From positions 156,490 through 220,489 of IMG/VR virus record IMGVR_UViG_3300049855_000348: a stretch of DNA of 64,000 nucleotides; one strand, written 5' to 3'. Position numbers and translations under genes: made by a program. The notes beneath the pieces were generated by a model. That model was not told the origin of the DNA. It was given only the letters and a program-made list of their open reading frames with translations, and ran no database searches. Below, in pieces: positions 1 to 64,000 of this stretch (positions are counted from its first letter, which is position 1; the number at the start of each line of letters is the position of its first letter).

Positions 1-495
1 TGTCGCCACTGGCATCGACAACTGCATGCTGTCCAGAACTTCGGCACGATCGAGATGCACCTGGAATAGCGAGATGGCCATTGCACGGTTGTGCTGGGCC
101 AGTTGCAGGTCCTTGTTCAACAGGACTGCGAGGTTCTTCTCGAACGTACCCTGATCGCTCAGATCGAACGTAGTGGGTGCTGAAGCATCGGCCTTGGCCA
201 CTGTTCCACGTGGAACAACGCTTGGCAGCGCCACGGCCTTTGGACCACCAGCGGCAGCAGCCGGCTGACCCTGGCCGGAACCGCCCTGCCCGCCCGGCTG
301 ACCCTGGCCGCCAGCGGCTTGCGCGACCGCATTGGCCGGTTGAGCGGTCAATGGCGGGGCGATGGCCTGCGACTGTGGCGTAGGCGGCGGGAGCGCCACC
401 GCCTTGTGAGCCGGGTTCTGAGAGGTGGGCAGCGTCCCGAGGAGGTCATCCAGCATCTGGATGGCGGGTGGTTCTGGGGGCTGCTCTCCACTCAT
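1..495 (-). CDS. Hypothetical protein, Pro/Gln/Gly-rich N-terminus (runs off the window edge)
   Basis: ATG at 495 overlaps the TGA of the upstream gene (ATGA). The frame is open to position 1: MSGEQPPEPPAIQMLDDLLG...; not in the ORF track. Confidence 0.75.
   Translation of the reverse strand, partial: MSGEQPPEPPAIQMLDDLLGTLPTSQNPAHKAVALPPPTPQSQAIAPPLTAQPANAVAQAAGGQGQPGGQGGSGQGQPAAAAGGPKAVALPSVVPRGTVAKADASAPTTFDLSDQGTFEKNLAVLLNKDLQLAQHNRAMAISLFQVHLDRAEVLDSMQLSMPVAT
202..217. promoter_or_regulatory. parS-like 16-bp palindrome TGTTCCACGTGGAACA
   Basis: Perfect palindrome matching the bacterial chromosomal parS consensus family (TGTTNCACGTGAAACA and variants). Confidence 0.55.
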
Positions 496-1220
496 GCGTT
501 GAAGACCTGATCCAGCAGCTTGGTACGCTCCTCATCCGACAGCACGGCCTCTTTGAGTTCGGTGCTGCGGGGCGTGGTGAGCTTGCCGGGATTGGTGATC
601 TCGTGATGACCCTGCGGACGGCCTGCGCCGTCCTTGCCGTAGCCAGCCGGCACGTTCTTGCCGTCAGCGCCAGGGAAGATGTCCTTGGCACGCTGCGCTG
701 GGCGCTTGTCAGCCGCATCATCGTTGAAGGACTGCTTGTCGTCCGGGTTTGCAGCATCTTCAGCGGGCTGGACGGTGAGTTTTTCAACAGCCGTGCTGCC
801 ACCTTCAACACTCTCGACAGCCTGCACCACCGGCTTGCCGGAGGCACCCTGCTGACGATTCGCCATGGCATCCTGCTGGATGCCTTTGGAGGCGGCAGTC
901 GGGCTGATCTTGGTCGGCTTCGGCTGGGCGGTGAGGTTCTTGTTCACCTGCTCCTGCTGCTTCGGGTCGATACCCTGCTGGTGGGCCATGTCCGCCTTGA
1001 CGGCCTGATCACCCTGCTGGGCGTTGGCGGCAGCGGTGGCCTGCACTCCATTGGCCAGTTGCTGGGCGGCAGTCTGCACCTGCTGCTGGGGCTTGCCCGG
1101 TGCCATCTTCACCGGCTTGCCGGGAGTGGGCAGGGCGGTGCCGCCAGCGGCCTGGGCATTGGAGGAACCCTGAAGTTCTTCCAGGATGGCGGCGACGTTT
1201 TCGTGGTAGACTCGGCGCAT
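492..1220 (-). CDS. Hypothetical Gln/Ala/Pro-rich protein, possibly an internal head protein
   Basis: Phage-like codon usage, operon context, N-terminal ...AILEE resembling a prohead-protease site. Confidence 0.75.
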   Translation of the reverse strand: MRRVYHENVAAILEELQGSSNAQAAGGTALPTPGKPVKMAPGKPQQQVQTAAQQLANGVQATAAANAQQGDQAVKADMAHQQGIDPKQQEQVNKNLTAQPKPTKISPTAASKGIQQDAMANRQQGASGKPVVQAVESVEGGSTAVEKLTVQPAEDAANPDDKQSFNDDAADKRPAQRAKDIFPGADGKNVPAGYGKDGAGRPQGHHEITNPGKLTTPRSTELKEAVLSDEERTKLLDQVFNA

Positions 1221-1223
1221 AGG

Positions 1224-1892
1224 TCAGACCTTTTTGAACTGGATGGCCAACTGGCTCTTGAGCACCCCAGCACCAACAGGCTTGAGCGCCTTGGACTGGA
1301 CGATGCGACCGAAACGACGGAGGGCGAGCGGATCCTTGGGATCGAGGGCGCTCTGCGTCTTCATGACGCGCACGATCTCCTTGACCAAGTTCGGCGACAT
1401 GACCTTCGAGCCCGGATCGACAGTCGTTCCCAGGGGAGCGATAGCACGGGTGACGTTGTCGAAACGGCGAATGCGCAGACTCGAACCGTCACGGCTGATG
1501 CGGTAGTGCTTGCCCTGTTTGCCGACGGCAACGATGGCAAGAATCTTGCTCTCTTTGAGATCGAAAAGGTTGGAATAGCCGATGTAATCCGCATTTTGGT
1601 AATGCAGACCACCCTTGCTCAGGAAGGTGATGTCGTAGCCCAGATCACGCAGCACCCACGACAGCGTCTGGAGCGTGCTGAGGAACTGGCCGTAGTCGCT
1701 GATGTCGATCGGGTAGTCGGTGCCACCCCACTTGTTCTTGATCGGACCCTTGGCCTCGACCTTCTTGACGATCGTGTTGATGCGATCGGCCTTCTCGTCG
1801 GAGCCGCTTTCACCGGTGGCGTAGGCCATGCCGTTGTAGGGCCAGCGATTCTGGAAGCCGGCGTTCTTGCGTTGGATGGTCAGCAGGTCCAT
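1224..1892 (-). CDS. Hypothetical protein
   Basis: 222-aa ORF tightly packed in the operon. Confidence 0.8.
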   Translation of the reverse strand: MDLLTIQRKNAGFQNRWPYNGMAYATGESGSDEKADRINTIVKKVEAKGPIKNKWGGTDYPIDISDYGQFLSTLQTLSWVLRDLGYDITFLSKGGLHYQNADYIGYSNLFDLKESKILAIVAVGKQGKHYRISRDGSSLRIRRFDNVTRAIAPLGTTVDPGSKVMSPNLVKEIVRVMKTQSALDPKDPLALRRFGRIVQSKALKPVGAGVLKSQLAIQFKKV

Positions 1893-1895
1893 GGG

Positions 1896-2453
1896 TTACT
1901 CCACCAGCTTGGCGAGATCTTTGACGGCGTTCATCACGGCCTGGATGGGGCCACGCAACGTCAGTTTGTGAGTCTTGATCGAGTTGTCGCTGGCCTTGTT
2001 CTCGGTCAGCGCCTGGATGAGCAGGTCGACGGTCTTGATATTGGCCGTCACCTCGGTCATCTTGTCGGACACGTCCTGGAGAGTGTTCAACGACGTGGCA
2101 GGCTTCTTGAGCTTGACTTCTGGGTTCGTGGGTGGCTTTGCGCCCTGATTTTGGCCGTTGGGGGCTCCAGCCTTGTTTTGTGGCTGCATGCCGCTAGCCT
2201 GCCCGGCCTTGGGATCCACCGCTGGGGCTTCACCCGGCATATCGAGGGGCGACGTGCCACCAGCTTCGCTGATGATATCCTCGGGCTTCATGCGAACGCC
2301 GAGTTCTTCCAGAACGCTGTTGACGCGGGGATCCACCTTGCCGCGCTCTTCGCGCATCTTGTTTTCCGAATGGTTCGGATCGACGCCCATCTTCTGGAGG
2401 GCTTTGGCGACTTGGGCATTCACTCCACCGGTGCGTTTCTGAAACATGGTCAC
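1896..2453 (-). CDS. Hypothetical protein
   Basis: 185-aa ORF with GGGAG upstream of the start region. Confidence 0.75.
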   Translation of the reverse strand: MTMFQKRTGGVNAQVAKALQKMGVDPNHSENKMREERGKVDPRVNSVLEELGVRMKPEDIISEAGGTSPLDMPGEAPAVDPKAGQASGMQPQNKAGAPNGQNQGAKPPTNPEVKLKKPATSLNTLQDVSDKMTEVTANIKTVDLLIQALTENKASDNSIKTHKLTLRGPIQAVMNAVKDLAKLVE

Positions 2454-2486
2454 TCCCGGCTATCAGCCTGTCACATAGGTACCAGC

Positions 2487-3938
2487 ATGTTGACCTTCTC
2501 CTACTCGAACGCTTGGACAGCCACCTACCAGGGTGACGTTCGGGGCGTCGCGTGGCTGAAGCGTCTGTTCACCTACACCGACATGGCAGACACCCGGCAC
2601 AAGCAGCGGCTGGGTTATTTTCCCTCCTACTGCACGCTCGACACCGATGGGTGCCGGATGTCCCACGGGCAGGTGATCCACGCTGTACGGCACGCCAAAG
2701 CCGACGGCATCCCCATCACGATCAATGACCCCAGTTGCCGGTATCTGGTCGAATCTGGTCCTATCCCGCCAGATTACCTTCCGGAGATCACCGGGTACGA
2801 CTACCAACTTTTGTCAGCCCAGATCGCCCTGGGCAGCGGGCACGGGCTGGTGGTGATCGCCACCGGTGGTGGCAAGACCGTCGTGATCGGGATGGTGCTC
2901 AAAGCTCTGGCCACCATGACCAACGTTCAGGGTATCCTGATCCTGATCTACTCGAAGGACCTGCTGAACCAAACCGCCAAGCGGATGGAGAAGTACGGTG
3001 TCCCAAGTGACGACATCGGTGTCATCCACTCCGACATCCCACCAGCCAAGCAGGCTATCGCAGCCACGAAGCGCATCGTGCTCGCCACCCACACCTCCAT
3101 CGCCAAGTACCATGGGGTGATCGAACGGACGCAATACGTGCTGGTCGATGAGGGTCACCGGGCGGTCGGCCCACTTTACTCCGCCCTGTTCGGCAAGCTG
3201 CCCAACCTCGTGAACATCCTCGGCTTCACCGCCACACCATGGGACAACGAAGCTGAGCGGATGAAGATGCTGGCGATCTATGGCCAGATCCTGGTGAACA
3301 TCCCGGTGCGCTTCCTCATCGATCGCGGTGTGTTGATGAATCCCGAGGTCTACTTCATCAAGCTCTACTACAAAGACCGCGACATCAAACTGTGCAATCA
3401 GATGGAATGGCGTGAAGCCAAGACTCAGTTCATTCTTGAAGACCGTAACCGCAATCTGCTACCGATCGTTGCTCTGAAGAAGTTCGGTGGTCGCATGCTC
3501 GTCATCTATGACGATCTCGACCATGGCGAGCATCTACAACAACTTTACATCGAGCAAGGTTTCGAGACTCGTCTCGCTGAAGGAAAGACTTCCACTAAGA
3601 ATCGTGCGAATGCCATCGAATGGTTCGAGCAAGACTGCGAGCCTGGACAGTGGGGCAAGGTTCTGCTCGCCTCGAAGGTATTCGATGAGGGTGTCGACAT
3701 CAAAGGCGGCTGCGACATTTTCTTCGCCATCGGTGCCGGAAAAGATGTCAGCAAAGTTGCACAGCGACTCGGTCGTGCTCTACGAAAAAACCGCAGCGGT
3801 AAACTGCGGTGTTTCGACTGCCAGGACAGCAATCATCCAATCCTGTCGCGGTGGTCATCCACTCGTCGTGGGGCGATCGAGGATCTGAAGATTCCGGTGA
3901 AGACGATCAGCCTGGAAGAGTTTGCGGTTCTGACTTGA
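2487..3938 (+). CDS. uvsW: SF2 DNA helicase, UvsW-like
   Basis: Motif I ATGGGKT, motif II VDEGH, motif III GFTATP, motif V FDEGVD, motif VI QRLGRALR. Start re-assigned to ATG 2487; the upstream part of ORF 468..3938 is an antisense shadow. Confidence 0.88.
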   Translation: MLTFSYSNAWTATYQGDVRGVAWLKRLFTYTDMADTRHKQRLGYFPSYCTLDTDGCRMSHGQVIHAVRHAKADGIPITINDPSCRYLVESGPIPPDYLPEITGYDYQLLSAQIALGSGHGLVVIATGGGKTVVIGMVLKALATMTNVQGILILIYSKDLLNQTAKRMEKYGVPSDDIGVIHSDIPPAKQAIAATKRIVLATHTSIAKYHGVIERTQYVLVDEGHRAVGPLYSALFGKLPNLVNILGFTATPWDNEAERMKMLAIYGQILVNIPVRFLIDRGVLMNPEVYFIKLYYKDRDIKLCNQMEWREAKTQFILEDRNRNLLPIVALKKFGGRMLVIYDDLDHGEHLQQLYIEQGFETRLAEGKTSTKNRANAIEWFEQDCEPGQWGKVLLASKVFDEGVDIKGGCDIFFAIGAGKDVSKVAQRLGRALRKNRSGKLRCFDCQDSNHPILSRWSSTRRGAIEDLKIPVKTISLEEFAVLT

Positions 3939-4296
3939 CCAGGAGTTGTTCGACTTTTTTGGCGAACGCTTCCAGCATGTTTTCCACGCCAGAGGTCATG
4001 TTCAACCTCGTCTGCTCTTGGCAGTAGCTGGGCACGTGATCGAACCAGTGCCAGTTCCACTTTCCTGAGTAGGGATTGAGATGGCCTCCACAGTCGTGTG
4101 TGGGGAGATGCTTGATTGCGGCTGGGATATCCTCGAAATGGCAGGCCAGCCAGTCATCCATGGGCCGGACACGAAGAGGGCCAGCCACCGTGTTGATCCG
4201 GAACTCTTTGTTCCAATCGCACGGTACTTCCTCCAGGTGAAGACGATCCTTCAGCTTGAGCAGGCCGGCGAGCACTTCTTTGGTCAGGTCGATCAT
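3907..4296 (-). CDS. Hypothetical protein
   Basis: MIDLTKEV...; start overlaps the stop of the upstream gene; contains LNPYSGKWNWH. Confidence 0.7.
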   Translation of the reverse strand: MIDLTKEVLAGLLKLKDRLHLEEVPCDWNKEFRINTVAGPLRVRPMDDWLACHFEDIPAAIKHLPTHDCGGHLNPYSGKWNWHWFDHVPSYCQEQTRLNMTSGVENMLEAFAKKVEQLLVKSEPQTLPG

Positions 4297-4580
4297 GTGA
4301 TGACTCCGTTCGTGAGATTCAGTTCTCCGACGTAGAGGTAGTTGTGCCCCTGGCTGATGGATGGGTCTGGGTAGTGGGCCGGTGGTTCGGCGAAGGTACA
4401 CCCATCACCGAACTTCAACAGCTTCAGATGTCCGAGCGTCTTGCTACCAAGATCGTGGTTTTGGTAAGCCGCCCACCGTCCACCACGTTCACGTACCGTT
4501 GTCAGTGCCTGTGGATGGATACACTTCCCCTCAGCATTTTCATTCTCGGGGTCGATGAGTTTGGCGACAGTGGTGGTCAT
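4293..4580 (-). CDS. Hypothetical protein
   Basis: MTTTVAKL... preceded by GAGG. Confidence 0.7.
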   Translation of the reverse strand: MTTTVAKLIDPENENAEGKCIHPQALTTVRERGGRWAAYQNHDLGSKTLGHLKLLKFGDGCTFAEPPAHYPDPSISQGHNYLYVGELNLTNGVIT

Positions 4581-4605
4581 GTGATTCCTCGGGTTGATTG
4601 GTGTT

Positions 4606-4797
4606 TCAGCGTGAGATGTAGAAGCCAGCGCGATCCTTGCCGACGAGATCTTCGAGTTCTTTGTGAGCTTTGATGGCTGCCTGCTCAGCCTCAGCGAAAG
4701 CCAGCGCAGCAGCATGCCGCTTCTCACTGGCTGCTTTGGCAGCAGCACCGAGGGTGCGAGCGAGAGCATCGAAATCGGCAGCGGGTTTCTGACTCAT
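4606..4797 (-). CDS. Hypothetical small coiled-coil protein
   Basis: MSQKPAAD...; GGAGG upstream; overlaps the upstream stop. Confidence 0.65.
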   Translation of the reverse strand: MSQKPAADFDALARTLGAAAKAASEKRHAAALAFAEAEQAAIKAHKELEDLVGKDRAGFYISR

Positions 4798-5075
4798 ACC
4801 ATGACCTCCGTCTTGTGGGTGCTGTATTGTGGGCTGAAGATCGTCAGAGCCTTTACGACGCCATTCCATTCTTTCTTGATGATTTCCTCCGCCTCTGCGA
4901 GCACAGCGTTCATCTCGGCACCGTAGCGGATCCACGCCTGCTTTCTGCCGTTGATGGTGAACGTGATGAGGTATGGCTTCAGACCATTGACCTCTCCCAG
5001 CTTGAAGAAGGACGCCTTGGTGTATTCCACCCAGGCACCTTCGTATTCGGCGGTCTTTTTGTCTTCGTTGTTCAT
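4794..5075 (-). CDS. Hypothetical early protein (leaderless)
   Basis: ATG 6 nt downstream of a TATACT -10 box. Confidence 0.7.
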   Translation of the reverse strand: MNNEDKKTAEYEGAWVEYTKASFFKLGEVNGLKPYLITFTINGRKQAWIRYGAEMNAVLAEAEEIIKKEWNGVVKALTIFSPQYSTHKTEVMV

Positions 5076-5081
5076 GTCCAC

Positions 5082-5109
5082 AGTATAGCGACTAAAAGGT
5101 CGCTGTCAA
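5082..5109 (-). promoter_or_regulatory. Early promoter with embedded palindromic operator
   Basis: TTGACA-GCGACCTTTTAGTCGC-TATACT-6 nt-ATG. Confidence 0.85.
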
Positions 5110-5111
5110 CA

Positions 5112-5246
5112 CCCTATCCGAACAGCGCCTTGAGGCGGAACAGGAAGCTCGGCTTCGTGACGGGGTAGCGGCCAGCGGAGTTTGAGGTGTTACGCACGGT
5201 GTGTTCCTACTAGGGGGAGGCGTTCTGTTTTCTAGAAAATAGAATG
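5112..5246 (+). ncRNA. Candidate small structured RNA followed by a hairpin
   Basis: ORF-free intergenic region with nested stems CCCTA/TAGGG, GGAACA/TGTTCC, CGTGAC/GTTACG, CGCC/GGCG, GAAGC/GCTTC and a hairpin at 5221-5246. Confidence 0.35.
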
Positions 5247-5248
5247 GG

Positions 5249-5461
5249 TTAGCGACCACGTGGGGATGGTTCGCCGTCCTTCTGGACGTAGGGGGCGATC
5301 TTCACACCCGGATTCCAACGTTTCGCAAACGCCGCCTTGTTTCTCTCCCAATGGGCAAGAGCAGCCTCTTCACCCCGTTCGCTTGCGAGGTATTCGTAGA
5401 TCAAGCCATCGCTGACGTTGACGTAGAGGTGGACGAGAGGGAGTTCGGCGGTGGTGCTCAT
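5249..5461 (-). CDS. Hypothetical early protein (leaderless)
   Basis: 70 aa; ATG 6 nt after TATAAT. Confidence 0.75.
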   Translation of the reverse strand: MSTTAELPLVHLYVNVSDGLIYEYLASERGEEAALAHWERNKAAFAKRWNPGVKIAPYVQKDGEPSPRGR

Positions 5462-5467
5462 GCCCAG

Positions 5468-5495
5468 ATTATAGCGACACTTTAGTCTAAGTCAA
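5468..5495 (-). promoter_or_regulatory. Early promoter with operator
   Basis: TTGACT-TAGACTAAAGTGTCGC-TATAAT-6 nt-ATG. Confidence 0.85.
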
Positions 5496-5530
5496 CACCT
5501 TCCTCAACACCGGTCATGGCTACATAAGCC

Positions 5531-5707
5531 ATGAACCTCAAGCCCCTCGTCGAAGATACCTGTTCCGGCAACGTGGCTGCATTTACCCGGGCTCGCATTG
5601 GTGGCGGGGATGACAAGGTCGTCCGCAAGCCTGTAGAAAAGAAGAAGGGTACCGGACTCAAGCCCGGTACCCTCTTCGACTTCGTCAACGGCTACAAGAA
5701 ACGCTAG
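5531..5707 (+). CDS. Small basic protein (58 aa), putative internal head protein
   Basis: MNLKPLVEDTCSG...GYKKR; TACATA hexamer 4 nt upstream; below the ORF-track cutoff. Confidence 0.6.
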   Translation: MNLKPLVEDTCSGNVAAFTRARIGGGDDKVVRKPVEKKKGTGLKPGTLFDFVNGYKKR

Positions 5708-7080
5708 CCGGCAAGCTGACCGGTTGCCTTGAGCAATCCGTTCAGCAGATCTTCAGCCGAGGCCGAGGCACCTGCCGGGGGTGGATTGCTGACCGGTGGA
5801 GCCTGCTGGACCGACGATTGAGCCACGACCGGGGGCACAACAGGGTTCGTCGATACCGAGGGCGGTACGGGCATCCCAGCGTCACTGCGGATGGCAGCCT
5901 TGATGTCAGAGACCTTCTCCAGGTCCTCCAACTTGGGCATGCTCACCCGGGTTGATGGCAGGGTAGCAGGAGCCGAGTGCAGGGGCGGCGGCACATGCTG
6001 GTGGCTGGTGGTGGGCTCGGCTGGCTTGAAGACCACAACCGGTTCCTGAGGCTGTGCGGTCGGACCATTGATCGGCACCCCACCCTCCTTGAACAAGCTC
6101 TGCTGGCCTTTGCTGGCGTTCTCCTTGGCGATCACGGCGTCAGACTCGGCGATGAGCGCCTTGTATGCCTTCTCAGCGTCGGTGATGTTCTTGGCCCCGG
6201 TGACGGTCTCGATCTGCTCCGGAGTGAACATGCTACGGCTGTTCAACTCGTCGACCATCTTTTTGAGATCGGCGTCGATCTGTTCCTTGGTGCGACGACC
6301 ACGCTGAACCGTTCCAGAGATCGGCGGCTTGCTGCTACCAACACCAGTCAGGATCTGCTTGGTATCGGTGGTGACACCGGCTGTCTGAGCGGGTGATCCG
6401 AGGCTGGGCGGGGTGGCCGGCTGACCGTTGTTGCTGAAGGGGAGCGATGTCACCTCGTAGATGTCCGGCACTTCAATGTCGATCCAGTCGACCGCATCCA
6501 TCATCATCTCCATCGCCCAGTCGGTCGAATAGAGAGGGAAACTACCAAGCTGACGAGCCGCGATCTCCGCTTCGGCCAGGATGACACCGAACACATAGCG
6601 ATCAGGAACCTGACCAGCACCGCCGATGGTGCCGAGTTTGATGAGACGACCGGCGATATCGGCATCGTAGTCCTTCACCACACGGTTTTTCACGTCGGTG
6701 CCGGAGAGTTCCAGCGTCGCAAAAGTGGCGGTTACCAGACCAAACGAGCAATCCCACTTCACGCGGGCATTGAGTGATGCCATCAGACGCTGTTGGTCAC
6801 TGACCATCAGGCAACCTTTGTCGTTGCCCTCAAGTTTGTTCTTCAGGTACCAACCCCAGACCTCGTTCGAGTTGATGTTCTGGACTCGACTGGTGTTGTC
6901 CAAGCTGATGATGTTCTTCTCAGCATCGAACTTGAAATTCTTGTGGTTGGCCTGGATCGCCTTGAGCAGGTACTTCACCGGCACGCCGATGACACGCGCC
7001 ATCTCGAAGGCGGTGAACTTCGGCAAGACATCCTTGCTGAGCTTGATCGACTCGACGATGGATTCACGAGTGATTTTCAT
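5704..7080 (-). CDS. Hypothetical protein, possible N-terminal HTH and Pro-rich C-terminal tail
   Basis: FTAFEMARVIGVPVKYLLKAI is HTH-like; low-complexity tail. Confidence 0.8.
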   Translation of the reverse strand: MKITRESIVESIKLSKDVLPKFTAFEMARVIGVPVKYLLKAIQANHKNFKFDAEKNIISLDNTSRVQNINSNEVWGWYLKNKLEGNDKGCLMVSDQQRLMASLNARVKWDCSFGLVTATFATLELSGTDVKNRVVKDYDADIAGRLIKLGTIGGAGQVPDRYVFGVILAEAEIAARQLGSFPLYSTDWAMEMMMDAVDWIDIEVPDIYEVTSLPFSNNGQPATPPSLGSPAQTAGVTTDTKQILTGVGSSKPPISGTVQRGRRTKEQIDADLKKMVDELNSRSMFTPEQIETVTGAKNITDAEKAYKALIAESDAVIAKENASKGQQSLFKEGGVPINGPTAQPQEPVVVFKPAEPTTSHQHVPPPLHSAPATLPSTRVSMPKLEDLEKVSDIKAAIRSDAGMPVPPSVSTNPVVPPVVAQSSVQQAPPVSNPPPAGASASAEDLLNGLLKATGQLAG

Positions 7081-7874
7081 GAGTCGGCTCCCTTATGAGC
7101 GAGTTGTTGACCGGTGATGGTGATCGTGCCGGAAGTGGTGACGATGTGGACATAGCCGCTGTCGGCTTCCACCTCGATGTCGAGCACGACACCACCACGA
7201 CACTTGCTGTCTGGTGTGGTATCGAGTCGACCGAAGAGCTTGGAAGAGAGTTCGGTGTGAAGCTGTTGGAAAGGACGTTCCAGACCGTTGGCCTGAATCA
7301 GTGTCTTGGCCGTCGAATAGGTCGCTTCGTTCTGTGCCAGCGCATAGGCAGCTTCCAGCATCGACTGGAGTTTCTTGTGATCGGTGCGCGGCGGCTTGAC
7401 GGTGATATTCACTGGTCTTTGCGGGGCTGCGATGGTTGGAGCCGGAGCACCAGGAGCGACAGCAGGGGCGCTAGTCGCTGGGCGTGTTGGATCTACCGGG
7501 CGCAGATGCTTTCCAGCCGCAAGGGTTGACGGAGCGACCGCAGCCACGGTGACACCAGACTCACTGATGGGTGAACCGAGCGGAATCGGGCCATTCTCTT
7601 CGTGCGGTCGAGGAACAGCACCTCCAGCACCCATGATCTCAGGAACCGAACCTTCTTCACTGTCGAGATTGATCGCCTTTTTCGGATCGAACGACACGCT
7701 CTTGTTCATCTGAGTTGGTGTCTTCTTCTCATTGAGGACAGTGACGATCTCGGTGTCGTTCAGTTGTCCGAACAGAGCGGCGGTCCATCCGAGAGATTTC
7801 ACCTTGTGCCAGATAACACCCTTGGCGATCATGTTCCCTTTGTATGGAATCAGTTCATCGTGATCAAAAGCCAT
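7077..7874 (-). CDS. Hypothetical protein with a Pro/Ala-rich linker
   Basis: Start at MAFDHDEL avoids a long overlap with the resolvase gene. Confidence 0.75.
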   Translation of the reverse strand: MAFDHDELIPYKGNMIAKGVIWHKVKSLGWTAALFGQLNDTEIVTVLNEKKTPTQMNKSVSFDPKKAINLDSEEGSVPEIMGAGGAVPRPHEENGPIPLGSPISESGVTVAAVAPSTLAAGKHLRPVDPTRPATSAPAVAPGAPAPTIAAPQRPVNITVKPPRTDHKKLQSMLEAAYALAQNEATYSTAKTLIQANGLERPFQQLHTELSSKLFGRLDTTPDSKCRGGVVLDIEVEADSGYVHIVTTSGTITITGQQLAHKGADS

Positions 7875-7881
7875 GGTTTCT

Positions 7882-8526
7882 TTACCTGTAAATGGTGATT
7901 TTAGCGGCAACATCAAGATCGTCCTTACGAACGCCCAAAGTGCCAGGAATGGGTTTCGCATAGGCAACCAGTGATATCCGTCCTAAGACATAGGCGTCAG
8001 CGATATTGTTGTCGCTGGATTCAAAAGTCCAGCGTTTGTAGACCCCGAGCATCACTTGGTCCTTCTCACACGTCCCTTTGCCGGTGGCGAACTTCTTCAG
8101 TCCATTGGTGCCACAGCAGGCGAAGTGCCAGTCGGTCCTGCTCATCATGATTCTGAAGTGCCAGCCCAGACCACCGAGCTTGGCCATCTGATGAGCTTGA
8201 GAGAAGGCGAAGTCTTCCATCACCGCACAGACCTTGCGACCAGCAGCGATCTCGGTGACAAACTTGTAGGTCTCACTGAACAAAGTGACGATGCGGTGGA
8301 CTTCATCCATCGGCGTCGAGCCGGCCTTGGTAGAGATCAGTTTCTGGCCAAGCAATGTGCCCTGGTCGTCAAAGATACAGACGCCAGTGCCGGTCATCGA
8401 CTGGTCGATGCCAACATAGACCCCACCCTTCACCCAGGGAGAGACTTGCACGCATGCGGGTACGAGGTTCTTTTTCTTAGCCACTGACACCCTTCCGTCG
8501 CGCCCATCGACGTTCGTGTTCGACAT
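7882..8526 (-). CDS. RuvC-like Holliday junction resolvase
   Basis: GIDQSMTGTG, MEDFAF, LKKFATGKG..KDQV and DNNIADAY carry the RuvC catalytic acidic residues. Confidence 0.85.
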   Translation of the reverse strand: MSNTNVDGRDGRVSVAKKKNLVPACVQVSPWVKGGVYVGIDQSMTGTGVCIFDDQGTLLGQKLISTKAGSTPMDEVHRIVTLFSETYKFVTEIAAGRKVCAVMEDFAFSQAHQMAKLGGLGWHFRIMMSRTDWHFACCGTNGLKKFATGKGTCEKDQVMLGVYKRWTFESSDNNIADAYVLGRISLVAYAKPIPGTLGVRKDDLDVAAKITIYR

Positions 8527-8737
8527 TCACCGCTGCGACTTCTTCAGCTTTCAGCGATGGTGACGTGAGCGCACGGAAGTGTTCAGCCTTGAGGCGGATC
8601 TCATGTGCGACACGACGCAGTTCGGCTTGGGCCACACCTGCGCCGTGCCCGCCAGCCGCTACCTTCTCTCGATTCAAACGCTGGCTGTTGGCCAGGGTCA
8701 CGAGATCGTCAAAGATGCGGATGGCGTCAGGAGTCAT
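8477..8737 (-). CDS. Hypothetical protein
   Basis: 86-aa ORF coupled to the upstream gene. Confidence 0.6.
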   Translation of the reverse strand: MTPDAIRIFDDLVTLANSQRLNREKVAAGGHGAGVAQAELRRVAHEIRLKAEHFRALTSPSLKAEEVAAVNVEHERRWARRKGVSG

Positions 8738-9360
8738 CAGACGTGGTTGTAGCCGTCCCCACCGTTATCGACGATGCTCTTGGCAGCAACGTTGATCGAT
8801 GGAGCGGTACCAGACTTCGGCCAGTTGGTGTCGAGATCGCGGTTGGCGATATCGGTTTCGTTGACGATGAACGGACGGATCAGACGTTCAGCCCATCCAC
8901 CGACTTCAACCTGAGCCAAGGTGGCTGACTTGTAGAGGATCATGCGACCTTCGTCGCCGACCTGAGCACCTGCGGACATGATCTTTTCGATCACACCGCC
9001 ACCAACGACAGCGCGGGTCGTGTAGGTGTACTCGGATGACGACTTGAGGAACGTGTAGTCCTGGTTCGGTTTGAGACCACTGTTGGTCGGCACGAAGCCA
9101 GAGCCATGCACCGTCGGGACACGCAGAACTTTTGACGGCACCTCTTTCTGCGCTGTCAGACCCGGCTGAACAACGAAGTTCATGTCCCCGATGGTGAACT
9201 GGAGGACCTGATTCTTCTGGTTGTTCTGCGTCTGGAGTGCAGGGTTCTGATTCACTGCCGTCGAATCAAATGGATAGGTGGCGAGCATGGCGTGTTTCTC
9301 CACGCCTATGTAGCTGGACGCAGCGAAAATCAGAGTCAGGAGGGCCAGGGTCCTGATCAT
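8737..9360 (-). CDS. Hypothetical protein with an N-terminal hydrophobic segment
   Basis: MIRTLALLTLIFAASSYIG; overlaps the upstream stop. Confidence 0.7.
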   Translation of the reverse strand: MIRTLALLTLIFAASSYIGVEKHAMLATYPFDSTAVNQNPALQTQNNQKNQVLQFTIGDMNFVVQPGLTAQKEVPSKVLRVPTVHGSGFVPTNSGLKPNQDYTFLKSSSEYTYTTRAVVGGGVIEKIMSAGAQVGDEGRMILYKSATLAQVEVGGWAERLIRPFIVNETDIANRDLDTNWPKSGTAPSINVAAKSIVDNGGDGYNHV

Positions 9361-12300
9361 ACCGGTTTGATCGCCCAGGAGGTCTGCTCATCGACCATGG
9401 TGGCCACGATGGTACCAGCACGGCTGGAACCCGGCACATCGGCGTGGGTGATGACGAAGATCCGCTTCACCCGATTGACCATGGAAGCGATCAGATCCTG
9501 CACGGCACGGCGACCCTTCACGTCGAGGGCGTCGAAGACTTCGTCGAGGGCCAAGAAGCCGGCACGGTGCCGAGAACGCTGACGGGCCAACTCGAAGATC
9601 GAGAATAGCGCAGCCAGATCGGTCCACTTGCGCTGACCGCCTGAGCGCCGGCCATACCGTTCCTGGTAGGTCAGATCCGAGTTGAAGGTGAGGGTCATCT
9701 TCCCGCCGAAGTGTTGTCCGATGTAGGACTGGACGACGAGATTGAGTTGTTTCACGCTCTGGTCAAGCAGGAAACCCCTCATGGAGCCCTTAGCGGCAAA
9801 AGCCTTGTCCCAGAACGTGATGTAAGCCGATTTCAGGTCCAGGGCATGCGCCTGAGCCTTTGAGGTTTCCATCGCAGCGAACGCAGCCTGTCGGTCGGCG
9901 ACCAAACGGTCCTTGGCGATCTTCAGAGCGGCAGCCGGGTCGGTGGCGGTGAGGTTGCGCTCCTCTTGAGCCAGGGCCGCCTCGGTAGCGGCTCCACCAG
10001 CCTCCAGGGCCGACTTTTCTTGCAGGAGGGCCGAGAGTTCCCCGGTGAGGCGTTTGTGCTCATCCTGAGCCTTCTGGAGGGCTTCTTTGGCCGAGACGAG
10101 ATCCGTCACCGCCTGTGATGCCAGGATCAGATCGGCCTTGGTCCGGTAGGCACTCATGATGGCAAGTAGACCGTCGAGGATCCGCTGGAAGCCGGAGGCA
10201 GTGATGATGTCCTCCAGCCTCTCCGGCATGGGCAGGCACTGGTTGGCCTGTTCTGCGAATCGAGCATCGACCTGCTGCCGGCGTACGGCGATGGCCTGCA
10301 ACCGAGCTTCCATGTCCGGCAGGGACTTGGTCAGCGTTTCGAGCACGGTCTTGGCCGCAGCCAACTGGGCCAGGGTGGCGAGACCCTTGAGGGATTCATC
10401 AGCCTGAACTCGCAGTGCCTGGGCTTCGCTGATGAGTTTGGTCTGTTCGGCTTTGTAGGTCCGGTACCCTGCTCGCAGGCTCTCCAACTCAGCGTTGAGA
10501 CCCTTCACCACGTTGACCATCGATTCGCCATTGATCGAAGTCAGACACGTCGGGCAGTCACCACCAGTGGTGAGCTTTGAGAGCTTTTCAGCCTTCTGTG
10601 AGATCGGCGTTGCTTGCGTGGTGGTGGCCTCGGCCTTCGCACCTTCAGCCGCAGCCAACTGATCTTTCTGTGTTGCCTCTTGGCGGAGGACGTTGGCACG
10701 TTCATTGGCAGCAACCACTGCCGCTTCCTGTTTCAGTGCCGCTTCGAGACCAGTGATGCGATCACGAACAGTGCCGATCTCCGACTTGAGGATGTTCTCC
10801 TCGTTGGTGATGTTGTTGTGATCGATGCAGCGGGAATTCCAAAGCGATTGAAAGCGAACGATGTTCTTGTTGGTCTCTTCCGCCTTGTCGACGTTGGCCT
10901 TCGCCTCGACACGGATCGCCTCGACACCACCAGAGAGTAGTTGGACCTTCTCGGTCGCAGCCTTCACCACATCGTTGCTGTACTGAATAGTCTGCTCACC
11001 ACTGGCTTCTGCATACATCAAACGTTCGCGTTCTTGACGCATCTTGACCTGATGGTCGTTCTTGCGCTGGGCCACTGAACTCAACATCACCTGATGATTC
11101 TTTTCAGCGTCGAGGATCTGCGTTTCGATGGCAGAGATCTGCGCTGCTGAGCGTTCGATTTCACCAGCACGAACCTTCTGAATGTTGGCCTGTTGTTCGA
11201 GTTGATCACTCATGAGTTTCTTCAACTCACGAGTCTTCTCCAGGTAAGCGTCGAAGCGTTCGAGACCCAGCATCTCTTCGATCATGGCACGACGTTTCTT
11301 CTCGTCTCCGGTCATGAAGTTGGCCGTCACGTTTTGGCCCATGATGTAGGAACGACTGTAGGTCTCACGGTCGATGCCGATGAGATCGATGATCATCTTC
11401 TGGGTAGCTTTCGGATCACCCTTCTCGAATGACTCTTGATAGACGCCATCCTTGTAGACCTTCACACCAGTACCGCCGAGGTCGTGGTACTTGCGGAAGC
11501 GTTCGATGCTCCAGCCGTTGGCATGGTTCACCCGAACGTAGCAGTTCTTCCCCTTGCCGGTGAACTGAGGGTCGTAGACCACATCGTCAGCCTTCATCTC
11601 ATCACGGATGGTCTCGCCGAAGTAGCACCAGAAGATAGCTTCGAGGAACGTGCTCTTGCCGGCACCGTTCTCACCTTCGAGGTACCACACGCCTGGACGC
11701 AGGTCATCAAAATTGATGGTGATCTTTTCCTTCACACCAAGGAAGCCCTCAAGAGTCAGGCTGGAGACTTCACCATCGAAAGCCATGCCACCCTTTTCGG
11801 CATCTTGGAAACGTGAATTCACCTCAGCGATGATCGATTTGCCGAACTGGATGGTGATGTCCACATCCAATTGACTATCGCCAGTGATGACCGACTTCAC
11901 GAAGGGCTCGACGAGGCCAGCGGCGGAGGTGGCTTCAACACCGAGGACTTCAACCTCCTGATCACGAATCGCTTTCTCGATGACCGACTCTTTGCGTACC
12001 GAGATGACACCGGCAGCTTCGAGCTTCAGTTGCAGGGCTTCGTGCTGCTCATCGGTGACGAGGTCGTCATAGATGACAGTGACGAAGCAGTCCTTGAGTG
12101 TGGTCAGATCCTGCGGCAGATCGCTGACACCGAGAACCTTGAAGGCATCGTGGTGTGGATTGAGGATGAACCGGTCGTTACCGGTATCCATGTCGAGGAC
12201 CATGATACCACGCTGGTCACCGGCATCGCCGAAATTGAACTGGAGGGGTGAGCCGCAATAGGTCACCCGGTGATCCATGCGCTGGAAGACGTGGAAGTGG

Positions 12301-12848
12301 CCAGAGTAGGTGGCCTTGAATGGGGCGAACACGTCGGGACCGACAGCACCAGAGAAGGTGGTCTTGTAGCGGGTGTTCTGTACCGCACCGTTGATGCCGA
12401 GGTGACCGAACACGGTCATCTTGGCGGCACGCTCGGGGAACTGCCGGGCGAAGTCCTGCACGAAGGCGACGATCTTCGACTGGTCTTCGTAGTAGGGGAT
12501 GAACAGGAAATGATCACCTACCGGGGTGATCTCACGGAAGACCTTGATCTTCGGATGCATATCCAGTCCGTCGAGACTGCTGACGGAGGTAGAATGCTTG
12601 AGGTTGAGATCGTGGTTGCCCAGGGTGAGGAACACCGGCCACTTGTCGGCGAGCTTGCGAAAGAAGTTGATGGCAGCCGACTGGCTGACCACATCGACCG
12701 CTTCACGGGTAACCAGGGCATCACCCATGCAGACGACGGCCTGCACGCCTTGTCGTTGGAACTCTTCAATGATCCAGTCGCCGGTTTTGATGATGCGATC
12801 CAGCCCCTGTGGCTGGAAGTGGATGTCAGAGAAGATTCCAAGTTGCAT
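9357..12848 (-). CDS. Mre11-Rad50 (SbcD-SbcC / gp47-gp46) fusion nuclease-ATPase
   Basis: Metallophosphoesterase motifs SDIH, MGD, GNHD, FGH, GHFH, then Walker A GENGAGKST, Q-loop, coiled coil with CPTC zinc hook, signature SGGQ, Walker B LALDEVFDALD, H-loop ITH. Confidence 0.92.
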   Translation of the reverse strand: MQLGIFSDIHFQPQGLDRIIKTGDWIIEEFQRQGVQAVVCMGDALVTREAVDVVSQSAAINFFRKLADKWPVFLTLGNHDLNLKHSTSVSSLDGLDMHPKIKVFREITPVGDHFLFIPYYEDQSKIVAFVQDFARQFPERAAKMTVFGHLGINGAVQNTRYKTTFSGAVGPDVFAPFKATYSGHFHVFQRMDHRVTYCGSPLQFNFGDAGDQRGIMVLDMDTGNDRFILNPHHDAFKVLGVSDLPQDLTTLKDCFVTVIYDDLVTDEQHEALQLKLEAAGVISVRKESVIEKAIRDQEVEVLGVEATSAAGLVEPFVKSVITGDSQLDVDITIQFGKSIIAEVNSRFQDAEKGGMAFDGEVSSLTLEGFLGVKEKITINFDDLRPGVWYLEGENGAGKSTFLEAIFWCYFGETIRDEMKADDVVYDPQFTGKGKNCYVRVNHANGWSIERFRKYHDLGGTGVKVYKDGVYQESFEKGDPKATQKMIIDLIGIDRETYSRSYIMGQNVTANFMTGDEKKRRAMIEEMLGLERFDAYLEKTRELKKLMSDQLEQQANIQKVRAGEIERSAAQISAIETQILDAEKNHQVMLSSVAQRKNDHQVKMRQERERLMYAEASGEQTIQYSNDVVKAATEKVQLLSGGVEAIRVEAKANVDKAEETNKNIVRFQSLWNSRCIDHNNITNEENILKSEIGTVRDRITGLEAALKQEAAVVAANERANVLRQEATQKDQLAAAEGAKAEATTTQATPISQKAEKLSKLTTGGDCPTCLTSINGESMVNVVKGLNAELESLRAGYRTYKAEQTKLISEAQALRVQADESLKGLATLAQLAAAKTVLETLTKSLPDMEARLQAIAVRRQQVDARFAEQANQCLPMPERLEDIITASGFQRILDGLLAIMSAYRTKADLILASQAVTDLVSAKEALQKAQDEHKRLTGELSALLQEKSALEAGGAATEAALAQEERNLTATDPAAALKIAKDRLVADRQAAFAAMETSKAQAHALDLKSAYITFWDKAFAAKGSMRGFLLDQSVKQLNLVVQSYIGQHFGGKMTLTFNSDLTYQERYGRRSGGQRKWTDLAALFSIFELARQRSRHRAGFLALDEVFDALDVKGRRAVQDLIASMVNRVKRIFVITHADVPGSSRAGTIVATMVDEQTSWAIKPV

Positions 12849-12854
12849 CATCTC

Positions 12855-12882
12855 ATCCTAGCGACATTTTGGTCTAAGTCAA
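12855..12882 (-). promoter_or_regulatory. Early promoter with operator (Mre11-Rad50 gene)
   Basis: TTGACT-TAGACCAAAATGTCGC-TAGGAT-6 nt-ATG(12848). Confidence 0.8.
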
Positions 12883-12883
12883 A

Positions 12884-13180
12884 TGGACAGCGGCTTGCCC
12901 GCCAGCACGTCATTTAGGGTCCAACGAGACCTCATCACTTTTTATCACACGTTCTCGTCTGATGGGGATTACCCGTGTGGTACCTGGGAATCTAGTCCCT
13001 TGGCGGTTAGAGCCACCGGCTCGATCTACGTCTGATGTGAGGATTGAATTACCCCAGCATTTCAACTACTCGGATCAGGAGTCACCGTCCCGGCTTCGCG
13101 TAGCCTCGAAATGCCGAGGTTTCCGGCTTGGCTACCATATCGGTGAAGTTTGGTGGGCTACCGACGCTCCCACCAGGAAT
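12884..13180. ncRNA. Candidate ~300-nt structured RNA
   Basis: Gap without a convincing ORF in a dense operon; multiple stems (see findings). Confidence 0.4.
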
Positions 13181-13187
13181 CCATGAT

Positions 13188-13748
13188 TCAGATTGGGAGA
13201 ATCACCATGTAGGCGAACAGCATCTGCTCATCGGGCGCACGCACGTGGCTACCTGGGCTGAAGACGAAGAGGGTTGTGTTGGGGCGATGGTTGTCGAGCA
13301 ACCACTTCTCCAGATCCACCATGGTGGCGAACTTGGTCAGCACGGTCTCTGCCGCACTGCCCTTCCATGGGAAACGGGTGTCCGGTGCCTGACGGATATC
13401 CATCTTCAGCTTGGCAGCTTCGGCAGCAGCCTTCACCCCTTCGATGGTGATGAACTTGCCATCCGAGGTTTGACTGACGCTGACTTCACCTTGGATGAGC
13501 TTGCGGGTCTTGCCGTCAGGGAAGATCACGACGTTCACCCAGCGTTCGACGCCGTTCTCAGACACCTTGGTCTTGATGACGGCGAAGCACCAACGACCGG
13601 CGAGCGACTTGTCGGTGGCGACGATGCGCTTGGCAGCTTCCTGAGGGGAGGCATGACCGGTTTCATCGATCATCTGTCCCATGAAGTCGTACCACGTCTG
13701 GCCGACGTAGGTGGGAATTTGCTTGGTGGTGACGCTGGCAGTAATCAT
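13188..13748 (-). CDS. Hypothetical protein
   Basis: 186-aa ORF in operon. Confidence 0.75.
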   Translation of the reverse strand: MITASVTTKQIPTYVGQTWYDFMGQMIDETGHASPQEAAKRIVATDKSLAGRWCFAVIKTKVSENGVERWVNVVIFPDGKTRKLIQGEVSVSQTSDGKFITIEGVKAAAEAAKLKMDIRQAPDTRFPWKGSAAETVLTKFATMVDLEKWLLDNHRPNTTLFVFSPGSHVRAPDEQMLFAYMVILPI

Positions 13749-13749
13749 A

Positions 13750-14181
13750 TCAGTCTCTGGTTTCTTTGAGGGTGACGAGGTCGGTAACGGGTGGGAAGAA
13801 GTGGATCAGCAGACGGACGAAGTAGCTGGTGTAGCTGTTCGACAGTTTGAAACCGCTGTTGCGGTCTCGCGTATCGATGATGTGTTTCCACCGTGCCACT
13901 TCAACGAGCATCTTCATGCCGAAGGATTCTTTGCGCTCCAGCATGACCTTGGTCATCTGAACGAAAAGCGTCCAGACCTGCGGATTATCACGCAAGAACT
14001 GACGAGCCTTCTCGTCGAGATCGTTGCTGGGGGGAAAGGCCAGATCCAGTTTGGCATCGAGCAATGGAATCCCAGGCGGTGGCACGTAAGGAGGCGGCTC
14101 TGGTTTGGTGTCGAGACGTGGACCGGCACCAGCCTTGCCCAGTCTGTCGAGATCTAATTCAAAAGGATCGTCGTTATGCAC
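13750..14181 (-). CDS. Conserved phage hypothetical protein
   Basis: NPQVW..F....RW....FKLSNSY pattern recalled from common phage hypotheticals. Confidence 0.7.
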   Translation of the reverse strand: MHNDDPFELDLDRLGKAGAGPRLDTKPEPPPYVPPPGIPLLDAKLDLAFPPSNDLDEKARQFLRDNPQVWTLFVQMTKVMLERKESFGMKMLVEVARWKHIIDTRDRNSGFKLSNSYTSYFVRLLIHFFPPVTDLVTLKETRD

Positions 14182-14455
14182 GCTTCACCTTCTTGGTGAA
14201 GATCAGTCCAGCGGCACCTTCGTTCTCAACCCACAAGACCACACGATCATCAAAATAACGACCAAGAGTGGGATGACTCCTGGCCGATTCGATGATCTCT
14301 TTACCCTTGTCGTTGAGGAATGATTTCTTTCCTTCGATATCAAGATCGAAGAAGTCGACCTTGTAGTGATCGGCGACAGCCTCAATTGCATTCAGGCCAA
14401 TGCGATTCAAACGCTGGTCGATCCGAATGTTGTCTTCGTCAGGTCTTGGAGACAT
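14174..14455 (-). CDS. Hypothetical protein
   Basis: 93-aa ORF overlapping its neighbours by a few bases. Confidence 0.65.
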   Translation of the reverse strand: MSPRPDEDNIRIDQRLNRIGLNAIEAVADHYKVDFFDLDIEGKKSFLNDKGKEIIESARSHPTLGRYFDDRVVLWVENEGAAGLIFTKKVKRA

Positions 14456-14726
14456 TCCCTACCCCTCTGGATTTCAGGTAGTCGGCAAACAATTGGCGCT
14501 CGTGCAGAGCACAGAAAGCAGATTCTTCAATCCACTGTTCCTGAGTGCCGTACTCCAAGCTCGGATGGTGCTGCTTCATGTAATCCATGACGAGAGTACA
14601 CCCGATGCAGTGTTTGTGATCGACGGTAAGCGCAAACTCCTGGCAGACTTCATTGCGATGAGCAATCATTCCATCCAGGAGAATGGCCAGCGGATCAGAC
14701 GGGGAGTTTGATTGGGGTCCGTCCAT
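14439..14726 (-). CDS. Hypothetical Cys/His-containing protein
   Basis: MDGPQSN...HKHCIGC...FCALH; GGAG-like upstream. Confidence 0.55.
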   Translation of the reverse strand: MDGPQSNSPSDPLAILLDGMIAHRNEVCQEFALTVDHKHCIGCTLVMDYMKQHHPSLEYGTQEQWIEESAFCALHERQLFADYLKSRGVGNVSKT

Positions 14727-15099
14727 CCTGTTCCTTGCCGACCGATTTCTCGGAACGCCAGACCGCTTCGAGGCGACGCAGGAAGTCCACGTCACTGGCC
14801 TTGGGTGTCTTGGCGCTCTCGACGTGGTGGAAGCGAGCAGCGCCCTGTGCCTTGCGGATCTCCTTGGTACCGATGTGTAGGTGGACCACATCAGCCTTGG
14901 AGTGCTTGCGGATCTGAGGGATTGCTCCAGCAGTGCCGTCGATCGCCAGAACGGCGACCGGCAGATCCGGAATGACACCGCTCACTTCCTCAGGCGTCTT
15001 GTAGAGGAAGGCTACGCGGTTGGCGAGCCAGCGTCCTGCTAGCTCGACATGCTTGTCCGTATCGCCGGTGATGAGGAAGATGGTTTTCATGATGTCCAC
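14695..15099 (-). CDS. Hypothetical protein
   Basis: 134-aa ORF in operon. Confidence 0.65.
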   Translation of the reverse strand: MDIMKTIFLITGDTDKHVELAGRWLANRVAFLYKTPEEVSGVIPDLPVAVLAIDGTAGAIPQIRKHSKADVVHLHIGTKEIRKAQGAARFHHVESAKTPKASDVDFLRRLEAVWRSEKSVGKEQDGRTPIKLPV

Positions 15100-16070
15100 T
15101 GATTCCTGTACGTGGTGCAGAGAAACTGGGCTGTTTGATTGGCTTGTTCGGTGGCGAACTGATGACGTTGTTCCAGCCAGAGGCTGAAACGGGTGAAGTT
15201 GGTGGCGATCTGTCGAATGCTCTTCTGCTCAAGCTCAGAGACGATGACTTTCACCTTCTGGTGAATCCTTGAGTTGAAGAGATCCATCATGGAGAGATTC
15301 AGAGCTACGACAGCACGAGCATCCTGTGCCACAGGAACTGGTGTCGGGTTGTTCTTGCTCTTACGCGGAGTGACCATGCCAGTCTCTTCGGCCAGCAGCG
15401 TCGGTACACGCTTTTCGATGATCGCCTTGGTGGCCGTGACTTCACCGACACCGATGAGTCCTGGGAGGTTGTCCGAGGCATCGCCCTGAAGGGCTTTGCA
15501 AAGCAAGGATTCCTGAGGGGTCAAGCCGGTCGACTCGACAGTACCATCACCCTTGTAGCGCCAGATCTTCCCATCTTCGCCAAGCTGATAACGCAGTGAA
15601 TGAACTGGGTCGATCATGTAGGTGGTGGCATTGATCAATTGCAGGTAGTCGTTATCCGCAGTGATCAAGATGCCGGGCTTACCAACGTTGAGAGCCACCG
15701 CAGCAGCGGCCATATCATCAGCTTCGATCCATGGGTACTGGAAGTTGGGGCAACCCATCAAGGAGATGAGTTCTGGCAGTACCTCTTCGATGCAGGTCGT
15801 GGCCATGACATGCGCTGCTTCACGCACTGGATCCTTGGCCAGTTTCTCGGCACGATGTGCCTTGTAGCTGGGATGGACCTGCTTCCGCCAGCTTCCGCCC
15901 TTTGGATCCAGACACCAGTAGACACGGGTGGCTTGGTATGAGCGGATGAATTGAGCAACCTTGGCGATGATCTCCAAAGCCACGGCTGGAGGACCGTGAC
16001 GAAGAGACTCGGGCGGCAGCGAGTTCGCTGTCGCATTGGCAAGGTAGGATGCATCGACGTAGAGGTACAT
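15087..16070 (-). CDS. rnh: 5'-3' exonuclease / T4-type RNase H (FEN family)
   Basis: YVDAS, SWRK..HPSYKAHR, EADD, TADNDYLQL, GDASDNLPGLIGVGEVTA. Confidence 0.9.
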   Translation of the reverse strand: MYLYVDASYLANATANSLPPESLRHGPPAVALEIIAKVAQFIRSYQATRVYWCLDPKGGSWRKQVHPSYKAHRAEKLAKDPVREAAHVMATTCIEEVLPELISLMGCPNFQYPWIEADDMAAAAVALNVGKPGILITADNDYLQLINATTYMIDPVHSLRYQLGEDGKIWRYKGDGTVESTGLTPQESLLCKALQGDASDNLPGLIGVGEVTATKAIIEKRVPTLLAEETGMVTPRKSKNNPTPVPVAQDARAVVALNLSMMDLFNSRIHQKVKVIVSELEQKSIRQIATNFTRFSLWLEQRHQFATEQANQTAQFLCTTYRNQWTS

Positions 16071-16600
16071 CACTCGGCCTTGTGGATCATCACGTCGCAC
16101 GGGTCTTTGTCCCATGCATCGAAGGTGTCAGCCAGGGTGGTGAGATAGGAAAGATCGGCTGACGATCCAACCACTCGATTGTTGCCGACGACGATCTTCA
16201 CATCACGCACGTTGGCGAGGTTGATGAAGGTCATCTCTTCCTTGTCGCTGCTCAGCAGGGCTTTCTTGAGCAACGTGGCGAAGTTGTCGTCTTCGCCTTC
16301 ACTGGTTGGGTTGATGCGGAAGAAGTGAGTGTCGATCGGATAGATGGAAGCCTTCAGATCCCCCAGGAAACGAACCGTCAGGCTGCCCTGATTCTTGAGC
16401 GCCTGATTGATCTGTTCCCGTAGAGAGACCGTGAAACTGCCGAGCACCGACGGGACCATGATCCCATCGTCATTGAACGGCAGTTCGAGCGGATCAACCT
16501 CAGCCGCCTTGGCGACCAACTTGAGCGCAGCGATGGTGCGCTGGACTGAGAAGTCCGGTCCAGTCTTATCCACCCTTCCGAAACGGATCACTTGGTTCAT
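16070..16600 (-). CDS. Hypothetical protein
   Basis: Translationally coupled ORF. Confidence 0.7.
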   Translation of the reverse strand: MNQVIRFGRVDKTGPDFSVQRTIAALKLVAKAAEVDPLELPFNDDGIMVPSVLGSFTVSLREQINQALKNQGSLTVRFLGDLKASIYPIDTHFFRINPTSEGEDDNFATLLKKALLSSDKEEMTFINLANVRDVKIVVGNNRVVGSSADLSYLTTLADTFDAWDKDPCDVMIHKAE

Positions 16601-17082
16601 CAGAGTGCCTGCGGACCTTTGCCTTCAGGCGTCGGCGGAGGCAGTTGACCACCAACCTGTTTCTCGGCGTGGTGTTCAGCCGAGGTGGCGAGCTTGTTGC
16701 CGGCACCGGCATTCGGAGCCTTCGCCAGGATCTCCTTGATCTCATCACCACCGAGGATGCGTGGCTTGCCACCCTTCAGCGAGATCCACGGACCCTGCTG
16801 ATCTTCCGGTAGACCGGCCTGGACGATCTGGAGGTTGAGGCAGGAGGCGATGGCACGGACGTTCTTGGGCTGCGTACGATGCAGGAACTTGAAGAAGTCC
16901 TCACCGCCGACGGTCCATTTCTTCCGGCGATCGAATTCATCGGTCTCATAGACCCAGAAGTCGCCGATCAGACTGCCGTCATCACGGATGGTCAACTTGA
17001 CCTCGCACAGCGGCTTCGGCTTCTTCGGTTTCTCGTCGCCGATATTCTGGGTGTTGCCACCGGTGTTGTTGGGCTTGGCCAT
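16600..17082 (-). CDS. Hypothetical protein
   Basis: GAGG RBS; downstream of an early promoter. Confidence 0.75.
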   Translation of the reverse strand: MAKPNNTGGNTQNIGDEKPKKPKPLCEVKLTIRDDGSLIGDFWVYETDEFDRRKKWTVGGEDFFKFLHRTQPKNVRAIASCLNLQIVQAGLPEDQQGPWISLKGGKPRILGGDEIKEILAKAPNAGAGNKLATSAEHHAEKQVGGQLPPPTPEGKGPQAL

Positions 17083-17161
17083 GACTGGGTTCCTCAGCTA
17101 GGTAGACGATGTGGTTCTGCCCCGGAAGTCGGGAGCAAGGTTGGTTGGCAGGTGATTGCTT

Positions 17162-17189
17162 ACGATGGCGTCAATAGTGTCGCTGTCAA
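17162..17189 (-). promoter_or_regulatory. Degenerate early promoter/operator
   Basis: TTGACA-GCGACACTATTGACGC-CATCGT. Confidence 0.6.
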
Positions 17190-17194
17190 TACGG

Positions 17195-18772
17195 CTACTT
17201 GGGAGTCGCTATAGGTGGCGGTTGGAGCCCCATACCCCAGGCAGCATTTTCAGCCTGCTGACCTTGAGTGAGTTGCACGACCGCATTTTTGGCTTTGACC
17301 GAGTGAGTGCCGAACGACGAGGCACCCAACAGCGACTCCATACCAGCCTCTGGACTGTCTGGGGTGAATGGAGGTTGGATCGCCAGGGTTCCACTGCTGG
17401 CAGCTTTGGCGATGGCAGCCGTGGTCGCCTTGGCTACCGCAGCGTTGTAGTTCATCGTTGAGGCCGAGTCCTCGGAGATACGCAGCGTCTTGTAGTCGAC
17501 ATCGGTCATGATGGTGTAGCAGTCGTCGAAGTCGCGGACCTTCGAGGCATACAGGCGCATCTTGCCCATCTGCTTCTCAGCTTCGGTCTGATTCAGCGTC
17601 AGCACACAGTCCAACACATGCATGACAGCGTAGGAGTCGGCGATGTCTTCCTTGCCGATCTTCTCCTTGCTGGCTGCATTACGATTCGACTGGAGTGCGG
17701 TGACGATCGGGATGTCCATCTCCATGGCGATGGCACGGACCTCTTCAGCGATCTGCTTGAGCTTGGCGTAGTCACGCTTCATGTCGACGTTGTCGGGATC
17801 GTTCGGCAACATGATGGTCAGGTAGTCGAGAATGATCACGTCCGGCTTCGGGCCACCGAGCAGCAGGTAGTCATTGAGCGATCCACGAACGGTGTTCGCT
17901 GAGGCTGTGCCAGTTGGATGCTGGATGACGTAGAGTTTCCCCATCGTCCCTTTGTCTTTGATCTTCTTCAGCGCATCGTCGAGGATCTGAGGGTTGTTGC
18001 GACGCTCGTCGGAGGAAACACCACCGATGCAGACATCGTAGCGAGCCTTGGTTTTCTCAGCAGAAAGCTCGAAGGTGAAGTGGTAGACGTTCAAACCATT
18101 GAGAACACAGCAGGCACCGACATTCACGAGGTTGATCGACTTACCAGAGCCTGTCGGACCCATGAAGGCTGACAGGGCAGCTACCTGGAAGCCACCACCA
18201 TGCTTGGCATTGAAGGTTGCCCACGGTGTCTTCACACCGGCCTTGAGCGTCTTCTCCTTGGTAACACGGGCGACAACTGACTCAGCCTCAGTGCTGAGGT
18301 AGGCATCAACCGGTTGTGCCAACGTGTGGCGAACGGTGATCTCTTCGAGGAGCTTCGGAATCGACTTGTGATTCTTCTGAGAGATGAGCTTGGCAGCCTC
18401 GATGATGAAGCGATCGTAGTCGACCGCCTTCATGTGATCCATCAGACAGTCTTTGGTGTATTTCTCTTCGGTCTGGTAGTTCTTGGTGAAAATTTCATCG
18501 ATATATCGGACGAAATTTTCCAACGCATCGTAGACGCTGAGATGTTTCAGCAGTTCTTGTTTGATGATCGAGATCGTCGGGAGTTCTTTGTACTTCGTCG
18601 TATGCTCATCGACGATCTTGAAGATCACCTGGATGTGTGGTTCATTCCAGTGATCGACCTTCAGCCGATTCTTCCACTTGACCAGGAAGCTCTGGTCTTT
18701 GGTAACGATGACAATCGCCTGCTGCTCGATTTCCGGAAGGAATTCAAGTTTGCGAGTCGGAATGTCGGTCAT
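17195..18772 (-). CDS. Replicative DnaB/gp41-like helicase
   Basis: Walker A GPTGSGKS, FTFELSAE, ILDYL, TALQSNR, IADSY, KVR. Confidence 0.92.
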   Translation of the reverse strand: MTDIPTRKLEFLPEIEQQAIVIVTKDQSFLVKWKNRLKVDHWNEPHIQVIFKIVDEHTTKYKELPTISIIKQELLKHLSVYDALENFVRYIDEIFTKNYQTEEKYTKDCLMDHMKAVDYDRFIIEAAKLISQKNHKSIPKLLEEITVRHTLAQPVDAYLSTEAESVVARVTKEKTLKAGVKTPWATFNAKHGGGFQVAALSAFMGPTGSGKSINLVNVGACCVLNGLNVYHFTFELSAEKTKARYDVCIGGVSSDERRNNPQILDDALKKIKDKGTMGKLYVIQHPTGTASANTVRGSLNDYLLLGGPKPDVIILDYLTIMLPNDPDNVDMKRDYAKLKQIAEEVRAIAMEMDIPIVTALQSNRNAASKEKIGKEDIADSYAVMHVLDCVLTLNQTEAEKQMGKMRLYASKVRDFDDCYTIMTDVDYKTLRISEDSASTMNYNAAVAKATTAAIAKAASSGTLAIQPPFTPDSPEAGMESLLGASSFGTHSVKAKNAVVQLTQGQQAENAAWGMGLQPPPIATPK

Positions 18773-18777
18773 GTGAT

Positions 18778-19146
18778 CTACCGTTCGATATGAATGAGGC
18801 GAAGTTGCCGCTGAAACGCCCGTCTCAATGACTTCTTCAGCGTGGGGATCCGATCTTGCGGGATGCCCAGGAATTCTGCAACACGTTCTTCGGTCCAGCG
18901 TTCTCCCGCCTGTTGCAAGGCGAAATCCATCGGAACGTTGTAGATGAAGTCAAACAACTTGCGCTGTTCTTCAGTCTTCAACCAGTCACGGACTTTGCCC
19001 ATGAAGGCTGAGTCCTTGAGTAACTGCGTCTCGAACGATCCTTCAACTGAAGCATCCGAGGATGACTTCGGCAACGCGCTGAAGTCGATCTTTGGCGGTG
19101 ACGACAACCGTACGGTAAGAGTGGGTGTAGTGGTTCGCTGCGGCAT
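18778..19146 (-). CDS. Putative HTH protein, sigma region-4-like
   Basis: WTEERVAEFLGIPQDRIPTLKKSLRRAF. Confidence 0.55.
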   Translation of the reverse strand: MPQRTTTPTLTVRLSSPPKIDFSALPKSSSDASVEGSFETQLLKDSAFMGKVRDWLKTEEQRKLFDFIYNVPMDFALQQAGERWTEERVAEFLGIPQDRIPTLKKSLRRAFQRQLRLIHIER

Positions 19147-19816
19147 ATGCCTCTTCCCATTCGGCCTGGGGTGTTACACCACGATGAGATTTTTCGGCAG
19201 TCTTACCGAGCGGCATCTCATGTGCGCAGGCTTCGACCGGAACGTAGAGATGACTGAGCGAAATGTTGAGCGCCCAGCCGGCAGCCTGCCCGACCAGATC
19301 ACCCATCAGCATGTTGTATTCTTCATCCATCGCTTCGGTCACCGAGGCGAACTGCTCAGGGGACAGTTCGAGCTTCGAGTAGGCAGCGATGTCTCCGAAC
19401 CAGCGATCGACGAAGATCACACCACCGCCATTGGCCTTGGCGGCAGCAACCTGGGCGATGAGTTTGCGAGCCAGGATGCCGGGCAATTCCCGCTGCATCT
19501 GCTCACGGAATCCCATGAGGTTGATGTCGTTGTAGGTCTCAGGGTAGGGCTTACCCTGTTCCTTGAGTGATGCCTGAGTCTGCTGGAACCATGCGGTGGA
19601 GCAGGAGGGCACCGAGAACTGGGTCAGGGATTTGTAGTCGTAGGAGGACAGATCGAACGAGCCGTCGATGGGGAGATCCGGGGTCTTCCCCTCCATCAGA
19701 TCGGCCAGAGCACTCTTCAGATCCGTGATCAACGTACTCTTTCCGACGCCATGTGCGCCGGAAAGAGTCAGGATGGTGATGATGCCACGTGGAAACAGGT
19801 TGTGAGAACGCGGCAT
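19043..19816 (-). CDS. P-loop nucleotide kinase (NadR/AAA_28 or thymidylate-kinase-like)
   Basis: TLSGAHGVGKSTL and IFVDRWFGDIAAY. Confidence 0.7.
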   Translation of the reverse strand: MPRSHNLFPRGIITILTLSGAHGVGKSTLITDLKSALADLMEGKTPDLPIDGSFDLSSYDYKSLTQFSVPSCSTAWFQQTQASLKEQGKPYPETYNDINLMGFREQMQRELPGILARKLIAQVAAAKANGGGVIFVDRWFGDIAAYSKLELSPEQFASVTEAMDEEYNMLMGDLVGQAAGWALNISLSHLYVPVEACAHEMPLGKTAEKSHRGVTPQAEWEEAYAAANHYTHSYRTVVVTAKDRLQRVAEVILGCFS

Positions 19817-20205
19817 TACTTGCCGGCCTTGATGTCGGCGAGGCTCAGATCATCCGAACGACGACGGCGCTTCGGCAGGTGAGCGTCCGAGACGAAGCCC
19901 TCAGGCAGGATCGGGAACACGCACTTGTCGTAGTATTCCAGACCCTTCTCCGTCAGGATGAAGTCGCAGCGCGAGGTCTCGCCCTTCAGATTGATCTGAA
20001 CACCTTGGAGATCAGCAGGCGCATCTTCGATCAGGCCAGCACTCTTGGCCGGGTAGACCACATTGCGCTTCTCGTTGCGGCTGAGAACTCGGTAGTCATT
20101 CTTGACGACCCAGAATACCGCAGCCAGAGAGCAGCCGGGACGCGGCTTTTCAGGGAATGCGTTGTAATACGTGGTCTTCGGGTGCATTGGCTTCGGTGAG
20201 CCCAT
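19816..20205 (-). CDS. Putative winged-helix protein
   Basis: AKSAGLIE...FILTEKGLEYY resembles a wHTH wing. Confidence 0.55.
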   Translation of the reverse strand: MGSPKPMHPKTTYYNAFPEKPRPGCSLAAVFWVVKNDYRVLSRNEKRNVVYPAKSAGLIEDAPADLQGVQINLKGETSRCDFILTEKGLEYYDKCVFPILPEGFVSDAHLPKRRRRSDDLSLADIKAGK

Positions 20206-20233
20206 AGTATCGCCTTTCGGTGCGGTCGCTCTG

Positions 20234-20261
20234 TGTATAGCGACAAAAAGATCGCGCACAA
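20234..20261 (-). promoter_or_regulatory. Degenerate early promoter/operator
   Basis: TTGTGC-GCGATCTTTTTGTCGC-TATACA. Confidence 0.55.
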
Positions 20262-20274
20262 TAAAAATCAGGCG

Positions 20275-20601
20275 TCACGACTTGGCGTGCAGGATTCCCA
20301 TAGCAGCGGAGAGCACTACCGCCAAGTGACCATCATCAATGGACTCGGGTTTCCGAATGCCGGGCATCCGGTAAAAATTCATTCTCGGCGGGAACTCTTC
20401 CTCCATCTGCTCAGCCAGAGCATGACCGATCCGGTCGTTCTGTTGTGCAGTCTTCACCAAGACCTCGACTTGCTGAATCGTGACGACGGCTTCACGACTG
20501 ACGTTGATGCGGGTGACCTTCCGAGGTGTGAGCGTGCGCTCCCCGCCAGCGAGAGGGTTCTTCACTGGTCCCTGGTAGTTCGAGAAATCCAGGTCCACCA
20601 T
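20275..20601 (-). CDS. Hypothetical protein
   Basis: MVDLDFSN... ORF next to the non-coding region. Confidence 0.6.
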   Translation of the reverse strand: MVDLDFSNYQGPVKNPLAGGERTLTPRKVTRINVSREAVVTIQQVEVLVKTAQQNDRIGHALAEQMEEEFPPRMNFYRMPGIRKPESIDDGHLAVVLSAAMGILHAKS

Positions 20602-20639
20602 GGCTGGCAGACTACTGGCTTGTAGCACCCACACAAGCA

Positions 20640-21400
20640 ATAGCAGTCAAAGGATCGCTAGGATTGACCCATCAAAATTGCCTTACTCAAAACTGCAAGG
20701 GTCAAAAAAAACCCGGCGGAGTAAAATTTATAAAATTTATAAAAGTCATAAATTACTTGACAAAATATAATCTATCTGAGAATTGCCTTTGTCATGTCTT
20801 GCATTGCCAGGGTCCTGCCCTTGGATCAAGGTGGTAACAACTTAGCGCGAAGCGCGATAACTTACACTGACTGAGCTAAGCTAGGCTGTCCTTACAAGGA
20901 GAGTAAGAACAGCAAGACTTACAAGACTTGCAAGTCTTTCGCATTTTTGAAAGACGTGGTAGGGACTGCATAGACATCACTGGGGTATGAGAAGTCGCTA
21001 CGCGAACTGGCATGAACCTATGTTCTTGAGGATGACCACACCTTCATGAGCAAGTCTTCGCGCTTCGCGCTGAGGGTGTCTTGCCCTTGAGCTAAGGGTA
21101 TGAAAGCATCACTGGGATAGCTGGGGTCATGCAAGGCTTGTAAGCCGAGCAAGGCTTTCAAACCACACAGCCTAGCAAGCCACCGGCTTTCCGTTTTCTG
21201 GCCATCTGACGGGCTGTAGGTCGCCCAATGACCATCCAGGGTCAACCTGTCTCAAATCGCCCAGGAACGGCTCGATTGAGTACCCCTGATGAGATACGGA
21301 TTGGTGTGACACGGGTCAATAGAGACACTACCACATCCAGTATCGTGTTGTATTGACAGTTTTTGGGTGATGCCACACTTCGGCCTTCCGGTCTAAGTCA
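20640..21400. other. Long AT-richer non-coding region, putative replication origin
   Basis: Lies between the divergent replication operons; AT tract at 20722-20775; inverted and direct repeats. Confidence 0.5.
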
Positions 21401-21416
21401 ACACCCAGAGGAAGTC

Positions 21417-22034
21417 ATGCAAACGATCTACGACATCGAAACCATTGCCGTTCTCGATGCCAAGTCGATCAACCGTCGTTCCTTCCGATCTGGACCAGCC
21501 TCACGCATCCTTTCAATTTACGATGACCCTGAGATCCTACGGAAGCGACTTGAAGCGAATGTCCCCTGCCCGCTCAAAATGGCGATTGAAAAAAATGGTT
21601 ACGATCCCGCCAATCCTCCGAAGTTGAAGCGCGGTCATTACATGGATCCGAAGGAGTTGTTCTACCGCACCATGAAAGTTCAGATGGCTGGTGGAATCGA
21701 CAAAGCGGGTCGTGATGGAGAACGTTTCATCGAACTGCTGACCCTGCTGGCGAATGGTTATATGGGTCGCATCATGTTCAAGGATACCGGCTCGATGGCC
21801 AATCTCACTGAAGACATGGTGCAAGAAGCTATCACCAAGTGTGCGATGATCGTCATGCGCTTCAATCCCTGGGACCCCCGCGCCACCAAACCCACTCTCA
21901 ATAACGCTTTCGCCTATTTCACCACGGTTATCCGCAATCGCTTCTATGAAACACTCACTTGCCCATTGGTCGGGTCGGATGTGTTCCTCGAAGATCTCAA
22001 AACCGAAAACCAGTCGATCGGTGATTTGATTTGA
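21417..22034 (+). CDS. T4 gp55-like late sigma factor
   Basis: EDMVQEAITKC...RFNP...NAFAYFTTVIRNRF matches the gp55/sigma region 2 pattern. Confidence 0.8.
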   Translation: MQTIYDIETIAVLDAKSINRRSFRSGPASRILSIYDDPEILRKRLEANVPCPLKMAIEKNGYDPANPPKLKRGHYMDPKELFYRTMKVQMAGGIDKAGRDGERFIELLTLLANGYMGRIMFKDTGSMANLTEDMVQEAITKCAMIVMRFNPWDPRATKPTLNNAFAYFTTVIRNRFYETLTCPLVGSDVFLEDLKTENQSIGDLI

Positions 22035-22058
22035 CTTAGCGACAATTTGGTCTAGATT
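22031..22058 (+). promoter_or_regulatory. Early promoter with inverted operator, upstream of primase
   Basis: TTGACT-TAGCGACAATTTGGTC-TAGATT. Confidence 0.7.
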
Positions 22059-22270
22059 GGCTTCCTGGAGGAAGTCCGTTTGACGAACTGTGCGACTGGC
22101 ATCACGAGTGCATCTCGTGACTCATCAACCAATGCGTCGATCTCCGCTGGCTCGATCTCGCCTTTGGCGGCTCGGGTGGCGATCAACTCGAATTTGTCGT
22201 GCAGGATTTCTTCCAGCCGCTTCGAGAGCGTGAAGATGTCACGCGCATGGTTTTTCTGAGATTCCGCCAT
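22052..22270 (-). CDS. Hypothetical small protein
   Basis: MAESQKNHARDIFTLSKRLEE...; shares CATG with the primase start. Confidence 0.5.
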   Translation of the reverse strand: MAESQKNHARDIFTLSKRLEEILHDKFELIATRAAKGEIEPAEIDALVDESRDALVMPVAQFVKRTSSRKPI

Positions 22271-23387
22271 GGCAGATTTATCCACCCCAGACGACATCAG
22301 GATCGAAAAACTTCGCCGCTGGCTGGAGGGTAAGGGGATTGACGTGGTACAGATCGGCAACGAACTGTGCTGCCCATCCCCCTTCAAAGAGCGTGAAAAG
22401 CGCAAGACCGACCCCCATTACCACGACGATAAGCGCCGGCTGTCGATCACAGTGGTCCAGGAAGCCGGTATCCCCACCCTGCGTTGGCAGTGTTGGTGGT
22501 CGAAGGGGAAGACCGGCAAGCCGTTCGGTGGTCGGTCGGCCTATGCCGTCTCGATCCTGGCCAAGACCTCACAGGAGGAGATCGCCAAGCTGCTGGATTT
22601 AGAGTACGACGCCCAGGTCGAAGCCGCCGAGACCAACCTCGACAAGGCTATTGCCATTCTCGGTCAGCCGGCCCGCCAGTTGGAGGCACGCCGTCAGTTC
22701 GCTGCCGCCAAGCAGGCCAAGGTCCGTCGACCTCACCAATTGCCGACCAGCCTGCTGCGCATGTGGGATGGAAGCCCACTGACCATGGGCGGTGAGCAGA
22801 TGGTCACCGAGCGTGGCATCCTGCCTGAGATCGGGAAGACCTACGGGCTGTTGTGGGACTATGAGGAACAGGCTGTGGTGATGCCCTGGGCTGATCGTGA
22901 TCAACGAGTCATGACCTACCAGTGTTGGTACGGCAGCAAGTATCGTTTCCCCAAGGAGAGTGAAGACCTGATGACGAAGATGGATGCCATCTTCGGACTG
23001 CACACCTGGACCCCTGGTAGACCACTCATTCTTTGTGAGGGTGGCTTCACAGCCATGTCAGTTTGCGGTATGGCTCTTGGTGGATCAACGATCTCTGATG
23101 AGCAGATCGCTCTGATCCACGGTTGTGCTCCGTCGATGACGGTGGTTGCCTTCGACAACGACACCGGTGGTCTCTACGGGGCACAGGGTGTCACCAAAGC
23201 TCTCTCCCAGGCTATGCCCTACACCAGAGTTGTGCCGGTCTTCGCTCCCACTGGGAATGATTGGAACGATGTCATCAAGGTGAATGGCTTTCAAAAGACG
23301 ATGGAGCTTTTCGCTCGACGGATCAAGGATTCTCTCACGATGGAACCGGCACACGCCATTGCATTGCAGTATCGAGGCACCCGATGA
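22269..23387 (+). CDS. DNA primase (TOPRIM)
   Basis: N-terminal Cys motif CCPSPF...WQCW; LCEGGFTAMS, ALGGS, AFDNDTGG, NDWND. Confidence 0.85.
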   Translation: MADLSTPDDIRIEKLRRWLEGKGIDVVQIGNELCCPSPFKEREKRKTDPHYHDDKRRLSITVVQEAGIPTLRWQCWWSKGKTGKPFGGRSAYAVSILAKTSQEEIAKLLDLEYDAQVEAAETNLDKAIAILGQPARQLEARRQFAAAKQAKVRRPHQLPTSLLRMWDGSPLTMGGEQMVTERGILPEIGKTYGLLWDYEEQAVVMPWADRDQRVMTYQCWYGSKYRFPKESEDLMTKMDAIFGLHTWTPGRPLILCEGGFTAMSVCGMALGGSTISDEQIALIHGCAPSMTVVAFDNDTGGLYGAQGVTKALSQAMPYTRVVPVFAPTGNDWNDVIKVNGFQKTMELFARRIKDSLTMEPAHAIALQYRGTR

Positions 23388-23938
23388 ATTCACCAGCCAA
23401 TGAACCGACTGATCCGAAGGTTGCCTTCGTGCATGTGGTGAAAGATCACATCAAGCATAAGCCGATCGCTGAGATCGCACGATTGTTGATCTCTGATCAG
23501 TACGCTGATTTCTGGCAGGCACCGTTCTCCAACGGACAGGGACGCTGGGATTCCAACGGCGGTCTCGCTGAAGCAACTGTCCTTGGTTACCGTGCGATGC
23601 GCTTTCTCATGGCGACGGCGAATAACCTTTTCTCCACGCTCGACGCCGACGCTGAGAATCGGATCGTCGCTCTCTACCTCTCGCTCATGTCCGCTCGTTG
23701 GGCCGATGTGAGGAACCTCCATCGTACATTCAGCAAGTTCAACCCAGCCAGTGCATCGTCGGTCGCGGTGGCCAATGCCGTGGCTTTCGGCATCGACCTC
23801 AAGCCGACTGAAGTAACTGCACTGACACGCTGGTACTCCAGTCGTATTGAACTGGCCAGGGAGTTCGACGGCTTCACGGTCGAGTGGTGGGTTCTCAGTG
23901 AAACGATGAACTGGCTCTTCGTCGGCAACCGTCGGTGA
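23384..23938 (+). CDS. Degenerate HD-domain-like (YhaM-like) protein
   Basis: FWQAP.........GGLAEAT resembles the YhaM pattern F..APA...HH...GGL.EH, but the histidines are absent. Confidence 0.45.
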   Translation: MNSPANEPTDPKVAFVHVVKDHIKHKPIAEIARLLISDQYADFWQAPFSNGQGRWDSNGGLAEATVLGYRAMRFLMATANNLFSTLDADAENRIVALYLSLMSARWADVRNLHRTFSKFNPASASSVAVANAVAFGIDLKPTEVTALTRWYSSRIELAREFDGFTVEWWVLSETMNWLFVGNRR

Positions 23939-23980
23939 CTTGACAATTCCTCCCGCTCAATAGCGTGCAAAAGATCGCCA

Positions 23981-24316
23981 ATGCCACAGTACCTCGTTCT
24001 CTTCGATTTGCCTGACGAACTCATCGAACACATGAAGAAACATGGAGAAATCGATTGGGGCGCTGTCGGCCCGTACTCGGATGAAAAACACATAGAGCAG
24101 TTTGCCACTTCGTTGAAGTTGACCAGGGAACACTTCAAACTCGAAGGGGATCAAAAACTTCACGGTCTTTATACCAAGGGCAGTGAGGTGATCATCGGGC
24201 ACACCGGTACCTCACCAACCTGCGGCCTTCACGCTCGAATCATCACCGGTCTTTGGAACGCTCTTCACCATCAGGTAACGCATCCACCCATCGGTGCTGA
24301 GGGGGCTTTGCTGTGA
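23981..24316 (+). CDS. Hypothetical protein
   Basis: 111-aa ORF. Confidence 0.7.
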   Translation: MPQYLVLFDLPDELIEHMKKHGEIDWGAVGPYSDEKHIEQFATSLKLTREHFKLEGDQKLHGLYTKGSEVIIGHTGTSPTCGLHARIITGLWNALHHQVTHPPIGAEGALL

Positions 24317-24465
24317 ACAATCAGAAGAAGCTCGAAAAGAAAAAGAAGAAGGCCAAGGCGCGTGCGGCCAAGCGTAAGGAACGCAAGAGAAACGCGGAAA
24401 AACCAAGGCAAGTCTTCATGACTGGCCAAGACACTCCAGATCTCTCAGGAACCGGATTTCCGTGA
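24313..24465 (+). CDS. Small Lys/Arg-rich protein (50 aa)
   Basis: GTG and TGA overlap both neighbours (GTGA); MNNQKKLEKKKKKAKARAAKRKERKR... Confidence 0.55.
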   Translation: MNNQKKLEKKKKKAKARAAKRKERKRNAEKPRQVFMTGQDTPDLSGTGFP

Positions 24466-25016
24466 CCGAACCTATCGTCGGATCAGCCGAAGACTTCACC
24501 ATTGAAGTCCTCACCGAACTCGGTGCGAAGATCCGTCATGCGGCTCTCGATCAGATCGCAGTCAATGATGAACACCTTCTTCAGGATGCCAAGGAACTGC
24601 CGCAACTTCTCTTCTACTACCAAGCCGCATGGTGTCGTCTCAACCTGAGGGCAGCCCAGACCAAGATCAAACTCGAACAAGCTGAAGCCAACGCCTTCGT
24701 TATGCACAAGGCCAACAATCTCAAACTCGGCGAGCGCATGCCGGTCGAAGAGATCAAGGCACGCATCATCCTGGAACCGAATGTCATATCACTCACCAAC
24801 GAGCATGCCGAACTGGAAGCCAAGGCGGCCACCGTCAAGGGCATCCTCGAAGCTCTTCGTCAGAAGGGTTATTCGCTGCAACTCGTTGCCTCCATTCGCG
24901 GCAAGGAGGAAGACTGGCTCCGGTCATCCTTCGCTGACCGCTTCGCTGATCACCCACAACGGGAGCAGATAGCTTCCGCTTTCAATTCTGTCATCGGCTC
25001 TAATCTGGTTCGCTAA
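24462..25016 (+). CDS. uvsY: UvsY-like recombination mediator
   Basis: Helical protein ending ILEALRQKGYSL; located next to the SSB and UvsX genes. Confidence 0.6.
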   Translation: MTEPIVGSAEDFTIEVLTELGAKIRHAALDQIAVNDEHLLQDAKELPQLLFYYQAAWCRLNLRAAQTKIKLEQAEANAFVMHKANNLKLGERMPVEEIKARIILEPNVISLTNEHAELEAKAATVKGILEALRQKGYSLQLVASIRGKEEDWLRSSFADRFADHPQREQIASAFNSVIGSNLVR

Positions 25017-25090
25017 TCACCCCCTCATGCATCGTCACGGCATTCGCCATCGACACTTAGATGCAGGGACAACAACAAAGGAAGCCTACC

Positions 25091-26383
25091 ATGGCTCTCT
25101 TCGACGTACTCGGTAACATCAACCCCTCCACCGTCCAAGGGCAGAAGCCCACCAAAGGACGCTTCATCAAGGAAGGATATCTCGACTGGGATAATCCTGA
25201 GATCGCCAAGGTCGATCCGAACAACAAGGCCATCAAAGAAGTCGTCGGCGTGATCTTGCCGCCGTACGCTTCCTACCTCCAAGAGCGTGTCGCTGCCGCA
25301 CAAGCTGGCATCCCGTTCAACATCCCATTCTACCTCCAGGTCGGCAATCATGCGATGGGTCATCGCAACGATAAGGAGAAGGTCTACATCTCCTGCCAGC
25401 GTGAACTGGTTCGCAACAACAAGGTCGGCGCGGCTTACCCCATGCTGCACCCCGATGTCGCCAAGATGTCGGATCACTGCGAAGTGTGCGCGACCTGCTG
25501 GGAAAATCTCTGGCCGATCGTTCAGCAGTACCAGAACAACAAGAATTCGCCCGAGTACAAAGCCTACAAGGAAGCCCACAAGCAACTCTGCCCGCAGCAG
25601 AAGTACGTCTTCAACTTCCTGCCGGCTGGCTCAGCGACTCCTGTGCTGCTCGAAGCTGCCAAGACCCTCGGCGAGTCGATCGTCAATCTCCACTACGACG
25701 ACAAGCATCCCGACCTGCTCTGGCCGTATCCGGTCGGTCACTTCGCCTGCGCCTGGGTGCAGTTGAAGCGTGAAGAGAAGCCCGACACCACGAACTACTC
25801 GGCAGCACCGGTCTATCACAACCTGCCGCACGTTCGTGATGCCGCCAGCGGTGCGTTCAACGAACGCCTCTACCTGGAAATCATCGGCAAAATGAAGGAT
25901 CTGCGTGAGGTCAGCAAGCTCTACGTGCCGGAACAGGCCGACATCACCAAGGCTCTGCTCAAGCGCGACAAGATCCTGACGAGTGTCGGTCTTGGCATCG
26001 CTACCGATCGCTCAGTGGCGGATGCGGTGAATGGTGCCACTGCCGGTGTGAACGGTCAGATCGCCAGCCCGCCGCCGATCATGGCCACTGGTATGCCGGC
26101 TGCGTTCCCGGTTCCCGGTGCGACGCCGGTGCCGGCTGCAATCCCGCAGCCGACTGCCACGTTGCCTCCGGCGATCCAGAGCACCCCTGCTCTGCCGCCC
26201 GCCACGCCGACCATGCAGCAGCCCCCGGTTGCTCAGGCCAACGTGCCGGCCATGCCGCCCAGTCTCCCGGCGACTCCGCCTCCCGCCGCCACTCCTGCTC
26301 CGGTGAAGTCACCGGGTCAGACCCCGGCTTCGGGTGAAGCATTCAACATGCTTCAGAATCTGCTGGGCGAACCGCCCAAGTGA
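25091..26383 (+). CDS. gp32-like single-stranded DNA-binding protein with a Pro/Ala-rich tail
   Basis: ILPPY, NH...ISC, HCEVCATCW zinc site, KYVFN, TNY; between uvsY and uvsX. Confidence 0.7.
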   Translation: MALFDVLGNINPSTVQGQKPTKGRFIKEGYLDWDNPEIAKVDPNNKAIKEVVGVILPPYASYLQERVAAAQAGIPFNIPFYLQVGNHAMGHRNDKEKVYISCQRELVRNNKVGAAYPMLHPDVAKMSDHCEVCATCWENLWPIVQQYQNNKNSPEYKAYKEAHKQLCPQQKYVFNFLPAGSATPVLLEAAKTLGESIVNLHYDDKHPDLLWPYPVGHFACAWVQLKREEKPDTTNYSAAPVYHNLPHVRDAASGAFNERLYLEIIGKMKDLREVSKLYVPEQADITKALLKRDKILTSVGLGIATDRSVADAVNGATAGVNGQIASPPPIMATGMPAAFPVPGATPVPAAIPQPTATLPPAIQSTPALPPATPTMQQPPVAQANVPAMPPSLPATPPPAATPAPVKSPGQTPASGEAFNMLQNLLGEPPK

Positions 26384-26398
26384 ACTGAAGAGAATCGA

Positions 26399-26425
26399 GA
26401 GGGCGGCTCGTGTGAGTCGCCCTCG
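26399..26425 (+). terminator. Hairpin after the SSB gene
   Basis: GAGGGCGGCTC-GTGT-GAGTCGCCCTC; weak U-tract. Confidence 0.45.
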
Positions 26426-26457
26426 CCTCTTCGTCAACTCACAGCACAGAAAAAACC

Positions 26458-27741
26458 ATGTCCAAAGACAAAAAACCCGACGGCAAGCACAAGGCGTCGA
26501 AGGTCGATCGTGAAGGCGACGGCCCAGACATCTCGAACTTCGACAATTTCATGGACACCATCACCAAGGGTGTGGATCGCATCACCAATGTCGATCCCAA
26601 CACCGCAGTGCGCTGGTTGTCCTGCTACAACGTTGCCACCAACCTCGCTCTGTCTGGCCATCCCGAACGTGGGCTGCCGGTCGGACGCATCATCAACTTC
26701 GAGGGTGAAAGCGACACTGGTAAGACCCTGCTCGCCTTGACCTGCATGCGTGAAACGCAGAAGCAGTACGGCAGCCTCTTCCGTGGTCTTGTCATCGACA
26801 GCGAACGCGGCCAGAGTCTTCAGCGCAATGCCGACCTCGGCATCATGGTGAAGAAGAAGCCCAAGAACGCCAAGAAGCCGAACGTCGAAGACGGCGAAGA
26901 CGACACTGGAGATCCCCGTGCCGGCACTTTCAAGGTCATCCAGACCACTGACGTGACCACCGTCGCCGACAACATCCTGCCGCCGTTCCTGGCTGCTGCT
27001 CGGGCACACCCCGAGATGATGTTCATCCTGCTCATCGACTCCGTGTCGATGCTGGTGACCGAGCATGAACGCAGCACTGACTTCGGTACTCGTGACATGG
27101 CTCGTGCCCAGGAACTCCGCAAGCTGATGCGCCTGCTGAACGATGGCTACTCGGACAACCTCACGGTATTCCTGGTCCATCACCAGACCGACCGCATCGC
27201 CACGGCTGGCAAGCAACTGACCGCTCAGCAGGGCACCCACGACAAGACCATCGGCGGTGGCAAGGCGATGAAGTTCGTCCCCTCCGTGCGCCTGGAAATC
27301 AGCTACGGTGGCAAGGAACGTCGCGGCTCCGGCGACAACGAGCGCATCATCGGTGCGAAGTGCAAGATCCAGGTCATCAAGACGCGCCTGTACCGCCCGC
27401 TCTTGATCGCCCAGACCTACATCGATCACAACACCGGCTTCACCCAGTTGGGCGGCTTGGCCGACCAGTTGGAACAGCAGGGTGTGATCACTTCGCCCAG
27501 TCAGGGCTTCAAGCAGTGCAAGGCACTCTTCGGCGACAAGAAGTGGCGTGAGGCCGACCTGGAGCAGGAACTGGAGAAGCCAGAGAACGCTCGTAAGGTC
27601 GTCGACATGATCGTCGAGAAGATGCAGATGGCATCCTTCGGCGAGGGTGATGAAGCCGAACAGGCCAAGACGGAAGCGGATCCTCTGGATCTCGACTCCC
27701 TCGAAGCTCTGGCCACCAAGTCGGCTGACACCAAGAAATGA
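26458..27741 (+). CDS. uvsX: RecA/UvsX recombinase
   Basis: GLPVGRI, GESDTGKT, IDSE, LIDSV, GGGKAMKF, KTR. Confidence 0.9.
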   Translation: MSKDKKPDGKHKASKVDREGDGPDISNFDNFMDTITKGVDRITNVDPNTAVRWLSCYNVATNLALSGHPERGLPVGRIINFEGESDTGKTLLALTCMRETQKQYGSLFRGLVIDSERGQSLQRNADLGIMVKKKPKNAKKPNVEDGEDDTGDPRAGTFKVIQTTDVTTVADNILPPFLAAARAHPEMMFILLIDSVSMLVTEHERSTDFGTRDMARAQELRKLMRLLNDGYSDNLTVFLVHHQTDRIATAGKQLTAQQGTHDKTIGGGKAMKFVPSVRLEISYGGKERRGSGDNERIIGAKCKIQVIKTRLYRPLLIAQTYIDHNTGFTQLGGLADQLEQQGVITSPSQGFKQCKALFGDKKWREADLEQELEKPENARKVVDMIVEKMQMASFGEGDEAEQAKTEADPLDLDSLEALATKSADTKK

Positions 27742-27749
27742 TGTGACCT

Positions 27750-27777
27750 GCCCCGGGAGGGATGCTCTCCCGGGGCA
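27750..27777 (+). terminator. GC-rich hairpin after uvsX
   Basis: TGCCCCGGGAG...CTCCCGGGGCA; no U-tract. Confidence 0.45.
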
Positions 27778-27792
27778 CTACATGAGAGAGCC

Positions 27793-28026
27793 ATGGCGCA
27801 AGATCTGTTCGTGACCTTCATCGATGACGACAACGTCGTCCATATGCTTTTGGCCAGGGAATGCCACTTCACGTCGATGCGTGGTCAGATGTCGATCGAG
27901 ATCAAGGGTCGTGTGTACCATCTCGCCAAGAACACCAATTACACCATCGGTGATCTGGCTGGTTGTCTTCCGCAATTCAACCAAGCCATCGCCTTGACCA
28001 ACCTGAACCGTCCACCCGAGATCTGA
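27793..28026 (+). CDS. Hypothetical protein
   Basis: 77-aa ORF with a GAGAG RBS. Confidence 0.6.
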   Translation: MAQDLFVTFIDDDNVVHMLLARECHFTSMRGQMSIEIKGRVYHLAKNTNYTIGDLAGCLPQFNQAIALTNLNRPPEI

Positions 28027-28629
28027 ATGACCAAAGAACAACAATCTGTCGATGTCGAGTGCAAGCATGAGGTGGTCAACTACTCCATCCCGGCGATCTG
28101 TGCCAAGTGTGGTGCGCAGGTCGACGAGGGTATCGTAGCGGTGAAACTCTCAGACCTACCTGCCGACAAACAAGCCACGATTGCAGAACTCGCCCATGGT
28201 CTGCCTGACGTGGAGATCGGAGATGTCGAGTCGACTCCGGCTGCCATCAACATGCGTCGGCCACTCAAGATCCGTGCCGGTATCGAAAGAAAGCCCGCCA
28301 AGGCCGATTCCAAACCCTCAGAAGGCAAGAAGCCAGCCAAGGGAGCCATCACCAAGATCGAGGCTCTAAACGCCAAGGAACGCATCTTCGTGGTCAACGG
28401 GGTGAAGTTCTATGCCGCCGTGACCGACTCCGGCTTCCGGGTGCTCGCTGCCTGCCATGAGTCGAAGAAGACCCTGGAGTCGGCTGCTCGGGTGCTGGAG
28501 ATCAAAGGCTGGATCCCGAAGGTCAAACGCTCGAAGGACGACAAGAGTCTGTTCTCGCTGGAAGCCAAAGAGAAGCGCCCGTCCGGCCCCTGGCCTGATG
28601 AGGACCCAGTCGAAGAGAAGAAAGCCTAG
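28027..28629 (+). CDS. Hypothetical protein with an N-terminal zinc ribbon
   Basis: CKHE...ICAKCG. Confidence 0.7.
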   Translation: MTKEQQSVDVECKHEVVNYSIPAICAKCGAQVDEGIVAVKLSDLPADKQATIAELAHGLPDVEIGDVESTPAAINMRRPLKIRAGIERKPAKADSKPSEGKKPAKGAITKIEALNAKERIFVVNGVKFYAAVTDSGFRVLAACHESKKTLESAARVLEIKGWIPKVKRSKDDKSLFSLEAKEKRPSGPWPDEDPVEEKKA

Positions 28630-28997
28630 CCGTCTACGGTCACCTCGGTGATCCGCTTGGTCGGGTCCTCGGCGAAGTGCCAGACTGGCTGCTTGCCCGG
28701 GATCTCTTCTTTACAACTCAAACACCGGATGACGAGGGTGTAGCGCAACGGGGATCGTTTGGTCGAAACGATGTGGCAATCGTGGGTATAGATTGCGAGC
28801 CCTTGGCGTGGTCGGATGAAGGCGACGCTATGCCCCAGCCGACCAGGGGATGGGAATCGATGTAGGAACACCTTGCGGAAGCTCCTCTGTGAGACGATCT
28901 CGACAATGAGGACTCCATGACCGGAGGTATCATCGTACTGGGTGATCTCCCAGGACAGACTGTCACACCGGTGAAATTTCCACTTACCGCCACTCAT
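28626..28997 (-). CDS. Hypothetical zinc-finger protein (leaderless)
   Basis: HDC...RCLSCK; TTGTAT-16-TAGGTT-6-ATG. Confidence 0.65.
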   Translation of the reverse strand: MSGGKWKFHRCDSLSWEITQYDDTSGHGVLIVEIVSQRSFRKVFLHRFPSPGRLGHSVAFIRPRQGLAIYTHDCHIVSTKRSPLRYTLVIRCLSCKEEIPGKQPVWHFAEDPTKRITEVTVDG

Positions 28998-29003
28998 GCC
29001 TAG

Positions 29004-29077
29004 AACCTAGCATGGTTGGTGTGGAATACAATAGCGATCAAAATGTCGCTTGATTTTGAAGTCTGATTTGGTACACT
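29004..29077. promoter_or_regulatory. Divergent promoter pair with a central operator
   Basis: Minus: TTGTAT-16-TAGGTT-6-ATG. Plus: TTGATT-16-TACACT-6-ATG. Operator AGCGAT-CAAAAT-GTCGCT at 29033-29050. Confidence 0.7.
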
Positions 29078-29083
29078 GCGGGC

Positions 29084-29194
29084 ATGTTCAAACTCCCCAT
29101 CCTGGCAGTCCTCCTCATCGCCACCTTCGCCTGCGGTCTCTACGTGGGCCACAAGCTCGGCTTCGCCCACGCGCAGAAGATCCAGACCAAGTGA
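29084..29194 (+). CDS. Small single-pass membrane protein (36 aa)
   Basis: MFKLPILAVLLIATFACGLYVGHKLGFAHAQKIQTK; leaderless; stop overlaps the next GTG. Confidence 0.65.
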   Translation: MFKLPILAVLLIATFACGLYVGHKLGFAHAQKIQTK

Positions 29195-29580
29195 GTAAGC
29201 CGGTTCAGGTCTATGATGGCAATGGGTTATTCGATAACGAATACTTCATAGCCAAAGAGTCGACCAAGATCGTCCTCGAACTGAAGGGATTGTTGATCGC
29301 ACTTGAACGATATGCCAAGATGGGTGTTCGCAGAAAAGACGTTCACGGACACGATCTCGAACCACTGGATCCGGAAGAAATCTCACAAATTATAGAAAGC
29401 GCCAAAGCGGTTTATGATTGGCTGAATGATTTTGAACCTTACGAACTAGCGGCACCCGTCATTTATAGACTCGGCTTCCTTGCTGGGGAGTGTGTGAAGA
29501 AAGGATTCAATCCGTTTGCAGCCCAACTCCATCAGCTTGTCGGCGGAATGAGTAAGATCCATGAATCACGCCGTCATTGA
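29191..29580 (+). CDS. Hypothetical protein (QxY[DE]G[DN]G family, member 1)
   Basis: GTG start overlapping the upstream TGA. Confidence 0.65.
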   Translation: MSKPVQVYDGNGLFDNEYFIAKESTKIVLELKGLLIALERYAKMGVRRKDVHGHDLEPLDPEEISQIIESAKAVYDWLNDFEPYELAAPVIYRLGFLAGECVKKGFNPFAAQLHQLVGGMSKIHESRRH

Positions 29581-29983
29581 TGTCGTTCAAGTCTACGAGG
29601 GTGACGGTGTCAAACCGCCACGACGGAAAATCGTACGTCCTCCGAAGCCGTTCGAGAACGAAGGGAAGTTTCGGATCACCATCAATGATATCACGTTCAT
29701 CATCAACTATAAGGTCCAAGAGTTCAAACAACATGGTGTGGTGACGAGTCAAAACGTTGCTGTGACCGGTTGCGGTTTTGGCGGAGTCTTCACCTCCAGT
29801 GATCTCAAATTACAGGAACCGGTGAAGATCAGACAGGTCATGGTCGGCAAACAAAAAGTGCAGACCTACCTGTGGGATCTCGATGTTCTCATGATCACAC
29901 GTATGACGCTTGAACGCTTCGGCGATCACCTCGCCAAGCATGCAGCCCACAAGAAAAAATACTACAAGAAGAGGACATGGTGA
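29561..29983 (+). CDS. Hypothetical protein (QxY[DE]G[DN]G family, member 2)
   Basis: 140-aa ORF. Confidence 0.7.
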   Translation: MNHAVIDVVQVYEGDGVKPPRRKIVRPPKPFENEGKFRITINDITFIINYKVQEFKQHGVVTSQNVAVTGCGFGGVFTSSDLKLQEPVKIRQVMVGKQKVQTYLWDLDVLMITRMTLERFGDHLAKHAAHKKKYYKKRTW

Positions 29984-30678
29984 TGGAGATCCAGTGCTAT
30001 GATGGTGATGGAGTTGAGCCATTATACGTTCGTCAGAAACGCGAAGCCGAGGAGGCTCGCTATCGCAGGCGTGTTGAGCAGGTTGGTCTGCGTCTGGCAA
30101 ATCGTGAGCGCCGTGAACGCCATCGTTCAGAGCGTCAGAAGGCCAAGCCCATCGTTCGTTGTGAACGATTCGAGATGCGACGTGTCGGCAACAAGACCCA
30201 TTTCCACATCAAGTCGACTGATCACCCAACCAAGCTGATCTTCTTCGCCGGTGACCATTTCAGGGAGATGACCTTTCGTTACCCTTCCTACGATGATGTC
30301 AGAGACCCCATGCGGATGCCGGTGGTCCTCAGGGCTGTCAACGTGAAGGTCCTCCAGATGCATGCCGTCGAACCCATGGGTTCTGACGATGACACTCCGT
30401 TGTTCTATGAGACTTCGATCACCATCGAATCAGACACCCTCATCAACGAGTCGGCCAAGGTTTACAAAGCCTTCCGAGACTCTATCTGTCTCCCCATTCC
30501 AACCCTGAAGGGCACTCATGGCTCAATACAGCCTGGGCAAGTGGCGTCATCCGAAGACCGAGCAGATTCGGATCTACCTCAACGGCCTCGACAGCACCGA
30601 GCAAAAGGTGTGGTTCGAGAGGGGGGAGCGAAAAAACGACCAGCTTCCGCCCGAGTTCGGCATCAAGCTGTGTTGTGA
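29977..30678 (+). CDS. Hypothetical protein (QxY[DE]G[DN]G family, member 3)
   Basis: 233-aa ORF; 3' end overlaps the next gene. Confidence 0.65.
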   Translation: MVMEIQCYDGDGVEPLYVRQKREAEEARYRRRVEQVGLRLANRERRERHRSERQKAKPIVRCERFEMRRVGNKTHFHIKSTDHPTKLIFFAGDHFREMTFRYPSYDDVRDPMRMPVVLRAVNVKVLQMHAVEPMGSDDDTPLFYETSITIESDTLINESAKVYKAFRDSICLPIPTLKGTHGSIQPGQVASSEDRADSDLPQRPRQHRAKGVVREGGAKKRPASARVRHQAVL

Positions 30679-30799
30679 AAACACGGTAACGCTGACCAAG
30701 CAGGAGGTTGTGGAGGAGATCGCCGAGGCGTTCTCCGAGATGGACCTCTTCCTCGACAAGACCACCTGGAGCCGCCTGGGAAGGGCTGCTAGCTGGTAA
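30518..30799 (+). CDS. Hypothetical protein
   Basis: W.HP.T...RIY.N pattern. Confidence 0.65.
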   Translation: MAQYSLGKWRHPKTEQIRIYLNGLDSTEQKVWFERGERKNDQLPPEFGIKLCCENTVTLTKQEVVEEIAEAFSEMDLFLDKTTWSRLGRAASW

Positions 30800-30806
30800 C
30801 TAAGTC

Positions 30807-31304
30807 ATGCCGGTCACGCTCCCATCCCCGATCCTCTACAGCGCCCTGACCATGCTTCAGGACACGGATGAGAACGTCATCCTCCAGCGCCTGTACGACC
30901 GTGATGAAGCCCTACTGGCCGCCTTCAACGCCCTCAACGACATCCGTGAAGACCTGATTGCCCAGTTCTCCCGCTTCGACGATATCGAAGCCCGTATCCG
31001 CTCGATCGGCAACATCATCAACGCCATCATCGCAGCGTTCTATCAGGACATCGACGGTAACGGCATCGTTCCGGACAACTACGCCTTCTTCAACCAGTTG
31101 ATCGCCGACCTGAAGTTGAACATCAATGCGATCAACGCCGTCAGTGGTGGCATCATCAACTTCCTTGGTGTTCAGACCGCTGTGACGCCGGTTGCTGAGC
31201 ATCTGGCCCGTCTCCAGGGGCTCGACAATCTGATCAAGGAAAAGTTGAACTACATCTACAGCAAGTGGGACATCGATCCGAACGACGATCTACTCTCGCT
31301 GTGA
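30807..31304 (+). CDS. Putative structural coiled-coil protein
   Basis: Late hexamer TAACTA 4 nt upstream. Confidence 0.7.
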   Translation: MPVTLPSPILYSALTMLQDTDENVILQRLYDRDEALLAAFNALNDIREDLIAQFSRFDDIEARIRSIGNIINAIIAAFYQDIDGNGIVPDNYAFFNQLIADLKLNINAINAVSGGIINFLGVQTAVTPVAEHLARLQGLDNLIKEKLNYIYSKWDIDPNDDLLSL

Positions 31305-31477
31305 CGCAGGACGAGATCTACAAGATCTTCGCCAAATTCGTGGTGGGTAATCCAACCGCAAAAGCCGACGCTGTTGTAAAACACGTGCTATCGGCTTCTG
31401 GTGGATTCGGTGATCCGGTAACCATCAGCATCTGGTACAGTCAGTGGAGAATCATCTGGACCGAGTTGGCTCTCTAG
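31301..31477 (+). CDS. Hypothetical small protein
   Basis: GTG overlaps the upstream stop. Confidence 0.55.
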   Translation: MTQDEIYKIFAKFVVGNPTAKADAVVKHVLSASGGFGDPVTISIWYSQWRIIWTELAL

Positions 31478-31504
31478 TTGACAGCGACATTTTGGTCTTA
31501 TATT
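31478..31504 (+). promoter_or_regulatory. Early promoter with operator
   Basis: TTGACA-GCGACATTTTGGTCT-TATATT; ATG is 34 nt from the first T, as in the other leaderless copies. Confidence 0.75.
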
Positions 31505-31511
31505 TCCAATC

Positions 31512-31856
31512 ATGAAGCTCGCCGTTGTTGGAAGCCGTGAATTCTCGAAAATAGATGAGGTTCCCCGCCTTCTTTCAATGCTTCACGCACAGCGTCCTCT
31601 CACCAAAATCATCACTGGTGGCGCTGATGGCCCAGACAAGCAGGCTGAGGAGTGGGCCAAGACCAACGGTGTCGAGTGTGTTGTTCATGCAGCCGATTGG
31701 AGTCTTGGTGAGGGTGCTGGCATCAAGCGCAATGGCACCATCATCGACGAGTCTGAAGCTCTGATGGCCTTCTGGGATGGAGAGTCCGCTGGCACCCTAG
31801 ATTCAATCTGTCGCGCCTCCAAGAAGAAGCTCCCAATGCAGGTGATTCTCGCATGA
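31512..31856 (+). CDS. SLOG-superfamily (YspA/DUF2493-like) protein
   Basis: AVVGSREF, IITGGADGPD, AGIKRN, AFWDGESAGT. Confidence 0.85.
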   Translation: MKLAVVGSREFSKIDEVPRLLSMLHAQRPLTKIITGGADGPDKQAEEWAKTNGVECVVHAADWSLGEGAGIKRNGTIIDESEALMAFWDGESAGTLDSICRASKKKLPMQVILA

Positions 31857-32395
31857 ACTCTGTTCAGGTAAACGATGGTGGACTCAAGTTCAGCGAGAAG
31901 AACGCAATTCTCAGTCACTGCGGAACCTATCGCTACGTGTTGACTCGTCGTGTCCCCCAGGTGATTCGCTGGGTGAAGCCGGCGCTGTTTATCATGCTGA
32001 ATCCCAGCATCGCTGATGCTGAAGTTGATGATCCGACCATCCGTCGTTGCTGGGGTTTCTCCAATAGCTGGGGTTGCACCTCGCTGACCGTAGTCAACCG
32101 CTTTGCTCTGCGCTCCACGGATCCAGCAGGTCTGTATCATCACGCTGATCCCTATGGACCAGAGAATGATCGTCACCTTGAAGAACAGATCGCTGCTCAT
32201 CGTCTTGGTGTGATTGTCTGCGCCTGGGGTGCTGAGCCGATCGCCACCGCATCACCCTGGTTCGAGCCTTTCATCCAGAAACTCAAGGAAGCCAACGCTC
32301 AGTGCCTCGGCATGACCAAGAATGGCAGCCCCAAACATCCGCTCTACCTCAAGAAGACCCAAGATCTCATACCTTGGAAGGGAACGGCAGAATGA
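31853..32395 (+). CDS. DUF1643 family protein
   Basis: YRYVL, FIMLNPSIAD...DDPTIRRC, AWG, G.TK.G.PKHPLY. Confidence 0.85.
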   Translation: MNSVQVNDGGLKFSEKNAILSHCGTYRYVLTRRVPQVIRWVKPALFIMLNPSIADAEVDDPTIRRCWGFSNSWGCTSLTVVNRFALRSTDPAGLYHHADPYGPENDRHLEEQIAAHRLGVIVCAWGAEPIATASPWFEPFIQKLKEANAQCLGMTKNGSPKHPLYLKKTQDLIPWKGTAE

Positions 32396-33579
32396 CCGAC
32401 ATCTGTAAAATTTGTGGCGATGACCACCTGCCCGAACAGGCTGATCAGATCCACAAGGAGTTGATCGCTACTCTGCGTGCCAAGACCAAGGTGATGATCA
32501 CCGATGATCACGTTACCGCCATCCATTCATCGGTGATCGGTTTCTACCACACCATCACCCCTGCTCAGGTGGTGTTGAAGTGTGATCCGAAGAAGCCTGA
32601 GTGGAATGCGCTCAGACAGATGCATGAACGTATCCGCGAAGGGTTGAAGGCGCTTTTCACATGATCGGCGGATTGGTGACCAGTGTTTCGATCAACCTCA
32701 AAGCCGTGTTGGTAACCGTCACCGACAAGGGTGAGAGCATCGTCCGTGGTCTGCCACTGAACGACAAGACTCGCTGTATTGGCATCGGTGACGCCATCTG
32801 GTGGCAAGGAAAGAGATACTTCTGGACCCCTCAGGGGTCGTCACGCACGAAGCAGGGCAAGGACTTCGATATCATCATCGAGTGGGATGAGGTGCCGGTA
32901 TGACCGTTGAAGTCCTTCCTCTCATCCTTCCTCCCAAATGGCCACACGGCTGGCCTGAATGTGAAGAACACAAGATCGTCAAGGCGGCGATCAAGTTCGG
33001 TGACAAGGTCTACGTTGGATGGCGGCATATCCACATCCTGGATCACCTCCGTCACGAAGGTCATGATCGTCTGAGCTTCGGTTCTCAAGAAGACCAGGGC
33101 TTCATCAACAATCTCGGATGGTTCTTCGATCGTTATATGTCGGCCAAGATCGCCTCGGGAGCACGGCAATGCACCTGGAGTCAGATCAGGGCAAAAACGT
33201 TACTGAGTGAAGATCTCTGGGATGAAGAGGGCACTCCTCACCCGCCGAAGCCGGCATTCGACTCGAAAGACCTCGGTGAAAGGGGATATTACCGGTGATC
33301 TGCAAGCAGAAGACGATTCGTTGGAAGTTCATCATGCACCTCAGCTTTGACAAAGCTCATGAGATGCACTGCAAATCGAAGTACCGTGGTCGTGAGATCG
33401 GTTGGGTGCAAGTCACCCCTCGTAAGAGAAGTGGTGAATTCGGCAAACCGAAGAGCTACTTCATGGATCTCACCAAAGATCCAAAGACCAGGACCGAACA
33501 CACAACCAAGACCTCGCTGCTGACCGACATCGACAATGAACTCTCGATTGTAAAATCCATCAAGGGTAAAAAGAAATGA
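32392..33579 (+). other. Four coupled small hypothetical ORFs (32392-32664, 32661-32903, 32900-33298, 33295-33579)
   Basis: Chain of ATGA/GTGA overlaps. Confidence 0.65.
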
Positions 33580-34148
33580 TTCATTACATCGGCTTCCATG
33601 GCCCAAAGCGTGTGGGTAAGGACTACGTTGCTTCACACCTCGCTGAGGTGTTGAGAGAACACAAACTTCATACCACCATCGACCGCATCGCTCGTCCTCT
33701 CTACGAATGGGCTCAGGCGATCACCGGTCTTCCCGATGAATACCTGATGGGGCACGAGAAAGACACCCCTCTCAAGAACTCAGTCAACATCCCGCCAGAA
33801 CTGGTTGGCCATTCACCTCGGAAGATCCTGCTCGATCACGGCATCTGGGTGCGCAAGACCTACGGTGAACAGTTCCTTTTCAACTGTCTGAAGGCTCGGG
33901 CAGAATCGTTGAGTGAAGATCATGACCTGTGGGTGATGATCGCCGACGTGAGGACCGACGCTGAAGCCTCTCTTTGTGATGTCGTCTTCGAGATCTTACG
34001 TGAGGGCTACGTCTACGAGGGTGGTGTCACCGAGAGCAAGCTCACCGTTCCGGTCATCGACATCCATATGAAGACGAACGTCTTCCACCCGGTCCATCAG
34101 TTTCAGGAAATCTTCAAACAACACCTCGAACCGTTGATCAAGAACTGA
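33576..34148 (+). CDS. Deoxynucleoside monophosphate kinase (T4 gp1-like)
   Basis: IGFHGPKRVGKD, IARPLY, SPRKIL, IADVR..AE. Confidence 0.8.
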   Translation: MIHYIGFHGPKRVGKDYVASHLAEVLREHKLHTTIDRIARPLYEWAQAITGLPDEYLMGHEKDTPLKNSVNIPPELVGHSPRKILLDHGIWVRKTYGEQFLFNCLKARAESLSEDHDLWVMIADVRTDAEASLCDVVFEILREGYVYEGGVTESKLTVPVIDIHMKTNVFHPVHQFQEIFKQHLEPLIKN

Positions 34149-34165
34149 TCTGCGAAGGAATCATA

Positions 34166-35200
34166 ATGCAAAACACCATCATCTGCCCCGTTACCGGCGA
34201 CACCATGGTCGATGCTCTGGCATCGATTGATCCCGACCTCATCAACCAGAAGTGCCTGGACCACGGTTTCGTGAAGACCCTGGACTGCATGCCTCGTCTG
34301 ATCCCGATCGAAGCGAAGGGTTGCGACTTCGCCTTGGCTGACGCTGCCCGTATCAGCTACCAGAAGGGCACCCGCAAGGCCAACAGCGACACGGCTCTGA
34401 TCGACCACCTGATCCGCAACGAACACACCAGCCCCATCGAGATGGGTGAGTTGAAGTTCCACATCCGCCTGCCGATCTTCGTCATGCGCCAGCACGTTCG
34501 TCACCGCACTGCCTCCCTCAACGAGGAGTCAGCCCGCTACAGCGAACTGGCCGGCGATTTCTACATTCCTGAGCCTCAGAACTGGGCCATGAACACCGCT
34601 GCCAATAAGCAGGCTACGGTGAAATACGACATGCCCCAGGCAGTGGCCGACAAGCTCCACCAGTGGATCAAGGACCACAACGAGGATTCCTACCGTCTCT
34701 ACCAGCAACTGCTTGACGGGTCGGAGTCGGCTGACGCTGACATCGTCGTCCCTGGTATCGCCCGTGAACAGGCTCGCATGGTCCTCGGGGTGAACATCTA
34801 CACCCAGTGCGTCTGGAAGTGCGACCTCAAGAACCTGCTGCACTACCTGCGCCTGCGCACCGACAAGCATGCTCAGTCGGAGATCCGTGTCTTCGCTGAT
34901 GCCATCGCTCGGGTCGTAGCGGCCCTGTTCCCGGCCTCCTGGAACTCCTTCAAAGACAATTTCATCGAAGGGGTCCGCTTCTCCAGTGTGGAACTGGGGG
35001 TCGTTCGTTGGATCGACAGCATCCCTCGTGTCACGACTCCAGACACCTTCCAGGATATGCTCAAGGGTCTCGGTTGGAGCAAGACTCGTTGGATGGAGTT
35101 CAAGAAGAAGCTCGTCCGCTCCGGTCTGGGGAATGTCAGTGCAGAACAACTCGACCACCTGGAAGCTCTGGCTTTCCCGCCCGCGCCTGCCAAGGTCTGA
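34166..35200 (+). CDS. thyX: Flavin-dependent thymidylate synthase
   Basis: AARISY, HTSPIE, RHRTASLNEESARY (RHRx7S), AREQAR, LRTDKHAQSEIR. Confidence 0.95.
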   Translation: MQNTIICPVTGDTMVDALASIDPDLINQKCLDHGFVKTLDCMPRLIPIEAKGCDFALADAARISYQKGTRKANSDTALIDHLIRNEHTSPIEMGELKFHIRLPIFVMRQHVRHRTASLNEESARYSELAGDFYIPEPQNWAMNTAANKQATVKYDMPQAVADKLHQWIKDHNEDSYRLYQQLLDGSESADADIVVPGIAREQARMVLGVNIYTQCVWKCDLKNLLHYLRLRTDKHAQSEIRVFADAIARVVAALFPASWNSFKDNFIEGVRFSSVELGVVRWIDSIPRVTTPDTFQDMLKGLGWSKTRWMEFKKKLVRSGLGNVSAEQLDHLEALAFPPAPAKV

Positions 35201-35203
35201 ATC

Positions 35204-35458
35204 ATGACTGACGATTCCCTTACCCAACAACACCTCGGTCACGTGATCACCGCTGACAAACGTCAGTATCGTGTCACGACAGAGACCGGGGATATCCTTC
35301 ACGAAGTCAATGATCGGTGTTCCTCTGCGCCGTTGACGAATGTCCAGAGAGGAGTCATGTGGTTGGAAAACCACCTTGGCATTGCCAAAGACGATGACGA
35401 CGAGGTTGGTGGTCTGGCAGTTGACATCGACCAGAGTGTCGCTATTGTTCAGGGATGA
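35204..35458 (+). CDS. Hypothetical protein
   Basis: 84-aa ORF. Confidence 0.6.
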   Translation: MTDDSLTQQHLGHVITADKRQYRVTTETGDILHEVNDRCSSAPLTNVQRGVMWLENHLGIAKDDDDEVGGLAVDIDQSVAIVQG

Positions 35459-36231
35459 ACGAAGAGAAAAAGCGCCTTGATGAAGAGTTCCGTCTTTCGA
35501 CTCGTTTCAAAGACCATGTCGCCACCTACTGGTGTGAAGAAAAGAGTCTTGGTCGACGAGTCGAAAGACTGACCTTCAGAAACATCTCTGGTTCAGGCAA
35601 CGATTACATCGAATACCTGTCGATCGGTTCCGCTCTGATCGTGCGTGGTGATCTTTACGAAGCGATCTACGCTGTCAGTGGAGAAAAATCGTTGTCTTGG
35701 TGGGAAGGTACCGATCCCGATTACCTTTCCGGCAAGATGCGTGACCTCAATGGTGGTCGTGCCCTATCATCGGAGACCTGGGATTCTGATCAGGCCGATC
35801 GAGAACTTGAGAAGTTCAAGCAGGATCTGATCAAAAATCTCCGCGAGGAGACCACAAGTCAGTACGAGAGTTACAAAACCGATAGTGAGGAGAACGAGAA
35901 CGTCTCTTACGAAAATTGGCTCGAAGAACACCTCGATGGTCTCAACGAGTTTGATGACAAGCAGCGTAAGAGCTATTCTCACACCTACGCCTTCCGGATG
36001 AAGTTCTGGAACGAGTATGAGCCAGAACGTCACACCAGTGATGAACATGAGTGGATCACCTTCCTACACGAGCATGGCGAAGAACTCTTCGGTGACTGTC
36101 ACTACGAGACTGGATGCTATGACTTCGGCAAACGCCGGCATCCGATGATCGACGTTCACAAGCATGCGCTCGATCTGGCATTGAAGCAGCTTCGTGAGAA
36201 GGGCGTCGTCCTCTACGCCGTCAAGGAATGA
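35455..36231 (+). CDS. Conserved phage hypothetical protein
   Basis: FKDH...L...GD...YLSGK pattern. Confidence 0.7.
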   Translation: MNEEKKRLDEEFRLSTRFKDHVATYWCEEKSLGRRVERLTFRNISGSGNDYIEYLSIGSALIVRGDLYEAIYAVSGEKSLSWWEGTDPDYLSGKMRDLNGGRALSSETWDSDQADRELEKFKQDLIKNLREETTSQYESYKTDSEENENVSYENWLEEHLDGLNEFDDKQRKSYSHTYAFRMKFWNEYEPERHTSDEHEWITFLHEHGEELFGDCHYETGCYDFGKRRHPMIDVHKHALDLALKQLREKGVVLYAVKE

Positions 36232-37161
36232 CCTACGTCCACCTGAACATCCCAAGGTACGATCGGGTGTGGCTGCAACGCCATCCCTGTCCGTACTGCA
36301 AGAAGGAACGCTTCTTTCTCGGCTGTTCCCAGGAATGGTACGGCTTCACCAAGACCTGTCTCCGGTGTGGGGACTCATTTACAGACGAAGGTTGGAACGC
36401 TCGACCGTTTGAACGGGCGTGGCGGAAGAAGGCAGTCGAATCAGCAAGGAGAATCTGGCATGCGTGGCGGAAGAATGAATCCAAAAACCAGGGACCAGAT
36501 CGCCGAGATCCGACCCAAGCTATTTCTTCTTCTCCAGGAGAAGGGGGCCATGTCGACGCTCGACATCTGTGAACTTCTGAAGATCGACCCCAATGTCCTG
36601 GGCACTGTGTTGCGCCACAGTCAGATGACCTTCGATGTGAAGGATATCCAAGCAAACAACCTGAAGCGTCGGATGATCTCACTGAAGTCAGCCAATGCCT
36701 GCTCGGTGGTCTGATTCTTGACTTCATCCAGGTTGTCGCTATTCTCGTCCGCGTGATCACCATCGATACACCAGTCGTGATCGTCGGCGACAAGCTCGGC
36801 GAGATGTGTCTTCTCGATCTCCCCAAGATGATCGGACAGAAGGCGGTTGTCGAATCTGCACAGGGCGAAGGTTTCTGGTGGGTCAGGCTGGAAGACAACA
36901 ATCGGATTCTGCTTCATCAGGACGAACTGAAGGAATTCAATGCACCCTGAACCCAATCTCGGCTCCAGCCAAGTCAAGATCCTCAAGGATCTGAAGAAGT
37001 TGGAATCAGGGTATGGTGAAGTGCCTGGAGATCATCTGGCCAGAGCCCTCGACAAGCTCTACAACAAGGGCTACGTCAAGTTCCAGACCGTGAACGGAAA
37101 AAAGGTCTGGGCCATCACCAAGCAGGGCGTTGAAGCTCTCGATCGTAAAGGACTCTCATGA
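36228..37161 (+). other. Small ORFs: zinc ribbon 36228-36572, wHTH-like 36475-36714, 36753-36950, wHTH-like 36940-37161
   Basis: CPYC...CLRCG; MSTLDICELLKID; LDKLYNKGYV...WAITKQG. Confidence 0.55.
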
Positions 37162-37775
37162 AGCTCGGCGGCGAAGCGATCGAAGCACAGTTCACCAGCG
37201 GTGAATGGCGTGCCTACAAGGGAGACGAGTTGTTGACGATCGACAAGATCGCTCCGCTCATCGGACCCAACAGCATCGACGTGACACTGCACAAGCAGTT
37301 TCTCATCGCTCGCCTTGGAGAAGGTCATACCGTGGTCGACCCACGTGATCAGGCGTCGTTGGAGTGGGATCCATTCACTCTGGAAGATGATGATTCGCTC
37401 ATCATCCAACCCGGTGCCTTCATGCTCGGCTCGGTCAACGAACGCTTCGTCTGCGAAGCTCCGGTCCTGACAGAAGAGTACGGTCCTATCAAGAAACACC
37501 TCTTCGCCCCGATGTACGAGGGTCGCTCCTCCTGTGGTCGCCTGGGCATCGCCAGCCACATCACAGCCGGCTTCGGCGACTATGGCTTTGGCGGTGCTTT
37601 CACGCTGGAGATCTTCAACCATTTCCCCTTCCCGGTGATGCTCTACGCCGGCATGCGAATCGGTCAGGTAGCCTTCGATGAGGTCTTCAAGCCGAAGCGG
37701 TACGTAGGTGCATACTCCGGCTCGAATCACCACAACGGACCAGTGATGCCCAAACTCGGTCCAGATCGGTTCTGA
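37158..37775 (+). CDS. dcd: dCTP deaminase
   Basis: PNSIDV, EGRSSCGRLG, HITAGFGDYGFGG..TLEI, GMRIGQ. Confidence 0.9.
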   Translation: MKLGGEAIEAQFTSGEWRAYKGDELLTIDKIAPLIGPNSIDVTLHKQFLIARLGEGHTVVDPRDQASLEWDPFTLEDDDSLIIQPGAFMLGSVNERFVCEAPVLTEEYGPIKKHLFAPMYEGRSSCGRLGIASHITAGFGDYGFGGAFTLEIFNHFPFPVMLYAGMRIGQVAFDEVFKPKRYVGAYSGSNHHNGPVMPKLGPDRF

Positions 37776-37776
37776 T

Positions 37777-38283
37777 ATGAAACACCCTGCTAATGCCAAG
37801 TTCGGTGAACCAGACCTGCATGGAGTGGCTGGGGAAGCCTGGATGGTCGATGCGAAATCGGCTGTAAAAAAGCCTGACCAACAAGCCGTCCTTGCCTTCT
37901 GGCAAGCTACCATTCCAGGTGCTCATCCGTTCTGGCACAGCTATGCTATCAGCGTCATTCACCTGCGTCCGATCGCGGGCGTCAAGGATGCCCACAAGCA
38001 TTATCCAGAAGCTGTTTACGAAATCTGCGTGCTTGCGCTCGATCCTGACAAGCCGTTGAGCGATCCGAAAGACGGCGGCAACTTCGAGATGAAGCCACTC
38101 GTGCCGCTCAACCTCCAGTTTCAGTTCCATGGGATCACTGATGAGCAGGCAGGAGATCTCGCACGGGCATTGGTTGGTGAGTATGTGTCAGGGAGAATCA
38201 GCCCAGACACCGACTTCCGATCCTACAACATCCGTTTCGTTCGGGAGTACGTCGAGCGATTCCTCGGGTCTTGTGAAAAATGA
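37777..38283 (+). CDS. Conserved hypothetical protein
   Basis: PGAHPFWHSY...IHLRP. Confidence 0.7.
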   Translation: MKHPANAKFGEPDLHGVAGEAWMVDAKSAVKKPDQQAVLAFWQATIPGAHPFWHSYAISVIHLRPIAGVKDAHKHYPEAVYEICVLALDPDKPLSDPKDGGNFEMKPLVPLNLQFQFHGITDEQAGDLARALVGEYVSGRISPDTDFRSYNIRFVREYVERFLGSCEK

Positions 38284-38594
38284 CCAAGTACAAAACGAAA
38301 CCACAGTTCGTCGAAGCCGAACAATGGTTCCCTGGGAAGAAGATTGTTGGTGTCACTGAAGAGGACATCCCAATCGGCGGTCGTTATTTCCATGCCTGGA
38401 CCGACACCCTCATGAGTCTCCAGGTTGGTGTTGAAGCTGGCGATTGGATCGTAACGAGGATAGACAAACCTTATCGAGAGGTCATCAAAGATCGCATCTT
38501 CCGCGCCACTTTCGTAACGCTCAATGATGAGCCGATCCCAGACGACATCACTCGCGTCGAGACCGAAGTCATTCGGAGGAAGCGTGACGAGTGA
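38280..38594 (+). CDS. Hypothetical protein
   Basis: KP..VEAEQW...GDWIV...F..TF pattern. Confidence 0.7.
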   Translation: MTKYKTKPQFVEAEQWFPGKKIVGVTEEDIPIGGRYFHAWTDTLMSLQVGVEAGDWIVTRIDKPYREVIKDRIFRATFVTLNDEPIPDDITRVETEVIRRKRDE

Positions 38595-38596
38595 TC

Positions 38597-38932
38597 TCAG
38601 GCCGAAGCAGCAGGCTCCGGGCACTTGAGACCACCGAACGGGAAGATCATGTCTTGGAAGTCAAATCGCTTCGTCTCCACCACACCCATCAACGGGATCT
38701 TGTAGACCACCGCATAACGATCGTTCGTCACGATGTCATCGTAGGTCAAATCAACGACCAGCTTCGCACGATCGACGAAGCGATCATAGGGGCCATACTC
38801 ACGAAGCCGGTTGCTGGTGTAGCGCCAATACCGCAGGAACGACAGACAGCCACCGTTCGGCGTAGGACGGCAAAGGACCTTCGCTTCGGGCGTCGGAGCC
38901 TCTGGGGCTGGGAAGATCGGAAACAGGGCCAT
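38597..38932 (-). CDS. Putative late/structural small protein
   Basis: MALFPIFPAPE...; TATCTA 5 nt upstream. Confidence 0.6.
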   Translation of the reverse strand: MALFPIFPAPEAPTPEAKVLCRPTPNGGCLSFLRYWRYTSNRLREYGPYDRFVDRAKLVVDLTYDDIVTNDRYAVVYKIPLMGVVETKRFDFQDMIFPFGGLKCPEPAASA

Positions 38933-38967
38933 GTGTATAGATAGTTTCAGAGCATCCAAGGATACCC

Positions 38968-40557
38968 ATGATTGAGAAAATCGGTCGTTCTGGCGTCGAA
39001 CTCCACCAAGTCCGCAAGCACGTGGATGCCGATGGAAACGACATCGGACCACGTCGGAAGCCCAACAACGCCTATCTGGACGGCAAGGTGAAGACCCGTG
39101 GCGGACGGGCTCCCCAGGGCTGCACCCGCATGGTCAGCCACGGCTTCGGACCCAGCAAGCTCAACGTCAACAACGACGTGCCCAAATTGTCGAAGCAGCA
39201 GAGGACTCTGCTGCTGGCGATCGATGCAGGAGCCACCACGCTGACGACCGCTGCCTTGAAGGTGGCCGACTCCCTGGTCAAGCTGGACCTTGTGATCTGG
39301 AGCGATTCCAAGAACAACTTCGTCTGTATGGTCGAAGGTCGTCGCGTCGCTGAACTCCTGAGGGAAAACAAAAAGTGAGTGCGAGCCACGCCAAACGCAA
39401 AGTCTCACGCTTAGACTTCGAGAAGATGTTCCCAGAATACGACACTGATTTCTGGGAAGGCATTCTGTTGTTCGACGACATGAACGAGGCTTTCGTTGGA
39501 ATTGCCCAGCAGTTCACCAACGAAACGGTTGCGGTCTACGACTACGATCTCTGCCTCAAGTGCCTCATGAAGAGTGGCATGTCTGAGGAAGATGCCCTCG
39601 AATGGTTTGTGACAAACACCCAGGGTTCGTGGATCGGTGAGCGTACGCCGATGATCCTCTACCAACGTGGCGACAAGAAGAAAAAATGAAAACCACTGAA
39701 CTCATCCTGTGCAAGACAGTCACCACTGAGTCCTTCCCTGATCGTGGGTGGATCGGCCTCGTCATTCCCGGCGAGAACGGCAAAGAGTTGGCCGGTCTCT
39801 ACACCCGCTCGGAACTGTACCGGGAGGTGAAGAAGATCATGGACAAGTACGGCGAGGACAAGGTCCGCATGACCGTCTCGAAGTTCAAGGTCCCTGAGGG
39901 CTACCAACTGATGTTCGCTCCGAGCCGTGATGCCTATGATGGCACGCACGCTCGCAAGCTCATCGAGAAGCACCTGTATGGGTGAATCGTGACGCATCAC
40001 GATCATCGAAAGAACCTCAGAGATCTTTCTCGTGATGACCCAATGCTGACCCTGATCGAGCAGCCGTCGGCTATACAGGCCGACGGCTCTGTGCAGATAG
40101 GGGATGGGCTAGTTCAATCCCAACCTGCTGACCTTACATACAATACCGACAAATTCGGCAACGCCATAAAGGCTGCTGTGTTCGTCGCTGAGGTGGAGAA
40201 CACACAACCAGCATTGCCAGCCGAACCAGGACCAGTCCGGCTCGCAGTAAATCGCACTCATCTGAAAGGTCTCCTGTGCCTGCCCGAGTCATCCCTATCA
40301 CCAGACGAATCTGGAATCGAAAAAAGCTCATAGAACGAATGACTCTGACCAAGCGCGACGACAAGGACGGCATCGTCATCGATGTCAGTCCCGGGGCAGT
40401 GAACTCCATACTCATTGTTGAGACCATGGTGCTGCTGGAGCAATGCCAGAAGGACAAGGTCTCAGTCGAGATCCACACCCACGACGATACCACCTATCGT
40501 TCGTTCAAATACGTGGGTATGGAGAAACTGGCCGTCCTGAAGCGGATGCCGAACTAA
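38968..40557 (+). other. Small hypothetical ORFs (38968-39378, 39375-39689, 39686-39985, 39989-40333, ~40339-40557)
   Basis: Coupled ORFs; 39375-39689 has the common phage pattern AVYDY....MS.E.A.EW..N..G. Confidence 0.65.
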
Positions 40558-40565
40558 CTAGGTGC

Positions 40566-40892
40566 ATGCCGCTGAGCAAAGCTCAGATCCAGATTCTGAC
40601 CAACCCTGCTGTGCGTAAGCGGTTACCCGCCAGGGCGTCAGACTTCAAGTACGCCGACACCCTGCTCAGGGATGTGGGAGAGGGATGTCCTCGACTTCCA
40701 GCAGTCTGGACCAGGGTCTTCTCCAATCTCAGCCCAGCGGATGCTGCGTGGCTGAACCAGACCTTTCCCGGCCATCAATTCGCAGGTGTCGACCCCAAGG
40801 CACCACCACAGCCTTTGCCGCCGTTGGTGAAGCCGTCGAATATCGTTCACCGTGCGATTGAAGTCCTCCAGTCGTACAAGAAAGCCACATGA
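40566..40892 (+). CDS. Putative late protein
   Basis: MPLSKAQIQ...; TAACTA 5 nt upstream. Confidence 0.65.
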   Translation: MPLSKAQIQILTNPAVRKRLPARASDFKYADTLLRDVGEGCPRLPAVWTRVFSNLSPADAAWLNQTFPGHQFAGVDPKAPPQPLPPLVKPSNIVHRAIEVLQSYKKAT

Positions 40893-43800
40893 GCCTCGAT
40901 CGACCACTGTTCTCGACTAGCTCGGTGTATTCGTTGATCGAACTCAACGAAGTCATCACCCGCTACGCTCAAAACGATGAGCAGATGAAGGCTGTCGCCG
41001 AATCGCTCGAACAGATTCTCACCACCGTCTCGGCTGGTCAGATCCTGTCGCCGGCTGATCTCCAGGCTGCGGTCGATGCGATCTATGATGCCGGCAGTCC
41101 GCTGGCCCGTGCCTACATCGTCTCGCCCCCTTCTCGCTCACTGCAAGAGATTGCAAACCTGATGACGATCTCGCCACTGAGCGATCTCATCGAGGGAACC
41201 AAGCTCAACCCCACTGCCTGGATGCCCATCCTGCGCGTGTTCAGCATGCTCAAGGGCATGATCTACCTCGTCGAGAATGGCCCGAGCTACGACGCCGATC
41301 CGGTCTTCGTGAAAGATGGCTCGTTCTTCTTCACGTCGATCACTGATGGCAACAGCCCTGAGGGTCATCTCCTCTGTAGCGAAAATGGCACCGTGCTCGA
41401 AGTCGGTGGACCGATCTACCGTGTCCTGCCTGATGGCACTGATGCGATCACTCTGATCGAGTTTATGCTTCGCCGATTGGAGCAGCAACGCCTGCGCCAG
41501 ATCTATCGTTTGGGCTGCTTCGAGGCATCGGTCGATGCCAAGTACGACTCTGGCAGCAGCTACGATTTCATCGACAAGGTCTTCACCACCGGTGCGGGTC
41601 CTGAATTCAATCAGCGTTTCCCCTGTGGCTACACCGCAGCCGGTGAACTGCTGTTCCTGCGTTCGCAGGCTGGCAAGTACCGTGGTGCCGATCTCAACCT
41701 CTTCCGCCCTGGCTACAGTGCCCAGTCTGGCGTCGAAGATCGAGTCATCATCGGTGAGTCGACGGTGCAGACCCCGATGGGTCTCTTCCATATTCCGCAG
41801 TGCGTTGTGCGCTGGGATCACCTGCTGACCGATGAAGATCGTCAGCCGAATGCTGATGGCGATCCAGTCGTCTTCGTTGGCCTGCGCTTCAAGGTCAGCA
41901 TGCTGAAGCGTACCTCCTACGCCAATGGCGTAGCAGAGCCTGATGCCATCGTTGACGTTGGCACTGGTGATGGCGTCGTACTGATGAAGAGAAATGCCTT
42001 CGGCAGCGAGATCCCGAACTACCCAACGACGTTGACTGGTACCCAAGCTGAGAAGTTCCCAGCCGTCGCGGCTGAGGGTGTTGAACATGGTCGTGTGATC
42101 GGCTTCATCCAAAAGGATGGCCTGAACACCTTCGCTCAGTTCTTCCAGGTCTCACTCGACGTGGCGATCGTCAAACAGCACGGTCGTGCCTTCTTCGAGC
42201 AGGGTGTCGGCTACGCAGCCGGTCAGGTCGATGAGATCGGCAAGCTGGGTGAACTCGGTACCGACATCGACGTGGCCCCATGGCGTGCCTTCGGTACCGG
42301 TCCACGGCATGTGCTCGAAGTGGTGCAGACCGATGCCACGCTCGCCGGTGAAGGCTTCGTGCTTGATGTCGACCAGGGTGTCTTGAAGCGCGAGGAGAAG
42401 ACCTCCGACACTGCTGAATGGGAAGTCATCCTGCCCATCGGCCTGTCGCTGATGAAGAATCAGAAGCCCTTCAGCTTGGGTAACCTCAACGGCTGTTCGA
42501 CCCGCTTCACGGATGCCTGGGCAATCCGTCAGGTGACCAGCGTTCAGAAGTCCCTCAACACGGTCATCTTCGACGATGGCAATGGTGAGCCCGAAGCCTT
42601 CCCCCAGGACTTCATCGGTGCTGAGGTGACCTTCTGGCATGCCGACCGCACCAGCAGCGTGACCACCATCGTGGAGCGTGTTGGCGACCGTCTGGCTCGG
42701 ATCCCGACCGATGTGCTGGCCAAGGTCACCGCAGGTGATGTGGTCACCATCGACCGCCGTAAGCCGTCGAGCAGCTTCGATGGTGCCTACGAGCGTGAGG
42801 CCGGCATCACCAACTTCGTCGACCTGCGTCTGCTGGTACGCCGGATGGTCGATACCGAGGTCGTCCCAAGCTCGGAAGGGCTCCTCTCCCCCAGCCCGTC
42901 ACCAGCCCAGCCCTGGACCGCCCTGGTGCGTTCTAAGCCAGCTTCCCTGGTTCTGGCTGCCATGGCCCCATTCGCCGACAACGTGGCTGCAATCGGCAGC
43001 AAACTGCGTTGGCACTATGCCCAGCAGTTCATCGCCCTGGCCAGCCAGCGGCAGGACATGGTCGACATCACCGGCACCACAGCCGAGCTTCAGTCTTACC
43101 TGCTGCGGTGGGTTCAGAACTATGAGGCTAATAAGAACCACGAGTGGATCGTCGGCGAGGGCTCGATCATCCACTGGCCTGCCAAGAACCCGGTGACCAA
43201 GGTCAACCTGCGCCGATACAGCCCGCCCATCCTCCCTGGGGTGGACGACGGGATCACCATCGAAGAGGTCGCAGGCTGGGGTCCGGTGCCGGTGCTGACC
43301 AAGTACCTCCGCTCCGGTGACAACCAACGCTACCCGCTGCGCATCATCAAGCCGTTGGTCTTCGCCTCCGAGCGTTCCTTCTCGATCCCTGGCCACACCA
43401 AGCTCGCCGGCAGCTTCCGCTTCCAACCCGAGGACACCTGGATCGTTGACGAGGTGATAACCTTCGTCCTCTATCAGACCCAGAACCGCAATGGCCTGAT
43501 CCAGGAGGTGATCCTTGGTTCGTTCGACCTGCGTTGGCAGGAGGCATCCAACTTCTCAAACGCCACGGGCGTGTTCCGTATCGATGACGAGGCGAGCTAC
43601 GATCCGACGACTGGCTTCCTGAACATCAACTACAACCAGATCATCGACTTCACGGTTGAAGAGGCTGGTCGTCTGTCGGTCACTGCCGTCTATCATGACC
43701 TGACTGAGGTTCACCCGATCTACTCTTTCAACCTCGCCCAGTTCGGCCTGAACGTCAGCCATCTGGCCGATGCCAAGGTGTTCTCGATCGTGGACGGCAA

Positions 43801-44758
43801 GGTCGAAGAGAAGGCCGACGTGCTGCGCCTGGAAGGCATCTCGATTTCCAATGGTACGGTCTATATTCGCTTCAACCGTGATGACATCTTCAAAGCCATT
43901 GCTGTGCGTGGCATCTTCAAGACCAAGTGGGTGCTGCGCAACATCGCCTGGATCACCATCACCAACGTTTCGTACGACGAGAACAACATTCCGATCTCTG
44001 TGGAATACGATGCTCAGAACGTGCGTGATGCGATTACCATGTCGACACTGCTGGAAGCAGATAAACGCTGCCGTCAGGTCTACATCCCTTGTGCCACGAA
44101 GTATGGCTGGATCGATGTTGGCCAGACCAACATCCACACCGAGGCCATTCCTCAGAACGATAGTCCACGTTTCGGCTTCTTTGAACTCGACAACATCAAA
44201 GGCATCGACACGGCTCTGTTGATCGATGGTCCGGTCTACAATGCCTTCAAACCGGTCGACATCGACTATCGCTTCCTGGAGAAGTACGTCGACTCAACGG
44301 ATCTCGAAGAGATCAAATCAGTGGCCATCGTTCGTCACATCGTCACCGGCGCACGTCGCGTGTTCGTTGGTGTCTATCGTGAGGCCAACGGCGGCGGTGG
44401 AGTCACTGCTCTCAACAACGAGATCACGCTCGGCACATTGACTGATCAGGACGTTCTGTTCATCAACGATTCGCTGCTGGATTCGTCCTGGGTGCTGGAC
44501 TTCGCTGGTGTCATGACCACGGCACCTGATGGTGGCGTTGGTGACTTCGGTGACTCGAAGCTCATGCTGGCCGGTTACTGGTATGCCGGTCACTCGCTGG
44601 AGGACCGTGCTGGATCCTTCACACGCTTCCGCCCTGACACTGCTCAGTTCAACAGTCCGACCAAGAATGCCGACTTCTATCGTCTCGGCGATGTACCGAT
44701 GTCCTTCCTCTACCGTGGCAACACTCTGCTGTGGTCTGATCACACGAGACCGGCGTGA
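40889..44758 (+). CDS. Large putative virion structural protein (baseplate/tail-like)
   Basis: 1289 aa, acidic and beta-rich composition, in the late operon; no family recognised. Confidence 0.7.
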   Translation: MSLDRPLFSTSSVYSLIELNEVITRYAQNDEQMKAVAESLEQILTTVSAGQILSPADLQAAVDAIYDAGSPLARAYIVSPPSRSLQEIANLMTISPLSDLIEGTKLNPTAWMPILRVFSMLKGMIYLVENGPSYDADPVFVKDGSFFFTSITDGNSPEGHLLCSENGTVLEVGGPIYRVLPDGTDAITLIEFMLRRLEQQRLRQIYRLGCFEASVDAKYDSGSSYDFIDKVFTTGAGPEFNQRFPCGYTAAGELLFLRSQAGKYRGADLNLFRPGYSAQSGVEDRVIIGESTVQTPMGLFHIPQCVVRWDHLLTDEDRQPNADGDPVVFVGLRFKVSMLKRTSYANGVAEPDAIVDVGTGDGVVLMKRNAFGSEIPNYPTTLTGTQAEKFPAVAAEGVEHGRVIGFIQKDGLNTFAQFFQVSLDVAIVKQHGRAFFEQGVGYAAGQVDEIGKLGELGTDIDVAPWRAFGTGPRHVLEVVQTDATLAGEGFVLDVDQGVLKREEKTSDTAEWEVILPIGLSLMKNQKPFSLGNLNGCSTRFTDAWAIRQVTSVQKSLNTVIFDDGNGEPEAFPQDFIGAEVTFWHADRTSSVTTIVERVGDRLARIPTDVLAKVTAGDVVTIDRRKPSSSFDGAYEREAGITNFVDLRLLVRRMVDTEVVPSSEGLLSPSPSPAQPWTALVRSKPASLVLAAMAPFADNVAAIGSKLRWHYAQQFIALASQRQDMVDITGTTAELQSYLLRWVQNYEANKNHEWIVGEGSIIHWPAKNPVTKVNLRRYSPPILPGVDDGITIEEVAGWGPVPVLTKYLRSGDNQRYPLRIIKPLVFASERSFSIPGHTKLAGSFRFQPEDTWIVDEVITFVLYQTQNRNGLIQEVILGSFDLRWQEASNFSNATGVFRIDDEASYDPTTGFLNINYNQIIDFTVEEAGRLSVTAVYHDLTEVHPIYSFNLAQFGLNVSHLADAKVFSIVDGKVEEKADVLRLEGISISNGTVYIRFNRDDIFKAIAVRGIFKTKWVLRNIAWITITNVSYDENNIPISVEYDAQNVRDAITMSTLLEADKRCRQVYIPCATKYGWIDVGQTNIHTEAIPQNDSPRFGFFELDNIKGIDTALLIDGPVYNAFKPVDIDYRFLEKYVDSTDLEEIKSVAIVRHIVTGARRVFVGVYREANGGGGVTALNNEITLGTLTDQDVLFINDSLLDSSWVLDFAGVMTTAPDGGVGDFGDSKLMLAGYWYAGHSLEDRAGSFTRFRPDTAQFNSPTKNADFYRLGDVPMSFLYRGNTLLWSDHTRPA

Positions 44759-44883
44759 CCAGACCGTTTCCTTATATTGAATTGCAATGCAATTTCGCAG
44801 AGATTGTTATCTGTGCTGAGTCTTCATCGTCTTCTAATGCATCAAGTTCATCAAGTTCTTCTTCATCATCGAGTAATCCATAA
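44755..44883 (+). CDS. 42-aa Cys-motif + poly-Ser peptide
   Basis: GTG overlaps the upstream TGA; MTRPFPYIELQCNFAEIVICAESSSSSNASSSSSSSSSSSNP; similar to the 63759 ORF. Confidence 0.6.
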   Translation: MTRPFPYIELQCNFAEIVICAESSSSSNASSSSSSSSSSSNP

Positions 44884-44895
44884 AGTGTAATTTTC

Positions 44896-47229
44896 TTATG
44901 ATAACATCTTGGCTAGCTGTTCATCCGACGGCATCTTGTTGACGTTGAGTGGTGTCACTCGTGGTCCAACTGAGATATGTTGGTCACCGATGCGAACCTT
45001 GCGACCGTTGCCGATGTAGGCGGTAGCTGAACCAGTGCTGTGATCGGTTGCCCAAGACAGCGTCCGCTTCACAGCCTTCTCTACAGCACGGCGAGCCGCA
45101 GCCATCTTGGGGTTGCGAACCACTGCTGGCTTGCGGGCAGACTGGAAATGTACGTCCTTCGAGAGTTTCCCGACAGGGTTCTGTTTCGAGATGGATTGCG
45201 CTGGTGCTGAATTCTGTTGTGAAGTCGGAAGATCATAGTTCCGACCGATGATCATCTCGTCGACCTTGTCCCAATCTGGGTGAGGCGACTGACCGGTGAT
45301 GTTGTGAAATCTTACGAACTGTTCATCAGCGTCATCAGCGTCACTGCGCTTGGCGACATACTCAGTCTTCCACATCTCTTTCAGATGGCGATTGTAGTTG
45401 AGGATGTCGCATGCCTCGATCAGTCGCGGCAGGTCCTTGCTGATGTTGACATCGAAGTTGGCAAACGAACCTTCCATCATCACCACGTAACGCTTCTCAA
45501 ACAGTTCGGCCATGCCGTTGATCATGTCATCCAACTGGTGATCGTAGAAGCCTTCGGCACAGGTGCCGATCATGATCGCCTTGGCAGCTTCGTAGACTGG
45601 GCTGTCCTGGAGCTTCTTCAATTCTGTTGGCTTGATGGCAGCCGACTCCTCGCCGGCCTTCATCGAGTCACGAACCTTCAAAGCCTCGGTCACACCACGT
45701 TGAAAGTGGGGAATGCCATGACGACGTTTCACTTGGGCATAGAATTCGTTAGCAGCCATCCAAACAGAGACGTGTCCCCATTCGGTCTTTGGCTCGGTCC
45801 AATGCCAGTGGATCGTACCGAACAACTCCTTCAGGCCACGGCTGACATGAGGTGCGGTGTTGACCACATGATCGAGATCAATCTCAGAAGCCTGTCCGTA
45901 TGCCTTGAGACGACGATGAAGCTCGATCAGCACATCGCGCCACACAGCGGCACGTGGGTCGATTCCACGGATCGGCTTCCACTCGCTTCTTGGCTTCACA
46001 TCATGCGCCAGCTTGGCAATGTGACTGACACCATCGTCGAGTGTCTGATCACGTCCAATGCTGTAATCGATCACACCGCCTTCGGTGTAAGCAGACACCC
46101 CGGTCGTTGCTCTGATATGTTGGCCTTCCTGGCGATGTTTTGGCTTGCCAGGAACTTCTCCCTTGTCTGTGAACTTGATGCTGGTCGACACTGCCCGTCC
46201 ACGCTTGGTGATGGCCACGCGAGGCATGCTCAGGTTGACCTTGCCGGTGGTTGGAAGTGGATTGGTGAAGGCTTGAATGCCGCCGTGAACTGCACCCAAG
46301 CGAATGATCTGATCACGTGGATCGATGGCGTTGATGACACGACTGATGACCTTGCGTTCACTACGCTCTGGGTTCCAGACTGAAGGATTATATTCGCCCT
46401 TCTTCTGTTGAGCGGTTTGGAACACGTCGATGATGTCGAAAGCATCGGAACGCATGAAGAATGCTTGTTCTGGTTCACCGTGGTAGACCACGGCATCCTC
46501 GGGTCCCTTGGCAGTGTCGATCACGACACTGATTCCAGCCTTCAGGAAGCGAGCACGCTGATCATTGTGGTTGAGAACACGCTTGGCGAATAGCTTGTAA
46601 CCGTTGACCGTGTTGGCCAAATCAAAGCCTGATTGAGAGGCAAAGAAGAACGCCTTCGGCACCGTCACGGGATGTGGCGACACTTTGGAAGCAGTCATCT
46701 CCCAGATGTCTTGCCAGAATTTTTCGACCGGTACGTCATCTCCCTGCGGAAGGACCTCCATCACATTGAGGATCTTCAACGCAGCGTCTTTGGTAAGAGT
46801 CTGAAGATCGAGTACCTTAGCGTTCGGTCGTAGTTTGATGACGCGCAGGTACCGAGAGTTGCCGGCGTAAGGAATACCGGCCTGCTCACTGATCACGAAT
46901 TCGAGCGGGTAGGTGTAGATGGCAGCCGGGTCAGAGTGGTTGGGCTTGGTCCACAGTGTAGTGTCAGGATGAGGGGTACGGGCAGCTTTGAGTCCGAGCT
47001 TTTTACGGTTCGTTGTCCAGTACCGTTCCTCGTAACCCGGTTCTGGACTTCTACCATATTGCGAGCCTACCATTCGCTTGTCATCGGTCGACGAGGCGAA
47101 GTTGGTGAACTGCACGAACAGGTCTTTGCGATGTGCCTGCGGCGTGTACTTGGCGACGAACTCACGCCAGCCCTTGGTGGACACATCAGAGACCAGAACC
47201 TCAGTGACGAGTTGATTGTAGAGATCCAT
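44896..47229 (-). CDS. Putative virion-packaged protein with an ART-like domain (paralogue A)
   Basis: KPNHSDPAAIYTYP...YLRVIKL...VVID.AK....V.Y.GEPEQA; N-terminal LVTE. Confidence 0.7.
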   Translation of the reverse strand: MDLYNQLVTEVLVSDVSTKGWREFVAKYTPQAHRKDLFVQFTNFASSTDDKRMVGSQYGRSPEPGYEERYWTTNRKKLGLKAARTPHPDTTLWTKPNHSDPAAIYTYPLEFVISEQAGIPYAGNSRYLRVIKLRPNAKVLDLQTLTKDAALKILNVMEVLPQGDDVPVEKFWQDIWEMTASKVSPHPVTVPKAFFFASQSGFDLANTVNGYKLFAKRVLNHNDQRARFLKAGISVVIDTAKGPEDAVVYHGEPEQAFFMRSDAFDIIDVFQTAQQKKGEYNPSVWNPERSERKVISRVINAIDPRDQIIRLGAVHGGIQAFTNPLPTTGKVNLSMPRVAITKRGRAVSTSIKFTDKGEVPGKPKHRQEGQHIRATTGVSAYTEGGVIDYSIGRDQTLDDGVSHIAKLAHDVKPRSEWKPIRGIDPRAAVWRDVLIELHRRLKAYGQASEIDLDHVVNTAPHVSRGLKELFGTIHWHWTEPKTEWGHVSVWMAANEFYAQVKRRHGIPHFQRGVTEALKVRDSMKAGEESAAIKPTELKKLQDSPVYEAAKAIMIGTCAEGFYDHQLDDMINGMAELFEKRYVVMMEGSFANFDVNISKDLPRLIEACDILNYNRHLKEMWKTEYVAKRSDADDADEQFVRFHNITGQSPHPDWDKVDEMIIGRNYDLPTSQQNSAPAQSISKQNPVGKLSKDVHFQSARKPAVVRNPKMAAARRAVEKAVKRTLSWATDHSTGSATAYIGNGRKVRIGDQHISVGPRVTPLNVNKMPSDEQLAKMLS

Positions 47230-48107
47230 CAGAACTCGCCGAAGAGGTCATCGACTGACTCGGCCAGCGTCTCACGCTTGGCGACCGAACCAGCACTGCG
47301 GATGAGGTTGATGACCTTCTCGGCCCGGTCACCCACCTGCAAGCGCCACGCCGTGCGCTGGAGGCTGTTGGCTGCCCTGGGATAGTCGAAGCGTTCCAAG
47401 TGATCCCGGGCATCCAGGTTGGCGAAGCCGGTCGGCCCGAGGTTGTAGATCAGGTCGGTCACCGCCAACTGGACCTCCTTGGGTTGCTCCTCGAAGGTCT
47501 TCATGACCCGAGGACCAGCCTTCAGGGCATCGGCGACCTTGGCGGCGAACAGAGCCTCGATCTCTTGGTCGGTCAGACGGCGTTGGCCGGTTTTGACGGC
47601 GGTGTAGTTGATGCCCAGGTCGCGCAGGTACCGAGCCGCACCGGGCTGATCCAGGTTGAAACCGACACCAATGGTCCGCTTACCGACCGAGTCTCGGTAG
47701 ACCTTCGCCCGGCGACCCTCGTTGGGGTGGATGAACTCCTTGGCCTCTTCCAGGCTCAGGGATTCCCTTTGGAAGGCCGTATCTGGCCCGGGGGGTGTCT
47801 CGGTAGGGGGCGGCGGGTAAGATGGCTGTGTGGGCTTCTGGTGCGTCGCAGTGGCCGGTTCCTTGGCTTCCACCGGTGGCTGGTAGCTCTCCTTGTTGCC
47901 GAGAGCCTTGGCCGCCAGCAGGCCGAGGAGGACGCCAGTGCTCGCCATGGCGGCACGCTTGGTCCACGGAAGATCGGCCTCGGACACCATAGGAGCGAAT
48001 AGGCTATCGACTGATTGGCTGAGTCCAACCGATTCCTTGACGATTCGGCGGGGTGGCCGGCGCACCTCCGTTTGATGAATCCACAGCGGTTGTGCTTTCG
48101 CAGTCAT
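47229..48107 (-). CDS. GH24 (T4-lysozyme family) muramidase with N-terminal extension
   Basis: E-X8-D-X5-T triad EGRRAKVYRDSVGKRTIGVG; YNLG; W..QVGDRA; start at ATG 48107. Confidence 0.88.
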   Translation of the reverse strand: MTAKAQPLWIHQTEVRRPPRRIVKESVGLSQSVDSLFAPMVSEADLPWTKRAAMASTGVLLGLLAAKALGNKESYQPPVEAKEPATATHQKPTQPSYPPPPTETPPGPDTAFQRESLSLEEAKEFIHPNEGRRAKVYRDSVGKRTIGVGFNLDQPGAARYLRDLGINYTAVKTGQRRLTDQEIEALFAAKVADALKAGPRVMKTFEEQPKEVQLAVTDLIYNLGPTGFANLDARDHLERFDYPRAANSLQRTAWRLQVGDRAEKVINLIRSAGSVAKRETLAESVDDLFGEF

Positions 48108-48112
48108 GCATC

Positions 48113-48118
48113 TATCTA
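48113..48118. promoter_or_regulatory. Bidirectional putative late promoter hexamer TATCTA/TAGATA
   Basis: 4 nt from ATG 48123 (+) and 5 nt from ATG 48107 (-). Confidence 0.55.
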
Positions 48119-48122
48119 AGTC

Positions 48123-49820
48123 ATGCACCGCGTTGATCTGACCGACCTTGCCAGGATCTCTGAAGCTCACTACTCGGATGTCTTCGGTGCAGCGATGCGG
48201 CGGTTCCACGACAAGTACAAGGACGCCGGTCCCGAGTTCTTCGTGAATTTCAACCCGGTGGTCAGCGATCCCCGGGACAAGACCATCCTTGGCCAGCAGA
48301 GCGATATCCCGGCACCCAAGAGCGGGCCGGACGCTGGGCACCCCCTGTTCAAGAAACCCGACCACAGCGACCCGGTGGGCACCTACGTCTACCCTGCTGA
48401 GTACGTCGCCAACCACTGGCATGACCTCCAGTACGGGTCAGACATGGGCAACCTGCGGGTGCTCAAGGTCAACACCGATCCCGAACACACACTGATCCTC
48501 AGCGACATGACGCAGGATCAGTTCCTTGAGGCAATGAAACGCCTCAACCTGGAATTCCATGTCCGTGATCACGGCTGGATCTACACCCGGTCGAAGCGTG
48601 ATGCGATTGCGATCTATGAAGCGATCTTCGAGTGGGAGGCACCGTCGGCACCCCATCACCGGGTGAACTCCTACGGCAAGGTGCTCTTCAAGCTCATCCA
48701 GAACGACTACCGCTTCGAGCCCAACGTGCCCGAGGAGGATGAGGATGCCGATGAGGAGGAGGGCGAGAACTGGAATGCATTCATGGAAACTGGGTTGTCG
48801 AAAGACAGCAAATACTCCTCAGCCGGTGAGTTCAAATACGAAGGTCAATTGAAGGTCCAGCACGTCACTGAACTGACGCAGATCAAGCAGACTCGTCGTC
48901 TGTTGAAGGCCAAGTATGAAGTGGTCATCGACCGGGCCAAGACTCCGCTGGAGGCTACGATCTACCCGTCCGAGCCAGAGCAAGCCGTCTGCCTGACCAA
49001 GCGGTCCTACGAGGTGGTCGACACCTACAAGATTCAGAACGCTGCTCAGGGTGACCAGACCGTCAGACCAGAACGTCTCGACCGTGAGAAGCTGACCAAG
49101 AAGGCTGGGTGGTTGATCGCCAAGACCATGGGTGAGTCGATCACCGAGAACGTCAGCCATTTCTTCAACCGCGAAGGAGTCAACCAGCCCGGTCGAATCA
49201 GGAATCTCCACATCCTGCGGAACTGGATCTCCACCGAACGTGTTGAGCAGCACCCCATCTCGTCATGGGATCCCACTGGTCAGATGACGGCTATCGATGC
49301 CTGGGTAACCACCAAGGGCAACCTGATTGTGGTCGATACAGTTGTCGCCAGGGCCGAGACCGTCGCCGATCCACAGGCCAAAGCACGCACTCATCAGTCA
49401 GTCTCAAAGGCTCGCATCCGTCCCGGTGAGGATCAGCAGGCGATCACTGACAACCTCACCAGCTATGTCGACTCGGCGATGGACAAGTCTGAGCATCGCA
49501 AGTTCGGCGCTCACAACACCATCTCTTTTGCGATCGGTCTGGTCACCGCTGCGGCACAACCAACGTTCATCAGAACCAGGGCGAAAGAGAGCCTGTCAGA
49601 TCTGCCGGCGAAGGTTCAGGAGGCGTTGCACAAGAACAGCGCCACTGCACCCTTCAAGCGGATCACCAACGCTCTGTTGGAAGAGTTCGTGAAAGCAGCC
49701 AAGAAGAAGGTCGCTTTGGTCAAACCACACGCAGATTCAGCAGCGAGTACATCCGCTGGAAATCCTCCGACAGCCACACCAGCGGCACCGGGTGATACTT
49801 CGGCGCATCCAACACCATAA
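48123..49820 (+). CDS. Putative virion-packaged protein with an ART-like domain (paralogue B)
   Basis: KPDHSDPVGTYVYP...NLRVLKV...VVID.AK....I.Y.SEPEQA; N-terminal RISE. Confidence 0.7.
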   Translation: MHRVDLTDLARISEAHYSDVFGAAMRRFHDKYKDAGPEFFVNFNPVVSDPRDKTILGQQSDIPAPKSGPDAGHPLFKKPDHSDPVGTYVYPAEYVANHWHDLQYGSDMGNLRVLKVNTDPEHTLILSDMTQDQFLEAMKRLNLEFHVRDHGWIYTRSKRDAIAIYEAIFEWEAPSAPHHRVNSYGKVLFKLIQNDYRFEPNVPEEDEDADEEEGENWNAFMETGLSKDSKYSSAGEFKYEGQLKVQHVTELTQIKQTRRLLKAKYEVVIDRAKTPLEATIYPSEPEQAVCLTKRSYEVVDTYKIQNAAQGDQTVRPERLDREKLTKKAGWLIAKTMGESITENVSHFFNREGVNQPGRIRNLHILRNWISTERVEQHPISSWDPTGQMTAIDAWVTTKGNLIVVDTVVARAETVADPQAKARTHQSVSKARIRPGEDQQAITDNLTSYVDSAMDKSEHRKFGAHNTISFAIGLVTAAAQPTFIRTRAKESLSDLPAKVQEALHKNSATAPFKRITNALLEEFVKAAKKKVALVKPHADSAASTSAGNPPTATPAAPGDTSAHPTP

Positions 49821-52171
49821 AGCCGAGAGCATCGTTCCAACAGCCGGCGTAGAGGCACCAACGCTTGGCGCACTGGCTTTCAACGAGCCACCAGATGGCT
49901 GACATGCAGTTGTGACGAGCACAGGATGCAATGATCCGATCACGTGGATCCAATTCAGTGCTCAGACCGGTGAAGCCGTTCTGACCGGTGAGTAACTTTA
50001 CACCACCATCGACCATCAGGTGGTAGAAGATGTCGGCGATCTCTGCGCCTTCTGGTCCGTTCTCTTCGCAGTAGCCACGACGAGTCAGATACTCTTCGAT
50101 ATCTGGCTCTCGTTGCGCTTCTGTAAATCCAGGAAGATAGGCACCAAGGACGACGAGACTCATAGCGTCTAATTACGGTGCTGATGCTCGGCGAATAGTC
50201 GCAATTTTTCTTCCGCTTCTCGTTGCATTTTGACTGGGTACCACTTCAGACACTCCGAGCCGAATGACTCTGGCGGAGCCTCCCTGTTCAACCAGTCTTT
50301 GATGTCTTGGTAGTTGCGTGTGGTGTAGTGTGGATTGTTCAACACCTTCTCGTAATCGTTCTCGAAGCATGCCTGAAGAAAGAGATCCTGAGGGATCTGT
50401 CCGAACGCAATCCAGGCAGCGATCCAGTAGTGAAATTCTGGGAGGACCGGAGTCTTCTTCAGAGAATGGATGACGTGGTGGTATTTCACCGTTGGTGTAC
50501 CTTGACCAGATCATCGCGGAGCTTGAACAGTTCACGACGAACTTTGATGCTGGTCCAGAGCACCCACGCTTGAAGCGAGAGAAGGATGCTGGTGATCACC
50601 CATGTGATGGTTGCAAGCACTGGGTGATCATTGGTGAAGAAGGTGAGGCCACCGAGTGCCAACAGAACGGTGGGTGGGAGAGCCTTGATCGTTTCTTTGG
50701 TCACCTGCCAGAACGTTGGGCGCTTAGCTTCACGGATTTCTTTGAGAGCATCTTTGATCAGATTGGCGGCGTTGGTTGCCATGGCTTCTCTCAGTGGACG
50801 ATGGGGGTGACGACGCCAGCCTTCTTGGCTGCGGCCTTCTCTTCACGGGTCATGCGGCGGTAGGAGCCACAACCCGTGCGGACCAGGGTGGGCTTGTTGG
50901 GCAGCCACTTACGGATCTGGCTCTCGTAGTAGGTTTTCGGTGCATTGTGATTCCACGATGCGACACAGGTTCGCTTCTCCTTGTCAATCGTGTGAACCTT
51001 GATCGACCAGATGCCGAGCGTGCTGAGCTTAGTATTGCCCATCTTATACGAATGGCAGTCGTAGACGACGGAATTCTCTTTCAGGCTCTCGAACTTCATA
51101 GAGTCCTCAGTTTTCAGATGGGCTTGTTTGAGATTTCTTTCCTGGTTTCCCATTCTTGATATCTGGATTACAGGTGCAGATACCATTTGGTTTCAAACCT
51201 GGACAGTTGTCATCATGATAAACTGTGACGTGTGTAACAGATCCAGGTTTCAGTAAACCAGCCTTTATGATTTTTTCGATATAGGATTCTTTTGGTTTTT
51301 TACTCACAGTACCTCCAGCAGCGGGATATGGTTTTCGAGGGAGACACGGACCTTCACTGGTCCTTTGGCTTCTTGGTAGAGCTTGAGGAATGTCGCGGCG
51401 AGTCGAGTGGTGACCATGACATGGACACCACCAGCATTGTCGGGCAGCCATTGGTCGACCACATACGCAGCAGCTTTCGCAGCGGCCTTGCCGATATTTG
51501 GCCCTGGGGTGAGAGTTATGGTGAAGGGGGTCACGCCTCGACCCGTTTTGCCTTGGCATTAGACACGCCGTAGTCAACGCATGCCTGTTTGGCCTCGATC
51601 AGAGTTTTTCTGGTCGAATAGCTGGATCCGTTGATGGAAATCACCCAACCTTCTTTTTGCTTCTTGATCAGATATCGGTTCGATCCGATATCTGCACAGT
51701 AGTAAGCACCGTTCACGGTATCCCAATGCGCAGTCCACAGGAACCGTACCGGTGGGTTGAGCAGCTTCTCAGCGTTCGAGATAGCCGTGTGGAAGCCAGG
51801 AAATGCTGCTCCGTTGATATAGGCACGGTGCGAGAAGTTGACGAGTTCTTGCAGGACCTCTCTGGTTTTCTTGTTCATTTGAAGACGATCTCCAGAATGG
51901 TCGGCTTGGGAGTGTAGAGCGGCATCCGAATGGAACCGGGAACCTTTGGTGGGCACCCACCATTGAGTCCTGAGAACTCGGTCGCACACCTCTGTGTTGC
52001 GAGTTTCGGCATCCACAAAGTGACGCTCAGAATCACCACCTTGTGAGGAAGGGGAAAAGAGATCTTCCCCTTCCTGATGGTGCATTCCTTCGTGTGAGAT
52101 TTCATCTCAGGCAGCGAAGCGAGACTCGTGGATCCCTTGGGCAGGTAGTCGACCCGGCAGTGAACCTTCAT
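49720..52171 (-). other. Cluster of small early hypothetical ORFs (49720-50163, 50169-50489, 50486-50782 membrane, 50791-51099, 51107-51307 HDDxC..CxC, 51304-51534, 51531-51878, 51875-52171)
   Basis: Coupled minus-strand ORFs downstream of the 52818 promoter. Confidence 0.6.
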
Positions 52172-52785
52172 GCGTACCACGAGCAGTAGGTCTCGCGGCC
52201 ATCCCACAGGTGGGCGCTCTTGCCGTAGGTGTACTTGGCCGAGTTGCCGATGTGGAAGCTGTCCTGGCTGACCAAGGTGACTTCGATCACCTCGCCTCCG
52301 GTCGATTCGAGATCGGCGGTGACGTAGGCCGACATGCCCGAGCAGCCCTTGGTGATCTTGTAGCCGATGGGCTGGACCAAGAGCTTGGTGCGGCTCTTAC
52401 GACCGACGACCCTGAAGAAGTCGACGTTCGTCTGTTCCCAGCCCCACGAGTGGACGAAGATCGTGCCGTCGGCGTGCTTGCTGCTGTCGATCGCGGCCTT
52501 GGAGGCTTTCTTCTCAGCCTTGTAGGCGGCGACGCGGTTGGCGATGGCGTCGGCATCTTCGAGGAACTTGGTCACGAAGGCATCGCGCTGTTCGACCGTG
52601 CGGAAGTTGTGGAAGAAGTCGGCCTTGTTGCGCTTGCCAAGAAAACCCTTGGCCAGGATGACCTGCTTCCCGCCCCGATCTTCGATCCAGGCGTAGGCCA
52701 CGCCGTGACCCGTCTTCGAGTCGAGCTTGGTGGCGTTCTTGTCAGCCGAGGGGAGGAAGTATTCGCGGGTGAGGGTGATGGCCAT
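52168..52785 (-). CDS. Conserved phage early protein
   Basis: SWGWEQTNVDFFRVV motif; AAGGA RBS. Confidence 0.8.
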   Translation of the reverse strand: MAITLTREYFLPSADKNATKLDSKTGHGVAYAWIEDRGGKQVILAKGFLGKRNKADFFHNFRTVEQRDAFVTKFLEDADAIANRVAAYKAEKKASKAAIDSSKHADGTIFVHSWGWEQTNVDFFRVVGRKSRTKLLVQPIGYKITKGCSGMSAYVTADLESTGGEVIEVTLVSQDSFHIGNSAKYTYGKSAHLWDGRETYCSWYA

Positions 52786-52817
52786 GGGTTTGTCCTTTGC
52801 TGTGCTTTGACCAACGA

Positions 52818-52845
52818 AGTATAGCGACCTTTTGGTCGCTGTCAA
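52818..52845 (-). promoter_or_regulatory. Early promoter with perfect operator
   Basis: TTGACA-GCGACCAAAAGGTCGC-TATACT. Confidence 0.88.
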
Positions 52846-52849
52846 CTAC

Positions 52850-54124
52850 CTACTTTTCGAGGTCTGCGAGCAGCTTCTGACCATAGGCATGATCATTCTC
52901 GGCTTCGCGGATTCGATCGGTCACCTGGAGGTAGGTGGTCGATCCCAGCCCTTCCAGGGGCAGAACCTTGAGATTCGTATCCACGGCATGCTTCAGGCGG
53001 TGGAGGGCGGCATTCCAGGCCAGCATGTCGTCACGGGCCGGTCCCGGGCTGTAGGTCGGCAGAACCTGATCAGAGCGGGCCATTTCGTAAGAGATGAGGA
53101 TTTGAATCTCATACCGTAGGCGATCCGCCAGGGCCGGGCTGAAGTGACTGGTATCGAAGGAGGTCAGGAGTGGGCGGGTCATTTGTATGCTCGCTTTGAC
53201 TAAGTGGTCAAAAGATGGTTGATGTTGAGCGGTCTGGTAGCCTTGAAGGCTAGCTCGCCCCACTTGCGGCCACGTCCATCGATCTTGGCGTGAAACTGAC
53301 CACGCTTCATGATGACTGAGTAGGAGGCGATCTCCTCGTTGTTCGGGTTGAACAGGGCGACCGAGAAGAGGGAGTGGTCGACGTAGTATTCCTGTGCCAC
53401 AGGGGAGATCGGCAGGCCGATCTGCTGCACGATGTCGATCAGTTGGTTAGTGCTCCCACAGTCAAACCCCTGTTCGGGGTACTGCGGAACGTCATAGACC
53501 GGGGGAACCGGCAGACCGTCGTCGAGAACTTGGATGCTCATCAGACCCTCAGTTCTGGTAGTTGGCTTCAGCCTGGGCACGCAGGGCAGTGATTTCGTCG
53601 AGCGAGAGGCGACCGGCGAGGTAGAGCAGGTGGAGGACTTCGGAGGAGGAGTTGCCGCCACCGATCTCTTTGGTCTGGAGGAAGGTCGAGCGGAAGTCGC
53701 GCACCGGCTGGCTCAGAGCTTCGAGCAAGAGCTTCTGGAGTTCGAGCTTGGCCTTGGCGAACTTGCGTTCCCGGGTCGTTTCAGCGTTGTCGACCTCGTA
53801 CTGGGCATCCGGGGTGACCGTGGCCACATCGCCTTCCAGAACCTCGCGGGAGAGCGGGAAAGCCTCTCCGGTGGAGAAGGATGGGTTGGCATCGCTACCG
53901 CTGCCATCCAGGCGCAGTTCGGTGCGGAAGAGGGTGCCGGGCTTGACGTGCTCGGACTGGAAGTCGCGGGTGAGGTCGGTTTTGCCGAGGATGAAACGGG
54001 TACCAGCCTTGAGCACCGGGCGATTGAGCCAGCCTTCGCGCATGCGCTTATCGACCACCTCAGCGAAGGGGTTGGCGATGTCCTTGGTGAGGACGTGGGC
54101 GGTTTCGGTGTAGTGGTAGGTCAT
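52850..54124 (-). other. Three hypothetical ORFs (52850-53182, 53200-53541, 53549-54124)
   Basis: Operon under the 54149 promoter. Confidence 0.65.
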
Positions 54125-54148
54125 TCGTATCCTCGCTTCGATGAGCAG

Positions 54149-54176
54149 AGTATAGCGACCTTTTTGTCTAAGTCAA
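54149..54176 (-). promoter_or_regulatory. Early promoter with operator
   Basis: TTGACT-TAGACAAAAAGGTCGC-TATACT. Confidence 0.85.
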
Positions 54177-54428
54177 CACCTTCTCTATGTGGCCTGGGGT
54201 GTACCGCTTCCCACCCGGTGATGGCAGATCACGACCTGCGATCCAACGGGCACCGACCAACGCAGCGTTGAATCGGAGCCACGTCTTGATCTCCTGGTTG
54301 GTGAGGTTCATCTCCTCGAAGGCAGGTTCGGTCCCGAAGACCTTGTTGTGTGCCTGCAACAGTTCAGCGACGATCGACAGGAACTGTTGCTTCCGGGCGA
54401 TCTTTTCGGCTGTCAGTGGGGTGGGCAT
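54168..54428 (-). CDS. Hypothetical protein
   Basis: MPTPLTAEK...; stop codon lies within the next promoter. Confidence 0.6.
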   Translation of the reverse strand: MPTPLTAEKIARKQQFLSIVAELLQAHNKVFGTEPAFEEMNLTNQEIKTWLRFNAALVGARWIAGRDLPSPGGKRYTPGHIEKVLT

Positions 54429-54567
54429 CGTTTGATTTTCCGTGAATTGCGGCGGTGCAGGTGGTGAGGAAGTAGACAACAAGGATAATGGTCGCGCATT
54501 GTGCGACCTCCGAGACGGCGGTTGGCCAGTTCTTCGGGTTTTGACCGGATCCTCTTCGGTGGTGGAA

Positions 54568-55380
54568 TCAGGCATCATCTTTCTCCTGGGCTCGGACGAA
54601 CTTGAAGATCTTGGTGGCGATATTGGTGCCGGATTCTTTGAAGGTCTCCTCGGGCAGATCGAAGTCTCCAAAGGTCTCACAGAAATCACTGTGACAGATC
54701 TCCAGCAGGCGCTTGTAGGGATTGACATCCTTGTGCAGGAAGTTGGCCGGCACGATGGCTACCAGGACGCCACCCGGCCTGAGAAAGTCCAGCGCATGCA
54801 GGATGTGTTCGGCATCCTGACCGTTGGAGAACGGTGGGTTCATGACGATGCGGTCACAGGAACGACCGATGGTCGGCTCGAACTGGAGGAAGTCGCCATG
54901 GCGGGCCATCGGGTACTTCTTGCGGAGGATGGCGACGGCCTCGGGGTTGAATTCGATCATGTCGACTGTGTTTGCGGAATCGGTTCCGATTGCACGAAAG
55001 ATTGCATCGACCAGGGCACCTTCACCTGCTTCCGGTTCCATGATTCTCTGGCCAACCTTCAGATCGGCATGACGTACCAGGATGTCAGCCGCGAAGTCGG
55101 GCGTGTAGAACGACTGGAAGAGGTTCTTCTTGTTCACCACCTCACCGGTGCCCAAGGCTTCGTCCAGCACTTCGGTGATGGGTTTGTCGAAGACCGTGGC
55201 CTGCGCCGAACGGTTCCACTTCCCTCCCAGGAGTTCCAGGATCTTCGCGCATGCCTTGTAGACCTTGGGATCCAGCTTCTGCTCGATCTTGAGATGGTTA
55301 CGGTTCGGGCCGGTGATCACCGCATTGCGGAGGATCTTGGCGATGTCGGGATCGATTTTGACTTTGGTGCTGGCAGCCAT
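54568..55380 (-). CDS. N6-adenine (amino) DNA methyltransferase, orphan
   Basis: FYTP, motif I MEPEAGEGA, GDFL, motif IV MNPPF, LRPGGVLVAI, FKESGT. Confidence 0.88.
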   Translation of the reverse strand: MAASTKVKIDPDIAKILRNAVITGPNRNHLKIEQKLDPKVYKACAKILELLGGKWNRSAQATVFDKPITEVLDEALGTGEVVNKKNLFQSFYTPDFAADILVRHADLKVGQRIMEPEAGEGALVDAIFRAIGTDSANTVDMIEFNPEAVAILRKKYPMARHGDFLQFEPTIGRSCDRIVMNPPFSNGQDAEHILHALDFLRPGGVLVAIVPANFLHKDVNPYKRLLEICHSDFCETFGDFDLPEETFKESGTNIATKIFKFVRAQEKDDA

Positions 55381-55414
55381 GAGGTTCTCTGGGTTGGGTT
55401 GATTGATGAAGGAC

Positions 55415-56441
55415 TTATTTTCTCATGTGCGCCGACAGACCCCACCAGCAGAGCGCATCGCGGATGCGGAGGGCGTTCTCGATGTGGTGACGGCGGTTCT
55501 CGTTTTTCATCCTGGCCATCGCACGATGGACGATCAGAAAACGTGCCATGCCGAAGGCGTGGTCGAGGCCGACTGTGTAGCACTTGATCTTGATGTCGCA
55601 GTGATTGGTCGCACAGACGATCTTGCGACCGTGGTATGGCTCGAACCCAGCCGACCGATGCCGCTCGTCGATGCCTGCGGTGTAGATCTCACGCAGACGA
55701 TCTCCGGCAGCATGCTGGAGCGTGAAGCCAGCATCGGCTTCTAGGTGTGGGAAGAGGGTGGCGGTGGCGTTCATGCCGACCTCATGGGCCAGGGTTGGGG
55801 ATTCTCCGCCTTGGGCGGGAGCTTGCCGGCTGCGACGCAGTCGGGGCACACGTCGTACTCGGTGCGGTAGCGGGCGAACTTGTTGCGCTTGCCACGGATG
55901 GGAGCGGTCTCAACCGGTCCACAGGCGGCAAGGTAGCCCCGGGAGTCGTAGGAACCGCTTGGCCACTTGGTGACCACGACTTTGTTGGTGCAGCCTTCGC
56001 AATCGCATTTGCGATGTAGGATGCCGGTGTCTCGGTTCTCGATGATCATCATCCTTCTCCGACTTGAACGAGTTTGCGACGGTAGGTGGGCTTGCGCTTC
56101 TTCTTGGGCGGCGAGTAGCGGTAAGCGCGGCGTTCGTCGCCAAGACTGATCTGAGTGAGGTCGTAGGCGTCGGCGATGACCTGACGTTCAACGAGGTGGT
56201 GTTCCAGGCGGACGCTGCGACCGTTCTTGTGGGCAGGAACTTCCAGCGTTGGCCGGTAGTTGCCAGCGGCGTTCAGGACATCGGTCAGATCTGAGAAACC
56301 GGTATGAAATCCGACCAGACGATCGAGGACTTTCAGGGCGGCGAGGGCAGCAGCGAGGCGCTTGCGACCACCCGGGAACTTGGTGACCTTGTCACCCTCG
56401 ATGATCTGCACTTCGTTGACGGTCGTGTCGTTGTTGCTCAT
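55415..56441 (-). other. Three hypothetical ORFs (55415-55774, 55771-56052 Cys-rich, 56049-56441)
   Basis: ATGA-coupled; the first is leaderless from the 56448 promoter. Confidence 0.65.
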
Positions 56442-56447
56442 GCCGGG

Positions 56448-56475
56448 AGTATAGCGACCAATTTATCTAAGTCAA
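56448..56475 (-). promoter_or_regulatory. Early promoter with operator
   Basis: TTGACT-TAGATAAATTGGTCGC-TATACT-6 nt-ATG. Confidence 0.85.
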
Positions 56476-56478
56476 CAC

Positions 56479-58000
56479 CTACTTGGTCTCTTCGCGTTCC
56501 TTGGCAGCGGTGGCGATTTTTCCCATTTCACGCTGAACGGTTTGCAAGTTGTTCCCGTGGTGGGCTACTATCGCCATCGCGGTGGTATCTTCCCGCACAT
56601 AGTGACCAGCCAGACGAAGGTGCTCCTGAGCCGCTGCGATGTGACGCTGAGCGTCGCGGTACTCACGAGAGGTTAGTTGGTGGGCCATGGTGTTCTTTTC
56701 ATGTGAGAAGTTTCATTTCCCGCAAGGCGTTCTGAGCCGTGGTGTGCATCTCGAAACGAAGATCTGGATTTCCACGAACACGTTCAGATCGATGGTTGGA
56801 GATAGATCTCAGGGCTGCGATGGCGGTCTGTAGTTGCTTGGCCATGTCTTCGATGTCGATGAACTTCACGTAGCTGCCGTCGTTCATCGGTTCGAGATCA
56901 TAGCGTGGACCACCTTCGCAGTCGCCGACTCCGTAGCGTTGGAGAGCCATGAATTATTCCAGTTCGATCCAAATCGAGACATTCACTTCTGGCGTACCGC
57001 CAACGAGGTCGTTGTGATATTTTAGGACGTGTTCGTGTTCGACCTTACGGACGATGCCGTAGACCGGCCCTCTTTCTTCATGGTAACAAATGTGCTCGTC
57101 GATTTTCGGAATCGAGGCACCGGCTGGCCATGTGAGCATGGTCAGGATATCAGAGTCGTTTGGATTTTCCTTTTTGTAATGGTAGATGGCGATGGATTGA
57201 TTGCTGAGCATTGGTTCTTTCCTTACGAATGCTTACAAATTATCTACATACGACTGAAGCGCGTTGTCTCTCTGCTCTGCGGTGTCATATGGGCCATGCT
57301 TGTTGCACCACACTTCATCCCAGAACCAGAACTTGCCATCCTCTTTGAATCGAGGATCTGAGGAATCACCCTTTGCCTTCTTGGTCTCTTCGGCGTTGCG
57401 GTATTCCTTGAGTCCCTTCTCAGCCGCAGCACAGCGCATGCTGATGGCATTGATGCCATTGGTCAGATCACCACCGAAGGGACCGTTGGGATCTCCGAAG
57501 CCGCCGAGGGCTTGTCTGGCGCTGTCGATCTGTGCTCGCATACATTTGACGCAGCAGCCACAGGGGCCATCACCGTCTTCCATGCAGCCGACACCACGGA
57601 GCATGTCGATCTCTGCCTGTTTTTGCTCGTTGCCATGCCTGAGTTTTTGCAATTCTTCCTTGGTGAAGGCATTGACCTTGAGCAGGAAGAAATCAGGTAG
57701 GCCGGTGTCGACGTTGGGGACATCTGGATAACCAACGACCTTGGCGAAGTTGACCAACATGCACTTGCCCTGATAGAACAGTTCGTCGTACGCCTTCTCG
57801 GCGTCGGTGACCTGGGTGAAGTCATGCTCGTTGGCGACCATGAACATGGAGATCTTTTCGAGGAGTTTGAAGTCCTTCGCTCGTCCGATCTCCCCCATGC
57901 ATTCACGCAGTAGCTCGGATCCAGCCTTGATGCGTCCGAGCAGATGTCGGCTGTATTCTTGAAGTTTGGCGATCTCGTCAGCCTGTGTGGATTCTGTCAT
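56479..58000 (-). other. Hypothetical ORFs (56479-56688, 56699-56950, 56954-57211, 57233-58000)
   Basis: Tightly packed minus-strand ORFs. Confidence 0.65.
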
Positions 58001-58007
58001 GGGCTCC

Positions 58008-58035
58008 TAATTAGCGACCTTTTAGGTGCTATCAA
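58008..58035 (-). promoter_or_regulatory. Degenerate early promoter/operator
   Basis: TTGATA-GCACCTAAAAGGTCGC-TAATTA. Confidence 0.55.
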
Positions 58036-58038
58036 TCG

Positions 58039-59450
58039 TTATTTGATCGGTTTGATTGGATAGTGGGCGATCGGAATGATCGTGGCCACACGGCAGATGG
58101 TGCGCTTCGTTCCTGGTTTCAGGAAATACCAGCACACCGATCTGGTTCCGTTGTTGGCGATGGTGACCTGCCAACCCTTTTTTTGCAGTTGCGGTCTGAT
58201 GCGTAGCAGAATATCCAACACTGCCTCAGCCGTCGGTGTGAAGGTCGGCGTGGTCTTGGCCGCAAGTTGTTCCAGATCACGGATGGTTTTGATGTAGGTC
58301 ACGACTGCTCCGCGATGGTGTAGGTGAGGCTGTTGATGTTCTCGTATCCGGCTTTGGTGAGGGCGGCGAGGATCTTCTCCTGAGTTGATACCGAGAAGAC
58401 TTCAACGTCTGGATTCCAGTAGTCGCTGCCGGTCTCTCCAGCTTTCTTGCCATAGAAGGTGCAGAGAAAGGTGCGTTCCTTGGCCTCGAATTGTTCCAGC
58501 ATTCTCGCCACGTTGAAGTGGGTCATCCAGCACCAGCCGTTGACCCCGTCGATGAATGTCGTCGGGTAGATGCCGGTGCGAGGGCTGTGCGGCGAGATGA
58601 TAGATGCCAGGGCGTCTTCGTACTGGCCACAGAAGACCCCTGAGGGATCAGTAGGATCCACGATGCTCAGTAGGAACTCTCCATTGCTGTTGATCTGCAA
58701 CGGCTCCTTGAACTTCTTCTCGAAGCAGGCAGCGAGGTGACGCAACCCCTCGGCCAGCTTCTGTTCACGGGCGATGGCAACCTCGATAGGGCTGCCTTTG
58801 AAGTCATGGTGATGATAGGTCATCAGATCACTTTGAGGCTGAGGTGTAGGTGCGGCAGGTGTGCTCGCCATTGGCGCTGCGGCGTTCTTCGATGCGGGTG
58901 GTCACGGTGCGGAGCATGCCGTTCCACGTGGTGCGGACGGTCAGTTCCCAATCGATGGAGAACTTCCGATCCGGGCTGGTCTCGTTCCAATTGGCGATCT
59001 CACCCTTGGTACGCCACCGCTTGTCGTTGCCGTTGACCGCAAAGAGGGTCGGTCCCTCTTTGGACGCGCACATCTCGATGAACTGCTCGACGATGGTTGG
59101 ATCGGCTTCGACCTTCTTGCCACGGGCGCGGATCTGTTCAGCGGCGGTGGGCATTTGCAGCGTCTTCATTTGAAGATCCTCTCACCGGTGATGATGTCGA
59201 TGGCGTTGGGTCCGAGGTTGGCGCGGATCTCGCACAACTCCTCAGCACTGCGCACACGGGGCTGAGCCCGGTAGGCGGCGAGGAAGGCGTCGATCTCGGC
59301 ATCCAGGGCGGCCTTGTGCTTGACCCGGTCATAGCCAGCCGGCGCATTGGCGTCCAGGCAGTCCATGGGGACGCAGTGGTCGTTCTCGACCCAGCGGAGG
59401 ATACCCTTCTCATCGATCAGGGCTTCGGCGCGGTACGGGCTGTTGTTCAT
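58039..59450 (-). other. Hypothetical ORFs (58039-58302, 58299-58823, 58828-59169, 59166-59450)
   Basis: Coupled ORFs; the first is leaderless. Confidence 0.65.
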
Positions 59451-59456
59451 GCCCGA

Positions 59457-59484
59457 AGTATAGCGACCATTTTGTCGCTGTCAA
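59457..59484 (-). promoter_or_regulatory. Early promoter with operator
   Basis: TTGACA-GCGACAAAATGGTCGC-TATACT-6 nt-ATG. Confidence 0.88.
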
Positions 59485-59530
59485 CAACTGGTTGGTGGTA
59501 TTCGTCTGGTAGCCCCGATATACATAGAAC

Positions 59531-60949
59531 ATGCTCCTGATCGACATCGCTGACAGCACTCTTCCAAGTCACCTCCTGTTGGCACAGGCAGTTATGGAAG
59601 CCGTTGGCAAGGCAAAAGAGATGCCGATGGGCTGGAAGCATGTCTCCAAGTACCTGACCGAAGAAGAGAAAGGGAAGATGCGGAAGGACACCGCACAGAA
59701 GTTGATCAACATCTTCCGTTCCCTGCCCAACGAGAAGGAGTTCGAGGCATCAGCCCGTGCCGGCCAAGCCAAGAAGGGCTGGTACGCAGCCTCCGCCCAG
59801 GCTCTGATGGAAGTCTTCGGACCTGACACCCCTCGCTTTGCCGCCTTGCTGGCCAGCCTCTCCCCTCAGGTGTCGGTGCAGGAGAACCTGCGCAATGCCA
59901 TCCGTTTCTGGGAGAAGTGGATCGAAGCTGGTCGCCCAACCCATGGCAAGGAACTCGACGCTGTTGGCCATGCAGCAGTCGGCCAGCCACGCTGGGAGAA
60001 GATGAACTGGAAGCAGAACGTTCAGCGTTCGATGTTGCACGAAAGCCCCGAGAAGGTTGTCCTGTCTTCGGGTGGCATGGCTGGCAAGGTCGACAGCTTC
60101 CGTGCCAATCTCCTGGGAGATCTCAGCCGCGTCACCAACGACGCCTGGATGGCCCACTTCGCCAACATCGATCAGGCTCTCTTCTCCAGCCCCGCTGGCT
60201 ACCTCGCCATGACTGCCCGCGTCCGCAAGGTCGCTGCCAAGATGGGCTGGTCACCGGCTGAGGTGCAGGAGACCGTGTGGAGCTTCTTCAAGGCTCTGCA
60301 CGAGAAACAGAATCAACAACATCAGGGTCGCAAAACGCTGGAGAAGCTGGGTCATGACGACGTGAACTCGTCTGAAGATTTCGCTGATCTGCTGGTCCGC
60401 GACGAAGAGGTGAAAAATGCACTCAAAAGACTCCGGGATCGAGGGCTCGTTGGAGAACCTACTCCGCGCTCTAGAGACGGAGGGCAAGATCCAGGATCAA
60501 GCCCACAATCCGCAGCAGCGCAAAGAGGTCTTGCTGGCAGTCTTGGGCGGGTCGCCGACCGAGCAGAAGCCCTCAAGCACCGACAAGACCTCCAAGAACT
60601 CGCCACCCGTGGCTACCACTTCCCCAACGCCACCAACATCAAGTACGGGCACCACCACGTTACCTTCACGCTAGTCGATCCACGTGAGATCGCCGAGTGG
60701 AAGGAAAAGATGCGCAAGCCGGAGGACACCTACTCGCTGATCCTTGGTCGCAAGGATGGCAAGTGGGATCGTTTGTCTGGTGTCACGCATGGCATGCCGA
60801 CGGTGACCGACAACGGTACCGATGTCACCATCACCCTGCCATTCGCTGAACGTGAGAAGATCAAGCCAGCAGCGATTGATGCCGAGCGTTGGCGCTACGT
60901 TGATGCGAAGAAAATGGAACGTGCCAAGAAGTTGAACAAGGCAGTTTAG
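59531..60949 (+). CDS. Putative DNA-glycosylase-fold (DUF7178-like) protein, late-expressed
   Basis: GWY...AALLASLSPQ.SV..N...KVDSFRANL.GD..RVTNDAWM...Y...PAEVQETVW; family assignment from memory. Confidence 0.55.
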   Translation: MLLIDIADSTLPSHLLLAQAVMEAVGKAKEMPMGWKHVSKYLTEEEKGKMRKDTAQKLINIFRSLPNEKEFEASARAGQAKKGWYAASAQALMEVFGPDTPRFAALLASLSPQVSVQENLRNAIRFWEKWIEAGRPTHGKELDAVGHAAVGQPRWEKMNWKQNVQRSMLHESPEKVVLSSGGMAGKVDSFRANLLGDLSRVTNDAWMAHFANIDQALFSSPAGYLAMTARVRKVAAKMGWSPAEVQETVWSFFKALHEKQNQQHQGRKTLEKLGHDDVNSSEDFADLLVRDEEVKNALKRLRDRGLVGEPTPRSRDGGQDPGSSPQSAAAQRGLAGSLGRVADRAEALKHRQDLQELATRGYHFPNATNIKYGHHHVTFTLVDPREIAEWKEKMRKPEDTYSLILGRKDGKWDRLSGVTHGMPTVTDNGTDVTITLPFAEREKIKPAAIDAERWRYVDAKKMERAKKLNKAV

Positions 60950-60951
60950 TG

Positions 60952-60979
60952 TTGACTTAGACCAAATGGTCGCTATAAT
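60952..60979 (+). promoter_or_regulatory. Early promoter with operator
   Basis: TTGACT-TAGACCAAATGGTCGC-TATAAT-6 nt-ATG. Confidence 0.88.
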
Positions 60980-60985
60980 GTGGGC

Positions 60986-61189
60986 ATGAGCAACAGCACC
61001 ACCCCCGCCACTAAGACCTACCTCGTCCGCTTCGGCGGCGGTGGTTACAACACGGTCAATGCTACCAGCAAGCGTGAGGCTGAGAAGAAAGCAAAGGACA
61101 AATTCAACTTTGCCATTTCTTCAGTAGCTTTGCCCAAGAAGGGTGAGATCGAAGCTCTCGACGAGTTCTGGGCCAGCCAGTTCCGCTAA
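60986..61189 (+). CDS. Hypothetical early protein (leaderless)
   Basis: MSNSTTPATK...V.A.S..EA..KA. Confidence 0.7.
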   Translation: MSNSTTPATKTYLVRFGGGGYNTVNATSKREAEKKAKDKFNFAISSVALPKKGEIEALDEFWASQFR

Positions 61190-61767
61190 GCCACCAGGAC
61201 CTTCCCGGTCAGTGAGTCGAGCAGTTCGTCGGCAGCCTTCTTGAACTGACCAGGGAACTGGGCCAGGACCTCCTTCGTCCCCTCGGCATGGCCGGGCTGG
61301 GCGTAGGCGGTCCACTTCCGTTTGCCGTCATCGACCTTGATTGCCCCATTGGAGGCGTTCAGAGCCACGTTGCCGGTGAGAAGGTACTCGGCGAGCAGAT
61401 CCTCGGTAATATGGTCAGGATGGGCGTGGAAACGGCCTGTGTGGGCACTGGCTACGTGGTGGTGTTCACGGCTACCAAGGCCATGCAGCGTCGACAGGCG
61501 ATTCAAAGCCTTCCAGACCACCGTATCGACGACACGCCACTCCAGAGACTTGCTCGACTCGGCGATGCCGGCCATGCGGTGAGCCACGTGGCCTGACTTC
61601 AGTTCGGTTTCATCTGGTACGGTGACGATGATCGAGATGACACCAGGGGTCGGCATTGCGGTGTCGACCTGCTTCTCGAAGACCCCATGCTCCAGTTTGT
61701 CCTCGGTGCGATAGGTCCGAAAGTCACGGGTTACCTCGGACCAAGGCTTGAGGATGGGCGTCAGCAT
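61186..61767 (-). CDS. Hypothetical protein (late operon)
   Basis: Coupled to the upstream gene. Confidence 0.7.
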   Translation of the reverse strand: MLTPILKPWSEVTRDFRTYRTEDKLEHGVFEKQVDTAMPTPGVISIIVTVPDETELKSGHVAHRMAGIAESSKSLEWRVVDTVVWKALNRLSTLHGLGSREHHHVASAHTGRFHAHPDHITEDLLAEYLLTGNVALNASNGAIKVDDGKRKWTAYAQPGHAEGTKEVLAQFPGQFKKAADELLDSLTGKVLVA

Positions 61768-62390
61768 CAGAAGAGGATGAGGTGCGTGATCGCCAGAGCC
61801 CAGCCGGGCTGCTTTTCAATCGGGTAGGTCCAGCGGTGGGCGAACTTCGCACCGTTGGTGAGGATCACCTCGACGGTGTCGAACGTGGCACCGACCGAGG
61901 TCAGGGCATCGAGTTCGACTTCGAGTTCGACAGCGTACTCATCCGCGTTGAACGGATAGGTGACGCCAAGGGAAATGGCCTTCTGAGTCAGTGCCAGACC
62001 GACACCGTTCCACTCCAGACCATCGGCGAGCAAACCGCTCACGTCGGCTTGGGTGTGGAAGTAATTCTCGGTCAGGATCGTGTCGTACTGCGGCAGCGGG
62101 GTGACTTGGGTGACCGGTGCTTCGAGGGGACGGTTGTTGACGTTGTCCCAATGGTTGGCCAGGGCATTGGAGTAGCCGCAACGATACTTCTTCACCTGGA
62201 AGCCGAGACCGATCGAGCCCGGCGTGTTGGAGAACGCAGCCGCAGCCGAACGACGAGCGTCGTTGACGACCGTGTTCTTCTCGAACAGGGAATCGTAGGT
62301 GGTCTTGCCAGTGAGGGCATCCCAGCAACGCATGCGAACGTAGCCCTGGGCAATCTCACCTTTACGGGCGAAAGTATCGTGTGATCTCAT
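61767..62390 (-). CDS. Putative baseplate/tail-collar protein
   Basis: G.V....D......E.NTVVN.AR...FAHR...PIEK..W.L pattern of myovirus baseplate/fibre adaptors. Confidence 0.55.
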   Translation of the reverse strand: MRSHDTFARKGEIAQGYVRMRCWDALTGKTTYDSLFEKNTVVNDARRSAAAAFSNTPGSIGLGFQVKKYRCGYSNALANHWDNVNNRPLEAPVTQVTPLPQYDTILTENYFHTQADVSGLLADGLEWNGVGLALTQKAISLGVTYPFNADEYAVELEVELDALTSVGATFDTVEVILTNGAKFAHRWTYPIEKQPGWALAITHLILF

Positions 62391-63247
62391 GAGGGCTTCC
62401 GGATGCGAAGGATGTAATTGCCGAGGGAGGAGAACGGGGTCAGATCGAGACCGCTGGTGGCGATACGATAGACGACAACCTGCGGCACACCAGAGAGCAT
62501 GAAGAACGTCGCCTTGTAGGCGGTGGTCGGCAGTTCAACACCATTCTCCAGCAGCGAGATCTCGCCACCGGATTCCTGGAAGTCTGACCAGTCATACTGA
62601 GTGGTCAGTGGGAACACCTGATGGTCGATGTCGTTCAGAGCACCGAAGGAGAAATTGATCCGGATGTTGAGCGGATCCTGTTCGAGGTTGACCGCACGCA
62701 GTGTGGAGGCGGCATAGCCGGTCTCATTCTGCATCGGGCCGGTGTAATAAACATTTTCGTTACCAACCAAAGTCTCCCAGGTCTTGCCGAGGAGAACTCC
62801 GTCGTTGGCGACGATGACCGGATCATTGATGAGAGGGTCATTCCAGAACGTGGCGGCGAACTGGCTGGGCACCTTGGTGTTCAGGAAATACAGGCGCTGA
62901 ACCGGGCCGGCGACCTGAGTCCAGTCGTGGTTGCCGCTCGGGATGAGGACGCTGTTCTGCACACGGACATCGATGTTGATGGCTGCACCGTTGGTGCCGA
63001 TGGCGCGGATGCTGGCGAAGACGGTCAGGTCGGGACCTGCGGCGACACCCTTGTAGGCTTTCGAGCCACGTTCCTTGATGACCTTGAGCAACTTGTTGGT
63101 CGAGTCATACCAGGGCATGCCGGCGACGGCGTAGCCCGGCAGGGAGGCTCCGGCTTGGCTGCTCAGCAGGGAGTTGAAGTTGTCCCGGACAAGCTGGGAA
63201 ACCGCCAAAGAGTTGAATGCCGGTTGTGTCGGGGTGAAGGACTGCAT
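62387..63247 (-). CDS. Putative tail fibre/structural protein
   Basis: NFNSLLS..AG...P....G.PWYDST..LLKV motif; TAGATA 5 nt upstream. Confidence 0.65.
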   Translation of the reverse strand: MQSFTPTQPAFNSLAVSQLVRDNFNSLLSSQAGASLPGYAVAGMPWYDSTNKLLKVIKERGSKAYKGVAAGPDLTVFASIRAIGTNGAAINIDVRVQNSVLIPSGNHDWTQVAGPVQRLYFLNTKVPSQFAATFWNDPLINDPVIVANDGVLLGKTWETLVGNENVYYTGPMQNETGYAASTLRAVNLEQDPLNIRINFSFGALNDIDHQVFPLTTQYDWSDFQESGGEISLLENGVELPTTAYKATFFMLSGVPQVVVYRIATSGLDLTPFSSLGNYILRIRKPS

Positions 63248-63279
63248 GGGCTTATCTAGCGGGTCCGACGCTTCTTAGG

Positions 63280-63687
63280 TCAGTAGAACAGGACGCGCAT
63301 CGAGCCATCAGGTTCCAGTACGGTGGAGATGCCTCGGAATACGAACATTTCACGCTGGGTCAGGGCGACCAATTCAGCCCATGCCTCGTTGGTGTTTGGG
63401 ATGTTCATCACCTTGCCAGCGACCGACTTGGGTGTGGTCACCGAGACCTTCTCACCCATCAGAAAACCAGCGATCTCGTTGATGCCCTTGCTGTCCTTCA
63501 GCAGGGCGTTCTGGATCTCCATGGCGCACTTGCAGTTGGGGTTGTCCTGGTAGCTGTTGATGTTCGCTTCCTGATTGGGGAAGCGTTCGAGGAACCTCCG
63601 GCGACGGGCGACCTCTTCAGGTGTTGGTGCGGCAGCATTCTGATACCGCAGAGCCTGGGTCAGTTGTTGAACGGTAAGTGCTAGCAT
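63280..63687 (-). CDS. Hypothetical protein
   Basis: 135-aa ORF; NPNCKC. Confidence 0.7.
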   Translation of the reverse strand: MLALTVQQLTQALRYQNAAAPTPEEVARRRRFLERFPNQEANINSYQDNPNCKCAMEIQNALLKDSKGINEIAGFLMGEKVSVTTPKSVAGKVMNIPNTNEAWAELVALTQREMFVFRGISTVLEPDGSMRVLFY

Positions 63688-63758
63688 GGTGACCTATAGA
63701 TGGAGCGAAACGTCTTCAGAGACGGTCGAAATCTAACTTCTAGACGCTACATAACCAA

Positions 63759-64000
63759 GTGAGACCAGATCCTTTCATCGATATCGTATGTGGATTTTCT
63801 AAAATCCAGTTGTGTCTCGGTTCTTCGGGTCCGTCATCATCCAGTCTTTTTTCTTCAAGCTCTTCTTCGTCCTCAAGCTCAAGCTCGTCAAGCTCAAGCT
63901 CGTCAAGCTCAAGCTCGTCAAGCTCAAGCTCGTCAAGCTCAAGCTCGTCAAGCTCAAGCTCGTCAAGCTCAAGCTCGTCAAGCTCAAGCTCGTCAAGCTC
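63759..64000 (+). CDS. Cys-motif + poly-Ser protein (5' part; runs off the window)
   Basis: TACATA-5 nt-GTG; MRPDPFIDIVCGFSKIQLCLGSSGPSSSSLFSSSSS... Confidence 0.65.
   Translation, partial: MRPDPFIDIVCGFSKIQLCLGSSGPSSSSLFSSSSSSSSSSSSSSSSSSSSSSSSSSSSSSSSSSSSSSSSSSSSSSSSS
63872..64000 (+). repeat. 15-bp tandem repeat (TCAAGCTCAAGCTCG)n, more than 8 units, encoding poly-Ser
   Basis: Read directly from the sequence. Confidence 0.95.

Follow-up and report, generated by a model that had tools for sequence, protein, structure and literature searches.

Bacterial chromosomes carry centromere-like parS sites with the general consensus tGTTNCACGTGNAACa, which are bound by ParB as part of the ParABS segregation system; ParB-parS is the main bacterial system for chromosome segregation and SMC loading. 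[quoted passage not shown] Pseudomonas species share this C5/G12 form, whereas most species use TGTTTCACGTGAAACA (PMC5450999), and Myxococcus xanthus uses a near-identical site (PMC7022226). A single chromosomal parS can suffice for ParAB-dependent stabilization of an extrachromosomal replicon: in P. aeruginosa, the parAB operon plus a single parS2 stabilizes an otherwise unstable plasmid (PMC4368675), and a comparable result is reported for Bacillus subtilis (Lin & Grossman 1998). Phages and plasmid-prophages such as P1 (parABS), N15 (sopAB) and actinobacteriophages (parABS) encode their own ParA and ParB next to element-specific parS sites. By contrast, the integrative mobilizable element SGI1 lacks its own ParB and carries two mimics of the IncC-plasmid parS, which bind the plasmid's ParB and stabilize SGI1 (PMC10954446).

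Here we describe a 220,489-bp environmental jumbo phage (IMG/VR record IMGVR_UViG_3300049855_000348) that has no detectable partition genes and carries two perfect copies of a chromosomal-type parS sequence. The window analyzed initially comprises 64,000 nucleotides, bases 156,490-220,489 of this record. We propose that these sites are orphan centromere mimics that would load ParB of the host, although binding is inferred from sequence alone.

Two parS sequences in a jumbo phage without ParA or ParB

The original prediction described a perfect 16-bp parS palindrome inside a phage gene, in a low-complexity coding segment written with A-ending codons, and this observation is confirmed. The palindrome, TGTTCCACGTGGAACA (site 2), is letter-for-letter P. 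aeruginosa parS2/parS3, matches the general consensus and has an intact CACGTG core. It lies in a minus-strand ORF of 231 amino acids, where it encodes V-P-R-G-T within a Pro/Gly/Gln/Ala-rich linker. The ORF belongs to an ORFan family found only in this jumbo-phage group and, like its neighbors, returned no Pfam or PHROG hit. An AlphaFold2 model of low overall confidence (mean pLDDT 54) predicts a short N-terminal helix, a disordered linker of roughly 85 residues (pLDDT below 50 for most of residues 22-108) and a conserved C-terminal helical domain, with confident helices only at 118-217. The remark on codon usage was also correct: in this genome ACA makes up 9% of Thr codons, GGA 12.5% of Gly, GTT 23% of Val, CCA 27% of Pro and CGT 35% of Arg, and the joint probability that VVPRGT is written with exactly these codons is 5.6e-5.

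Only one copy had been noted, which is true of the window but not of the genome. A search of the whole record identified a second perfect copy (site 1) in the intergenic gap between a 144-aa and a 93-aa ORF, where it extends to the 18-bp palindrome GTGTTCCACGTGGAACAC. No copies with one or two mismatches exist, and the nearest match has three. From base composition (56% GC), about 4.6e-5 perfect copies are expected in 220 kb, and the Poisson probability of two or more is about 1e-9; a shuffle test that allowed 3 mismatches gave 0.36 expected and so does not measure the perfect match. The two sites are 128.6 kb apart, with 91.8 kb on the other arc of a 220.4-kb circle, and thus do not cluster as origin-proximal chromosomal sites do. 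The half-sites GTTCCAC and GTTTCAC are not enriched, and GC skew was uninformative as a guide to the origin. Another palindrome of 14 bp, TCTGGTCGACCAGA, also occurs twice, but both copies spell LVDQ in common-looking codons inside genes and we judged it to be chance.

Table 1. Coordinates of the parS sites and of other features of the phage record. L001 is the locus that holds site 1, L123-L125 and L127 are further loci of this genome, and L137 and L141 are contigs of relatives.
Feature	Window (strand)	Genome (strand)	Other coordinates
parS site 2	202-217	156691-156706	
parS site 1	outside the window	28096-28111	L001 1501-1516
231-aa ORF containing site 2 (window holds its 5' two-thirds)	1-495 (-)	156289-156984	
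Coding region of the hypervariable low-complexity linker (residues ~22-108; parS codons at residues 93-98)	172-432 (-)		
Upstream neighbor gene (242 aa, low-complexity, unknown function)	492-1220 (-)		
1156-aa antisense open frame	468-3938 (+)		
1164-aa SbcD-SbcC-like fusion	9357-12851 (-)		
Conserved block downstream of site 1		~28112-28205	L001 1517-1610; L141 1990-2110
Two tRNA arrays		18.5-23.0 kb and 39.9-40.8 kb	L123-L125
tmRNA			L127 5462-5837 (-)
14-bp palindrome TCTGGTCGACCAGA	outside the window	69609 and 101253	
3994-aa giant ORF	outside the window	124178-136162 (-)	
Portal		145031-147010	
Large terminase		147272-149209	
548-aa ORF (phrog_3170)		149217-151146 (-)	L137 16977-18849 (relative)
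Terminal overlap		1-128 and 220362-220489	

The assignment to a phage gene is correct, as a large terminase and a portal lie 7-11 kb away. The genome also encodes a DNA polymerase, a DnaB-type helicase, a UvsX-like recombinase, an endolysin-like protein and a single ORF that fuses an SbcD-like nuclease (residues 1-348) to an SbcC-like SMC-type ATPase (residues 363-1138), a fusion shared with the distant relatives L137 and L138. There are 31 tRNA genes in two arrays that flank the region holding site 1, including tRNAs that read the rare CCA, GGA and ACA codons, and a full-length tmRNA (Rfam RF00023, 97 bits) with the unusual tag DDHVEYGRIALAA. Next to the terminase gene, relatives encode a protein with ART-PolyVal (ADP-ribosyltransferase-like) and BubE domain hits, whereas the orthologue in this phage hits only phrog_3170 (unknown function). 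The antisense open frame runs opposite a series of conserved minus-strand genes and is almost certainly a GC-rich shadow ORF rather than a gene. The 128-bp exact terminal overlap is most simply an assembly signature of a circular or circularly permuted genome, as a circular assembly at k=127 would produce, and says nothing about the physical ends of the phage DNA.

Profile searches of the complete record at E<=1, with responding positive controls, detected no ParB_N, HTH_ParB, AAA_31 or CbiA (ParA-type ATPases), tyrosine integrase, resolvase or tubulin, and the neighbors of both sites have no Pfam or PHROG match to partition proteins. No close relatives were found among cultured phages, by DNA or with the 231-aa protein, or in IMG/VR with three proteins, and the DnaB helicase is only about 26% identical to the best phage hits. 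The record was assembled from a freshwater sediment metagenome, and small shares of its sequence words (5-18%), suggesting relatives, occur in freshwater, rhizosphere, beach-sand and wetland runs. The tRNAs, the tmRNA and a search of an endolysin atlas were uninformative as to the host. The parS sequence does not name the host either, since an exact-match scan of species genomes found the 16-mer in Bacteroidota, Acidobacteriota, Verrucomicrobiota, Planctomycetota, Myxococcota and Alpha- and Gammaproteobacteria, often as 2-5 copies within a few kb, which identifies it as a bona fide chromosomal parS form.

Conservation of the sites in metagenomic relatives

A single non-conserved copy had been named in advance as evidence against a parS function, and neither part of that description applies. 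The 231-aa protein has 41 metagenomic homologues, and we compared the DNA of ten contigs (L131-L140) together with L265, the single locus returned by a metagenome scan with the protein alignment. The upstream neighbor gene is syntenic with the parS-bearing gene in L131-L139. L131, L132 and L133 (73-81% protein identity) retain TGTTCCACGTGGAACA perfectly. L134 (68%) has GGTTCCACGTGGAACA and L135 (55%) has TGTTCCACGTGGAACC, which are the natural high-affinity parS1/parS4 sequence, read on the other strand in L134. L136 (67%) carries a Pro->Ser change (CCA->TCA) giving TGTTTCACGTGGAACA, which alters the protein but produces a position-5 transition that occurs naturally in chromosomal parS sites (PMC5450999). 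In L265 (66% in the best segment), TGTTCCCCGTGGAACA reflects a synonymous CCA->CCC change that breaks the CACGTG core and would weaken binding. The more distant L137 and L138-L140 (50-55%) lack parS at this position (6-8 mismatches) and encode the same peptide region in ordinary GC-ending codons. Short contigs from two related sequencing runs (X2 and X4) cover window 177-370 and show no difference within site 2 among the differences examined, but the X4 contig is probably the one represented by L133 and this adds little.

Among the seven parS-bearing sequences (this phage and L131-L136), only 28 of 100 columns with a conserved amino acid keep one codon throughout, and pairwise codon identity to the reference is 0.51-0.66. 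Yet the 16-nt parS window shows 3 summed mismatches over the six relatives, against a mean of 21.6 and a median of 19 for 16-nt windows in this gene, placing it among the most conserved stretches even though the codons immediately around it differ in nearly every sequence. These data demonstrate selection on the DNA beyond coding constraint. Some of the conservation is nevertheless protein constraint, as the motif P-S-V-V-x-R is partly conserved where parS is absent and P85, P91 and R96 are invariant in all 20 aligned homologues. It therefore appears that a sub-clade wrote parS into a pre-existing motif through codon choice and has kept it since.

Site 1 has a positional orthologue in one relative. 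The upstream 144-aa protein has a single homologue (50% identity), whose contig, L141, comes from the same assembly as L134. In L141, TGTTCCACATGGAACT directly follows a stop codon at the start of the syntenic intergenic region, with one core and one outer mismatch, and is probably weak. This region ends in a block conserved with the reference (including gatctcccacaaagtgaccatgg) just upstream of the orthologous 93-aa ORF. The block is unique in the genome and lacks a sigma-70-like promoter, and may be a phage-specific promoter or a 5' leader; no sigma-70-like promoter or terminator was found at site 1.

parS 16-mers across viral contigs

Our data suggest a broader pattern. The exact 16-mer occurs in at least 120 IMG/VR contigs, against 3 for its reversed, same-composition palindrome, and the canonical TGTTTCACGTGAAACA in at least 119, against 2 for its control, an over-representation of at least 40-fold. 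The 120 loci fall into 91 clusters with unrelated flanks and span 23-71% GC; in 65 the site lies inside a long open frame and in 28 it looks intergenic. Some IMG/VR records may be plasmids or carry host flanks, and several contigs with the canonical site show origin-like clusters of 3-5 sites, so the figure is an upper bound on true phage cases. Even so, the signal is strong and mostly ParB-less: of 42 parS-bearing records of 22 kb or more, 40 lack ParB_N, as do all but 1 of the 15 records that are at least 90% complete. Most records carry one copy and six carry two. None of these 15 records has a tyrosine integrase, and 3 hit Terminase_6N.

We consider it possible, though somewhat less likely than not, that host-chromosome parS sites are a widespread and so far unrecognized class of cis-acting hijack elements in non-integrating phages. 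In this view, many unrelated viral lineages, including this jumbo phage, have independently written one or two perfect parS sites into their genomes, even inside coding sequence, to load host ParB-CTP clamps, and through them ParA or SMC, onto viral DNA. The purpose would be positioning or inheritance of phage genomes, sabotage of host segregation, or passing as 'self' to SMC-family surveillance of foreign DNA.

Interpretation and relation to known systems

The original prediction further proposed that the sequence is a chromosomal-type parS and that the phage may recruit or titrate host ParB/SMC to position or segregate its DNA. This interpretation is partly supported: the identification as a chromosomal-type parS is supported, whereas recruitment or titration of host ParB/SMC is a hypothesis. 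We propose that, in the infected cell, chromosomal ParB dimers of the host would recognize the two sites, bind CTP, close into clamps and slide over flanking phage DNA, forming partition complexes on each phage genome. Through ParA, and SMC in many bacteria, phage DNA would then be positioned, spaced or segregated like a host origin region, which would allow a non-integrating 220-kb genome to be inherited while the host still divides (a carrier or pseudolysogenic state, or early infection) and would keep replicating genomes individualized. As copy number rises, the same sites would drain ParB from the host origin as a side effect. The sequence identity, the copy number, the absence of detectable phage ParA and ParB and the DNA-level purifying selection rest on our analyses; ParB binding and loading, the presence in the host of a ParB with this specificity and every benefit to the phage are inferred from established ParB biology, and involvement of SMC is pure extrapolation. 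We regard functional ParB binding as fairly likely and the overall hitch-hiking model as about as likely as not. The phage looks virulent (own replisome, 31 tRNAs, no integrase), and partition matters less in a fast lytic cycle; its DNA may also be modified, since a methyltransferase-domain protein is present, and this could block ParB.

The same sequence evidence is compatible with a ParB sink, in which the sites mainly titrate ParB from the chromosome origin as the phage genome amplifies, derailing host segregation and ParB-dependent cell-cycle control, with the positioning of phage DNA irrelevant. The phage has its own replisome and probably reaches high copy number, amplification of the SGI1 mimics destabilizes the competing replicon (PMC10954446), and extra or misplaced parS sites disturb segregation in P. 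aeruginosa (PMC4368675). However, two sites per genome form a weak sink compared with an array, and loss of parB or of all parS sites is not lethal in Pseudomonas. We consider this reading doubtful as the main function, although it does not exclude hitch-hiking.

Two further alternatives are disfavored. The palindrome could be the operator of an unrecognized phage DNA-binding protein, or a site at which host ParB merely represses adjacent phage genes, with its identity to parS convergent or incidental to segregation. Site 1 lies about 30 bp upstream of the block conserved in L141, most phage ORFs have no annotation, and ParB bound at parS3/parS4 represses adjacent promoters in P. aeruginosa (PMC5521831). 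This is unlikely, as chance 16/16 identity to parS is improbable, the variants in relatives match natural ParB sites, site 2 sits in the middle of a gene in a late or structural module, an odd place for an operator, and enrichment of the 16-mer in 91 unrelated viral lineages argues for a shared host factor. Least likely is that the VVPRGT peptide alone is under constraint, for example as a processing or interaction motif, and that the second copy is chance or recently captured host DNA. The invariant residues and the persistence of P-[ST]-[VI]-V-x-R in relatives without parS are consistent with a peptide requirement, but those relatives use common GC-ending codons (GTC ACC CGC, GTC GCC CGT GGC), so the peptide does not require the parS codons, L136 changes the peptide while keeping the parS consensus, the second copy is non-coding, and the flanks of both sites are phage-specific and syntenic in relatives, with no host-like DNA.

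Literature searches, limited to an open-access collection, found no description of a lytic or jumbo phage carrying host chromosomal parS or borrowing the host's centromere. If host ParB loads on these sites, this would be a new route of host takeover or of episomal, carrier-state persistence for large virulent-looking phages, would explain the over-representation of parS 16-mers in viral contigs, and parS type could then serve as a host-range clue for uncultured phages. The case also shows cleanly how a putative DNA-binding site can be written into a predicted disordered protein linker through codon choice.

Compared with chromosomal parS, the phage sequence is identical over 16 bp and its relatives carry the parS1/parS4 and position-5 transition variants, but the sites are on a viral genome without detectable parAB, as two isolated copies rather than an origin-proximal cluster next to parAB, and one is embedded in an ORFan gene. 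As in P1, N15 and the actinobacteriophages, a phage genome carries a centromere-like site, presumably for positioning or inheritance of non-integrated DNA; this phage is not a member of those self-contained cassettes, since adjacent ParA and ParB genes were not found and its sites are of the host chromosomal type. The plasmids stabilized by parAB with a single parS are laboratory constructs, and in the P. aeruginosa case the operon was supplied together with the site, whereas here the arrangement evolved naturally in a virus. The strategy resembles that of SGI1, for which function is demonstrated while here it is only inferred: an element without its own ParB carries two copies of the parS of a co-resident replicon, here the host chromosome, which is assumed to use this parS. 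SGI1 mimics a plasmid centromere, whereas here a jumbo phage would mimic the centromere of the host chromosome.

What the first reader, a model, noticed from the sequence alone, without database searches (positions are those of the whole stretch)
5075..60988. Systematic leaderless early mRNAs: ATG placed exactly 6 nt after the -10 box
Seen: -10 + 6 nt + ATG at 5075, 5461, 12848, 28997, 29084, 56441, 59450 and 60986, and the same 34-nt distance from -35 to ATG at 31512. Many of the 6-nt gaps end in GGC, and none contains an obvious Shine-Dalgarno. Copies at 52818 and 54149 instead have a leader with AAGGA/GAGG. Inference: the start codon is the +1 nucleotide. This corrects several ORF-track starts and points to a host that translates leaderless mRNA efficiently, or to a phage strategy that bypasses shut-off of SD-led translation.
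Basis: partly seen in the sequence, partly recalled or inferred. Interest (0 to 1): 0.7.

Follow-up and report, generated by a model that had tools for sequence, protein, structure and literature searches.

The report
Promoters fused to start codons
An uncultured 220-kb T4-like freshwater phage places its promoters directly against the start codons of about a fifth of its genes, so these genes are probably read from messenger RNAs with no leader and no ribosome-binding site; this expression style is known elsewhere but has not been described for T4-like or jumbo phages.

Summary
The window is the last 64 kb of a complete 220,489-bp T4-like metagenomic phage. A 28-nt sigma-70-type promoter (TTGAC-TTAGAC/AGCGAC-N6-GTCGC-TATAcT) occurs 36 times in the genome. 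In 23 copies ATG lies exactly 6 nt after the -10 box (binomial p about 1e-32). In the window the pattern has 7 exact matches against 0.00 in shuffles.

These ATGs open independently called ORFs, lack Shine-Dalgarno motifs, follow a C(-1)A(+1) start-site context, and in two cases Pfam domains begin at residue 1-2. Orthologues in metagenomic relatives align from residue 1 and keep the arrangement.

It resembles a T4-family late promoter and abuts about 22-30 further start codons, including structural-region genes. So the leaderless design is not early-specific. That favours a host that translates leaderless mRNA well over an early shut-off bypass.

No transcription start site (TSS) data could be obtained, and the host is unresolved. 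This is a new member of a known kind (compare Deinococcus-Thermus and Thermus phage phiYS40).

The parts
5082..5109 (-). Early-type promoter (TTGACAGCGACC-TTTT-AGTCGCTATACT). ATG at 5075 is 6 nt after the -10. Gene 4794-5075, 93 aa, ORFan.
   Evidence: no Pfam hit
5468..5495 (-). Early-type promoter. ATG at 5461 is 6 nt after the -10. Gene 5249-5461, 70 aa, ORFan.
12855..12882 (-). Early-type promoter (-10 TAGGAT). ATG at 12848 is 6 nt after the -10. Gene 9357-12848, 1163 aa, a fused SbcD/Mre11-SbcC/Rad50 protein.
   Evidence: Pfam Metallophos begins at residue 2 of the one-codon-longer ORF
20234..20261 (-). Degenerate early-type promoter with a leader (AAAGG about 7 nt before ATG 20205). Gene 19816-20205.
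21417..22034 (+). Candidate T4 gp55-like late sigma factor. Relevant to the second (late-like) motif class.
   Evidence: phrog_234 'late sigma transcription factor', E 2.8e-7 / 3.7e-6; phrog_12791 hits the same place weakly
28998..29083 (.). Divergent intergenic region with the dyad AGCGAT-CAAAAT-GTCGCT (29028-29055). It holds weaker -10 + 6 nt + ATG arrangements for gene 28626-28997(-) (123 aa) and for a 36-aa hydrophobic peptide at 29084-29194(+).
31478..31505 (+). Variant early-type promoter (TTGACAGCGACATTTTGGTCTTATATTT). ATG at 31512 is 34 nt from the start of the -35. Gene 31512-31856, YAcAr/SLOG domain.
   Evidence: Pfam YAcAr profile position 1 aligns to residue 1
35421..35448 (+). ATG at 35455 is 6 nt after the -10. 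Gene 35455-36231, 258 aa.
36718..36745 (+). Weak early-type copy. GTG at 36753 is 7 nt after the -10. 65-aa ORF.
52818..52845 (-). Early-type promoter with a perfect 7-bp dyad (AGCGACC-AAAA-GGTCGCT), leadered. 32 nt to ATG 52785, with AAAGGA as SD.
54149..54176 (-). Early-type promoter, leadered. 24 nt to ATG 54124, with GAGGA as SD.
56448..56475 (-). Early-type promoter. ATG at 56441 is 6 nt after the -10. Gene 56049-56441, 130 aa.
58008..58035 (-). Degenerate early-type promoter (TTGATA...GTCGCTAATTA). ATG at 58000 is 7 nt after the -10. Gene 57233-58000, 255 aa.
59457..59484 (-). Early-type promoter. ATG at 59450 is 6 nt after the -10. Gene 59166-59450, 94 aa. The orthologue in L015 (72% identity) aligns from residue 1 and has a -10 at 7 nt.
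60952..60979 (+). Early-type promoter. ATG at 60986 is 6 nt after the -10. Gene 60986-61189, 67 aa.
5521..5527 (+). Late-like motif TACATAA + gcc + ATG 5531 (58-aa ORF).
30797..30803 (+). Late-like motif TAACTAA + gtc + ATG 30807 (165 aa). Orthologues in L012 and L013 align from residue 1 and keep the motif.
40555..40561 (+). Late-like motif TAACTAG + gtgc + ATG 40566 (108 aa).
48113..48119 (+). Late-like motif TATCTAA + gtc + ATG 48123 (565 aa). The motif and spacing are identical in L014 and L015.
59521..59527 (+). Late-like motif TACATAG + aac + ATG 59531 (DUF7178, 472 aa). L014 and L015 have TAGATA + 5 nt + ATG.
63252..63258 (-). Late-like motif GCTAGATAA + gccc + ATG 63247 (286 aa). Conserved in L014, L015 and L016.

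Best explanation
The window belongs to a complete 220-kb T4-like myovirus that relies on the host RNA polymerase.

The early-type promoter. A strong sigma-70-type promoter is repeated about 36 times in the genome: -35 TTGAC, a 16/17-nt spacer, -10 TATAcT. In about 70% of copies the -10 hexamer is followed by 6 nt (consensus cTGGGC) and then ATG.

Proposed mechanism (inferred):
- Transcription starts at the A of the ATG (pyrimidine at -1, purine at +1).
- This gives a 5'-pppAUG mRNA with no leader and no Shine-Dalgarno.
- A ribosome with initiator tRNA binds the 5'-terminal AUG directly.
- Later cistrons of the same transcript use ordinary AAGGAG-type sites or coupling.

The spacer. It carries a conserved dyad, (A)GCGACC-A4/T4-GGTCGC(T), which is kept in relatives. 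It most likely binds a dimeric regulator that shuts these promoters off, and it also serves as a recombination module that swaps ORFan cassettes.

The compact layout. In tandem arrays the whole intergenic region is the promoter, and the upstream stop codon lies within a few nt of the -35. Read-through RNA would therefore carry these ATGs without any ribosome-binding site. Expression of each such gene is thereby tied to firing of its own promoter.

The second class. A T4-late-like box (GCTAGATAA) sits 3-5 nt before ATG at about 22-30 further genes. The leaderless design therefore spans temporal classes and reflects what the unknown host's ribosomes accept.

Shown versus inferred:
- Shown: sequence geometry, statistics, ORF concordance, domain boundaries, conservation in relatives.
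- Inferred: the TSS position, the timing, the regulator, and the mode of ribosome loading.
For: Geometry and statistics:
- 23/36 copies have ATG at offset 6 (p 1.4e-32).
- 7 window matches against 0.00 in shuffles.
- The offset profile peaks sharply at 6.
- All such ATGs open ORFs sharing the stop of independently called genes with positive dicodon score.

Start-site context:
- The 6th/7th nt after the -10 are C (26/36) and A (27/36). Four leadered copies (7651, 80771, 97834, 210665) also have CA at these positions.

Ribosome-binding sites:
- SD cores occur at 3/18 and 1/22 of the two leaderless classes, against 106/242 other genes with a positional peak at -12..-9.

Start codons confirmed by domain boundaries:
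- Metallophos from residue 2.
- YAcAr profile position 1 at residue 1.

Relatives at 34-74% amino-acid identity:
- Orthologues align from residue 1 with a -10 or late-like box 3-8 nt upstream.
- L016 has a diverged promoter (TTGACAA..GCTAAGAT) and still places ATG at 7-8 nt in 5 of 6 sites.

Transcription machinery:
- No phage sigma70_r2 or single-subunit RNAP was found.
- A gp55-like candidate is present.

Compact layout:
- The upstream stop is -4..+8 nt from the -35 in 14 of 22 tandem cases.
- There is no upstream hairpin.

Known geometry elsewhere:
- -10 motif 6-7 bp before the ORF in Deinococcus (PMC12340547).
- T4 late box at -13..-6, and the Aeh1 variant (a/g)C at -13/-12 (PMC2988020).
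Against: - No 5'-end data. The only RNA library holding this phage is stored as short low-depth contigs. One RNA contig runs straight across a promoter copy (G000 85122), so read-through RNA or DNA carry-over exists.
- The -35/-10 pair has a 16-nt spacer as scored by the consensus scan and lacks a TGn extended -10.
- The strongly conserved spacer could mean the promoter needs a phage factor, that is, it may not be plainly 'early'.
- The late-like box geometry puts the A of ATG at -1/+1 only if the box is aligned as nnTAGATA, and the gp55-like hit is weak (28 bits).
- The host is unknown, so its capacity for leaderless translation is untested.
- No phage IF1, IF3 or S21 was found that might tune initiation.
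Confidence: 0.75

Rival explanations
1. The 28-nt element is a phage-factor-dependent (middle-type, activator- or sigma-appropriation-like) promoter rather than an unaided early promoter. The conserved TAGAC/GCGAC...GTCGC boxes would be the factor's recognition site. Transcripts would still be leaderless.
For: - Spacer positions are as conserved as the hexamers.
- The spacer boxes persist in relatives even where the -35 degenerates to TTGTAT or TTGCAT.
- Several downstream genes are replication or recombination functions, which are typical middle genes in T4 (PMC2988021).
Against: - TTGAC and TAnnnT are near-consensus at proper spacing, which unaided holoenzyme should use.
- T4 early promoters also show extra conserved positions without needing a factor (PMC2988021).
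- The box is a dyad, which is more typical of a repressor operator than of a MotA-type box.
- No MotA/AsiA search was done.
Confidence: 0.2
2. The repeat is mainly a recombination or cassette boundary or a protein-binding repeat, not an active promoter. The genes would be translated from long read-through polycistronic RNAs by SD-independent internal initiation or 70S scanning, and the ATG spacing would be a by-product of copying the whole cassette junction.
For: - There are no terminators between tandem genes, and an RNA-library contig spans one copy.
- At the syntenic site beside DUF7178 the element is kept while the downstream ORF differs between relatives. This resembles the PeSL cassettes of T4-like phages (PMC4122927).
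Against: - A boundary repeat does not explain the near-perfect -35/-10 at canonical spacing, or the C-1/A+1 context kept in leadered copies.
- It does not explain why a diverged promoter in L016 keeps ATG at 7-8 nt.
- It does not explain why a second, unrelated motif shows the same adjacency.
- Leadered copies carry proper SDs at proper distance.
Confidence: 0.07
3. The ATGs next to the -10 box are not the true start codons. Translation would begin at downstream in-frame codons with conventional ribosome-binding sites.
For: Most products are small ORFans with no family match, so their N-termini cannot be checked by homology.
Against: - Domain profiles begin at residue 1-2 where a family exists.
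- Orthologues align from residue 1.
- The dicodon score is positive from the ATG, and the ATG is the called start in most cases.
Confidence: 0.03

Closest known systems
Leaderless genes with the -10 element adjacent to the ORF in Deinococcus-Thermus (also common in Actinobacteria)
   Same: - TANNNT lies about 6-7 bp before the start codon and there is no ribosome-binding site.
- The -10 acts as the promoter.
- An added -35 boosts output.
- Annotated starts need correcting (PMC12340547).
- The geometry is the same here.
   Different: - Here the arrangement is in a phage, with a full consensus -35 and a conserved dyad in the spacer.
- It is repeated almost identically about 36 times.
- The TSS is not mapped here.
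Thermus thermophilus phage phiYS40 (and P23-45) leaderless middle/late transcripts
   Same: A large myovirus that makes most transcripts of a temporal class without leaders, in a host that handles leaderless mRNA (review PMC3594737, citing Sevostyanova et al. 2007).
   Different: - The phage lineage, promoter sequences and host are unrelated.
- In phiYS40 the early class is not the leaderless one, whereas here both classes appear leaderless.
- phiYS40 infection shifts host IF2/IF3 levels; that could not be tested here, and no phage-encoded IF1 or IF3 gene was found.
T4 early promoters and PeSL (promoter-early stem-loop) cassettes of T4-like phages
   Same: - Near-consensus sigma-70 promoters with extra conserved positions, repeated before small ORFans (PMC2988021).
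- The repeats mark sites of cassette exchange between relatives (PMC2839356, PMC4122927).
- Here the promoter is kept but the ORF is swapped beside DUF7178.
   Different: - No stem-loop or terminator precedes the promoter.
- There is no TGn or A/T-rich UP element.
- By my own recollection (not checked here), T4 transcripts have leaders with SD sites, whereas here the ATG is at +1.
T4-family late promoters (gp55-dependent TATAAATA box at -13..-6; Aeh1 variant (a/g)CTAAATA)
   Same: - The second motif, GCTAGATA(A), differs from the Aeh1-type box at one position.
- It has no -35.
- It precedes sheath- and portal-region genes and other large genes.
- A gp55-like protein is present (PMC2988020).
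   Different: - In about 22-30 cases the box is only 3-5 nt from the ATG, so the late transcript would be leaderless.
- I know of no report of this for T4-type late genes (my own knowledge, not searched exhaustively).
Jumbo phages with mapped transcriptomes (phiKZ, AR9)
   Same: Many repeated, highly conserved phage-specific promoters.
   Different: - phiKZ has no leaderless transcript among 65 TSSs (PMC8244752).
- AR9 5' UTRs are 26-491 nt (PMC5312081).
- Both use phage RNAPs, whereas this phage shows sigma-70-type promoters and no RNAP gene hit.

Membership tests
Leaderless mRNA genes driven by a -10 element adjacent to the ORF | -10 hexamer TANNNT ending 6-7 nt before the start codon | tested here: met
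   23/36 copies at exactly 6 nt and 3 at 7 nt; window pattern 7 against 0.00 expected
Leaderless mRNA genes driven by a -10 element adjacent to the ORF | No Shine-Dalgarno sequence before the start codon | tested here: met
   SD 4-mer in 3/18 (early-type) and 1/22 (late-like), against 15% background and 44% of other genes
Leaderless mRNA genes driven by a -10 element adjacent to the ORF | Mapped primary 5' end at, or within a few nt of, the start codon | not testable with these tools
   The only RNA run (X3) is kept as short contigs at depth 2-12 with no 5'-end information
Leaderless mRNA genes driven by a -10 element adjacent to the ORF | The adjacent ATG is the true translation start | tested here: met
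   Pfam profiles start at residue 1-2; orthologues align from residue 1; ORF concordance. Protein-level proof is not available.
T4-type early (sigma-70) promoters | Near-consensus -35 and -10 at 16-18 nt spacing | tested here: met
   10-11 of 12 matches, spacer 16
T4-type early (sigma-70) promoters | TGn extended -10 and A/T-rich UP element | tested here: not met
   Positions -15..-13 are CGC. Upstream consensus is aGGTG, often containing the upstream gene's stop codon.
T4-type early (sigma-70) promoters | Active immediately after infection without phage proteins | not testable with these tools
   No infection time course; host unknown
PeSL mobile regulatory cassettes of T4-like phages | Composite of a terminator stem-loop followed by an early promoter | tested here: not met
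   Upstream 50-nt MFE is -11.5 against -11.9 for genomic controls; terminator-like sites are not above shuffles
PeSL mobile regulatory cassettes of T4-like phages | Repeats flank variable ORFs and mark exchange points between related phages | tested here: inconclusive
   Beside DUF7178 the promoter is conserved but the downstream ORF differs in the window, L014 and L015. The window gene's orthologue sits elsewhere in L015. Only one site was examined.
T4-family late promoters (gp55-dependent) | 8-bp A/T-rich box at about -10 without a -35, upstream of late (structural) genes | tested here: met
   TAGATA[AG] occurs 21 times, 19 outside early-type promoter copies and most of those just upstream of called genes. 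It precedes sheath- and portal-region genes. There is no conserved upstream element.
T4-family late promoters (gp55-dependent) | gp55-type late sigma encoded by the phage | tested here: inconclusive
   Window 21417-22034 hits phrog_234 at E 3.7e-6 over 57 of 181 profile positions. T4 gp55 itself finds nothing by single-sequence search.
T4-like (gp23/gp20) myoviruses | T4-type major capsid, portal and sheath proteins | tested here: met
   Pfam Gp23 1.2e-52, Portal_T4 6.9e-80, Phage_sheath_1C 2.9e-10

The most novel reading that the evidence does not exclude
In this uncultured clade of T4-like jumbo phages both the sigma-70-type early promoters and the gp55-type late promoters are fused to start codons. 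Because intergenic regions consist of nothing but the promoter, a gene is translatable only from the transcript that starts at its own promoter. Read-through RNA would be translationally silent. This would be a built-in insulation device giving per-gene temporal control, reinforced by a repressor acting on the dyad in the promoter spacer.
Probability: 0.25. Interest if true: 0.7.

Novelty: new member of a known kind. Interest (0 to 1): 0.55.

Why it matters
- About 50 of roughly 280 genes of a complete jumbo phage appear to be expressed from leaderless mRNAs under two promoter classes. This would extend a mode known from Deinococcus-Thermus, Actinobacteria, archaea and Thermus phages to the T4 superfamily.
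- It gives a practical rule for correcting start codons in this clade, where gene callers read through the promoter.
- It provides a host-prediction clue: a host with efficient leaderless translation and sigma-70 TTGAC/TATAcT promoters.
- It offers a compact 40-bp promoter-plus-start module whose strength and regulation could be tested directly.
- It raises a testable idea: fusing promoter and start codon makes translation depend on promoter firing.

Tried and rejected
Searches for relatives:
- Nucleotide and protein searches of the INPHARED phage collection found no close relative. The portal's best hits are only about 30% identical (Microcystis, Flavobacterium and Ralstonia phages).
- The promoter pattern in IMG/VR gave only single chance-like hits. 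In JGI metagenome contigs one short true relative, L011, turned up.
- A RecA-like protein or profile found nothing in IMG/VR or in GTDB genomes.
- The host is therefore unresolved.

Searches of the phage genome for specific genes:
- No psbA.
- No sigma70_r2 or T7-type RNAP.
- No IF3, S21 or IF1.
- T4 gp55 by single sequence found nothing.

RNA evidence:
- Two run searches and two read layings gave only short, low-depth metatranscriptome contigs. There was no start-site information, and one contig spanned a promoter.

Ideas rejected:
- PeSL-type stem-loops upstream of the promoters were looked for and not found.
- The phage tRNA-Met(CAT) is not initiator-like, so there is no phage initiator tRNA story.
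- Literature searches for the motif strings returned only unrelated primer sequences.
- One relative's contig had no DNA on file.
- My first SD-guided start picking was biased towards 4-mers. It was replaced by the unbiased positional test.

Full report
**What the window is.** The 64-kb window is the right end (G000:C1:156490-220489) of a single 220,489-bp virus record. The record has direct terminal repeats and is rated 100% complete. It was assembled from a freshwater-sediment metagenome and has 56% G+C.

It is a T4-like myovirus: Pfam Gp23 major capsid 1.2e-52, Portal_T4 6.9e-80, tail sheath. It also encodes:
- a DnaE-type polymerase;
- helicases, a primase, a RecA/UvsX-like protein, a thymidylate synthase (PHROG phrog_85) and dNMP kinase;
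- 33 tRNAs and a one-piece tmRNA.

No sigma70_r2 domain or single-subunit RNAP was found. It has no close cultured relative. Relatives exist only as metagenomic contigs.

**Check of the observation.** The core element is 28 nt: TTGAC-(T/A)(T/G)(A/C)GAC-N6-GTCGC-TATAcT. That is a near-consensus -35, a 16-nt spacer (17 if the -35 is read as GTTGAC) and a -10.
- In the window, TTGAC-N17-TAnnnT-N6-ATG has 7 exact matches against 0.00 in 100 dinucleotide-preserving shuffles.
- Genome-wide there are 36 good copies, and 23 have ATG exactly 6 nt after the -10 (p = 1.4e-32 given an ATG frequency of 0.016).
- One further copy has GTG at 6 nt, three have a start at 7 nt and one at 9 nt.
- The offset profile is a spike at 6.
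- The remaining copies have leaders with 24-55 nt between the -10 box and the start codon; several, including the two window copies at 52818 and 54149, carry AAGGA, GAGGA or GGAG at proper distance.

**Are the ATGs real starts, and is the A likely +1?**
- Each -10-adjacent ATG opens an ORF that ends at the stop of a gene called independently with a dicodon model, and the coding score is positive.
- The SbcD/SbcC-fusion gene at 12848 has its Metallophos domain from residue 2.
- The YAcAr gene at 31512 matches profile position 1 at residue 1.
- SD cores are at background level or below before these starts (3/18). Other genes show 44% with a clear positional peak at -12..-9, so the phage does use SD-led initiation elsewhere.
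- The 6th and 7th nucleotides after the -10 are C (26/36) and A (27/36). Four leadered copies (7651, 80771, 97834, 210665) also have CA at these positions.
- This matches the usual pyrimidine(-1)/purine(+1) start-site preference (established knowledge). With a -10 at -12..-7 the A of ATG is +1.
- The same 6-7-bp geometry is documented for leaderless genes of Deinococcus-Thermus (PMC12340547).

**Relatives.**
- Orthologues on metagenomic contigs (34-74% amino-acid identity) align from residue 1 and keep a promoter element 3-8 nt upstream.
- Contigs at about 60% identity keep the same spacer boxes even where the -35 decays.
- A more distant contig (L016, about 50% identity) has a different promoter flavour (TTGACAA...GCTAAGAT). 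It still places ATG 7-8 nt after the -10 in 5 of 6 sites.
- Gene callers on those contigs often start at an ATG inside the -10 (TAAGATG), or read through the whole promoter, as in L015 (MEWEKVVVLDKKVANIQP|M...).
- So the rule does correct annotated starts.

**A second, unreported class.** K-mer enrichment upstream of genes exposed GCTAGATAA.
- The generalised form TAnnTA[AG]-N3-4-(ATG/GTG) occurs 34 times in the genome. Thirty are at in-frame start candidates of called genes, and 22 coincide with the predicted start.
- TAGATA[AG]-N3-4-ATG occurs 7 times against 0.33 in shuffles.
- The box also occurs 15-30 nt upstream of SD-led starts of sheath- and portal-region genes. It therefore behaves like a promoter that is sometimes, not always, fused to the ATG.
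- Aligned as nnTAGATA it differs at one position from the Aeh1-type T4-family late box ((a/g)C at -13/-12, box at -13..-6; PMC2988020). That alignment puts the A of ATG at -1 or +1.
- A gp55-like late sigma candidate lies at window 21417-22034 (phrog_234, E 3.7e-6).
- Window examples are the starts at 5531, 30807, 40566, 48123, 59531 (DUF7178) and 63247. Orthologues keep motif and spacing.
- The leaderless layout is therefore not an early-gene peculiarity.

**Architecture and proposed mechanism.**
- Of 28 leaderless-type early copies, 22 follow a gene on the same strand. In 14 of these the upstream stop lies -4 to +8 nt from the -35, and in five the TGA inside TTGAC is itself the stop.
- There is no upstream hairpin, and terminator-like sites are not above chance.
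- The intergenic region is therefore just the promoter, and read-through RNA would present these ATGs with no ribosome-binding site.
- I infer that each such gene is translated essentially from its own 5'-AUG transcript.
- The spacer holds a dyad, perfect in some copies (AGCGACC-AAAA-GGTCGCT at 52818-52845). It lies upstream of the inferred start site, so on that reading it acts as DNA. A dimeric regulator site is the most economical reading, but no regulator was identified.
- T4 early promoters also carry extra conserved positions (PMC2988021).
- Repeated early promoters mediate cassette exchange in T4-like phages (PMC2839356, PMC4122927). Beside DUF7178 the promoter is conserved while the downstream ORF differs among the window, L014 and L015. 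The defining PeSL stem-loop is absent.

**What could not be settled.**
- No start sites could be mapped. The one RNA library holding this phage is stored as short contigs at depth 2-12, and one contig spans a promoter copy.
- 'Early' timing rests on promoter type and gene content only.
- The host is unknown. No relatives are present in GTDB genomes or IMG/VR. There is no psbA and no phage IF1, IF3 or S21.
- The phage tRNA-Met is not initiator-like.

**Comparison and verdict.**
- Leaderless expression from a -10 next to the ORF is established in Deinococcus-Thermus (PMC12340547).
- It is also established in Thermus phage phiYS40, whose middle/late transcripts are mostly leaderless (PMC3594737).
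- Mapped jumbo phages phiKZ and AR9 show none (PMC8244752, PMC5312081).
- This is therefore a new member of a known kind. Unusual features are that the phage is T4-like, that two promoter classes are involved, and that the promoter and start form an extremely compact, repeated module.
- Confidence that these genes are expressed as leaderless (0-3-nt leader) mRNAs is about 0.75. Interest is 0.55.

Noticed in passing
G000 18491-23006 and 39879-40769; G000 85462-85837 (= L021:13462-13837, minus strand): The phage carries 33 tRNA genes in two clusters and a one-piece tmRNA (Rfam RF00023, 97 bits). The single tRNA-Met(CAT) has a paired 1:72 and is not initiator-like.
   Followed up: partly
window 21417-22034 (+): Candidate gp55-like late sigma factor (phrog_234, E 3.7e-6, region-2-like stretch only), next to the primase gene.
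   Followed up: partly
window 9357-12848 (-): Mre11/SbcD-like nuclease (Metallophos, residues 2-93) and Rad50/SbcC-like ATPase (AAA_23, SbcC Walker B) are fused in one 1163-aa ORF. In T4 they are separate genes 47 and 46.
   Followed up: no
window 29084-29194 (+): 36-aa hydrophobic peptide (MFKLPILAVLLIATFACGLYV...) directly after a TGgTACACT extended -10 plus 6 nt. It is too short for the ORF listing.
   Followed up: no
genome-wide; window examples 56475(-), 52845(-), 60952(+): The upstream gene's stop codon lies within a few nt of the -35 (for example aagTAGgtgTTGAC). In five genome copies the TGA inside TTGAC is the stop, so the whole intergenic region is the promoter.
   Followed up: yes
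L015:8852-9262 (-) and L016 genes starting at 20516, 4879 and 3113 (-): Public gene calls on relatives start inside or upstream of the promoter (an ATG within TAAGATG, or read-through of the whole element). This adds spurious N-terminal residues.
   Followed up: yes
window 59166-59450 versus L014:9626-9931 and L015:8852-9262: At the syntenic position beside DUF7178 the promoter is conserved, but the first gene downstream is a different, unrelated ORF in each phage. The window gene's orthologue sits elsewhere in L015 (7990-8268).
   Followed up: partly
G000 124178-136162 (-): A single 3994-aa ORF in the structural region, preceded by gTAGGTAAgtc-ATG (late-like motif fused to the start).
   Followed up: no
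G000 102700-102740 (-): One TAGATAG box sits in the loop of a terminator-like hairpin (cccgctggcTAGATAGgccagcggg + T-run) upstream of a 1249-aa gene. This suggests a combined terminator and promoter.
   Followed up: no
window 55567-55827, 56565-56715, 60062-60840; L029 (G000 141300-147299): A sediment metatranscriptome library (X3) holds 100%-identical short contigs from both early-type and structural regions of this phage. The phage, or its DNA, was present in that sample.
   Followed up: partly

What the first reader, a model, noticed from the sequence alone, without database searches (positions are those of the whole stretch)
5082..60979. Genome-wide early regulon: sigma70 promoters whose 16-bp spacer is a GAC-N6-GTC palindromic operator
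Seen: near-identical 28-bp elements at 5082, 5468, 12855, 52818, 54149, 56448 and 59457 (minus strand) and 31478 and 60952 (plus strand), with degenerate copies at 17162, 20234 and 58008. Consensus is TTGAC[A/T]-16 bp-TATA[C/A]T, in which AGCGAC or TTAGAC - N6 (A/T-rich) - GTCGCT overlaps both boxes. At 22031 the operator is inverted relative to the promoter, and at 29033 it stands alone between two divergent -35 boxes, so it behaves as an independent binding site. Established: the usual optimum sigma70 spacer is 17 bp, and dimeric regulators binding within the spacer can repress or remodel it (MerR family does so on long spacers). Inference: one phage-encoded dimeric regulator switches all early cassettes plus Mre11-Rad50 and primase. 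Candidate HTH genes are 18778-19146, 19816-20205, 36475-36714, 36940-37161 and 5704-7080.
Basis: partly seen in the sequence, partly recalled or inferred. Interest (0 to 1): 0.9.

Follow-up and report, generated by a model that had tools for sequence, protein, structure and literature searches.

The report
Phage early promoters carrying a built-in palindrome
An uncultured 220-kb T4-like phage from freshwater sediment drives about 40 early transcription units from near-identical host-type promoters whose spacer is a conserved palindrome, probably the binding site of an unidentified switch protein, and most of these promoters sit so that the messenger would begin at the start codon.

Summary
The motif gTG-TTGAC(T/A)-(TA/GC)GACC-N4-GGTCGC-TATA(C/A)T occurs about 42 times in the 220-kb genome. 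Thirteen copies in standard orientation lie in the window, plus two inverted and one stand-alone. None occur in shuffles. Nearly all copies are intergenic and point at a gene.

The palindrome is selected in its own right:
- It is kept at orthologous sites in four relatives (47-78% SbcCD identity).
- More distant relatives have similar leaderless promoters without it.
- A stand-alone copy centred at -42.5 of another leaderless promoter is conserved in a relative.
- So is an inverted copy before the primase gene.
- Its hairpin is weak and shows no covariation, so the constraint is on sequence, not structure.

Best reading: an operator for a dimeric, probably phage-encoded, regulator that shuts off early promoters. 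No binder has been identified. A conserved 73-aa winged-helix protein (36940-37161) is the best candidate.

The closest known kinds are the PeSL promoter/stem-loop cassettes of T4-type phages and the dispersed operator regulons of phages P1, L5 and phiC31. There are no transcript or binding data.

The parts
5082..5109 (-). Early promoter with perfect palindrome (TTGACA-GCGACCTTTTAGTCGC-TATACT). ATG at 5075 lies 6 nt after the -10 box (93-aa ORF), so the transcript would be leaderless.
5468..5495 (-). Early promoter (TTGACT-TAGACTAAAGTGTCGC-TATAAT), leaderless onto the 70-aa ORF 5249-5461. The ORF downstream differs between relatives, as if it were a swapped cassette.
12855..12882 (-). Promoter of the Mre11-Rad50 (SbcCD) fusion gene. 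It has a weak -10 (TAGGAT), an intact palindrome and a leaderless ATG. It is orthologous to L018:888 and L019:9967.
17162..17189 (-). Degenerate copy downstream of DnaB, with -35 box and left half-site only (TTGACAGCGAC) and no -10 box. A further ATAGCGAC half-site lies 15 nt upstream of its -35 box. The TTGACAGCGAC part is conserved in L019, L020 and L021.
20234..20261 (-). Promoter with a degenerate -35 box (TTGTGC), palindrome GCGATCTTTTTGTCGC and -10 box TATACA. A 28-nt leader runs to the operon 19816-20205 / AAA protein / sigma4-like protein / DnaB. The orthologue is L019:2607.
22031..22058 (+). Plus-strand promoter TTGACT-N16-TAGATT with the asymmetric operator in inverted orientation. 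It lies about 200 nt upstream of the primase gene and antisense to a conserved 72-aa ORF. The same inverted arrangement is present in L019 (860-940).
29033..29050 (.). Stand-alone palindrome AGCGATCAAAATGTCGCT, spanning -51 to -34 (centre -42.5) of the rightward leaderless promoter listed next. On the minus strand it fills the spacer of a weak leftward promoter (-10 box TATTGT). The identical geometry is found in relative L029 (27-44, ATG at 78).
29050..29194 (+). Promoter without a spacer palindrome (TTGATT-N16-TACACT-GCGGGC-ATG) together with the leaderless 36-aa transmembrane-peptide ORF it precedes (ATG at 29084). The homologous 46-aa peptide and its promoter are conserved in L029.
31478..31505 (+). 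Promoter with the operator inverted (TTGACA-GCGACATTTTGGTCTT-ATATTT). It is leaderless onto the 114-aa ORF 31512-31856.
35421..35448 (+).
36718..36745 (+). A GTG 7 nt after the -10 box starts the 65-aa ORF 36753-36950, which is followed by the winged-helix gene and dCTP deaminase. It is conserved in L028:375, L030:4574 and L031:7356.
36940..37161 (+). Best candidate for the palindrome-binding protein: a 73-aa PadR/MarR-like winged helix. It is conserved next to dCTP deaminase in L028, L029, L030 and L031.
36475..36714 (+). Second small winged-helix-like protein (79 aa). It is conserved in the closest relative (L028) only, and the evidence for the fold is a weak lead.
52818..52845 (-). Early promoter with the best palindrome (AGCGACCAAAAGGTCGCT) and a 32-nt leader with a Shine-Dalgarno sequence to ORF 52168-52785.
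54149..54176 (-). Early promoter with a 24-nt leader that carries a Shine-Dalgarno sequence, running to ORF 53549-54124.
56448..56475 (-). Early promoter, leaderless onto the 130-aa ORF 56049-56441.
58008..58035 (-). Weak copy (TTGATA-GCACCTAAAAGGTCGC-TAATTA). An ATG 7 nt after the -10 box starts the 255-aa ORF 57233-58000.
59457..59484 (-). Early promoter with a perfect six-base-arm palindrome, leaderless onto the 94-aa ORF 59166-59450.
60952..60979 (+). Early promoter with the highest weight-matrix score, leaderless onto the 67-aa ORF 60986-61189.

Best explanation
This is the early-promoter class of a distant T4-like myovirus that has no RNA polymerase of its own and uses the host sigma-70/sigma-A holoenzyme.

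Each unit consists of:
- a -35 box, TTGAC(T/A);
- a 16-bp spacer;
- a -10 box, TATA(C/A)T;
- in about 60% of copies, the start codon exactly 6-7 nt after the -10 box, so the transcript would start at the A of ATG (leaderless).

The spacer, together with one base of each box, forms an imperfect palindrome, (A/T)(G/T)(C/A)GACC-N4-GGTCGCT, spanning about -29 to -12.

I infer that this palindrome is an operator for one sequence-specific dimeric protein, most likely phage-encoded. Bound there, the protein would compete with RNA polymerase and shut the roughly 40 early units off together once it has accumulated. One conserved copy is centred at -42.5 of a promoter that has a weak -35 box and no spacer palindrome. 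From that position the same protein could instead act as an activator.

Shown by the sequences: the motif, its genome-wide intergenic placement, the start-codon geometry, and the conservation and separability of the palindrome.

Inferred: host-polymerase use, the transcription start sites, protein binding, and the sign of regulation. The binder has not been identified. The 73-aa winged-helix protein at 36940-37161 is only the best candidate.
For: Motif and its significance.

Placement: intergenic and co-oriented with genes.

Every TTGAC-N15-18-TAnnnT match in the genome except one (at 41710, where a palindrome is displaced onto the -10 box instead) carries at least the right-hand half of the palindrome in its spacer.

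Start-codon geometry: 23 copies have ATG or GTG at exactly +6 after the -10 box and 3 at +7, each opening an ORF of 57-1163 aa.

No phage RNA polymerase was detected, and a gp55-like late sigma is present.

The palindrome is selected:
- It is retained at orthologous promoters of L018-L021 (SbcCD identity 47-78%). At most of these places the surrounding non-coding sequence has diverged.
- In the G+C-richer relatives the arms are mostly the perfect AGCGAC/GTCGCT.

The palindrome is separable from the promoter:
- Relatives L022-L024 have TTGACA-N16/17-TAnnnT promoters without it, and in L022 one has its ATG 6 nt after the -10 box.
- The inverted copies are at 22031 (conserved in L019) and 31478.
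- The stand-alone copy spans -51 to -34 in both the window and L029.

It is not a structural hairpin. Most copies fold at 0 to -6 kcal/mol, and Watson-Crick pair counts are no higher than expected if the two arms varied independently.

It is not a host genomic motif. Only 3 single chance-level hits were found in 185,579 species genomes.

A conserved small winged-helix protein exists in every palindrome-bearing relative that could be examined.
Against: - There are no transcript 5' ends and no binding data of any kind.
- No recognisable repressor family is encoded.
- The right arm GTCGC directly abuts the -10 box. It is the most invariant block even where the -10 hexamer is poor (TAGGAT, TAAGGG, and TAAGAG, TAAAAG in relatives). 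It could therefore be an extended -10 element read by the polymerase itself.
- The A/T-rich centre is oriented with the promoter: 22 copies are A-rich and 6 T-rich on the promoter strand. A symmetric dimer alone does not explain this.
- In the window's genome, apart from the copy at 41710 that overlaps a -10 box, only one copy clearly stands outside a promoter spacer.
- The palindrome-lacking relatives could not be checked for presence or absence of the winged-helix gene.
- Repression versus activation cannot be decided from sequence.
Confidence: 0.5

Rival explanations
1. Extended promoter with no separate binding protein. On this view the whole block of about 45 bp, including GTCGC just upstream of the -10 box and the A-tract in the spacer, is read directly by the unknown host's holoenzyme or by a phage-modified polymerase. 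The palindromic appearance would be incidental: GAC is part of TTGAC-like sequence, and GTCGC would be an extended -10 element.
For: - GTCGCTA is the most invariant block and persists where the rest of the -10 hexamer is poor.
- The centre of the palindrome has a promoter-relative orientation bias, 22 A-rich against 6 T-rich.
- Essentially every sigma-70-like promoter in the genome carries the palindrome.
- No classical HTH regulator was found.
- A conserved small protein with a weak sigma-region-4-like signal could modify the polymerase.
Against: - The same 18-bp element occurs inverted inside two promoters. It also occurs upstream of a -35 box at a spacing that is conserved in a relative.
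- That last promoter, and the promoters of relatives L022-L024, keep the same -35/-10/ATG geometry without GTCGC.
- In relatives the arms are perfect 6+6 inverted repeats. A polymerase-read element has no reason to be symmetric.
Confidence: 0.2
2. PeSL-type mobile regulatory cassette. As in the T4-type phages RB49 and phi1, the repeat would be an early promoter fused to a stem-loop. The stem-loop would attenuate read-through from upstream. Its roughly 45-bp identity would serve chiefly as a homologous-recombination site that shuffles ORFan cassettes.
For: - The phage is T4-like.
[quoted passage not shown] They flank variable ORFans (PMC2839356, PMC4122927).
- Here the ORFs just downstream of promoters 5082 and 5468 have no homologue, or only one, in relatives, while flanking genes are conserved.
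- The repeats aligned to other copies of the motif elsewhere in the same assembly contigs when public contigs were laid on the window.
Against: - The hairpins are weak: 0 to -6 kcal/mol in most copies, with a 3-4 bp stem. Only five copies reach -8 to -12 kcal/mol.
- No T-run follows the hairpin.
- There is no pairing covariation.
- The sequence of the arms, not just their pairing, is held constant across relatives with 47-78% protein identity, including at core replication genes.
- Recombination may therefore be a by-product rather than the selected function.
Confidence: 0.15
3. A hijacked host regulator. On this view the palindrome is the operator of a host transcription factor, for example a TetR-type dimer. 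From my own knowledge, Corynebacterium McbR binds TAGAC-N6-GTCTA. The phage would use such a factor to time or to condition early expression.
For: - No recognisable phage regulator family was found.
- The left half-site with its spacing, TAGAC-N6-GTC, resembles a known TetR-type operator. This is recalled from memory and is a lead only.
- Presence of the palindrome in one subclade and absence in another could reflect different hosts.
Against: - The composite motif is absent from 185,579 species genomes, apart from 3 chance-level hits.
- The host is unknown, so no host regulon can be examined.
- Putting about 40 early promoters under a host repressor would be costly for a lytic phage.
Confidence: 0.1

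Closest known systems
PeSL (promoter-early stem-loop) cassettes of T4-type phages RB49, phi1, PST and nt-1 (PMC2839356, PMC4122927)
   Same: Both are found in T4-like myoviruses. Both consist of dozens of near-identical, strong sigma-70-type early promoters. [quoted passage not shown] Both are associated with small variable ORFs. The authors of the PeSL work themselves speculated that a DNA-binding protein recognises the stem-loop.
   Different: - PeSL stems are G/C runs (GGGG...CCCC) that form stable hairpins and were shown to terminate transcription. Here the arms are a specific sequence (GCGAC/GTCGC, or TAGAC) with a stem of mostly 3-4 bp and no covariation.
- PeSLs have an AT-rich upstream region and a Shine-Dalgarno sequence. 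Here there is no UP-like region and most copies are leaderless.
- Here the element also sits before core genes (SbcCD, the DnaB operon, primase), and it also occurs inverted and stand-alone.
Dispersed operator regulons of temperate phages: P1 C1 operators, mycobacteriophage L5 gp71 'stoperators', phiC31 conserved inverted repeats (own knowledge); Cluster O mycobacteriophage 17-bp palindrome (PMC4351075)
   Same: In each case one short site is repeated 15-35 times or more over a phage genome, often at or near promoters. In Cluster O the site is a palindrome with an A/T-rich centre, and leaderless SigA-type promoters occur in the same genomes.
   Different: - Those sites are mostly separate from the promoter hexamers and many lie within or between genes. 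The L5 and P1 sites are asymmetric.
- Those phages are temperate, and for P1, L5 and phiC31 the repressor is known. Cluster O is a genome-sequence description whose palindrome has no known binder.
- Here the phage looks lytic. No integrase family appeared among the Pfam results shown for most of its proteins, although 13 weaker families of one batch were not listed.
- Here the site is built into the spacer of practically every sigma-70-type promoter, and no binder is known.
[quoted passage not shown]
   Same: The geometry matches: a dimer site centred near -20 would occlude the polymerase, and a site centred at -41.5 to -42.5 is the classical activating position.
   Different: Those are single loci with characterised proteins. 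Here the same site is used about 40 times, and the function is inferred from position only.
MerR-family spacer operators
   Same: A palindrome sits in the promoter spacer.
   Different: MerR promoters have over-long 19-20 bp spacers, which the protein untwists (own knowledge). Here the spacer is 16 bp and both hexamers are near consensus, so no such remodelling is needed. MerR did not appear among the Pfam families listed for the small proteins, although 13 weaker families of the first batch were not shown.
C-protein C-boxes of restriction-modification systems (PMC2175313, PMC2632904)
   Same: Both involve GAC...GTC-type palindromes at promoters that produce leaderless transcripts, bound by a small dimeric HTH protein that both activates and represses.
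   Different: C-boxes are paired GACT-N3-AGTC repeats bound by Xre-type (HTH_3) proteins. No HTH_3 match exists in this genome, the spacing here is N6, and no restriction-modification genes are adjacent.

Membership tests
Sigma-70/sigma-A-dependent early promoter | -35 box TTGACA-like and -10 box TATAAT-like, separated by 16-18 bp | tested here: met
   The -35 box is TTGACT in 23 copies and TTGACA in 15. The -10 box is TATACT in 18 copies and TATAAT in 4. The spacer is 16 bp. The generic promoter scan scores them at 10-11 matches of 12.
Sigma-70/sigma-A-dependent early promoter | Transcription starts 6-8 nt after the -10 box, made by host holoenzyme early in infection | not testable with these tools
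   The only RNA run that holds the phage gave four short contigs and no 5' ends. The host is unknown.
Leaderless mRNA | The start codon lies at the position expected for the transcription start, with no Shine-Dalgarno leader | tested here: met
   23 copies have ATG or GTG exactly 6 nt after the -10 box and 3 have it at 7 nt, each opening an ORF of at least 57 aa. This shows the geometry only; the 5' ends themselves were not observed.
PeSL cassette (T4-type phages) | A strong sigma-70-like early promoter repeated many times, preferentially next to variable ORFans | tested here: met
   The definition is taken from PMC2839356.
PeSL cassette (T4-type phages) | A stable stem-loop that acts as a transcription terminator or attenuator | tested here: not met
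   The minimum free energy is 0 to -6 kcal/mol in 28 of 33 copies. The 34-nt element averages -5.1 kcal/mol against -3.8 for shuffles. No T-run follows and there is no covariation. Termination itself was not assayed.
PeSL cassette (T4-type phages) | Recombination between copies that shuffles cassettes | tested here: inconclusive
   The ORFs downstream of 5082 and 5468 are replaced in relatives, with the break at the promoter. No recombination junctions were observed directly.
Operator of a dimeric repressor | Two-fold symmetric half-sites about one helical turn apart, conserved in sequence rather than in structure | tested here: met
   The site is GACC-N4-GGTC in most copies and AGCGAC-N6-GTCGCT in 6 copies here and in most copies in relatives. 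Shuffles give 0.05.
Operator of a dimeric repressor | The site occurs independently of the promoter context | tested here: met
   The stand-alone copy at 29033 is conserved in L029. The inverted copy at 22031 is conserved in L019, and 31478 is also inverted. An intragenic copy at 7999-8016 is conserved in L018, L019 and L020. These are few in number.
Operator of a dimeric repressor | A cognate DNA-binding protein binds the site and alters transcription | not testable with these tools
   Only candidates are available. The winged-helix protein at 36940-37161 gives an AF2 model with mean pLDDT 81 and matches MarR/RosR/PadR folds at TM 0.71-0.78.
MerR-type promoter | A 19-20 bp spacer and a MerR-family protein | tested here: not met
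   The spacer is 16 bp. No MerR family appeared among those listed for the small proteins. MerR models were not searched separately.

The most novel reading that the evidence does not exclude
A lineage of T4-like phages that lacks MotA/AsiA runs its early-to-middle switch with one small winged-helix dimer. Its operator is written into the spacer of every leaderless host-type early promoter, where binding at about -20.5 gives global shut-off. The same operator is placed at -42.5 of promoters with a weak -35 box, where binding gives activation. This would be a lambda-CI-like dual regulator used genome-wide by a lytic jumbo phage. The same repeats would double as recombination linkers for ORFan cassettes.
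Probability: 0.2. Interest if true: 0.75.

Novelty: new variant of a known kind. Interest (0 to 1): 0.6.

Why it matters
If the palindrome is a real operator, it gives a simple, sequence-readable logic for temporal control in an uncultured branch of the T4 superfamily. One site would be used about 40 times to switch off early genes.

The pervasive leaderless geometry, in both the early class and the presumed late class, is unusual for a T4-like phage. It also constrains the unknown host to organisms that translate leaderless mRNA efficiently.

Practically, the 45-bp unit is a compact, strong and presumably repressible promoter part. The motif also gives a way to annotate early genes in related metagenomic phages.

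Tried and rejected
- Nucleotide search and a protein search with the 1289-aa protein against GenBank phages found nothing. The terminase and portal proteins match only at 24-35% identity.
- An exact-motif scan of IMG/VR gave one unrelated AT-rich contig, L009.
- The terminase as a single query in IMG/VR found nothing.
- The metatranscriptome run X3 holds the phage, but only as four short contigs, so 5' ends could not be mapped.
- The motif scan of 185,579 species genomes gave 3 chance-level hits and no clue to the host.
- Pfam scans of 219 small and 24 large proteins showed no HTH regulator and no RNA polymerase. Six-frame searches for TetR_N and HTH_3 were negative.
- The sigma-region-4-like protein gave a confident AF2 model but no significant PDB match: E above 0.7 and TM about 0.3. 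The idea that it is a gp33-like late co-activator could not be tested.
- Searches for sliding-clamp families were negative or marginal.
- Searching IMG/VR and JGI metagenomes with the winged-helix alignment added only one 1.8-kb contig. Co-variation of protein and operator therefore could not be tested.
- Literature searches for the motif strings returned only unrelated primer sequences.
- A T4-type late promoter, TATAAATA, is absent from the genome.
- Rejected as readings of the motif: a MerR-type mechanism, because the spacer is too short; an ECF-type promoter, because the spacing between conserved blocks does not fit; and a terminator hairpin, because it is too weak.

Full report
**What the window is.** The window is bases 156490-220489 of a 220,489-bp IMG/VR virus record with 56% G+C and a 128-bp exact terminal repeat. 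Public runs place it in freshwater sediment.

Portal, large terminase and tail sheath match PHROG families. The nearest cultured relatives by terminase and portal share only 24-35% identity. They are Microcystis phage Mel-JY01, Flavobacterium phage immuto, Rhodothermus RM378 and the T4-likes. It is therefore a very distant T4-like myovirus with an unknown host.

The phage encodes:
- a Mre11-Rad50 fusion, a DnaB helicase, a Toprim primase and a UvsX/RecA-like protein;
- a DnaE-type polymerase and ThyX;
- 31 tRNAs and a tmRNA;
- a gp55-like late sigma at window 21417-22034.

No RNA polymerase was detected. Early transcription must therefore use the host enzyme. This is an inference.

**The observation.** In the window, TTGACNNNGAYNNNNNNGTCGCTA with up to 2 mismatches occurs 12 times, against 0.18 expected.

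Genome-wide there are 29 matches at up to 2 mismatches, against 0 for the reversed control. A weight matrix finds 42 sites above 8 bits, against 0 in a shuffled genome. Of the 42, 37 lie in the 10.4% of the genome that is intergenic, and each faces a gene.

The information content is high across the whole spacer, not only at GAC and GTC. The consensus is gTG-TTGACT-TAGACC-AAAt-GGTCGC-TATACT-nTGGGC-ATG-A. Conservation stops sharply about 8 nt upstream of the -35 box and about 8 nt downstream of the ATG.

All but one of the 31 TTGAC-N15-18-TAnnnT matches in the genome carry at least the right-hand half of the palindrome in their spacer.

- In 23 copies an ATG or GTG lies exactly 6 nt after the -10 hexamer, and in 3 more it lies at 7 nt. 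Each opens an ORF of 57-1163 aa, including the Mre11-Rad50 gene. That is the expected transcription start, so these would be leaderless mRNAs.
- The remaining copies have leaders of 24-33 nt with a Shine-Dalgarno sequence. These leaders begin with the same C-A-T as the leaderless ones, which fits a common start at that A.
- One copy (genome 86201) has no ORF and lies upstream of the tmRNA gene.
- No transcript 5' ends could be obtained, because the single metatranscriptome holding the phage gave four short contigs.

**Is the palindrome more than shared ancestry of the promoters?** Homologues of the Mre11-Rad50 fusion led to relatives.

Four relatives carry the same promoter with the same spacer at orthologous places: before SbcCD, before the DnaB operon, and after the conserved 58-aa gene. 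They are L018 at 78% identity, L019 at 58%, L020 at 57% and L021 at 47%. At most of these places the surrounding non-coding sequence has diverged. In the G+C-richer relatives the arms are mostly the perfect AGCGAC-N6-GTCGCT.

Three more distant relatives (L022-L024, about 40-45% identity) keep the synteny. They have TTGACA-N16/17-TAnnnT promoters, and in L022 one has its ATG 6 nt after the -10 box. None has the palindrome. This kind of promoter therefore works in the lineage without the palindrome.

**Separability of the palindrome from the promoter.**
- The majority form is asymmetric: TAGACC on the left and GGTCGCT on the right. That asymmetric unit occurs in the opposite orientation inside two plus-strand promoters, at 22031 (TTGACT-TAGCGACAATTTGGTC-TAGATT) and at 31478. 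The 22031 arrangement, between the late-sigma gene and the primase gene, recurs in L019 as TTGCAA-TAGCGACAAAGCTGTC-TAAGTT.
- At 29033-29050 the palindrome AGCGATCAAAATGTCGCT is not in a spacer. It abuts TTGATT-N16-TACACT-GCGGGC-ATG (ATG at 29084), which starts a 36-aa transmembrane peptide. It thus spans -51 to -34, centred at -42.5.
- In relative L029 the palindrome AGCGATCAAAGTGTCGCT (27-44) precedes TTGTTT-N16-TAGAGT-GCAGCC-ATG (ATG at 78). This starts a homologous 46-aa peptide at exactly the same spacing.
- A further perfect palindrome inside a conserved gene (7999-8016) is also kept in L018, L019 and L020.
- These conserved non-spacer copies are few, but they are the strongest argument that the 18-bp unit is recognised in its own right.

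**Structure or sequence?** The closest published architecture is the PeSL cassette of the T4-type phages RB49 and phi1. [quoted passage not shown] They act as terminators and as recombination linkers around ORFans (PMC2839356, PMC4122927).

The element here shares the promoter, the placement of the inverted repeat and the association with variable ORFs. The ORFs behind promoters 5082 and 5468 are replaced in relatives, while the neighbouring genes are conserved.

The stem-loop criterion fails, however:
- 28 of 33 copies fold at only 0 to -6 kcal/mol, with a 3-4 bp stem.
- The outer three positions do not pair in the majority form.
- Watson-Crick pair counts at every position are no higher than expected if the two arms varied independently.
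- No T-run follows the hairpin.

The constraint is therefore on the sequence of the arms. That points to a protein rather than a hairpin.

**Who binds?** This is unresolved.
- Pfam scans of 219 small proteins listed no HTH regulator, though 13 weaker families of the first batch were not shown. Six-frame searches for TetR_N and HTH_3 were empty.
- The composite motif is absent from 185,579 bacterial and archaeal species genomes apart from 3 chance-level hits. It is therefore not a host promoter type.
- 36940-37161 (73 aa) is a winged helix. Pfam PadR matches weakly at E 0.003. The ESM Atlas structure search gives TM about 0.8 to MarR/PadR proteins. The AF2 model has mean pLDDT 81 and matches MarR/RosR/PadR chains at TM 0.71-0.78. 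The protein is conserved directly upstream of dCTP deaminase in L028, L029, L030 and L031, with 20 invariant residues. In the window, L028, L030 and L031 it lies in an operon whose promoter carries the motif or its right half.
- 36475-36714 is conserved in the closest relative (L028) and is a weaker winged-helix lead. At that position the three more distant relatives carry no recognisable homologue of it.
- 18778-19146 has only a weak sigma-region-4-like signal. Its 74-aa core is conserved even in the relatives that lack the palindrome. Its model has no significant PDB match. It is more likely part of the general transcription or replication apparatus.
- 19816-20205 and 5704-7080 show no DNA-binding signal.
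- Whether the palindrome-lacking relatives also lack the winged-helix gene could not be tested, because the look-ups were exhausted.

**Mechanism proposed.** Host holoenzyme recognises the near-consensus -35 and -10 boxes and starts at the A of the start codon. A dimeric protein that recognises (A/T)(G/T)(C/A)GACC-N4-GGTCGCT binds from -29 to -12 and excludes the polymerase. This would switch off about 40 units together once the protein has accumulated. From -42.5, at the conserved promoter with a weak -35 box, the same protein could activate instead. All of this is inference from position.

**Points against the proposed mechanism.**
- GTCGC abuts the -10 box and is retained where the -10 hexamer is poor, so it could be an extended -10 element.
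- The A-rich centre is oriented with the promoter, 22 copies against 6.
- No binder is known.

I therefore give the operator reading 0.5, direct recognition by polymerase 0.2, a mainly PeSL-like recombination or attenuation role 0.15, and a host factor 0.1. These readings are not exclusive: repeats of this length would recombine whatever their primary function.

**A second promoter class.** The motif (C/G)TAGATA(A/G)(A/G) occurs 17 times as an independent site, 15 of them intergenic. Two further matches fall inside early-promoter copies. It precedes the portal, terminase and sheath genes and usually lies 2-4 nt before the ATG. It recurs in L020, L023 and L024. It is presumably read by the gp55-like sigma. 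The T4 late motif TATAAATA is absent. The phage thus appears to have a two-class programme of host-type early promoters and gp55-type late promoters, both largely leaderless.

**Verdict.** The element is best filed as a new variant of known kinds: T4-type PeSL cassettes and phage dispersed-operator regulons. It differs in having a sequence-specific palindrome built into the spacer of essentially all host-type promoters, together with leaderless starts.

Noticed in passing
window 63259 (-); genome-wide e.g. G000 147229, 145026, 106057, 103465, 50162, 8615; L020:3562, L023:19455, L023:15440, L024:2398: A second conserved upstream motif, (C/G)TAGATA(A/G)(A/G), occurs at 17 independent sites, 15 of them intergenic. 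It precedes the portal, terminase and sheath genes and usually lies only 2-4 nt before the ATG. It is probably the late promoter read by the gp55-like sigma (window 21417-22034). It is conserved even in the distant relatives that lack the early palindrome. The T4 motif TATAAATA is absent.
   Followed up: partly
G000 18491-23006 and 39879-40769 (L010, L011, L012); tmRNA at L014:5462-5837 (-): The phage carries 31 tRNA genes in two clusters and a one-piece tmRNA (Rfam RF00023, 97 bits; tag peptide DDHVEYGRIALAA). An early-type promoter at G000 86201 (-) has no ORF behind it and lies about 360 nt upstream of the tmRNA.
   Followed up: partly
window 20602-21416: This is an 815-bp stretch without a convincing ORF, between the 108-aa ORF and the late-sigma gene. 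It contains a very AT-rich segment (aaaatttataaaatttataaaagtcataaattacTTGACAaaatataat) and short repeats (caagacttacaagacttgcaagtctt). No Rfam family matches. It could be an origin of replication or a non-coding RNA.
   Followed up: partly
window 18778-19002 (-); L019:3160-3402, L020:711-953, L022:3947-4177, L023:1833-2084: A 74-80 aa protein lies immediately upstream of DnaB and is conserved in all relatives, with 29 invariant residues. It has a weak sigma-70 region-4-like signal and a conserved C-terminus, RRAFQ(R/K)QLRL. It might be a gp33-like late co-activator or a clamp- or helicase-associated factor. Its model had no significant PDB match.
   Followed up: partly
window 22052-22271: The primase gene (start at 22269, +) and a conserved 72-aa ORF (start at 22270, -) share a CATG, so their start codons overlap head to head with no room for a promoter. 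The same arrangement is present in L019 (671/672). The 22031 promoter would transcribe antisense through the 72-aa ORF to reach the primase gene.
   Followed up: partly
window 7999-8016 (inside gene 7882-8484, -); L018:5714, L019:14746, L020:14804: A perfect palindrome of the operator type (AGCGACAACAATATCGCT) lies inside a conserved 200-aa gene and is kept in three relatives. It could be an internal operator or could simply follow from protein conservation.
   Followed up: no
G000 41710-41745 (L012:1710-1745): A plus-strand promoter, TTGACT-N16-TACTAT, has its -10 hexamer as the 6-bp centre of an operator-type palindrome (AGCGAC-TACTAT-GTCGCC). This is a third placement of the palindrome relative to a promoter.
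   Followed up: no
window 3907-5461 versus L018:8276-9158, L019:17302-19405, L020:17366-19318: The small ORFs directly behind promoters 5082 and 5468 have no homologue, or a homologue in only one relative, while the flanking genes are 40-86% identical. The break in similarity sits at the promoter, as expected for cassette exchange between repeated promoters.
   Followed up: partly
G000 23897-24460 (-) (L011:3897-4460): A short (187-aa) phage-encoded protein has an RF-1 domain (E 1e-26) and a partial PCRF domain, so it resembles a release factor or ArfB. It lies next to the tRNA cluster. A weak RelA/SpoT-domain match also occurs among the small proteins of the first 114 kb.
   Followed up: no
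L023 (ENA contig k141_751382, 1-21217): This distant relative lacks the palindrome but carries another repeat, CTGAACAGCCTCCTG, about 7 times in 21 kb, counting both strands. The repeat was not examined.
   Followed up: no
window 9357-12851 (-): Mre11 (SbcD) and Rad50 (SbcC) are fused into one 1164-aa protein. The fusion is shared by about 20 metagenomic relatives, whereas L021 has the two as separate genes.
   Followed up: partly
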